Virus record (IMG/VR): IMGVR_UViG_3300048997_000273
Location: 1 to 24,915 of that record
Direction: 5' to 3' (one strand)
DNA: 24,915 nt
From: a virus
Taxonomy: Duplodnaviria > Caudoviricetes
Part shown: positions 1 through 24,915 of the stretch, piece by piece
How the letters are laid out: every line of letters begins with the position of its first letter
Numbering within the stretch: position 1 is the stretch's first letter
Notes under the pieces: generated by a model
Seen by the model: the letters and a program-made list of their open reading frames with translations, nothing else
What the model was told of the DNA's origin: nothing
Databases searched by the model: none
Made by a program: the position numbers and the translations under genes

Positions 1-54
1 CGTGCGTTAAAGCTCAGTCGCGGGAGTAGATAGAGCAGATTTACGCGGTCCTCC

Positions 55-92
55 AAAAACAAAAAAGCCCGGTGGCCTGATGGCCACCGGGC
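55..92 (-). terminator. Rho-independent terminator
   Basis: Perfect 11-bp inverted repeat GCCCGGTGGCC (67-77) / GGCCACCGGGC (82-92) with a 4-nt loop, followed on the minus strand by T-tracts (plus-strand A runs 55-66). Lies downstream of the GNAT gene. Confidence 0.85.
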
Positions 93-206
93 GATTTAGC
101 AGGTCAGCAGTTTGTTAAGCCACATGCCACCCACGGAGGTGCGGCTCAAACGCAAAAATCATCCCCGTAAAGAAGCAAACAGCCGGCAATCGAACGACAC
201 CGGCCG

Positions 207-635
207 CTACTTGATGGATTTCCGCCAATATAGCGTGCGCGGCCAGGCCCATGGATATTGCGGCTGGTACAACCGATAGCCGGCCCGAATGAAATTGTTC
301 GCGGAGACGACGTTGTCGGTGGTATCCGAAATGACGGAATTCCATCCATTGTGCCGCGCGCGCAATTCCAGGGCACGCGTCAGACGCAATTGAAGGGCGT
401 TGCCGCAATGTTTCTTCAACACGCCGACGCGACAAAAATACCCGGAATTGAACGCGCGCGTGGACGGAATGAGGCCAGCGAAGGCCACTGGGTGGCTCTC
501 GCGATAGGCGAGCCACCAATGTCCTCGATCGAATTCCGGCATGGAAGCGCCGTCAAAAAATGTCAGGCGGTGCAGGTCTGCCAGCGTATCCGCGATTTCG
601 TCGTCGTGCCCGTCGACTTCACGGATCCTGTACAT
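207..635 (-). CDS. GNAT-family N-acetyltransferase (142 aa)
   Basis: Start moved to ATG at 635 (MYRIREV), with AAGG upstream. Has a motif-A-like segment RVGVLKKHCGNALQLRL and a GNAT-type C-terminus DNVVSANNFIRAGY. Confidence 0.8.
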   Translation of the reverse strand: MYRIREVDGHDDEIADTLADLHRLTFFDGASMPEFDRGHWWLAYRESHPVAFAGLIPSTRAFNSGYFCRVGVLKKHCGNALQLRLTRALELRARHNGWNSVISDTTDNVVSANNFIRAGYRLYQPQYPWAWPRTLYWRKSIK

Positions 636-730
636 CGGCTTGACCTTCGAACTATTGGCGCATGATCTCGCTGACAGCGGGAGAAGATCACCACGTTTCA
701 CGCGATGCGAGGTCGCGGTACGGCATTCAG

Positions 731-1630
731 CTAGCGCGCAACGGCGCCAAGCACTGAAGAAAGAGCCTCGTCGATCGACTGCGATACGATCAACGCGGAC
801 CTCGCGTCGAGATGAACGCCGTCTGCCCAACGCAACTCTCCGCGCGCAAGATCGAGCTGCAGCCACCGATCGGAACCGGAAAATTTCGCTTGGACAATTT
901 CTTTGGTAATTTTTACAGATCGGGATTGTTCGAGTGGCGCTGAATAGGGAAGCTCGAAAAGCAGCAACCGGGATCCCCTTTGTTCGACAGCCAGCATCAA
1001 TTGCTGGATTCTCTCCACATTCATCCGCGTGATAACCGTCGGATCTTCCGCGTTGTGTTGCTCGAGCGCGCGCTCCGCATAGACGCGGTTGTCGAACTCG
1101 CTAGGCGGCTGTTCCAGCAACCGGCTCAAGGCGGAAGAAACCTGCTCATGGCGCGGGGCGGCGTGGCGCCAATTCTCGTAAGCCGCAACAGCGGTTCTGA
1201 TTGGACGAAAAAGCACCGGCTCGGCGGTGCCTCTTCTCGAATACCTTTCGACCAAAGCTGCATCTGTCGGCCGGGACAGCACGTTCGTCTCAACCAGGAT
1301 GATCTTGGGTAGCCGCGGCTGATTTACCACGATTTCCAGGCCCGTTAGAGGTGAGCCCCCGCCGATCGCCAGATTCCGTAGCGAGCGCGTCGCAAAGTAT
1401 TCCTCATTGAGCCGAAAGGTAAGTGAACTACCTACGAGCACGACGTCGGGAACGGGCTCTGTCGCATACCGATTCAGCGTGATCATTGCTCCGTCGCGGA
1501 CGGTCGTCGATGGCAGTTGCAGCCCATTACCGAACCAGGCGGTAGCCAACCCGCAGGCAGACAGCAGCATCACCGTGCTAACGGCCCATTTTCCAAACCA
1601 CTGGACGACCGGTACTTGTTGCATGCCCAC
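731..1630 (-). CDS. Membrane-anchored SGNH/GDSL-like protein, probable periplasmic partner of the MBOAT (AlgJ/PatB/DltD-like role)
   Basis: N-terminal hydrophobic segment, block I VLVGSS and block V DGVH. Directly downstream of the MBOAT gene. Alternative start at ATG 1624. Confidence 0.7.
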   Translation of the reverse strand: MGMQQVPVVQWFGKWAVSTVMLLSACGLATAWFGNGLQLPSTTVRDGAMITLNRYATEPVPDVVLVGSSLTFRLNEEYFATRSLRNLAIGGGSPLTGLEIVVNQPRLPKIILVETNVLSRPTDAALVERYSRRGTAEPVLFRPIRTAVAAYENWRHAAPRHEQVSSALSRLLEQPPSEFDNRVYAERALEQHNAEDPTVITRMNVERIQQLMLAVEQRGSRLLLFELPYSAPLEQSRSVKITKEIVQAKFSGSDRWLQLDLARGELRWADGVHLDARSALIVSQSIDEALSSVLGAVAR

Positions 1631-1633
1631 GGC

Positions 1634-2997
1634 TCAGAATTGGAAATAGATAAAGGAGGTCTCGGGACCGGCTTCAAGATACATCAGCGCGGCCATCGCA
1701 CCATACAGATAGGGCTCGACGCCCGAGAGCGTTCGCTCGAACGCCGAACGGGAGACGAGATGTTGAACCATGACTGGCAACGAATAGAGCAACGCCAGAC
1801 TGTAATACAGTTTCGGCGGGTTCGGATTTGTGTCCGGAACAAACATTCCAGACAAATAGCTGAGCGCGTGCTCGAAGTTTGGCAGCTTGAAGAAAATCCA
1901 CAACATGGTGACGCACAAGAAAACGAAACTGATCCGGGCTGCCCGAAAAATGCTCGAGTCGATGAACGGAAGACGGGTGGCGAAGGGTCGCTCGATCACG
2001 AGCAAGACCCGTGCAACAGGCCCCACGTAAGATAGCTGAGCCCGGCGCCGTGCCAGAGACCACCAAGCCCCATCACAATCAGCAAATTCAGATACGTTCT
2101 GAAGGTGCCGCGGCGATTGCCGCCCAGCGGGATATAAAGATACGTCCGCAACCAGCTCGACAGTGAGATGTGCCAGCGGGTCCAGAATTCGGAAAACGAC
2201 ACGGAAGTGTATGGAAGGTTGAAATTGATCGGAAGCCGGTAGCCGAAGAGCAACGCCAGACCTATGGCGATCGCCGAATACCCAAAGAAGTCGGCGTAGA
2301 TCTGGTAGCTATACATAAAAATCAGCAACCATCGGTCCTGAGTCCGAAGCGTCTCAAAGAGGGGGAAATCCATATAGGATGTCATCTCGTTGAGGTTGTT
2401 CGCGACGTATAGCTTGAAGAAAAAGCCCGTCAAAATCCATTTCACAGCCTCGACCAGCGGAATTTCTGCAAAATATTTCGGCTTGATCTGCGGCATGAAC
2501 ATTTCGGCGCGCGTAATCGGCCCCGAAACCAGCTGCGGAAAAAATATGATGTACAGGAAGACGCTCGTGAGATCGGGTGGTGCGCTTTTCTGCTTGGTAA
2601 GATCCACAAGCAAGCTGATGTTGTGGAATACGAAAAACGAAATCCCGATCGGTAACGGCAATTTCAAAAGGAAGCCGATGGGCCCAAGGTCGGCCAAACT
2701 GGGAGATGTTGGCTCCACGAATAGAAATTTGTATTTAAAGAACGCCAACAACATGAGATTGAAGGCAATCCCTACCGGCAGCCATACTCGGCGATCCCGG
2801 AGAGCCAAAATCAAAAACAGATAAGTTCCGAAGACGGCCGCAGCCAGCAACGGTAGAAGTTCTGGCTGACCATAACCGTAGAAGAACAAGCTGGCGACAA
2901 CCAGCCATTGAATCTGAAATGGCCTTAGCGGCGGGAGGTAATACGCCCCAAATACGACCGCAACAAATACGCCGAACTGCCACGATGTGAAAGTCAT
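1634..2997 (-). pseudogene. MBOAT-family O-acyltransferase (AlgI/DltB-like), split by a 1-nt frameshift near 2008-2010
   Basis: Motifs LPIGISFF, FFPQLVSGPI, QIYADFFGYS, FWTRWHISLSSWLRTYLYIPLGGNR, GLWHGA and terminal FIYFQF are spread over ORFs 1996-2997 and 1634-2026. Adding one G to CAC-GGG-TC restores WGLLHGVLLVIER. Confidence 0.85.
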
Positions 2998-3074
2998 GCC
3001 GCCCCATGAATAATCATGAGGAATTTAGCATCACAGCGTGAGCGAGCCAATATCGTCTGATCGACAAAGACAAA

Positions 3075-3377
3075 TCATTTGCTGAGCAAGACCTTGATGC
3101 CGAGCCACACCGCCCCGACAAACCCCGTCACGATAATTGTAATCACAGCCTTGAAGGTATAGCTCTGCGCCTGTTCGACGCTTTTGCGCCAGCGTCTTAG
3201 GTGCTGGAAGTCCGCGCGCAATTCCTTGCGGTCCTCTTCCTCGATTCCAAAGGAAGTCAGGATGGTTGCGATGGTTCGGAGAACCAGGGTATCAATATCG
3301 TCGCGATGAAACCTTTGTTGTTCGGCCAACGTCTCGACGACAATAGCTCTGATATCCTCGTCGGGTATGGCGCTCAT
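3075..3377 (-). CDS. Lysis-cassette protein with C-terminal transmembrane helix (100 aa)
   Basis: ATG at 3377 (MSAIPDED) with GGAG upstream. Helical N-terminal region plus hydrophobic C-terminus. Last gene of the lysis cluster. Confidence 0.65.
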   Translation of the reverse strand: MSAIPDEDIRAIVVETLAEQQRFHRDDIDTLVLRTIATILTSFGIEEEDRKELRADFQHLRRWRKSVEQAQSYTFKAVITIIVTGFVGAVWLGIKVLLSK

Positions 3378-3396
3378 GGTTCGACCAACTCCAATG

Positions 3397-3780
3397 TCAT
3401 CGTTTGATGATCCTCGCGACGTTTTCAAATCCCCGTTTGGCGAAATAGAACGAGACCACAAGGTTCGATGTAACGGACGCAAACCCCGCGAGAGGATCGG
3501 TCGTTCCGAGTCCCAACACCTTGTCCCACACCAAAAGTTTGCCAAAATAGATAGCGACGCAAAAACCCATCAACTTGTCGGGTTCGTACCAATGCCCGAT
3601 TTCGGCGATACGATATTGCGAGATCGCGCTCGTTTCCGACACTTGCGCCGCGATTTCGCTCGCCGCCAAATCCGCAGCGATCTTGTTGTCGACGTTGCCG
3701 GCCTTCAGCTTGGCATTATAGGCATCGACCAATCCCTTGATGACCGGGCCGCCCAGGAAGGAGATGATCGCCATCCACAT
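3397..3780 (-). CDS. Putative holin-like membrane protein (127 aa)
   Basis: Amphipathic N-terminus, two C-terminal hydrophobic segments and basic tail (SFYFAKRGFENVARIIKR), resembling 3-TM holin families. Downstream of the endolysin. Confidence 0.6.
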   Translation of the reverse strand: MWMAIISFLGGPVIKGLVDAYNAKLKAGNVDNKIAADLAASEIAAQVSETSAISQYRIAEIGHWYEPDKLMGFCVAIYFGKLLVWDKVLGLGTTDPLAGFASVTSNLVVSFYFAKRGFENVARIIKR

Positions 3781-3781
3781 C

Positions 3782-4024
3782 TCAACTTACCTTTCGAATT
3801 GACCGCAACCGGGCGATGATCGTCACGATGGAGATACCCAACAAAATCCGGCCGACAATCTTCGCATCGCCAATCGCGATGGAGATTTGATCCCTCAGGT
3901 TCGGGTCGCCCAATGCGTCCGCAACCGTATCAATGGCCTGCATCAGAGTACCCGCGAGAGCCAGGCAGTAACTCCACGCGATGGTCAAAGAATTGAGGCA
4001 GCCGGCCTTGATGCGCGTCCACAT
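3782..4024 (-). CDS. Small two-TM membrane protein, holin/antiholin candidate (80 aa)
   Basis: ATG at 4024 (MWTRIKAG). Two hydrophobic segments and a basic C-terminus. Tightly packed with its neighbours. Confidence 0.65.
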   Translation of the reverse strand: MWTRIKAGCLNSLTIAWSYCLALAGTLMQAIDTVADALGDPNLRDQISIAIGDAKIVGRILLGISIVTIIARLRSIRKVS

Positions 4025-4026
4025 GG

Positions 4027-4176
4027 CTAGAGCGCCGCCTTGAGCGCGGCAACTTTGGCCTCGAGCGCCCTGATGTAAGATTCTGCGCCGGTGACCAGGA
4101 CCGTGATCTTGTCCTTCGTGAACCAGCACAATGCAAACCCGGCAGCAACGGCGGTGAAAGCAACTATTGGCGTCAT
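4027..4176 (-). CDS. Small membrane-anchored coiled-coil protein (49 aa), absent from the ORF track
   Basis: MTPIVAFTAVAAGFALCWFTKDKITVLVTGAESYIRALEAKVAALKAAL*. ATG overlaps the endolysin stop (ATGA), AAGGA RBS upstream, and it fills the gap to the next gene exactly. Confidence 0.7.
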   Translation of the reverse strand: MTPIVAFTAVAAGFALCWFTKDKITVLVTGAESYIRALEAKVAALKAAL

Positions 4177-4892
4177 GGTCGTTTCCTTATGAAGTTGAAG
4201 ATGGCGAAGAGCACGGAAGCGATGAACGCGCCGATGGAGCCCTTTGACGGATGACCGATGGAGGGCTTTGCGATGTCCGGCGAAGGAATCTGGATGGTCG
4301 GGGCGGGTCGGGCTGAGGCAACCGGTACACCCGAAAAGGCGATGCTCGGATCGAGCTTCATCATCGCCAGAAGCAACCCGGCGCAGCCGAGTTGACGGTC
4401 GACCGCTTCGGCGTCGTAGACACCGTCGCGGACATATTTTCCCGATATGTATTGATCGGTACCCGCCCAGATATAAGGCGACGGCCTGCCGCGGGCGGCA
4501 TAACCAAGCCCGTTATATTCCTCGAGCATGGTCAGCGTGCCGCCGATGCTCCAGTCCTTGTTGCGCGCGGCATAGGGCGGGCAGTTGATCAGCGCATCGA
4601 CCGCCGCCTCCGCCCACGATTCAAATGGCCCGCGTCCAGCGGGCACGTGAACCGAAACCTTGTTCCAAGGGTCGCCCTGCGCCAACGACCGCGTCCAGTC
4701 CTGAGAGGATTCCCGTTCGTGGACGACTGCGATGACGGCCCAAGGCACGCCGGTTTCTGAAGAAACCGCCCGATAGACGGATTTAGCCAAGGGAGAGACG
4801 AGATGTGTTGCAACAGAGGAGAAATCCCGCGTCAGCCCGACCTTCGCCCAGCGCTCCGCATTCGCGCGTTTAAGCGCGACTAGATCGGTCAT
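4173..4892 (-). CDS. Endolysin, lysozyme-like family (COG5526-like; 239 aa)
   Basis: Start MTDLVALK at 4892. Motifs IAVVHERES, LAQGDPW, VHVPAGRGPF, LEEYNGLGY, PSPYIWAGTDQY, GKYVRDG, QLGCAG. C-terminal amphipathic helix. Confidence 0.8.
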   Translation of the reverse strand: MTDLVALKRANAERWAKVGLTRDFSSVATHLVSPLAKSVYRAVSSETGVPWAVIAVVHERESSQDWTRSLAQGDPWNKVSVHVPAGRGPFESWAEAAVDALINCPPYAARNKDWSIGGTLTMLEEYNGLGYAARGRPSPYIWAGTDQYISGKYVRDGVYDAEAVDRQLGCAGLLLAMMKLDPSIAFSGVPVASARPAPTIQIPSPDIAKPSIGHPSKGSIGAFIASVLFAIFNFIRKRP

Positions 4893-4916
4893 TACTTGCT
4901 CACCGTGAGTGTGTGG
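4882..4916. repeat. Copy 1 of the endolysin start/RBS region
   Basis: AGATCGGTCATTACTTGCTC (4882-4901) matches 6134-6153 at 19/20, with gapped similarity continuing about 15 nt. Confidence 0.8.
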
Positions 4917-4951
4917 GATAGATAGGCGTGCCTTGGAAGTGGTAGCCGCCA

Positions 4952-6037
4952 GTGGAAAAAAATAACTTTTTACCGCGCATTGAATCGTTGCGCGGTATCG
5001 CTGCCCTCGTGGTGGTCGGCTATCACGTCGGTGGTCAACTATCGGAAAGCCCCGCATATGGCGGGTTGGACGCTTTCGCCTACCGGACACTTGTGGCGCT
5101 TTCAAACGGCGTTGGCGCCGTCGTTACCTTTTTTGTCTTGAGCGGCTTTGTGCTTGCGCGATCGCTCGACGGAAATTCCGATCCAATCAGATTCTTCCGA
5201 AGCCGCTTATTTCGGCTGTTTCCAGCGGCGTTCGCCGTCGTCTCATTGCTGACCGCCCTTCACTGGCGGTTCGGAATTTACGTTGGATACGAAGCATCGT
5301 TCGACCCAATCGACGTCATTCTGAATATGCTGATGATCCGAAGCGATATTAACGGCGTGATGTGGTCGATGACGGTCGAATGCGCGGCAACGCCATTAAT
5401 CCTGTTGAGCTTCTGGCTATTTCGTAAATATGGAGAGCGGCCGCTTTGGAGTCTGGTCGCAATTCTTCTCGTTTTGTCTTCTTGGGGACCCTACGTTCAT
5501 CTGCTCGGCGGCTTCACCAGTCTGGCGCCCTTGTATGCTTTCGTCGTCGGAGTGCTCTTACATTTTCGGGGCGCCTCGATTGCGTCGCTGATCGGCCAAA
5601 AGCGAGCGACCGTTGCGGGTATTGCCGCAATGGCTGTCTTTTGTTTCTGTGGAACGAGGACACAAAGCGCGCTGGTTTTGCTGCTGGAATGCCTGAGCGC
5701 CGCGACATGGATCGTGTTGATCGTCTGGCATCCGACGAAAAATCTCTTCAAGCCGCTCGACTTCAAGCTCGTTCGGTTTTACGGGCGGATTTCGTATAGT
5801 TTCTATCTACTCCACCACCTGGGCATCTCGTTTGCTTTTCGCCTTTTCGATCCATTGGCTCTCAACGCGTCAGGAGTACCTTTATCCATCACAATGGCTT
5901 TTGCGACTCTTGGATCTATCCTGTTGACGACGCCGGCAGCCTATTTGGCCTGGCGGTTTATCGAGGTTCCTGCCATCAGACTTGGATCAATATTGGGCGA
6001 GCCATCGACCCTGCGGGCGAGTAGGCAAACCTCTTGA
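4952..6037 (+). CDS. Acyltransferase family 3 (OafA/Oac-like) membrane O-acyltransferase
   Basis: IESLRGIAALVVVGYH, FFVLSGFVL, RLFRLFP, WSMTVE, GRISYSFYLLH, WRFIEVP, with many TM segments. Confidence 0.9.
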   Translation: MEKNNFLPRIESLRGIAALVVVGYHVGGQLSESPAYGGLDAFAYRTLVALSNGVGAVVTFFVLSGFVLARSLDGNSDPIRFFRSRLFRLFPAAFAVVSLLTALHWRFGIYVGYEASFDPIDVILNMLMIRSDINGVMWSMTVECAATPLILLSFWLFRKYGERPLWSLVAILLVLSSWGPYVHLLGGFTSLAPLYAFVVGVLLHFRGASIASLIGQKRATVAGIAAMAVFCFCGTRTQSALVLLLECLSAATWIVLIVWHPTKNLFKPLDFKLVRFYGRISYSFYLLHHLGISFAFRLFDPLALNASGVPLSITMAFATLGSILLTTPAAYLAWRFIEVPAIRLGSILGEPSTLRASRQTS

Positions 6038-6133
6038 TAAGCCGTGACGACGCTCGCATCGTTGCGATAATTACGTGCGCCGCCTCTCGGGTTAACGTGG
6101 ACATTTTTCCAGGACTTCCATTTCCCGTACCTG

Positions 6134-6171
6134 AGATCGATCATTACTTGCTCCACTATGGAGTGTAGTGG
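6134..6171. repeat. Copy 2 of the endolysin start region, heading a degenerate minus-strand remnant (MIDL...WKNVHVNP)
   Basis: AGATCGATCATTACTTGCTC versus copy 1. Encodes EQVMIDL versus EQVMTDL. Confidence 0.75.
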
Positions 6172-6201
6172 TATTTTTCCTACTCAAATGGAGAGCGCTG
6201 C

Positions 6202-6981
6202 ATGAGAGACGAAGCTGCAGGATTTTATGTTGGCGTAATCAATCAACTGATCGAAGCAGGCACGGTATCAATACCCGATAGCGTTCTTGTCGTTTGTGGT
6301 GGCCCTTTGGACGAAATGGTGATGCGCCAAGCCGGGCTGTCTGATTTCACGATTTCAAATCTGGACGATGGAGCAGCTAACCATCGGCAAGATGCGGAAA
6401 ACCTGACCTTTGACGATGGGTCATTCGATATCGTGGTGGTTCACGCTGGGCTACACCATTGCCATTCGCCGCACCGCGCATTGCTCGAAATGTACCGTGT
6501 CGCCCGCAAGGCGGTAATCGTTCTAGAAGCGCGGGATAGCCTCGCCATGCAGATAGCTAAGTTGGCGGGGTTTACGCCTGATTTCGAACTGGAGGCCGTT
6601 ACCCACGAAGGCTACGAAAGCGGCGGCGTAGGTAACGGTCCAATTCCGAATTTTATATATCGATGGACAGAGCGTGAAGTTGAAAAAACCATCCGAAGCT
6701 TCGACCCAGCCCATGTAGAACAGATTAGATATTTTTATGGTCTGCGGTTGCCTAGTCTTCGCTTTGAAAAAACAAATAGACCGTTACGGCGCATTGCACT
6801 CAGAGCTCTTAGGCCTGCCGCAATAGCGTTTTCAAAATTATTTCCGAAACAGGGAAATCAATTCGGGTTTGCGATTATCAAGACGGGAAAGCTGAGACAT
6901 TGGCTTGAATACAATAACGGAAAAATACGCGTTTCGAGCCAGCGCGCCGAACAACTTGGTCAATCGTATAGGCCTACCTAG
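6202..6981 (+). CDS. Class I SAM-dependent methyltransferase (Methyltransf_11-like)
   Basis: VLVVCGG motif I, QDAENLTFDDGSFDIVVVHAGLHH, ALLEMYRV. GGAGAG RBS. Confidence 0.85.
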   Translation: MRDEAAGFYVGVINQLIEAGTVSIPDSVLVVCGGPLDEMVMRQAGLSDFTISNLDDGAANHRQDAENLTFDDGSFDIVVVHAGLHHCHSPHRALLEMYRVARKAVIVLEARDSLAMQIAKLAGFTPDFELEAVTHEGYESGGVGNGPIPNFIYRWTEREVEKTIRSFDPAHVEQIRYFYGLRLPSLRFEKTNRPLRRIALRALRPAAIAFSKLFPKQGNQFGFAIIKTGKLRHWLEYNNGKIRVSSQRAEQLGQSYRPT

Positions 6982-7107
6982 CCCACAAATGAGCTGCGAA
7001 TGGCGGCAGGTCATTTGTCGTCGACGAGTTTAAGACGAGGGAAAATGATAGCATCCGAGAAGCGACGCCGCCGAAATTTCTACGACGCTTAGGGCAACGG
7101 GATTGCG

Positions 7108-8082
7108 TTAAATTATCCGCAAAATATAATTACAGATGATCGTTGGCTGCGTAGTCCTAAACGGATTGCTAGTTCCGCCTTGCGGGGTGCCGGCGAATGT
7201 TGATACGGCCTGAGAAGCGGAGAAATTCGCTGGCTGTTGTGATGGGCCACCGCTGCCTGTTTGAACTGATCCGCCGCCCGTCACAGCATTGCTAGATATC
7301 GTAATTGCTCCATTGCTGATCGAGCCGGACGGCGTATACGGCGGCAAATTTGGCACGAATAGTGTGGTATTTTCCAAGCCGCCCACCGCGCCCAAATTGG
7401 TAGAATTTCCTCCGAAATAAGTTGATGTCAGCCGCGATGCCGAATTCTCCATCATCGCCGAGACACGACCTGTTTTATCAGGAACGTTGAACGTCGTCGA
7501 ACCGTCGCCGGCACCAAACCGCGTTCCCCATCGGGCGAATGCAGTGGCATAAGTGGTCCGAGAGATCGCCTGGCCTTGTGGGAAAATGAAGGAACTGTTC
7601 GGCGTGATCGTATCCCAATAATCCATGCCGCCTAGTAGCGGCACGCTATACGGACTGCCAAAGAAGCCTTGCAGATAGAATGCACCGTCCGCGTTGTTAT
7701 ATACTGCGACGTAAGGCGTGCCTTGAATGATGGTTCCGGCGAGCAATTCGGTTGAGGGCGCGGAGCGCAGTGGTTTTGCACCCAACGAATCTACATTCAG
7801 CGTCACCGTCGCCCCGTTGGTGGTGTGTGGCGTGAACGCGATCATTTGTCCGTTGAGATGGGCCAGCGTATCGAATACCTCGTAAGAGGAAACCGTGTAT
7901 GCGGTCGACGTGCCTCCGGTGACGATGGCGCCGGCGATATCGTCGCGGTATTTCGCGGTCGCCGCCATCATGGCCCGCGCGGAATCGTTCACACTGGAAG
8001 GCGATTGTCCTTCGGCCCAGTTGATCGTGCTGTCTGCGGTGGCGTCGGACGCGGCCGTCTGCGACCATTTATAGAGTGTCAT
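7108..8082 (-). CDS. Tail fibre protein with tail-collar domain
   Basis: N-terminus WSQTAASDATADSTINWAEGQSPSSVNDSARAMMA, collar motif GQAISRTTYATAF...FGAGDGSTTFNVPDKTGR, C-terminus QPTIICNYILRII. Confidence 0.85.
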   Translation of the reverse strand: MTLYKWSQTAASDATADSTINWAEGQSPSSVNDSARAMMAATAKYRDDIAGAIVTGGTSTAYTVSSYEVFDTLAHLNGQMIAFTPHTTNGATVTLNVDSLGAKPLRSAPSTELLAGTIIQGTPYVAVYNNADGAFYLQGFFGSPYSVPLLGGMDYWDTITPNSSFIFPQGQAISRTTYATAFARWGTRFGAGDGSTTFNVPDKTGRVSAMMENSASRLTSTYFGGNSTNLGAVGGLENTTLFVPNLPPYTPSGSISNGAITISSNAVTGGGSVQTGSGGPSQQPANFSASQAVSTFAGTPQGGTSNPFRTTQPTIICNYILRII

Positions 8083-8103
8083 TCTTCGCTTTCCCTTGAA
8101 ATG

Positions 8104-8129
8104 AAAACGGCGACCTTCAGGTCGCCGTT
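8104..8129 (-). terminator. Hairpin, probable intrinsic terminator inside the operon
   Basis: AACGGCGACC (8106-8115) / GGTCGCCGTT (8120-8129) with a short T run on the minus strand, just upstream of the tail fibre RBS. Confidence 0.55.
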
Positions 8130-8195
8130 GGAATTTCTTCTTTTAGTTCTGAACGGCGACGCAGCGGGAAGACCGTTCGGCTTTCCCCTTGGACT

Positions 8196-8447
8196 TTACC
8201 TCCGGATATTTTTACGTTCTCCCTGTCCCTCGCCGCCCAAGTCGAGATATTGCGAACAGGGGCACGCCGGCGCACGAGCGGTCAGGAGGTTGCGGATCAC
8301 GCCAATCGGCACGCCAGGGCTTTCCTTCGCGACGGCATCGGCTCTCGCGTTGACGATCGCCTCGATATCGTCACGGATTTGCTTGATACGATCTTCAAGC
8401 GGGGCCGCGAGCGTCGCTTTCGTGTTCTTCGAAATCATCCGCTTCAT
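8196..8447 (-). CDS. Small hypothetical protein (about 83 aa) with CxC motif
   Basis: C-terminal part of ORF 8196-8756. ATG at 8447 or 8438 after AAGGA. Helical, ends ARAPACPCSQYL. Confidence 0.55.
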   Translation of the reverse strand: MKRMISKNTKATLAAPLEDRIKQIRDDIEAIVNARADAVAKESPGVPIGVIRNLLTARAPACPCSQYLDLGGEGQGERKNIRR

Positions 8448-8901
8448 TTCCTTTTGTTGTTTCGCGTTGCGGCGATTGTACCGCCAGCTTCTGCCGCAGG
8501 GAGGCGGCCTCGTTTTGCGCGCGCCGCAACGCCTTTTCGCGCTGCTCCTCGTGCGCGGCGACATAGACCTGCAAATCGTAGGGCAACGTCTTGAAGCGTT
8601 GCTTGCGGTCGGCCGGCCAGGAACGCGGCGGTGCGATGCCGGCCGCTTCGCTGATCGCGGCGGCCACGACGCCGCCGAGCGTGGGGTCGGCAAGCCCGTG
8701 CATAACATGGGCGCGTGAAATTTCCCGAACCGCCGGCCACAGCCGTTCAATGCCAAGTGAGGCGCAATCGGCGATGAATTTGGCCACGGCCGCCGGCGCC
8801 GCCGGACAGAAGGAGGCCCCGTTCAATTCGCACCATCGTGCAAACAGGGGCGCGGCACGCGATCTCGCCTGGGCGAGCGCCGCCAGCACCGGGCTCGTCA
8901 T
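8395..8901 (-). CDS. Hypothetical protein: tyrosine-recombinase N-terminal (SAM-like) domain fused to a phage scaffold-like helix
   Basis: FARWCELNG...PAAPAAVAKFI...ISRAHVMHGLADP resembles the Cre-type core-binding domain. APPRSWPADRKQRFKTLPYDLQVYVAAHEEQRE resembles a podophage scaffold motif. No catalytic domain. Confidence 0.65.
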   Translation of the reverse strand: MTSPVLAALAQARSRAAPLFARWCELNGASFCPAAPAAVAKFIADCASLGIERLWPAVREISRAHVMHGLADPTLGGVVAAAISEAAGIAPPRSWPADRKQRFKTLPYDLQVYVAAHEEQREKALRRAQNEAASLRQKLAVQSPQRETTKGNEADDFEEHESDARGPA

Positions 8902-8909
8902 CGCGCCCG

Positions 8910-9176
8910 TCAGCGTTTGGCTTTGCGCAGCGCCTCATGCACGCCGCCCATTTTCTTGCGCAGCTCCATGAGTTGTACCTGCCGACGCAGATTGTGCGTA
9001 CCGGAATCGATCTCGCCTCTCAATTCGGTATCGAAATTTTCCAGCGCCGCCGCCCGCTTCTTCAAGCCGTAGAGCGCGAAATTTTCCACCATCTCGTCGG
9101 CCGGCATCGGCTTGCCGCTGAGTTTCTCGGTGACGGATTCCGTGCGTTCGATGAAGTCCCGGTTGTCATCGGCCAT
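8910..9176 (-). CDS. Hypothetical helical protein (88 aa)
   Basis: AGGA RBS, high-GC codon usage, operonic spacing. Confidence 0.7.
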   Translation of the reverse strand: MADDNRDFIERTESVTEKLSGKPMPADEMVENFALYGLKKRAAALENFDTELRGEIDSGTHNLRRQVQLMELRKKMGGVHEALRKAKR

Positions 9177-9334
9177 CGGTCATTTTCCTGTTGGAGTGGA
9201 GATTGTCGTTTCGGGGCAATACGCAGCATCGAGCCGGAGTCGCGGAATCAATTGGGGGTCCAAGCGAAAGACGCGCGTCGGGGATTTCCTGGCGGGTACC
9301 CGGAAGCTCACGCTTGGGGTGGATCGCGCCACCT

Positions 9335-9774
9335 TTAGCGCGGTCGTTGGGTAAACCACGGTTGCAAGGGATCGTCGTTATAGAACCCGCGCAGTTGATC
9401 GGCTTGCGATGACGGTGCCACTTGCGCTGGGTCCTGCGGATTGATGCCCGCCATGGCGGCGATCCAGTCAGTGATGCCACCTGAGGAGTTCAAACTATCG
9501 GGGAGAGCGAACTGCGCTGTGGGTGCACTCGGTTCGAATGCGGATGCCGGCCAGTTATTCCGAAATCGATCGCCGTCTTAGCGTCAAAATCCGCTGGAAC
9601 GATGATGTACCCATTAGCATTCGTCCCGATATGATTGTGGCCCGAATCGAAAAGATTATAGGAACTCTGGACCTGATTGGGCGATACGATCGGATTTCCG
9701 TTTATGTCTCTCAGAAATTTTGCTTCAACATACTGTTTCTTGTCATTGGTCCGCACATAAAATGTATCCGGCAT
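9335..9774 (-). pseudogene. Decayed cargo/toxin-like gene: AT-rich N-terminal domain joined out of frame to a Pro/Ala/Gln-rich C-terminus
   Basis: ORF from 9774 (AAGGGA RBS) reads well to about AIDFG. A different frame, 9550-9335, reads PASAFEPSAPTAQFALPDSLNSSGGITDWIAAMAGINPQDPAQVAPSSQADQLRGFYNDDPLQPWFTQRPR* and has no upstream start. Confidence 0.6.
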
Positions 9775-9811
9775 TAAAATTATCCCTTAAGCGGCACCTC
9801 AAGAAAGCTAG

Positions 9812-10405
9812 TCACCTACAGTCTGCGTTCAAAACATAAAAATTATCGCGCAAGTGCGTTGCGTAAAACCTGCAGGCTCTCATTTCATCCAGGTCCCCAC
9901 CAAATGCGTCAATTTCATCCAGGGAGAGGCGGCCATCGGGGAGAGAGCGGGAGCCAGAATATGCAAATAGCTTATTGACGCTTCCTGACGACTGCCATTG
10001 TAGAATAACTGCCGCAGCTCCACCACCAGCAGCGCGTATCTGATTCCTGAAACCACGCTCATTAAGCAATAAGAAAACCCTGTCGGCGAGAGAAAAAAAT
10101 TCACTCCTGAACCAAAACGACAGGCATGCGAAGGCGACGAAGAGAAAACGGCAAGCCACCGCTGATCGTTTTTGCCGGCCTACCAAAGCAACGATCGCGC
10201 TAATCGCAACCACGGCCGTCAAGGAAAAAAACACAATTAGAAACAATGCATCGAGAGTGAAGCTATCGCGAGATTCACCAATCGCTAAGTAGCTGTCGAG
10301 GAGGCTCACAAAAAAATAAAATCCGCCTGCCAAAAGAAGTGACAGCAGACAGAAAACTCGCCTTCCCACCAAGCCAACTTGCTGTGCGTAGTATTTACGT
10401 AACAC
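9812..10405 (-). CDS. Membrane protein (3 TM plus soluble C-terminal domain), immunity-like
   Basis: Three N-terminal hydrophobic segments, AT-rich composition, GGGAG RBS. Confidence 0.6.
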   Translation of the reverse strand: MLRKYYAQQVGLVGRRVFCLLSLLLAGGFYFFVSLLDSYLAIGESRDSFTLDALFLIVFFSLTAVVAISAIVALVGRQKRSAVACRFLFVAFACLSFWFRSEFFSLADRVFLLLNERGFRNQIRAAGGGAAAVILQWQSSGSVNKLFAYSGSRSLPDGRLSLDEIDAFGGDLDEMRACRFYATHLRDNFYVLNADCR

Positions 10406-10542
10406 GATACGCTCCCAAAAAGTGCTGCGTCCCCCGTCTATCGTTCGCGACGGCCCCGCGCGCTAAGGCAATGATCGAGAAATTGTTGCGCTGTCCAACG
10501 CTGGCCGTTTGCCAGCCTTACCGCGCTTTCAGCCATTCAAAC

Positions 10543-10974
10543 CTACTTTGGCGGATCTGCCCATACATACGAATCTGTGGATACGAGACCACAGTTTGAC
10601 AACTCCATGCGCGCGCCGACTTCCCTTTTCTTCGGCTCACCTATCGTCTCGCCGCCGCTCAGATTAACCTTCCATATGATGACGCCGAGGATACTTCTGG
10701 TTTTTACGGCACTGCAGCAATCGATTCGACTACGGCTAAAGTCCGCAACATGAGGCTTCGTATCGATGTATCCGGGTCTCTCGTGAGGATAGTAGAAACG
10801 AGCTTTACCAATCCGCATTTGAGCTTGCTTGATTGCATCGTCTTCCGACTGAATGATGTGGTCGCCTTGCTCACAAACATTGTTCAAGCGATAGGTAAAG
10901 TTGGCCACGAACCCGACAATCAAAGCAGCAAGAGCGAGGAAGAAATTCCTCCAACGAAAAATCTTCCTCAACAT
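10543..10974 (-). CDS. Membrane-anchored periplasmic protein with 4 Cys, immunity-like
   Basis: Basic N-terminus plus one TM segment, then a small Cys-containing domain. GAGGGA RBS, AT-rich. Confidence 0.65.
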   Translation of the reverse strand: MLRKIFRWRNFFLALAALIVGFVANFTYRLNNVCEQGDHIIQSEDDAIKQAQMRIGKARFYYPHERPGYIDTKPHVADFSRSRIDCCSAVKTRSILGVIIWKVNLSGGETIGEPKKREVGARMELSNCGLVSTDSYVWADPPK

Positions 10975-11077
10975 GGGAATCCCTCGTCGTCACGCGACTC
11001 AAAGGAACTTCCTTGGAACAAAACAGGAACAACGTCAACTCCTCCGACGCGGACTAAATCTCTATACACCCACCTCT

Positions 11078-12292
11078 TCAGCGCTTGCTGGATCGCCTGG
11101 CGCTGTAGAGCGCAACCGCGTCCTTGATGTTGCCCGAGCTTGAGAGTCTCGCAGTGAGCGTTCGCAGATCCGCATGCTCGCGCTCGGCCGCGGTGCGGGC
11201 GACGCCGGGGCGTTGCACCGGCGGCACCGGCTTTGCGGCGGCCGTGTCCTTGGCTTTCATCATCAGGCGATATTTTCCGGCATCATACATCATGCGCTGG
11301 AACACGGCGTTGCGCATCAAGGGTTCGTTGTTGAAAAGCCTGAACAGTTCGGCCGGCTCGACGCCGCTTGCCTTGGCGGAGGCCATGATCTCCGCTGAGA
11401 CCGCGCGCTGGATTTCTTTCGACTCGCCTTTCAGCATGGTTTCAAGGCGCGCGTCTTCGGACTTGGCGTAGCTGTGAAAATTCTGCCGCGCCATTTCCGC
11501 TTGGCGACGGTCTTCTTGTTCCCGCTGCGCGAACAATTGCTCGGTGGTCGCGATCATCGCCTTGACGCGAGCGAATCTCTGCGGGTCTTGACGCGACATT
11601 TGCTCTAGCGCGACGGGCAGGCTTTCCGGCGCAATATTTGCCAATTCGGGAAACTGGCTGAGAAAACTCACCTGCGCAATTTGTGTCGCCGCCGCCAACC
11701 CGTCGAGATAGTTCTGCCGGGTTTTCTGGGCCTCGCCGATTTTCTCCTCGATGGCCTGGAGCACTTGCGGATGTTGCAGCGCCTTTTCGAGTTCGGGGTC
11801 GAGCTCCGCGGCCGCGCGATTGTCGCCTTTCTCCGCCGATTCAACCGATGGATTTTCGGAAGCGGCGTTGTCGGTCTCCGTCTTGTCGGCTTTGTCTTGC
11901 GGTGGCTCAAAGCCGTAAAATTCGGCGGCGTCGGGATCCTTGGCGAGAGCCTCAGCACGCAGCGCATCGACGCGCGCCGCGAGCGCTTTGCCTGTTTCAT
12001 TTTCGATTGCGAATTTATCGAGCGCTGTCGCGTCGGCATAGTCGCGGGCCGCACGTGCCAGCGTGATCGCTTCATTCGCCGCAACCGGCTTTCCGTTGTC
12101 GTCGGTGTATTCCCGAACGACGATTTCTCCGGAGGAACCGGATCGTTCCGCCGCCGCCTCGCGTAACGACGCGCTGTCGCTGCCGAGTCCTTCCTCCTCA
12201 CCCTTCTTCTTCGGGTCCGGCATGGGCGCAAAGCCGGCATTGGCGAGTTCGAATGCGGCGCCGGTCAGCGCGGGATCGGGTTCATTGGCCAT
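11078..12292 (-). CDS. Probable capsid scaffolding protein (404 aa)
   Basis: Acidic low-complexity N-terminal region, long helical core, and C-terminus KPVPPVQRPG...TARLSSSGNIKDAVALY typical of podophage scaffolds. GGAG RBS. Confidence 0.65.
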   Translation of the reverse strand: MANEPDPALTGAAFELANAGFAPMPDPKKKGEEEGLGSDSASLREAAAERSGSSGEIVVREYTDDNGKPVAANEAITLARAARDYADATALDKFAIENETGKALAARVDALRAEALAKDPDAAEFYGFEPPQDKADKTETDNAASENPSVESAEKGDNRAAAELDPELEKALQHPQVLQAIEEKIGEAQKTRQNYLDGLAAATQIAQVSFLSQFPELANIAPESLPVALEQMSRQDPQRFARVKAMIATTEQLFAQREQEDRRQAEMARQNFHSYAKSEDARLETMLKGESKEIQRAVSAEIMASAKASGVEPAELFRLFNNEPLMRNAVFQRMMYDAGKYRLMMKAKDTAAAKPVPPVQRPGVARTAAEREHADLRTLTARLSSSGNIKDAVALYSARRSSKR

Positions 12293-12468
12293 ATTGGCAC
12301 TCCGGTGGGAATTGGTTCTGGGCTTGGCGCGGCGGGCCGACGAGATTTATTGTCGCGGGTTAGCAGGTCGCGGCAAGGAGAAAAACGTTCAGCAGGCGGC
12401 CTCTTGGCGCTTCAATCTGCGCCCAACAAAAGATTGATCTGGTGAATTTTATCGATCATGAGAAGAGA

Positions 12469-12912
12469 TCAATTGAATTCTGGAAATACCTCGATGCTCA
12501 GGCTTATCCGCATGTCGCTCAAACGCGCCATATGAGACCACGAGAGAACATCGCCAATATTGACATCGCCTGGTAGGTCCACGACCAAGGAAATGGAACC
12601 GCCGGTCTTTTCAAGTTCAACCAGAAAATTCTTGTGCGGCTCCAGCCTGTCTATCAGGTTCACAACATCCGAAAAGAATAAGCGGTTTCTTTCAACGCGA
12701 AACCAATGGCTCCACACGCTGTCCGTATGAAGCCCTGGAAGAACGACGCCGACGGGGTTCTTTCTTACGCTCCCCACCATCGCGGAACGCCGAGGGGTTA
12801 GACCTAGCGTGTTCGTGATCCGGTCGGGATCGATATTTGGATGCCTGATTAAGATCCGAATTGAATATCTCAGCGGACCCCTTTCATCGTCGTCGACTTG
12901 CGCGTTCGTCAT
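12469..12912 (-). CDS. DUF4279-like protein, putative immunity protein
   Basis: IDPDRITNTLGLTP, SVWSH, LSDMRISLSIEVF pattern. ATGA-coupled to the upstream gene and AT-richer than the structural genes. Confidence 0.7.
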   Translation of the reverse strand: MTNAQVDDDERGPLRYSIRILIRHPNIDPDRITNTLGLTPRRSAMVGSVRKNPVGVVLPGLHTDSVWSHWFRVERNRLFFSDVVNLIDRLEPHKNFLVELEKTGGSISLVVDLPGDVNIGDVLSWSHMARLSDMRISLSIEVFPEFN

Positions 12913-13712
12913 CGATCTCGATCCTTTCCGCGCCGCCCGCTGGGCTTACCCGAACCTGTGAAAGTATCCGCAGGTCCATGGTTCTCCCAACTACCATCGG
13001 GCTTTTGCGCCCAAACTTCACCCGATGGCGAAATTCTGACGTCATCATTTCCCTGTGCGCCCACGGCTTGTTTAATCTCTGTATGGTCGCCTGACCAGTC
13101 TGTCTGATCGATCGGGCGAGACCCCGCGGGAGGCCGGCTGGCGGTATCGTTGTTGAGAACAACTGAGCCGTCCAATGGCGCGGCACTACTGCCTGTCCTG
13201 CCGTAGCGTATTCTCCCATACAGTTGCAAGATCGCCCCTGCAGCCTTCATCCAATCCGGCATTTCGGGCATCGGAATCGGCGGCAGGGGCACAGGTGCAG
13301 TTGGAGGAAATGGAAGTGGTATTCCTCCGAGCCGATAGCCGGCCTGAACAACATTGCCGCTGTTATCGGGCTGTTGGTTCGCCAGCGCCTGGGCGAGAAG
13401 CGCTTTTCCTGCTTCGGGACTGACGGTCGCAAGCGTCGCGTCGTGGTCGCCAAGGACCGGCAACAAAGCCTGGTATTGCGAAGTCAGATTTGACGTTGCC
13501 GGTTGAGCATCTGATAACGCCTGGCCGGTATCGGCCAAACCTGGCCACGGCATCGGCTGAAGCGGTTGCGACTGAGAAGCGAATGGCGGCAGATCGAAGC
13601 CCGCGCCCGCTTGATCCTGGCCCAGCTGCGGTTGCAGAGCGCGCAGCCGCACGAGCAAGCCACCGCCCTCCCCGAATTTCTGGGGATCAACAAATCCATC
13701 GAACAGAGGCAT
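12909..13712 (-). CDS. Candidate polymorphic toxin: low-complexity leader plus compact C-terminal domain
   Basis: P/Q/G-rich N-terminus, Pro-rich linker, C-terminal domain HTEIKQAVGAQGNDDVRISPSGEVWAQKPDGSWENHGPA (helix plus beta-meander, RNase-toxin-like). Coupled to the ejection gene upstream and the immunity-like gene downstream. Confidence 0.6.
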   Translation of the reverse strand: MPLFDGFVDPQKFGEGGGLLVRLRALQPQLGQDQAGAGFDLPPFASQSQPLQPMPWPGLADTGQALSDAQPATSNLTSQYQALLPVLGDHDATLATVSPEAGKALLAQALANQQPDNSGNVVQAGYRLGGIPLPFPPTAPVPLPPIPMPEMPDWMKAAGAILQLYGRIRYGRTGSSAAPLDGSVVLNNDTASRPPAGSRPIDQTDWSGDHTEIKQAVGAQGNDDVRISPSGEVWAQKPDGSWENHGPADTFTGSGKPSGRRGKDRDR

Positions 13713-14782
13713 CAGCCTGCCTGATGGATTTTCCGCGAGGCTTCGGTCGCGGCGCGATAGTCGACCGCCTTGTAGCCGTTGATTTCGAGCACGGCGTCGG
13801 GCGTGGCCTTCTCCACGTCTTGCGCCATCAGGCCGATGTGGTAGGCCGGCGCTCCCTTGTAGCGAAAGCCATAGACCGGCGTGCCGTCGAACAGCGTGCC
13901 GACTTGTTCGATGTCTTCTTTCAGCCGCATATCGGATGGCAGGAATTTGAGAATGGTTCCGATGCCGCCTGCAATTTTTCCGAATTGATCCGCGCCGCTT
14001 AGTTGCTGCGTGGCCGTCGTGGTGCCGTTGGTCTGCGACCCGAGCCCGGCAATGGGAACGCCGATTTGCGAAAGCAGGCCCAAGGCTTGAACCGGAATGC
14101 CTCTCCGCTGCGCCTCCTCCGCCAACGTTGCGTTGGCGCCGAAATTCTGCGCGGCGAGCGCGGATTGCGCCGCGGTGACGCCCTGCCCCTGATTGGCGAG
14201 AAAGTTTTGTTGCAGGCCCGAAAGCGTGCCGGCGGTGGTGTTGCCCGCGTTATAAAGCGCGTTGGCGGCATTGAACTGATTGGCGACATCCTGATTGTAC
14301 TGCGCGGCGATGACCGGCGCTTCGCCGGCGGCGACACCACGGCCATAGGCCTGCTGGTTGGCACCGGAAAAATCACGCCCGGCGGCCGCGAATTGTCCGT
14401 TCACCGAATTGCCAACGTCGGATTGAATCTGCGCAAGCTGTGCCGCGAGCGCGGGGTTGTTGCCGATCAGGCTTCCGTCGGCATATGGCGTCAATTGGCT
14501 CTGCAAGGTGTTGAGATTGCCCTGCACGTTGGAGGCTTGCGCATTGGCACCTCCGCCATTCAACAGCGATTGCGCATAGCCGCTGATCTGTCCAGCGAAG
14601 GGATTTCCCTGCGCAGCATTGCTTTGCAACGTATTGAGTGCGCCGGTTTCAGCACCCGTCAGGGCGGTATCGTTCAAACCAGTGCCGAGTTGCCCGAGAA
14701 TATCCTTCAGTATCGGCTGCGCCGCTTCCCAGGGTGCAGTTTGCGACTGCTGCGTTTGCGTCGACGACGATTGTCCGCCCAT
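13712..14782 (-). CDS. Internal virion/ejection-type protein with C-terminal peptidase S74 (intramolecular chaperone) domain (356 aa)
   Basis: Start MGGQSSSTQTQQSQTAPW at 14782 with AAGGA RBS. Q/A/G/N-rich body. C-terminus SDMRLKEDI...YGFRYK...IGLMAQDVEK..PDAV...GYKAVDY. Confidence 0.8.
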   Translation of the reverse strand: MGGQSSSTQTQQSQTAPWEAAQPILKDILGQLGTGLNDTALTGAETGALNTLQSNAAQGNPFAGQISGYAQSLLNGGGANAQASNVQGNLNTLQSQLTPYADGSLIGNNPALAAQLAQIQSDVGNSVNGQFAAAGRDFSGANQQAYGRGVAAGEAPVIAAQYNQDVANQFNAANALYNAGNTTAGTLSGLQQNFLANQGQGVTAAQSALAAQNFGANATLAEEAQRRGIPVQALGLLSQIGVPIAGLGSQTNGTTTATQQLSGADQFGKIAGGIGTILKFLPSDMRLKEDIEQVGTLFDGTPVYGFRYKGAPAYHIGLMAQDVEKATPDAVLEINGYKAVDYRAATEASRKIHQAG

Positions 14783-14988
14783 CGGCTTTGAATCCTTTCC
14801 ATGGTCAAATTGAACTTCGTTTAGTGAAAAGCGCAGAGCCGGCCGCCGCGTCAGAGCAAGCGGACGCGCGTGCAGCCTTTGAGGATAACTCTCGCGTGAT
14901 TTCGCCGATCGCGCACTTGACCGCCGCGCAGGCCGCATCCATTGTCTTGAAGCTGAAATCATCTCGCAACGACGCGCAGGCGCGAACC

Positions 14989-15336
14989 ATGACAACCGAG
15001 TCGTCCTCGCCGACAGCCGGGCGGCCGCCACAGAAAGTCAAATGGCCGCCGCCGCCCTCTCGCAATATGGCGGCATTCGGGACGAGCTGGCTTTTAGGCT
15101 GGCCGCTTTTGGTCTTCGCTGACAACCCTCTCGCCGCACCTTATGAGCCGCTTACGCTTTTACTCGTCGTTCCGGGTGGTGCGATCTGGTTTTACCTTTT
15201 CATTTATTTTTACGCTTACTTCTACGAGAAGCTTTTCACGTGGGCCGAGGCACGTTGGCGGGTGGCGAAAACGATCAGAAAAATCCTGGAAGTAATTCCT
15301 GAGCTGATCATGTACATGCTCTGCTTCCTTCCCTAG
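14989..15336 (+). CDS. Small membrane protein (115 aa) opposite to the operon
   Basis: ATG at 14989 (MTTESS). Two to three hydrophobic segments, rich in Y/F. Confidence 0.5.
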   Translation: MTTESSSPTAGRPPQKVKWPPPPSRNMAAFGTSWLLGWPLLVFADNPLAAPYEPLTLLLVVPGGAIWFYLFIYFYAYFYEKLFTWAEARWRVAKTIRKILEVIPELIMYMLCFLP

Positions 15337-15527
15337 GCTCCACCGTCTTTCCCAATCGCTTTCGGGGTGATCATGGGAAGCGCACCAACTAGTCGCGCGC
15401 GCTCACCGGTTGGAATGAATCGAGAAAATCTTGCCGTCGTCCGGACTAGCTCATCATCACGCGTATCGCCAACGCAGGCTAAGCCCATTGGCAGCATTTC
15501 ACCGATTATTTCTGCGTAGCACCCAGC

Positions 15528-15698
15528 TTCCCAAAGCGGAGCTGACCGCAAGAATCACAAGCCGTAACCCAAGCTGGCGCACGTCATTGAGAAATCGGGC
15601 ATCTTGTCCTATATTAAAGTTGGCCGACCGATCGGGGAAAAGCCCAGCCCGGTCTCCCGCGGAGACACTGTCAATAAGTTTGCCTCCGGGTCGGTCAC
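15528..15698. repeat. Degenerate tandem copy of the 3' part of the BECR-like gene (pairs with about 15749-15919)
   Basis: Ungapped alignment at offset 221, with shared blocks TCTTGTCCTATA, CCGATCGGGGAAA and TTTGCCTCCGGGTCGGTCAC. Confidence 0.9.
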
Positions 15699-15710
15699 TC
15701 CGCTTTTATG

Positions 15711-16364
15711 CTATGGCGCAGCCTGCGTCAGATTTAGCGGACCGATGCCTCCCAACGCACCGCTAGTCATACGACTCATAAGTCGTGACCCAAGCCGGCG
15801 CGCGTCATTGAAAAATTGCGTGTCTTGTCCTATAATCGAACTGGCCGGCCGATCGGGGAAAGGCACAGCCTGATCTTGCGCGGAGGCGCTGTCGAAACTT
15901 TTGCCTCCGGGTCGGTCACCGTCCAATTTGTAAAATGTGAGCAGCCAATTCTTGGGATCTCCCGCAAAATTCTTGGGTATGATCGCCAATTGAGCTTGGC
16001 CATTTTTCATTGAGATACGCGTCGGACCTTCGCGTGCGACCCTCATGGAGGGCCAATTTTCGGGCAGCATATCCAGCTCACCGGGATGGCGCTCATCGAT
16101 GTGATCGATCCCATACCCGCGTTCGCCACGTTGACCGAAAATCAAATCGACGCGCCGATCTCCCAATTCCGGATGCGACAGAACACCGGGCGCATCGCCC
16201 GTTTTCGCATTCCGTAGCCAGTTCACGGCTTCGACAAAACGATCGTCGAGGCCGGTGACGATCGGGCCGTTGATGCCTTGCCCGGCGATCCGTGCGCCAG
16301 CACCCTCATCGCCGTAAGTTTCCGGATCAAATTCATCCGCGTCGCGAAAATTCAGGGCGGCCAT
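15711..16364 (-). CDS. Putative phage BECR-fold (barnase/EndoU/colicin E5-D/RelE-like, PBECR) RNase domain protein
   Basis: VDLIFG...GYGIDHIDERH...KNWLLTFY pattern, as in PBECR domains of phage polyvalent proteins. Start overlaps the upstream stop (TGATG). Confidence 0.65.
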   Translation of the reverse strand: MAALNFRDADEFDPETYGDEGAGARIAGQGINGPIVTGLDDRFVEAVNWLRNAKTGDAPGVLSHPELGDRRVDLIFGQRGERGYGIDHIDERHPGELDMLPENWPSMRVAREGPTRISMKNGQAQLAIIPKNFAGDPKNWLLTFYKLDGDRPGGKSFDSASAQDQAVPFPDRPASSIIGQDTQFFNDARRLGSRLMSRMTSGALGGIGPLNLTQAAP

Positions 16365-16777
16365 CAGCTCAAGTCCTTGTCCATGATGACGTGCTTTTCC
16401 TCAAAGCCGTCGAGCACATAGAGCCAACCCTTGCGGCCGTAGATGCGCACGCGCTTGCAGCCCTCGGCTCTCGCGTAAGCCTCGATCTGATCGATCAGCG
16501 GAAGCCATCGCTTCATGTCGGAGCCGCCGCACACCGTGATGATGCAGACCTTGCCGATCTCCGAATTGATCAGGATGGTCGCCGCGGCGGATTCGACCGT
16601 GCGTCCGTTCCACGCCATCCACACCAGGCTCCGGCCCGAAAGAATGTCGGCCTCGATATCCGCAAAGGCGTTCAGCTTGGTCCGGTAACACGCCGCTTTC
16701 AGCAACGGGCCGACACACGGCCAGATCTCGTGAACCCGTTCGGGATCGACGCAAACAAGCTCAACCGATGAGGGCAT
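16364..16777 (-). CDS. GNAT-fold virion-module protein (137 aa)
   Basis: Start MPSSVEL at 16777. IEAYARAEGCKRVRIYGRKGW motif. Lies between tail and ejection genes as in podophages. Confidence 0.7.
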   Translation of the reverse strand: MPSSVELVCVDPERVHEIWPCVGPLLKAACYRTKLNAFADIEADILSGRSLVWMAWNGRTVESAAATILINSEIGKVCIITVCGGSDMKRWLPLIDQIEAYARAEGCKRVRIYGRKGWLYVLDGFEEKHVIMDKDLS

Positions 16778-17075
16778 AGAGAAAGGTTCGCCCCACGGTG
16801 GCGGAGTTGGCGTGGGTGATGGTGAACGAACCGTTGGCAACGGCCGACACAAACATGGTGCCGTTGCCGGCCTCAAGCGCCGCGTTGGCGGTGATCGCCG
16901 TCAGCAGCGGCGTCGAACCGGAAGCGCAGTTTTTATCCGTCACCACAGTCGTCGCCGCGCTTGTTGCGAGCGTCACCGTTCCGACCGCGTTCGACCGGCC
17001 CGCCGCGAGTTGCGCAATGGCGAGAACGATCTTCTTCAGATCGGTCTCGGTAATTCCGGGAACGTAAGCCGTCAT
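16761..17075 (-). CDS. Putative tail needle/plug-like structural protein (104 aa)
   Basis: ATG at 17075 overlaps the upstream stop. Short N-terminal helix then T/A/S-rich beta region. Follows the nozzle gene. Confidence 0.6.
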   Translation of the reverse strand: MTAYVPGITETDLKKIVLAIAQLAAGRSNAVGTVTLATSAATTVVTDKNCASGSTPLLTAITANAALEAGNGTMFVSAVANGSFTITHANSATVGRTFLYALIG

Positions 17076-17371
17076 AGCCGCCACGTCTCTGGCTTTGCTG
17101 GGTCGTAATTGCCAGGCAACCAGCCATTGTCGATGTATCTCGTGATGTTAGCCAGATGAACCGGATTGAGCCGTGTGAATGGCGAATAGGCAGGAAATCC
17201 ATTGGTGGAGTTGATGCGTCGGCGGATGTGGGGATTGGTCCAAAACCACATTTCCTGGGTGGCATTGTTGAACGTCGCCCATTCGACGTCCTCGAGATGC
17301 GAGAGCACGCCGATGCACGTGGCAGGGCCATATGGCGTCATGACATGAAAAGGTTCGATGGGCGTCATCAA
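17072..17371 (-). CDS. Hypothetical phage protein (99 aa)
   Basis: Fills the gap between the nozzle and needle-like genes with coupled stop/start. Globular composition (VMTPYG, EMWFWTNPHIR). Confidence 0.6.
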   Translation of the reverse strand: MMTPIEPFHVMTPYGPATCIGVLSHLEDVEWATFNNATQEMWFWTNPHIRRRINSTNGFPAYSPFTRLNPVHLANITRYIDNGWLPGNYDPAKPETWRL

Positions 17372-17381
17372 ATGCTTCCGC

Positions 17382-18854
17382 TCACAACGTGCCGCTTGTG
17401 GTGAGATCGGGAATGACGCCGGCGCAGAATGTCCATGATGTCGCCGCGGGAATTCTCACCTTGAAGCGCGAATAGCGGGTGTCTCGCCTGACGTCGCAGC
17501 GACCGGTTCTCGCATTGACCAACACTTCTCTCCCCGCCGTGGCGATCGCCGATGGCGTATCCCGATATGATACGGAACCGTACAGCGTGGCCGCATCTGT
17601 CACGGGGCGAAAGCCCCGGATCGCGACGCGGTTTTCATCCGTGCCCTGCTCTGCACTTTCCATCGTTGCTTCCAGATTGGTCCCGCGAAAGAAGCCGAGC
17701 ACGTGCGCGCCCGAAAACTGTGCGATTTCCGGCTGCACCGCGGTCGCATAAGCGTCGAGGCTCAATGTCATGGCATCCAATGAGGGAGAAATGCTGTCGA
17801 GATTTTCCAGCGTCAGACCGGTTTGCGAAATGCCGAGCAGATATTCCCCCGTGACCGAAACCGGGAAAAATCGATCCAGCAGAAAATCGTAGCCGAGCAA
17901 CTTGTCGTAAGTCCCGACCGTGCCGGAGGCCGATTTATAAGCCCAGTAGACCCGCGTGCTTCGCGGATCCGCCGCCCCCATGAACAGTTGCAAATTGCCG
18001 TTGTCGAGATCGGCAAGAAATGTGCGGTCGACCTTTTCGCGGCCGATCTGCACGGGCACGCCGCCGGGCTCGATCTTGTGAAAGCCCTGGCCGGCATAGA
18101 AGAAGATACGCTCGCCCGCCCGAATGATCGAATAGGGCGCATAGAGGCCCTTGTCCTGGGTGATGCGGTCGATCTGAAAGATGATCGGTGACCCCGGCAC
18201 ATACGACATCCGCCGGATCGCCTGATCCTGAAAGATGATCCCGGCCTCGCCGCCCGCAACACCTCGGACAATGCCGCCGTCGGGAAAGTCCTGAAAGTCG
18301 GAGGAAGCGACACCGCTGGTCCAGCTCGTGGAGGCGTTGAAGCTGTTCAACCCCGACCACTGGATCCGGTAAGGCGTTGAGAGCAGGCCGGACAACACCA
18401 GGAAACGACCGACCACGCTGATATAGGCCGCCTGTGGCGGTGAACCCAAGGCATTGCTAAAGGCCGTCGCGGATGAGAGATCGAACACCTGCAGGACGGC
18501 GTTCGCTTGCGTTGCGAATACAAGATTTCCCGTTTGCGCAAACTGCCATTGGGCGGTTGAAGTCAGCGCGCCATAGCTTCCCCCGCCCAAGGAAACGTCC
18601 GTCCATGTAAAGTCGGTATTGTTGAGTCTGTAGAGCTTCGTTGCAGTGCCCGCGAAGGCAATGACCGTTCCATCCGATTTCAGCGCGTAGAACGCGCCCC
18701 TGCACGCGGAGGGAAGCGCCGAGGTGTAGGCCGAAAAGGATGGAAACGGCCCATAGCCGTCGCCGCGCGGAACGACGTTGAGGATGTTCCTCGTGGCCTG
18801 GCCCTCATAATCGCTGACGTCGGGGCGATAGTCACCATAAGCGAGCAGCGGCAT
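17382..18854 (-). CDS. Podophage tail nozzle / stabilisation protein (P22 gp10 / T7 tubular B analogue)
   Basis: 490 aa beta-rich protein (beta-propeller-like; RIQWSG, YSRFKVRI), located after the adaptor and before the ejection genes. Confidence 0.75.
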   Translation of the reverse strand: MPLLAYGDYRPDVSDYEGQATRNILNVVPRGDGYGPFPSFSAYTSALPSACRGAFYALKSDGTVIAFAGTATKLYRLNNTDFTWTDVSLGGGSYGALTSTAQWQFAQTGNLVFATQANAVLQVFDLSSATAFSNALGSPPQAAYISVVGRFLVLSGLLSTPYRIQWSGLNSFNASTSWTSGVASSDFQDFPDGGIVRGVAGGEAGIIFQDQAIRRMSYVPGSPIIFQIDRITQDKGLYAPYSIIRAGERIFFYAGQGFHKIEPGGVPVQIGREKVDRTFLADLDNGNLQLFMGAADPRSTRVYWAYKSASGTVGTYDKLLGYDFLLDRFFPVSVTGEYLLGISQTGLTLENLDSISPSLDAMTLSLDAYATAVQPEIAQFSGAHVLGFFRGTNLEATMESAEQGTDENRVAIRGFRPVTDAATLYGSVSYRDTPSAIATAGREVLVNARTGRCDVRRDTRYSRFKVRIPAATSWTFCAGVIPDLTTSGTL

Positions 18855-19462
18855 TATTCAGTCTTCCAGGGATCGGGTTGAATGACGGCTGGCGTCCACG
18901 TTTCCGTCGGCTTTGGTTGCGCGGTCCAGGCTTGGGATGACGTTGTATCTCGCGTCCACGCCTCATCCGAAATCGCGCTGGCACTCCAGCTGTCGGCATC
19001 GAAGGTTCGAGGAAACCACGCTTCGAAATCGCGCGTAAAGGTCGAGGGATAGCCGGTGACGACGTAGGCGCCGGTGCCGGACACCAACCCGACGCGCAAT
19101 GGCGCCGTATTTCCCATCATCAGATAGGTGCCCGCCGATGACACGAATTTCGTCGTGAAAAGCGCCGCATTGCCCGATACCGGATAACTTCCCACGCTCG
19201 CCGGCAGCATAACGAAAAACGGCGCCGCATTTCCGTTGAGTGAATAAGCGGCGAACGAAGCCGAGATTGTGCGCGAGAAGGTCGCGGCCTTGCCGGCCAC
19301 AACGAAATTTCCGGCGCTCGATAATCCAAATATCGAGAAAGGGGCGGAAATGCCAGAGACGGCGAAAACGCCGGTTGATGCCACCAATATGCCGATTGGC
19401 GCATGCTTCACCCGAAGACGCTTGATCGTCCTTCGTTTGAAGACGTGAAAGCGATCTGACAA
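18854..19462 (-). CDS. Structural protein with ~22-aa repeats (GxYxxxGxxA) and Trp-spaced C-terminal repeats
   Basis: Repeats GVFAVSG, GNFVVAG, AAYSLNG, GSYPVSG, GTYLMMG, GAYVVTG. Tail has DSWS, EAWT, QAWT, ETWT, DPWK. Start uncertain (TTG). Confidence 0.65.
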   Translation of the reverse strand: MSDRFHVFKRRTIKRLRVKHAPIGILVASTGVFAVSGISAPFSIFGLSSAGNFVVAGKAATFSRTISASFAAYSLNGNAAPFFVMLPASVGSYPVSGNAALFTTKFVSSAGTYLMMGNTAPLRVGLVSGTGAYVVTGYPSTFTRDFEAWFPRTFDADSWSASAISDEAWTRDTTSSQAWTAQPKPTETWTPAVIQPDPWKTE

Positions 19463-19481
19463 GGAAGTTCTCGGCTAAATT

Positions 19482-19949
19482 TCAGACGAGTTCGGCGAAC
19501 GTCACCGATCCCGACACGTTCATTGAGGCGCTTGGCGCGGTGCCGAGACGAAGACAGAAGGCCTGGCTCGGCGCGATGATGATCCGATCGTCCTGGCCGG
19601 CGGGCGACCAATAGAATCCGTTGAGGAAGTTGAATTCATCGGCAAGCAGCGTGGCTATGGTGCCGGTAGATGTGGCGAGCGTGGTGTTGTTGATGGTCGC
19701 GGTGACGGCGGACGCCGTGTCGTTCGGCGTCATCGGCCTCGGCGTAACCGCAGTCCCGCCGGTGATGGTGGCCGTCGCCGGCACGCGCTTGAATGTGATA
19801 TCTTTCGCTTCCCATGCGGTGAGCGTCTTCTGCCCGAGATTCACCGCATGAATCTCGATCGGAACGGTCGATGCTGCGAGCAGTGTGATAAGGTCTTGCG
19901 CCGCAGCGACAGCCACGCTGTCGATACTGACAGTATAAATTCTTGCCAT
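19482..19949 (-). CDS. Beta-rich putative virion structural protein (155 aa)
   Basis: T/A/V-rich, AAGGGA RBS, within the structural operon. Confidence 0.7.
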   Translation of the reverse strand: MARIYTVSIDSVAVAAAQDLITLLAASTVPIEIHAVNLGQKTLTAWEAKDITFKRVPATATITGGTAVTPRPMTPNDTASAVTATINNTTLATSTGTIATLLADEFNFLNGFYWSPAGQDDRIIIAPSQAFCLRLGTAPSASMNVSGSVTFAELV

Positions 19950-19965
19950 TATTCAAGGTGTCCCT

Positions 19966-21072
19966 TCAGTACGAAAATCCCTGACGCCTCTCGACGAAAT
20001 TGCGAACCCGGATTGGTTTTATCGCCTGCACGCTGTTCGACAGAACGACGATACCGGAGCCGCCTTGGCCGCCATTGCCAGAGCCGCCGTTGTTGACGTT
20101 TCCGCCGCCACCACCACCGCCGCCGGTATTGGCCACGCCGGGGCCGCCATTGACCGCACCAACCGCACCACCTCCGCCGCCACCTGAACCACCACCGCCT
20201 GGATTCGTGCTTGGGTTGGTATCGCCGCCACCCCCGCCGCCGCCGGCATAGGTGACGGGCGATCCGCTGATCGATGACGAAACCCCTGCGCCCCCGTTGC
20301 CGGAATTTGGCGAGGAGGCGTTGTTTCCGACCGCGCCTGCGCCGCCACCGCCGCCCGAAACACGTTGATTAGCTGCGCCGCTTTGGCCGCCGCTATTACC
20401 CTGCCCCGCCGTGCCGCTGCCGCCGGAAGTCGTGCCGGTTATCGACATGCCTGCACCGCCGCCAGAACCGCCCGTGGAGCCGGCGAAAGTATTGCGAGCC
20501 CCGGCGCCGCCGCCGATCGCGGTGAATCCGCTAAATACCGAGTTGGCGCCGTTGGTCTCGGCGATCCCACCTCCCGCGACGTTCACGGTAAAAGAGCCAG
20601 CGGATAGCGCGGTCGTTCCGGTAAGAAGCCCTCCCGCTCCACCGCCGCCGCCGCCGATCGAACCGCCTCCCCCTCCGCCGGCGACGATCAGATAATCCGT
20701 CGCGATCACACCACCCGGAACGGTCCATGTGGATGTTCCGATTGTCGTGAATTGCGTGACGGTCGCAAACTCATAAACGAGGACGCCGGTAGAAAGACCT
20801 GGATGCCATGCCGGCGTCGGCATATCCCACTGGTCAGGCGATGGCCCGATATCTTGCAGCGCGCGCCAGAACGTCAGCGCCGCGACCAGATCGTCGAAAT
20901 TCCCTTGCCAGAGAATCGCGCCGCTGATGCCGCGCGCAACGATCTTGTAGTGGAATTCATCTCCCTGTGGCTCGAACCATTGAACAATGCGCCGGGACTT
21001 GAAGGCCTCGGAAAGAAGCAAACGGCCATCGCGGAATTGAGTGCCTGCCAGATCGACATTCCAGATTGTCAT
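19966..21072 (-). CDS. Glycine-rich-domain virion protein (fibre/adhesin-like)
   Basis: YLIVAGGGGGG...GGGGAGG, YAGGGGGG, ANTGGGGGG, GGSGIVV: the phage glycine-rich (polyglycine-II) domain pattern. Confidence 0.8.
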   Translation of the reverse strand: MTIWNVDLAGTQFRDGRLLLSEAFKSRRIVQWFEPQGDEFHYKIVARGISGAILWQGNFDDLVAALTFWRALQDIGPSPDQWDMPTPAWHPGLSTGVLVYEFATVTQFTTIGTSTWTVPGGVIATDYLIVAGGGGGGSIGGGGGGAGGLLTGTTALSAGSFTVNVAGGGIAETNGANSVFSGFTAIGGGAGARNTFAGSTGGSGGGAGMSITGTTSGGSGTAGQGNSGGQSGAANQRVSGGGGGAGAVGNNASSPNSGNGGAGVSSSISGSPVTYAGGGGGGGDTNPSTNPGGGGSGGGGGGAVGAVNGGPGVANTGGGGGGGGNVNNGGSGNGGQGGSGIVVLSNSVQAIKPIRVRNFVERRQGFSY

Positions 21073-21082
21073 GTGATCGGCT

Positions 21083-21514
21083 TTACGTAATCGTCAGGAT
21101 GCCGTTGGTCAGATCGGTCACGACCGTAAAGGTGTTGCCATTGGTCAGCGTGATCGGGCCACCGTAATCCCACCAGCCGATCAGCGGCTTGGTCGCGGAC
21201 GTCGAGTTATACAGCACCGCAAATTCAAACGGCCCGATCGAGCCGCCAGACGCGGTCCATGACGGCTGCGTCCCCGCCGTGAATTTGAAAACGCCCGAGG
21301 CCTGCGCGCCGCTCGTGGTTCCGATAGTCGCGCCGCCTGCGGTGTAACCGTTCGCGGTCGCAAGATCGGCGGGCGTGTTGTAAACCGTATTGGTCGCGAC
21401 CGGCGCGGTGTTGGTCAGGTAGACTTTATAGACCTGGGCGGTTCCGGTCTTCATATCGTGCAGGGCATTCGCCACGTCCTGCACAAAGCAATTGAATTTA
21501 TTGAATGATGCCAT
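21083..21514 (-). CDS. Putative virion structural protein (143 aa)
   Basis: MASFNKFN...NGYTAGG...WTASGGSIGPF..AVLYN...LIGWWDYG, a pattern common in phage structural genes. GAGGG RBS. Confidence 0.75.
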   Translation of the reverse strand: MASFNKFNCFVQDVANALHDMKTGTAQVYKVYLTNTAPVATNTVYNTPADLATANGYTAGGATIGTTSGAQASGVFKFTAGTQPSWTASGGSIGPFEFAVLYNSTSATKPLIGWWDYGGPITLTNGNTFTVVTDLTNGILTIT

Positions 21515-21522
21515 ATTGCCCT

Positions 21523-21625
21523 CATGGCGTTTTCAAGCGAGGCGGATACCGCTTCGCTTGAAGGAACGCGTCAAACAAAGAAATAGAGCCTCCGTCCGAT
21601 TCAATCGGAACGGAAAAGACGCTAG
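21523..21625. repeat. Rhizobiales-type interspersed palindromic element (two hairpins, ending in CTAG)
   Basis: Inverted repeats TTCAAGCGAGGCGG/CCGCTTCGCTTGAA (21532-21562) and TCCGTCCGATT/AATCGGAACGGA. Family assignment is from recall. Confidence 0.65.
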
Positions 21626-21697
21626 TGGAGCGGATTTGACATTCGCTACCCACCCAGCCGCATACACGGGAAGCGAATGTCAGAATCGGACCGCTAG
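21622..21697. repeat. Second CTAG-bounded palindromic element at the adaptor stop codon
   Basis: CTAG at 21622-21625 and 21694-21697. Internal inverted repeat TGACATTCGCT (21637-21647) / AGCGAATGTCA (21672-21682). Confidence 0.65.
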
Positions 21698-22347
21698 AAA
21701 ACCTGCCCCGAGACCCGAACCGTCATCGGTCCGGCGTTGAACGCCGACGTCAGTCCGAGATTGTTCAAATCGTTCAGCGCCGTGCCAAAGCCGAGGCCCC
21801 AGGTCTGGATGCGACCGTCTTCCTTGACGTAAGGCGCCGATTCAAGGAGCGCCCCGTAGAGATAAAGATCGGGAGCCAGCGTCAACAGCCAGTTACACGC
21901 GTTCGAAGCCAATGCCGGAATGGTCTGCCGGTACACCATCTCGATGGTGTAGGCTGCATCTGGTGTTGGCGCGATTTCGATTTCGTCGCCAAACACCGTG
22001 AAGTAGCGCGGCTGCGCCACGACGTCGGACGTGCTGAAGCGGTATTCGTCCATCTGCGTGCCCGACTTGAATTCGAGAGACGGTTTCCCGGTCACGCTCG
22101 ACAATCGCACCCGGCGCATCGACTGGAAATCCGCCGGCAGCGAAATGAATTCGGGCTCGCTCGATGCGGTATTGACGAGCGCCGTCGAGCGGCGCTCCAT
22201 TTGGCGAACGAACAATTGCCGGTTGAACTTCGCTTCGGCGAGCTGGATGAAAGTCGGGATCCGCGCAATCAGCGTCGTATCCTGATCCCTCGCGAGATAT
22301 TCGCTCACCGCTGATTGCAGCGACGTATAATCGAGGATTTGCGTCAC
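21694..22347 (-). CDS. Head-tail adaptor / tail tubular protein A-like (217 aa)
   Basis: GTG at 22347 overlaps the upstream stop. Motifs YTSLQSAVSEYLAR, IPTFIQLAEAKFNR, LPADF, NWLLTLAPDLYLYGAL. Confidence 0.8.
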   Translation of the reverse strand: MTQILDYTSLQSAVSEYLARDQDTTLIARIPTFIQLAEAKFNRQLFVRQMERRSTALVNTASSEPEFISLPADFQSMRRVRLSSVTGKPSLEFKSGTQMDEYRFSTSDVVAQPRYFTVFGDEIEIAPTPDAAYTIEMVYRQTIPALASNACNWLLTLAPDLYLYGALLESAPYVKEDGRIQTWGLGFGTALNDLNNLGLTSAFNAGPMTVRVSGQVF

Positions 22348-22676
22348 GGTAACCCCGCTGACCATCCGGCTTGTAGTTTCGGCCTATCGGTTCGCAAATA
22401 GGCCCATTCCGGATCTTCGAGTTTCCTTTGCACGATCAGATCGAACTCAGGCGTGAACATCCGCAAGGAGGTGTTGCCCCTGGCGTGTTCCTCGTCCAAC
22501 CATTTGACGTAAATGACGTTGGGGATGCGGGCGACGTGGCGTCCCCAATCGCCGTGCTGCTCGTCGGCACGCGATTGCTGGTTCCACTCCAGAATCGGCT
22601 CGACATCCTGCACGTGCTCGATCGCAAGATCTTTGCCGTTGCGATCGATGTGGGCGCGGATCGTAACGCCGTCCAT
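22344..22676 (-). CDS. Conserved podophage hypothetical protein (110 aa)
   Basis: ATG at 22676 (TGATG coupling). Motifs QDVEPILE, RHVARIP, KLEDPEWAYLRT. Confidence 0.75.
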   Translation of the reverse strand: MDGVTIRAHIDRNGKDLAIEHVQDVEPILEWNQQSRADEQHGDWGRHVARIPNVIYVKWLDEEHARGNTSLRMFTPEFDLIVQRKLEDPEWAYLRTDRPKLQAGWSAGLP

Positions 22677-22987
22677 CACGACATTTCCGTGGTCCACAAC
22701 GTTCCCGCCGTGGCCGTGACGAGCCCGTTGGTGGCCGCCTTGATGGCGGAGATACGCTGGCCGGGATTGACGATGACATACTCGATGACATTGGCCGGAA
22801 GAAACGTGTCGGCCGTCGTCGCCGTTTGCGCACCATCGCCGATCCGGTAGCAACAGGCCGCATTCGCCACCAGGCGAAGCTGGTAGGTCGACGGACCGAA
22901 TGCGTTTGTTATCGCCACGCTGGCGTCGAACGCGATCGTCTGCGTCGCCCCGACGCGGGAGGACGGATGTTTGGGAAAGAACGACAT
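22676..22987 (-). CDS. Small beta-rich structural protein, capsid decoration candidate
   Basis: 103 aa, A/T-rich, immediately after the capsid genes. Confidence 0.7.
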   Translation of the reverse strand: MSFFPKHPSSRVGATQTIAFDASVAITNAFGPSTYQLRLVANAACCYRIGDGAQTATTADTFLPANVIEYVIVNPGQRISAIKAATNGLVTATAGTLWTTEMS

Positions 22988-23350
22988 TTATGCGGCCCTC
23001 ACAGCGACGGAGAAGTGCATCGGGATCGACCCGCCCGACGCGCCCGACGGGGTCAATACGATCACGTCGTCCTCGTTCAGGTAGGTGGGTGAAGGCGGCG
23101 TTGCTGAAAACAACTGGCCCGCGGCCGAGCCGGATTGCGGCACGGCGAACGTTGCAAGCGTGGTTGTGTTGGCGGACACGGTGACGGTGGCGTCCGTGGT
23201 GGTGATGGTTCCGCCGAGAATGCCGGTTGCTTTCAGAAGCCGGCAGCGAAAGGGAACGCGAATATAAGCCGGGACAGGCGCAGTGCCGCAGGAAGGCGTG
23301 TAGGCCGTCAGGTCAACGGAGTTGAACGTATGATTGCCGGGCAGTGGCAT
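22988..23350 (-). CDS. Small beta-rich structural protein, capsid decoration candidate
   Basis: 120 aa, GGAG RBS, first gene after the major capsid gene. Confidence 0.7.
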   Translation of the reverse strand: MPLPGNHTFNSVDLTAYTPSCGTAPVPAYIRVPFRCRLLKATGILGGTITTTDATVTVSANTTTLATFAVPQSGSAAGQLFSATPPSPTYLNEDDVIVLTPSGASGGSIPMHFSVAVRAA

Positions 23351-23388
23351 TTTTGGTCTCCAGGGAAATGGGGTCAGGCTGTTGCCAG

Positions 23389-23430
23389 GTCATTCCGGGT
23401 TGGCCCATCAAGGACCAGACCCGGAATGAC
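23389..23430. repeat. REP-like palindrome or attenuating hairpin after the major capsid gene
   Basis: GTCATTCCGGGT (23389-23400) / ACCCGGAATGAC (23419-23430), a perfect 12-bp inverted repeat. Confidence 0.75.
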
Positions 23431-23441
23431 GGCGTGAAAAA

Positions 23442-24404
23442 TCAGGACGCGGTGTTGTCGAAAATGCCGCCGCTCGATTTTTCATTGCGGGCGACCAACG
23501 CGTATTCCGCCAGGATCTGACGACGATCGGAGTCACCCGTTTTGGCCAGCGGAATCGAAATCATGTTTCGTCCGTTCAGATAGGCCACCGCCCACTTGTC
23601 CATTTCCAGGACGAGCACGTCGCGGGTCCGCTGGAAGCGGTTTGCCACCACCTTCAGCTTTCCGAAATCGGACTCATAGGCATCGACCGAAGCCACGATT
23701 TTCTTCGACTTGGCTTCCTCGATCGCGGTGGAACGACCGGTGAAGGTCGAGAACACCTGCTTGTTGAAGGCGCCCGTGAAGATGGTGTCTGGCTTGCCGC
23801 CATTGGTCCAGATCGAGGACAGCACGCTTTTCAGCCGCGCTTCGGTGAACGCAATCTGCGTACCATCGGTACGCGCGCCGGTGCCATCGACGGGAGACGG
23901 GTCGGCGGGAGAGCCGGCCGTCCCCTTCGAGGTGTTGGACGCGATCCATGACAGGATCGAGGCCGTCTGGCGGGCTGTGGTCGTGTTGCCGGTGACCTTG
24001 GCCTGGTTGGTGCCGACCAGGATGGTTTCGATGTCACGCTTGAGCTCGAGACCCTTGAGCAGTTCCTGATACGCAAGTTCGTTGTCGCGGCCGGCGTGCT
24101 CGACGGCCTGCTGCGTGCCCGACACCCGGGCCACCTTGTAGGAGATTTGGCAGAGGTTGCCGAGACGAACCGTCGGCGTGGTTGCATTGGTGGTCGGATC
24201 GTCGCCTTCGAGCTGGGCGTTCGCCGAGGAAGCCGGAGCAAGCGCCTGGGTCTGCCATTCGTGATTGACGGCCGCGGCCTTTTCTTTTTCCGCCCCGCTC
24301 AGGAACGGGGTGTCGGTCGGGTCGATGCGATAGATGATATCGCTCAGGTCTTCGCGGTTGCCAATCGCCTGGTAGCTGGCAAAGGTGGAAGTCGGTAGAG
24401 CCAT
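23442..24404 (-). CDS. Major capsid protein, SU10/DUF5309-like
   Basis: GNREDLSDIIYRIDPTDTPF, HEWQTQAL, NAQLEGDD, RLGNLCQI, ELKRDIE, YESDFG, LAKTGDS. AAGGA RBS. Confidence 0.9.
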   Translation of the reverse strand: MALPTSTFASYQAIGNREDLSDIIYRIDPTDTPFLSGAEKEKAAAVNHEWQTQALAPASSANAQLEGDDPTTNATTPTVRLGNLCQISYKVARVSGTQQAVEHAGRDNELAYQELLKGLELKRDIETILVGTNQAKVTGNTTTARQTASILSWIASNTSKGTAGSPADPSPVDGTGARTDGTQIAFTEARLKSVLSSIWTNGGKPDTIFTGAFNKQVFSTFTGRSTAIEEAKSKKIVASVDAYESDFGKLKVVANRFQRTRDVLVLEMDKWAVAYLNGRNMISIPLAKTGDSDRRQILAEYALVARNEKSSGGIFDNTAS

Positions 24405-24640
24405 AGTCGTTATTTCCTTGGATGATGCCGGCGTTGGGCGTCACACATTGTGCCGCGCACAACTGGTGAGCAGCCTTAACGAGCCGGTGCGTTGGTCTCG
24501 ATGAAGACCTGGACGGGTTTTGGAGTGAGAAGACTTCGGCTTGCTCGATGGCGCGGAAGCTTGGCTTCCGGTTCGGCTCCCTTGAGGTCTTCACCGGGCG
24601 CCTGCGCGTCTCGCAGGGTCGGCGTTGGCTTTCGCCAATT

Positions 24641-24674
24641 AAAAAGCCCGCGACCGATTTTCCGGCGCGGGCTT
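24641..24674 (-). terminator. Leader terminator/attenuator hairpin
   Basis: AAGCCCGCG (24644-24652) / CGCGGGCTT (24666-24674), followed by a T run on the minus strand. Confidence 0.65.
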
Positions 24675-24689
24675 AAATCTTGCGATGGT

Positions 24690-24723
24690 GAATATATGCC
24701 GGTGATTTGCCCGACGTGTCAAG
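24690..24723 (-). promoter_or_regulatory. Putative sigma70-type promoter for the structural operon
   Basis: Minus strand reads CTTGACA (-35, 24723-24717), 17 nt, then GCATATATT (-10-like). Confidence 0.55.
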
Positions 24724-24913
24724 CGAAGCGAACCACGCGACTCGCCAATCGCCTGACATCGGGCGCGACAGCGAGCGCGGCGTTAGAATCTAGTTCAGAA
24801 TCGAGACTGGAGAGTGGAACGCTAAAAGAATCTTCCGGCTCGGCTGGCGCGGGCGGCGTATCTCCGAAATATTTCAAAACACCGCCAGTGCTCTGTTGTT
24901 CGGGGAAGGGATT
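24719..24913 (-). CDS. 3' end of an ORF running in from outside the window; low-complexity C-terminus with DVRRLASR motif
   Basis: 65 open codons NPFPEQQSTGGVLKYFG...APDVRRLASRVVRFA*. The stop codon overlaps the -35 box. Not in the ORF track. Confidence 0.55.
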   Translation of the reverse strand, partial: NPFPEQQSTGGVLKYFGDTPPAPAEPEDSFSVPLSSLDSELDSNAALAVAPDVRRLASRVVRFA

Positions 24914-24915
24914 GC

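Follow-up and report, generated by a model that had tools for sequence, protein, structure and literature searches.

The question raised by this locus is whether it belongs to a phage or to the bacterium that carries it. The window, which is the whole stretch of DNA analysed, is the entire assembly of IMGVR_UViG_3300048997_000273 (24,915 nt), a record classed as viral and truncated. We favour, with a little more than even confidence, the reading that the window covers the part, from capsid to lysis, of a temperate podovirus that was domesticated, is fixed in the Bradyrhizobium chromosome and is controlled by the host; it would make a probably DNA-filled particle that injects toxins.

An earlier note on this DNA had described an intact operon, and Pfam and PHROG matches bear this out for an uninterrupted minus-strand run encoding an SU10-type capsid, an adaptor, a nozzle-sized protein, an ejection protein, a scaffold and a collar fibre, whereas the lysozyme-like and holin-like labels of the lysis part come from position and hydrophobicity only. 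All genes below are on the minus strand unless indicated. The major capsid protein (23442..24404; SU10-type, PF17236, E 3e-96; phrog_1328) is followed by two small virion-region genes, one of 120 aa (22988..23350; kept in relatives, dN/dS 0.07), by position likely a head decoration protein, and a conserved one of 103 aa (22676..22987). A conserved 110-aa gene (22344..22676) precedes the tail adaptor (21694..22365; PF24175, E 2e-33). Between the adaptor and the next gene lies an inverted, palindromic repeat (21565..21697, unstranded) covered at high depth by unrelated contigs, which agrees with the host-type repeat noted earlier inside the operon; in most relatives this place has no such repeat. 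Then come a conserved 143-aa tail-region gene (21083..21514; phrog_644), a glycine-rich, variable fibre-like gene whose position differs among relatives (19966..21072; PF21722), a 155-aa tail-region gene rare in relatives (19482..19949), a 202-aa tail-region gene with 22-43% identity to relatives (18854..19462), and the tail tubular B-like nozzle (17382..18854), assigned by phrog_3287 (E 5e-62), size and position, with dN/dS 0.05-0.07. A conserved 104-aa gene (16761..17075) follows the nozzle, and next to it is a virion assembly gene (16364..16777; phrog_25629, phrog_7642), at an equal position in temperate relatives, which by position we take to be a P22 gp14/T7 IVPA-like protein of GNAT fold.

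At the other end of the run, a conserved 80-aa gene (8196..8438; its cluster occurs in 13 elements) stands ahead of the tail-collar fibre gene (7108..8082; PF07484). Two plus-strand genes are inserted behind it, a methyltransferase (6202..6981; PF08241) and an acyltransferase-3, likely for surface modification (4952..6037; PF01757, phrog_3333). The endolysin-like gene (4173..4892), labelled by position, is conserved (dN/dS 0.15-0.17) and its place is occupied in genome G115 by a GH19 gene. Two holin-like membrane proteins follow, a small one (3782..4024) and a second (3397..3780; phrog_12264, dN/dS 0.06-0.10); searches of Pfam, NCBIfam and PDB gave no match for the lysozyme-like and holin-like genes. 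The last gene of the element (3075..3377; 99 aa, phrog_6420) is present in 190 of 301 genomes and remains as a scar in most of those devoid of capsid.

The window contains no portal or terminase because the record ends only 511 nt before the start of the capsid gene (about 990 nt beyond its end are covered by a contig of run X1). Their absence, listed in the earlier note, is thus literally true of the window but misleading, being an artefact of the contig end: TerS, TerL and portal are found upstream in 20 of 21 related Bradyrhizobium elements, the portal mostly split in two genes. We abandon the idea of a shell without portal and terminase, since the element includes TerS, TerL (Walker A and B intact) and the split portal, all of them evolving under purifying selection. 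The full gene order, TerS-TerL-portal N-portal C-capsid-tail-small ejection protein-scaffold-fibre-lysis, occupies one locus and is common to the 21 elements; a GNAT gene (207..635 in the window; PF00583) forms the right border in 20 of them, and in 19 the same host genes come next. Capsid, scaffold, adaptor, nozzle, terminase and portal, as expected of a podovirus-type virion, are all present, the last two as known from relatives only.

Could this be an ordinary inducible prophage cut by a contig end? The classification of the record, the position of portal and terminase in relatives and the patchy capsid are what such a prophage would give, and the earlier note had named portal and terminase just beyond the window, together with patchiness, as signs of one; both are found, but the integrase and replication genes named with them are not there. 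Searches with the integrase, YqaJ, ERF, initiator and repressor of two related prophages returned no match in any of 22 regions, and early genes occur in none of 28 long viral-collection contigs of the clade, 26 of which have the portal. The lack of integrase, replication genes and large ejection proteins, first seen in the window, thus holds in relatives too. Neither an integrase or attachment site nor early replication-recombination genes, variable insertion sites or horizontal spread, as expected of temperate prophages, were found. Further, the window is placed with G002 within the fixed-locus clade (support 0.98), a clade without early genes, and has its relocated scaffold, promoter and right border, so that an ordinary prophage is hardly credible.

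The inheritance of the element resembles that of its host. Of the 13 splits of the core tree, 9 recur in that of rpoB (random mean 0.14), with one supported conflict (G125), and core dS is 2.8 times that of rpoB yet similar to that of the host flank. dN/dS is mostly 0.05-0.2 (median 0.05-0.19 in an 8-genome group; host flank 0.05-0.08), and in three host groups, at dS 0.4-0.9, it is low for capsid, nozzle, terminase and the two halves of the portal. The capsid is matched at all in only 48 of 301 genomes, and at 80% or more in 31; the structural cluster is kept by about 10% of genomes and usually lost. As all 12 capsid-less genomes picked carry deletion scars at the locus, with 9 junction patterns, we attribute this patchiness to repeated deletion at one place. 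The synteny and phylogeny comparison that the earlier note proposed thus came out as it predicted, with one locus, an rpoB-like core tree and low dN/dS. Domestication by the host is well supported by these three features, the missing integrase and replication genes, the scars and an unlinked regulator, described below, that matches a promoter and terminator ahead of the operon; like gene transfer agents (GTAs), the element is host-fixed, replication-less and under purifying selection. Since about 1,200 stretches of the viral collection match the capsid of the window, this host locus may account for many records now classed as viral.

A slowly decaying cryptic prophage that makes no working particle would also be lost from most genomes through many junctions, and would show the deletions and frameshifts found in 5 of 21 elements (large deletions in 3, core-gene frameshifts in 2) as well as broken cargo genes; conservation would then reflect recent decay, or use as a landing pad for immunity and toxin-antitoxin cassettes. 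We judge this unlikely, given the low dN/dS of the virion genes and the presence of conserved rearrangements absent from parent phages: the relocated scaffold, a Cre-domain/scaffold fusion, a portal-tail graft and an extra promoter before the capsid. Similarly, a satellite or helper-dependent element, which would supply temperate podophages of its own family in the same host with heads and toxin cargo or interfere with them, might be expected from the close temperate relatives infecting this genus (72% capsid identity) and from the split portal and DUF6456 homolog common to them, but the lack of integrase, origin or mobility, the fixed locus and the host-like tree make it very improbable.

If the element is a domesticated podovirus, what does it carry? 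Of the three podophage-type ejection proteins, which together form a conduit across the envelope, only the small, first one is present (13712..14782; phrog_4287, E 6e-24; C-terminal S74 domain, PF13884); both large ones of related temperate phages are missing, and polymorphic toxin/immunity cassettes stand in their place. As the earlier note observed, toxin-like and immunity-like genes flank the ejection gene in the window. On one side is a cargo gene (15711..16364) with a leader, C (leader HMM E 7e-14), and a PBECR1-like nuclease domain (PF18809, E 0.013, below cut-off); it is about 200 aa shorter than its closest homolog (P0008 comparison), and a 77% identical duplicate of its 3' part lies at 15526..15698 (unstranded). 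Next to it a plus-strand, immunity-like ORF (14638..15336) with a hydrophobic C-terminal half has homologs in loci L004 and L009 and no family match. On the other side a cargo toxin (12909..13712), whose start overlaps the stop of the ejection gene, comprises leader B, a low-complexity linker and a C-terminal domain common to Rhs proteins, which forms the end of Rhs proteins in 6 of 7 matches. Overlapping its stop is the gene of a DUF4279 protein (12469..12912; PF14106), likely the cognate immunity protein, as it accompanies the identical toxin domain in G002, G028 and G164; this pair moves between leaders A and B.

The scaffolding gene (11078..12292; phrog_3927, a weak match at E 3e-4) lies behind the ejection gene here and in all clade members retaining it, in accordance with the relocation described earlier. 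Beyond it are a membrane-anchored immunity-like gene (10543..10974) with homologs in G002 cassettes and a scar locus, a hydrophobic immunity-like gene with no convincing family match (9812..10405), a truncated cassette gene (9490..9774) that matches the N-terminal part of a relative of 273 aa (38% over 77 aa, E 1e-7), a conserved 88-aa gene (8910..9176), and a gene (g168; 8395..8901) in which a Cre-like core DNA-binding helical domain is fused to the PPRSW segment of the ancestral scaffold. Its model (pLDDT 84) gave top Foldseek matches that are all Cre (E 0.01); we rejected it as an integrase because it has only the binding domain and no catalytic one.

Across relatives, the cassettes have the anatomy of polymorphic toxins, in which a conserved trafficking end is joined to a variable toxin domain, with an adjacent immunity gene (WHH then SMI1/KNR4, for instance) and orphan cassettes with homology arms. 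By sequence, their conserved ends are apparently derived from ejection proteins: in two prophages the second ejection protein is matched weakly (E 0.013-0.014), at its N-terminal end and at the same position, by the leader B and C profiles. Leader A, present in 10 of 21 elements, is nearly always directly behind the C end of the portal, onto whose C-terminus a partner motif has been grafted; of 15 other phage loci, 12 have this motif-leader junction too, with a large gene on either side, and pN/pS is about 0.2 for both motif and leader. Leader A heads 306 protein clusters, HNH nucleases, deaminases, an ADP-ribosyltransferase and amidases among them, and 19 of 80 scanned clusters end in toxin-type enzyme domains; Pfam had no match for 125 of 150 variable ORFs, nor for 55 of 80 leader-A proteins. 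Broken cargo genes are common, and the window has two of them. Ends of core genes are duplicated next to cassettes, which suggests that incoming DNA has recombined there.

The promoter that the earlier note placed ahead of the capsid is present as a promoter-like element (24641..24722, minus strand; TTGACA, a conserved spacer and CATATA, then about 25 nt later a GC hairpin and T run), conserved in relatives, though a generic sigma-70 scan did not list it. It is likely an antiterminator-dependent late promoter: a terminator follows 53 of 65 copies in elements and 2 of 20 dispersed copies. Of 301 genomes, 281 have an unlinked cI-GcrA-DUF6456 (GafA-family) module, whose DUF6456 gene, homologous to the gene ahead of TerS in related prophages, lies 24-53 kb upstream of the element. 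As the three prophage regions yielded no copy of the promoter motif, and some genomes have copies scattered elsewhere, we only infer a link between promoter and DUF6456 protein, and the near-universal regulator may serve another job.

These features would also suit a podovirus-derived GTA carrying random host DNA, with the cassettes as passengers, unpackaged or incidentally packaged. TerS, TerL and portal are intact and selected, regulator and promoter-terminator resemble those of the Caulobacter GTA, the five genomes searched have no RcGTA marker, and the duplicated core-gene ends point to incoming DNA. We nevertheless find it rather unlikely, given that the large ejection proteins, the DNA conduit of podophages, are missing and that the cargo tags, which are of ejection-protein origin, are under selection at the protein level.

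In the domesticated toxin-injecting particle that we favour, the DUF6456 (GafA/GafZ-family) protein would, in a few cells, allow RNA polymerase to read through the terminator that follows the conserved promoter. Toxins retaining the ends of the large ejection proteins they replaced would be loaded as those proteins were, recruited into the head via their tags; leader A likely binds the small motif on the portal C-terminus, and leaders B and C would stand in for the second ejection protein at its place. Host DNA is likely packaged into the head by the intact terminase, and would provide ejection pressure and perhaps gene transfer. Once lysis had released the particles, their fibres would attach to related cells and the outer membrane would be opened by the small ejection protein. 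Cargo that degrades the wall would work in the periplasm, whereas nucleases and deaminases would have to cross the inner membrane by a route of the host; as no homolog of the large inner-membrane-type ejection protein was found in the element or in five genomes searched, entry of cytoplasmic toxins is not accounted for. Kin would be shielded by the adjoining immunity genes, and recombination in the core-gene ends on either side likely lets cassettes spread.

If so, a capsid-based delivery route joins the interbacterial weapons of a dominant soil and legume-symbiont genus, with a large pool of uncharacterised toxin domains, a GTA-like circuit (repressor and GafA-family antiterminator) on an independently domesticated phage, and a virion-producing phage family with a two-piece portal. 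The short tags and candidate partner motif, isolated by natural shuffling, make recruitment of podovirus ejection proteins into the head testable. More tentatively, and with somewhat less than even confidence, we propose a new weapon class: a host-regulated, DNA-filled podovirus particle in which ejection-protein loading signals have become modular tags, one docking cargo on a split-portal motif. Through their short nozzle such particles would fire interchangeable toxins of hundreds of kinds, and they would also shuttle the toxin-immunity cassettes between strains.

How does this compare with known systems? Tailocins and extracellular contractile injection systems (eCIS) are phage-derived antibacterial particles released by lysis, and eCIS load effectors via N-terminal leaders. 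The element differs in having capsid, scaffold, portal and terminase and no sheath, tube or baseplate; no tube, sheath or tape-measure gene was matched, and we rejected both assignments. With the absence of a MuF domain, this sustains the distinction from tailocins, eCIS and MuF toxins drawn earlier. The Sinorhizobium 'f' cluster of PhiGT1-like prophages, alike by description only, comprises a podovirus structural cluster under selection for which no integrase or attachment site was found; the passages on which this comparison draws mention no toxin cargo (PMC10386132).

The GTAs of Caulobacter and Rhodobacter are replication-less, vertically kept head-tail clusters with an unlinked repressor and GafA/GafZ-family regulator, a conserved element between -35 and -10, and a terminator near the operon start (PMC11150451, PMC9638019). 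The element shares these traits, with the DUF6456 gene as a candidate counterpart of the regulator; unlike them it is of podovirus rather than siphovirus ancestry, carries polymorphic toxins and keeps its structural cluster in only about a tenth of genomes. Membership of the RcGTA family was rejected on the SU10-type capsid and on the GTA_TIM/RcGTA marker PF13547, found in none of five genomes with a positive control in Caulobacter.

Closest are the Bradyrhizobium phage ppBeUSDA76-2 (OP596614) and related temperate podophages, with a 72% identical capsid, a similar head-tail order, a PBSX-type TerL, a portal in two coupled ORFs, a DUF6456-like gene before TerS and a second ejection protein starting with a leader B/C-like peptide. 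That group has an integrase, repressor, recombination/replication genes, a scaffold gene that precedes the capsid gene, and both of the large ejection proteins, while the element lacks the early genes and has a relocated scaffold and toxin cassettes. Finally, MuF polymorphic toxins likewise pair a variable toxin domain with an immunity gene behind the portal gene and have been proposed to travel in phage heads (PMC3482391, PMC5576092, PMC12226406). They are mostly found in siphoviral prophages; in the element no MuF domain was matched by Pfam in 37 window proteins, 150 variable ORFs and 80 leader-A proteins, and short tags taken from ejection-protein ends serve instead, at several insertion sites of a host-fixed podovirus.

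The record, a whole assembly of virus class and 24,915 nt, carries on its minus strand an SU10-type capsid, an adaptor, a nozzle-sized protein, an S74-domain small ejection protein (13712-14782), a scaffold behind the small ejection gene, a collar fibre and lysis-like genes. Since 511 nt separate the capsid gene from the end of the record, and a contig of run X1 that may be the record's source reaches about 990 nt beyond the window end, the absence of portal and terminase from the window is uninformative by itself. A capsid search yielded 79 loci in genome contigs, and 40-80 kb were fetched around 25 of them: 21 relatives share the window's architecture, and four comparators have the scaffold before the capsid. 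TerS, TerL and both halves of a portal lie upstream in 20 of the 21 relatives, the remaining element starting inside the portal region, and a portal is upstream in 26 of 28 long clade contigs of a viral collection. A shell without portal and terminase was therefore rejected. The order common to all 21, where undeleted, is TerS-TerL-portal N-portal C-99 aa gene-capsid-tail-small ejection protein-scaffold-collar-lysis. In the window itself Rfam gave no matches, and NCBIfam was uninformative for 20 of its proteins.

An integrase homolog is present in three comparators, and the two annotated in detail are ordinary prophages that encode two large ejection proteins besides repressor or recombination and initiator genes. 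Their early genes have no match in any of the 22 clade regions or in the 28 long clade contigs, and their large ejection proteins gave one 25-residue match and otherwise nothing in the 22 regions; a whole-genome search of five genomes also found no large-ejection-protein homolog, although it lacked a positive control and carries little weight. Beside these results, an ordinary prophage is scarcely credible and a helper-dependent satellite highly improbable. Distant Xanthobacteraceae-type clusters (L041, L044, L047, L048, L053, L056, L065, G215) still have the scaffold before the capsid, but their small ejection and collar genes are only about 0.7-1.2 kb apart, and thus they also do without large ejection proteins. 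They may represent an older form of this domestication; G215 shares promoter, right border and high GC3 with the element.

The earlier note's idea of a host-maintained cluster was supported. The window groups with G002 within the fixed-locus clade (support 0.98), a GNAT gene (207-635 in the window) is the right border in 20 of 21 elements, and 19 of 21 continue into the same host genes. Core and rpoB trees of 16 genomes have nine of 13 splits in common (mean 0.14 and maximum 4 in 1000 label shuffles), and one conflict is supported. The comparison leaves out the window, three genomes with missing or partial rpoB (G002, G133, G161) and two that lack core genes (G028, G277). Median pairwise dN/dS, from our own Nei-Gojobori script, is 0.05-0.19 across 19 element genes in an eight-genome group, 0.02-0.20 in a five-genome group and 0.04-0.25 in a three-genome group; flanking host genes lie at 0.05-0.10. 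Of 20 uninterrupted TerL genes, 19 keep intact Walker A and B motifs, and TerL of G002 is frameshifted. Between the last element gene (3075-3377) and GNAT, the window has an insertion (731-2997) of two genes, an MBOAT acyltransferase with a frameshift and a gene of 297 aa; together with an acyltransferase-3 and a methyltransferase (4952-6981) they may modify the cell surface.

Loss is frequent. A capsid match was found in only 48 of 301 Bradyrhizobium genomes (at 80% or above in 31), the last element gene in 190. In all 12 capsid-less genomes inspected, chosen for having the last element gene near the regulator, the locus consists of promoter copies, often with TerS and a TerL stump, fused to the lysis-region end, in nine junction patterns. 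From these scars and the spread of the last gene, the element is ancestral at one site and was deleted repeatedly. Large deletions affect three of 21 elements and core frameshifts two; a cryptic prophage in decay, which such damage would suit, is nevertheless unlikely beside the dN/dS values. Extra copies of the last element gene occur elsewhere in some genomes, including on a second contig; G001 holds four copies.

The portal is split in 19 of 20 elements and all four comparators, its two ORFs matching the SU10 portal profile at 2-163 and 172-593; in G115 the halves are rejoined as one 712-aa ORF. The portal of phage ppBeUSDA76-2 is likewise split, and since this phage is described as a spontaneously produced podovirus (bioRxiv 2022.05.06.490963), virions are possible with a split portal. 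In this virion-producing phage (L356:16371-18582) the two portal ORFs are coupled, and its record leaves the second without annotation. The gene at 8395-8901 joins a Cre-like binding domain (E 0.01; nothing at 0.001) to a scaffold segment; it was rejected as an integrase, having no catalytic domain, and may tether DNA to the prohead.

Eight junctions differ by kilobases among elements; the junction of the nozzle with its next gene and the lysis junctions do not. GC in the variable DNA is lower by about 4-5 points. Pfam matches were obtained for 25 of 150 variable ORFs scanned (188 selected), and the families include a WHH nuclease followed by SMI1/KNR4, Tox-ART-HYD1, NucA/NucB, six M23 peptidases, CHAP, Ivy and DUF4265. 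Proteins of about 280-350 aa that look exported and end in VIYDP form a family found in many cassettes, across most elements (e.g. G001, G002, G004, G148) and often twice per element; it has no Pfam match and is perhaps a general immunity protein. Core-gene ends are partly duplicated beside cassettes, consistent with swapping by recombination.

The cargo genes bear conserved ends specific to the insertion site. Leader A sits behind portal C in ten of 21 elements and is missing from the other 11, leader B follows the ejection gene and leader C is mostly near a gp14-like gene; C-terminal cargo motifs stand ahead of the portal halves (30 matches, 18 elements) or of the ejection region. In nine leader-A elements the preceding portal tail ends in a 25-residue motif, and the tenth seems frameshifted there. 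In 12 of 15 other phage loci, which include several near-duplicates, the same motif stands at the end of a protein of 434-772 aa, and the leader-A peptide at the start of the gene behind it, which can reach 2030 aa; one of these loci follows nozzle and gp14-like genes, that is, the ejection-protein slot. Motif and leader A each have pN/pS near 0.2. Leader A heads 306 clusters (50% identity); among its best 80 matches of at least 150 aa, 19 end in HNH-type nuclease, deaminase, CHAP or ART domains and 55 in no known domain. Profiles of leaders B and C both match, weakly and at one and the same position, the beginning of the second ejection protein of the prophages. An in-frame fusion of portal N to a toxin was rejected, portal N ending within about 15 residues of one place in most elements.

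In the window, the cargo gene at 12909-13712 joins leader B to a C-terminal domain (residues 190-267) that is found at the end of Rhs-type proteins in six of seven longer homologs and recurs with DUF4279 behind leader A in G164 and G028; its single-sequence fold (pLDDT 62) had no match in PDB or ESM Atlas. The gene at 15711-16364 combines leader C with a PBECR1 match below threshold and is shorter than its homolog P0008, and the cassette gene at 9490-9774 is a fragment.

A promoter-like 82-nt element (24641-24722) comprises TTGACA, a conserved spacer, a -10-like hexamer, a hairpin and a T run; a generic promoter and terminator scan of the window, at chance level, missed it. By a strict pattern it precedes the capsid in 11 of 21 relatives, several copies precede TerS, and the motif is not present in three prophage regions. 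Its core, TTGACACGTCGGGCAA, is nearly restricted to the element in G001 and G002 and has 11-45 dispersed copies in some genomes (whole genomes of G005, G164 and G003). By our own terminator test the hairpin is found at 53 of 65 element copies versus two among 20 dispersed ones chosen from three genomes. One of these two (G164:C1:4979754-4980700; L346, L357) is an unlinked copy followed by an orphan leader-A gene, with a host gene adjoining. The prophage gene ahead of TerS encodes a DUF6456 protein. In the 13 elements checked its homolog lies 24-53 kb upstream of the capsid, grouped with a divergent S24 repressor and a GcrA-like gene; the homolog is present in 281 of 301 genomes. GafA homologs carry the annotation DUF6456 (PMC9638019, PMC9765227), and Caulobacter GafZ is reported as an antiterminator using an element between -35 and -10 (PMC11150451). 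We infer that the DUF6456 protein acts on the 82-nt promoter. The dispersed copies, mostly terminator-less, may be its regulon or a repeat derived from the promoter; a plain repeat would be tenable too, the element copies being set apart by the terminator. In the regulator module, a 91-aa gene (L088:14643-14918) behind the cI-like repressor resembles small early genes of the prophages and looks like a further relic of the immunity region.

Podophage ejection proteins are described as being packaged close to the portal and later released into the cell envelope (PMC8954989). Here ejection-protein ends are kept and the bodies exchanged for toxin genes, a pattern that, on a modest balance of probability, is best explained by cargo loading. 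Tagged toxins would be loaded into the head like ejection proteins; the weak step would be crossing the inner membrane without a large ejection protein. A gene transfer agent (GTA) with the cassettes as passengers, the leading alternative, is unlikely. The element resembles GTAs in inheritance and putatively in control. The element falls outside the RcGTA family, whose marker was not found in five genomes. The openly available literature covered held nothing that describes the element. A Sinorhizobium podovirus cluster that lacks an integrase has been called elusive (PMC10386132). Capsid-borne toxins have been proposed for MuF proteins, also in prophage remnants (PMC3482391, PMC5576092, PMC12226406), but no MuF domain turned up among the 37 window proteins, the 150 variable ORFs and the 80 leader-A proteins scanned. 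The element is a putative capsid-borne polymorphic toxin system, a variant built on an independently domesticated podophage.
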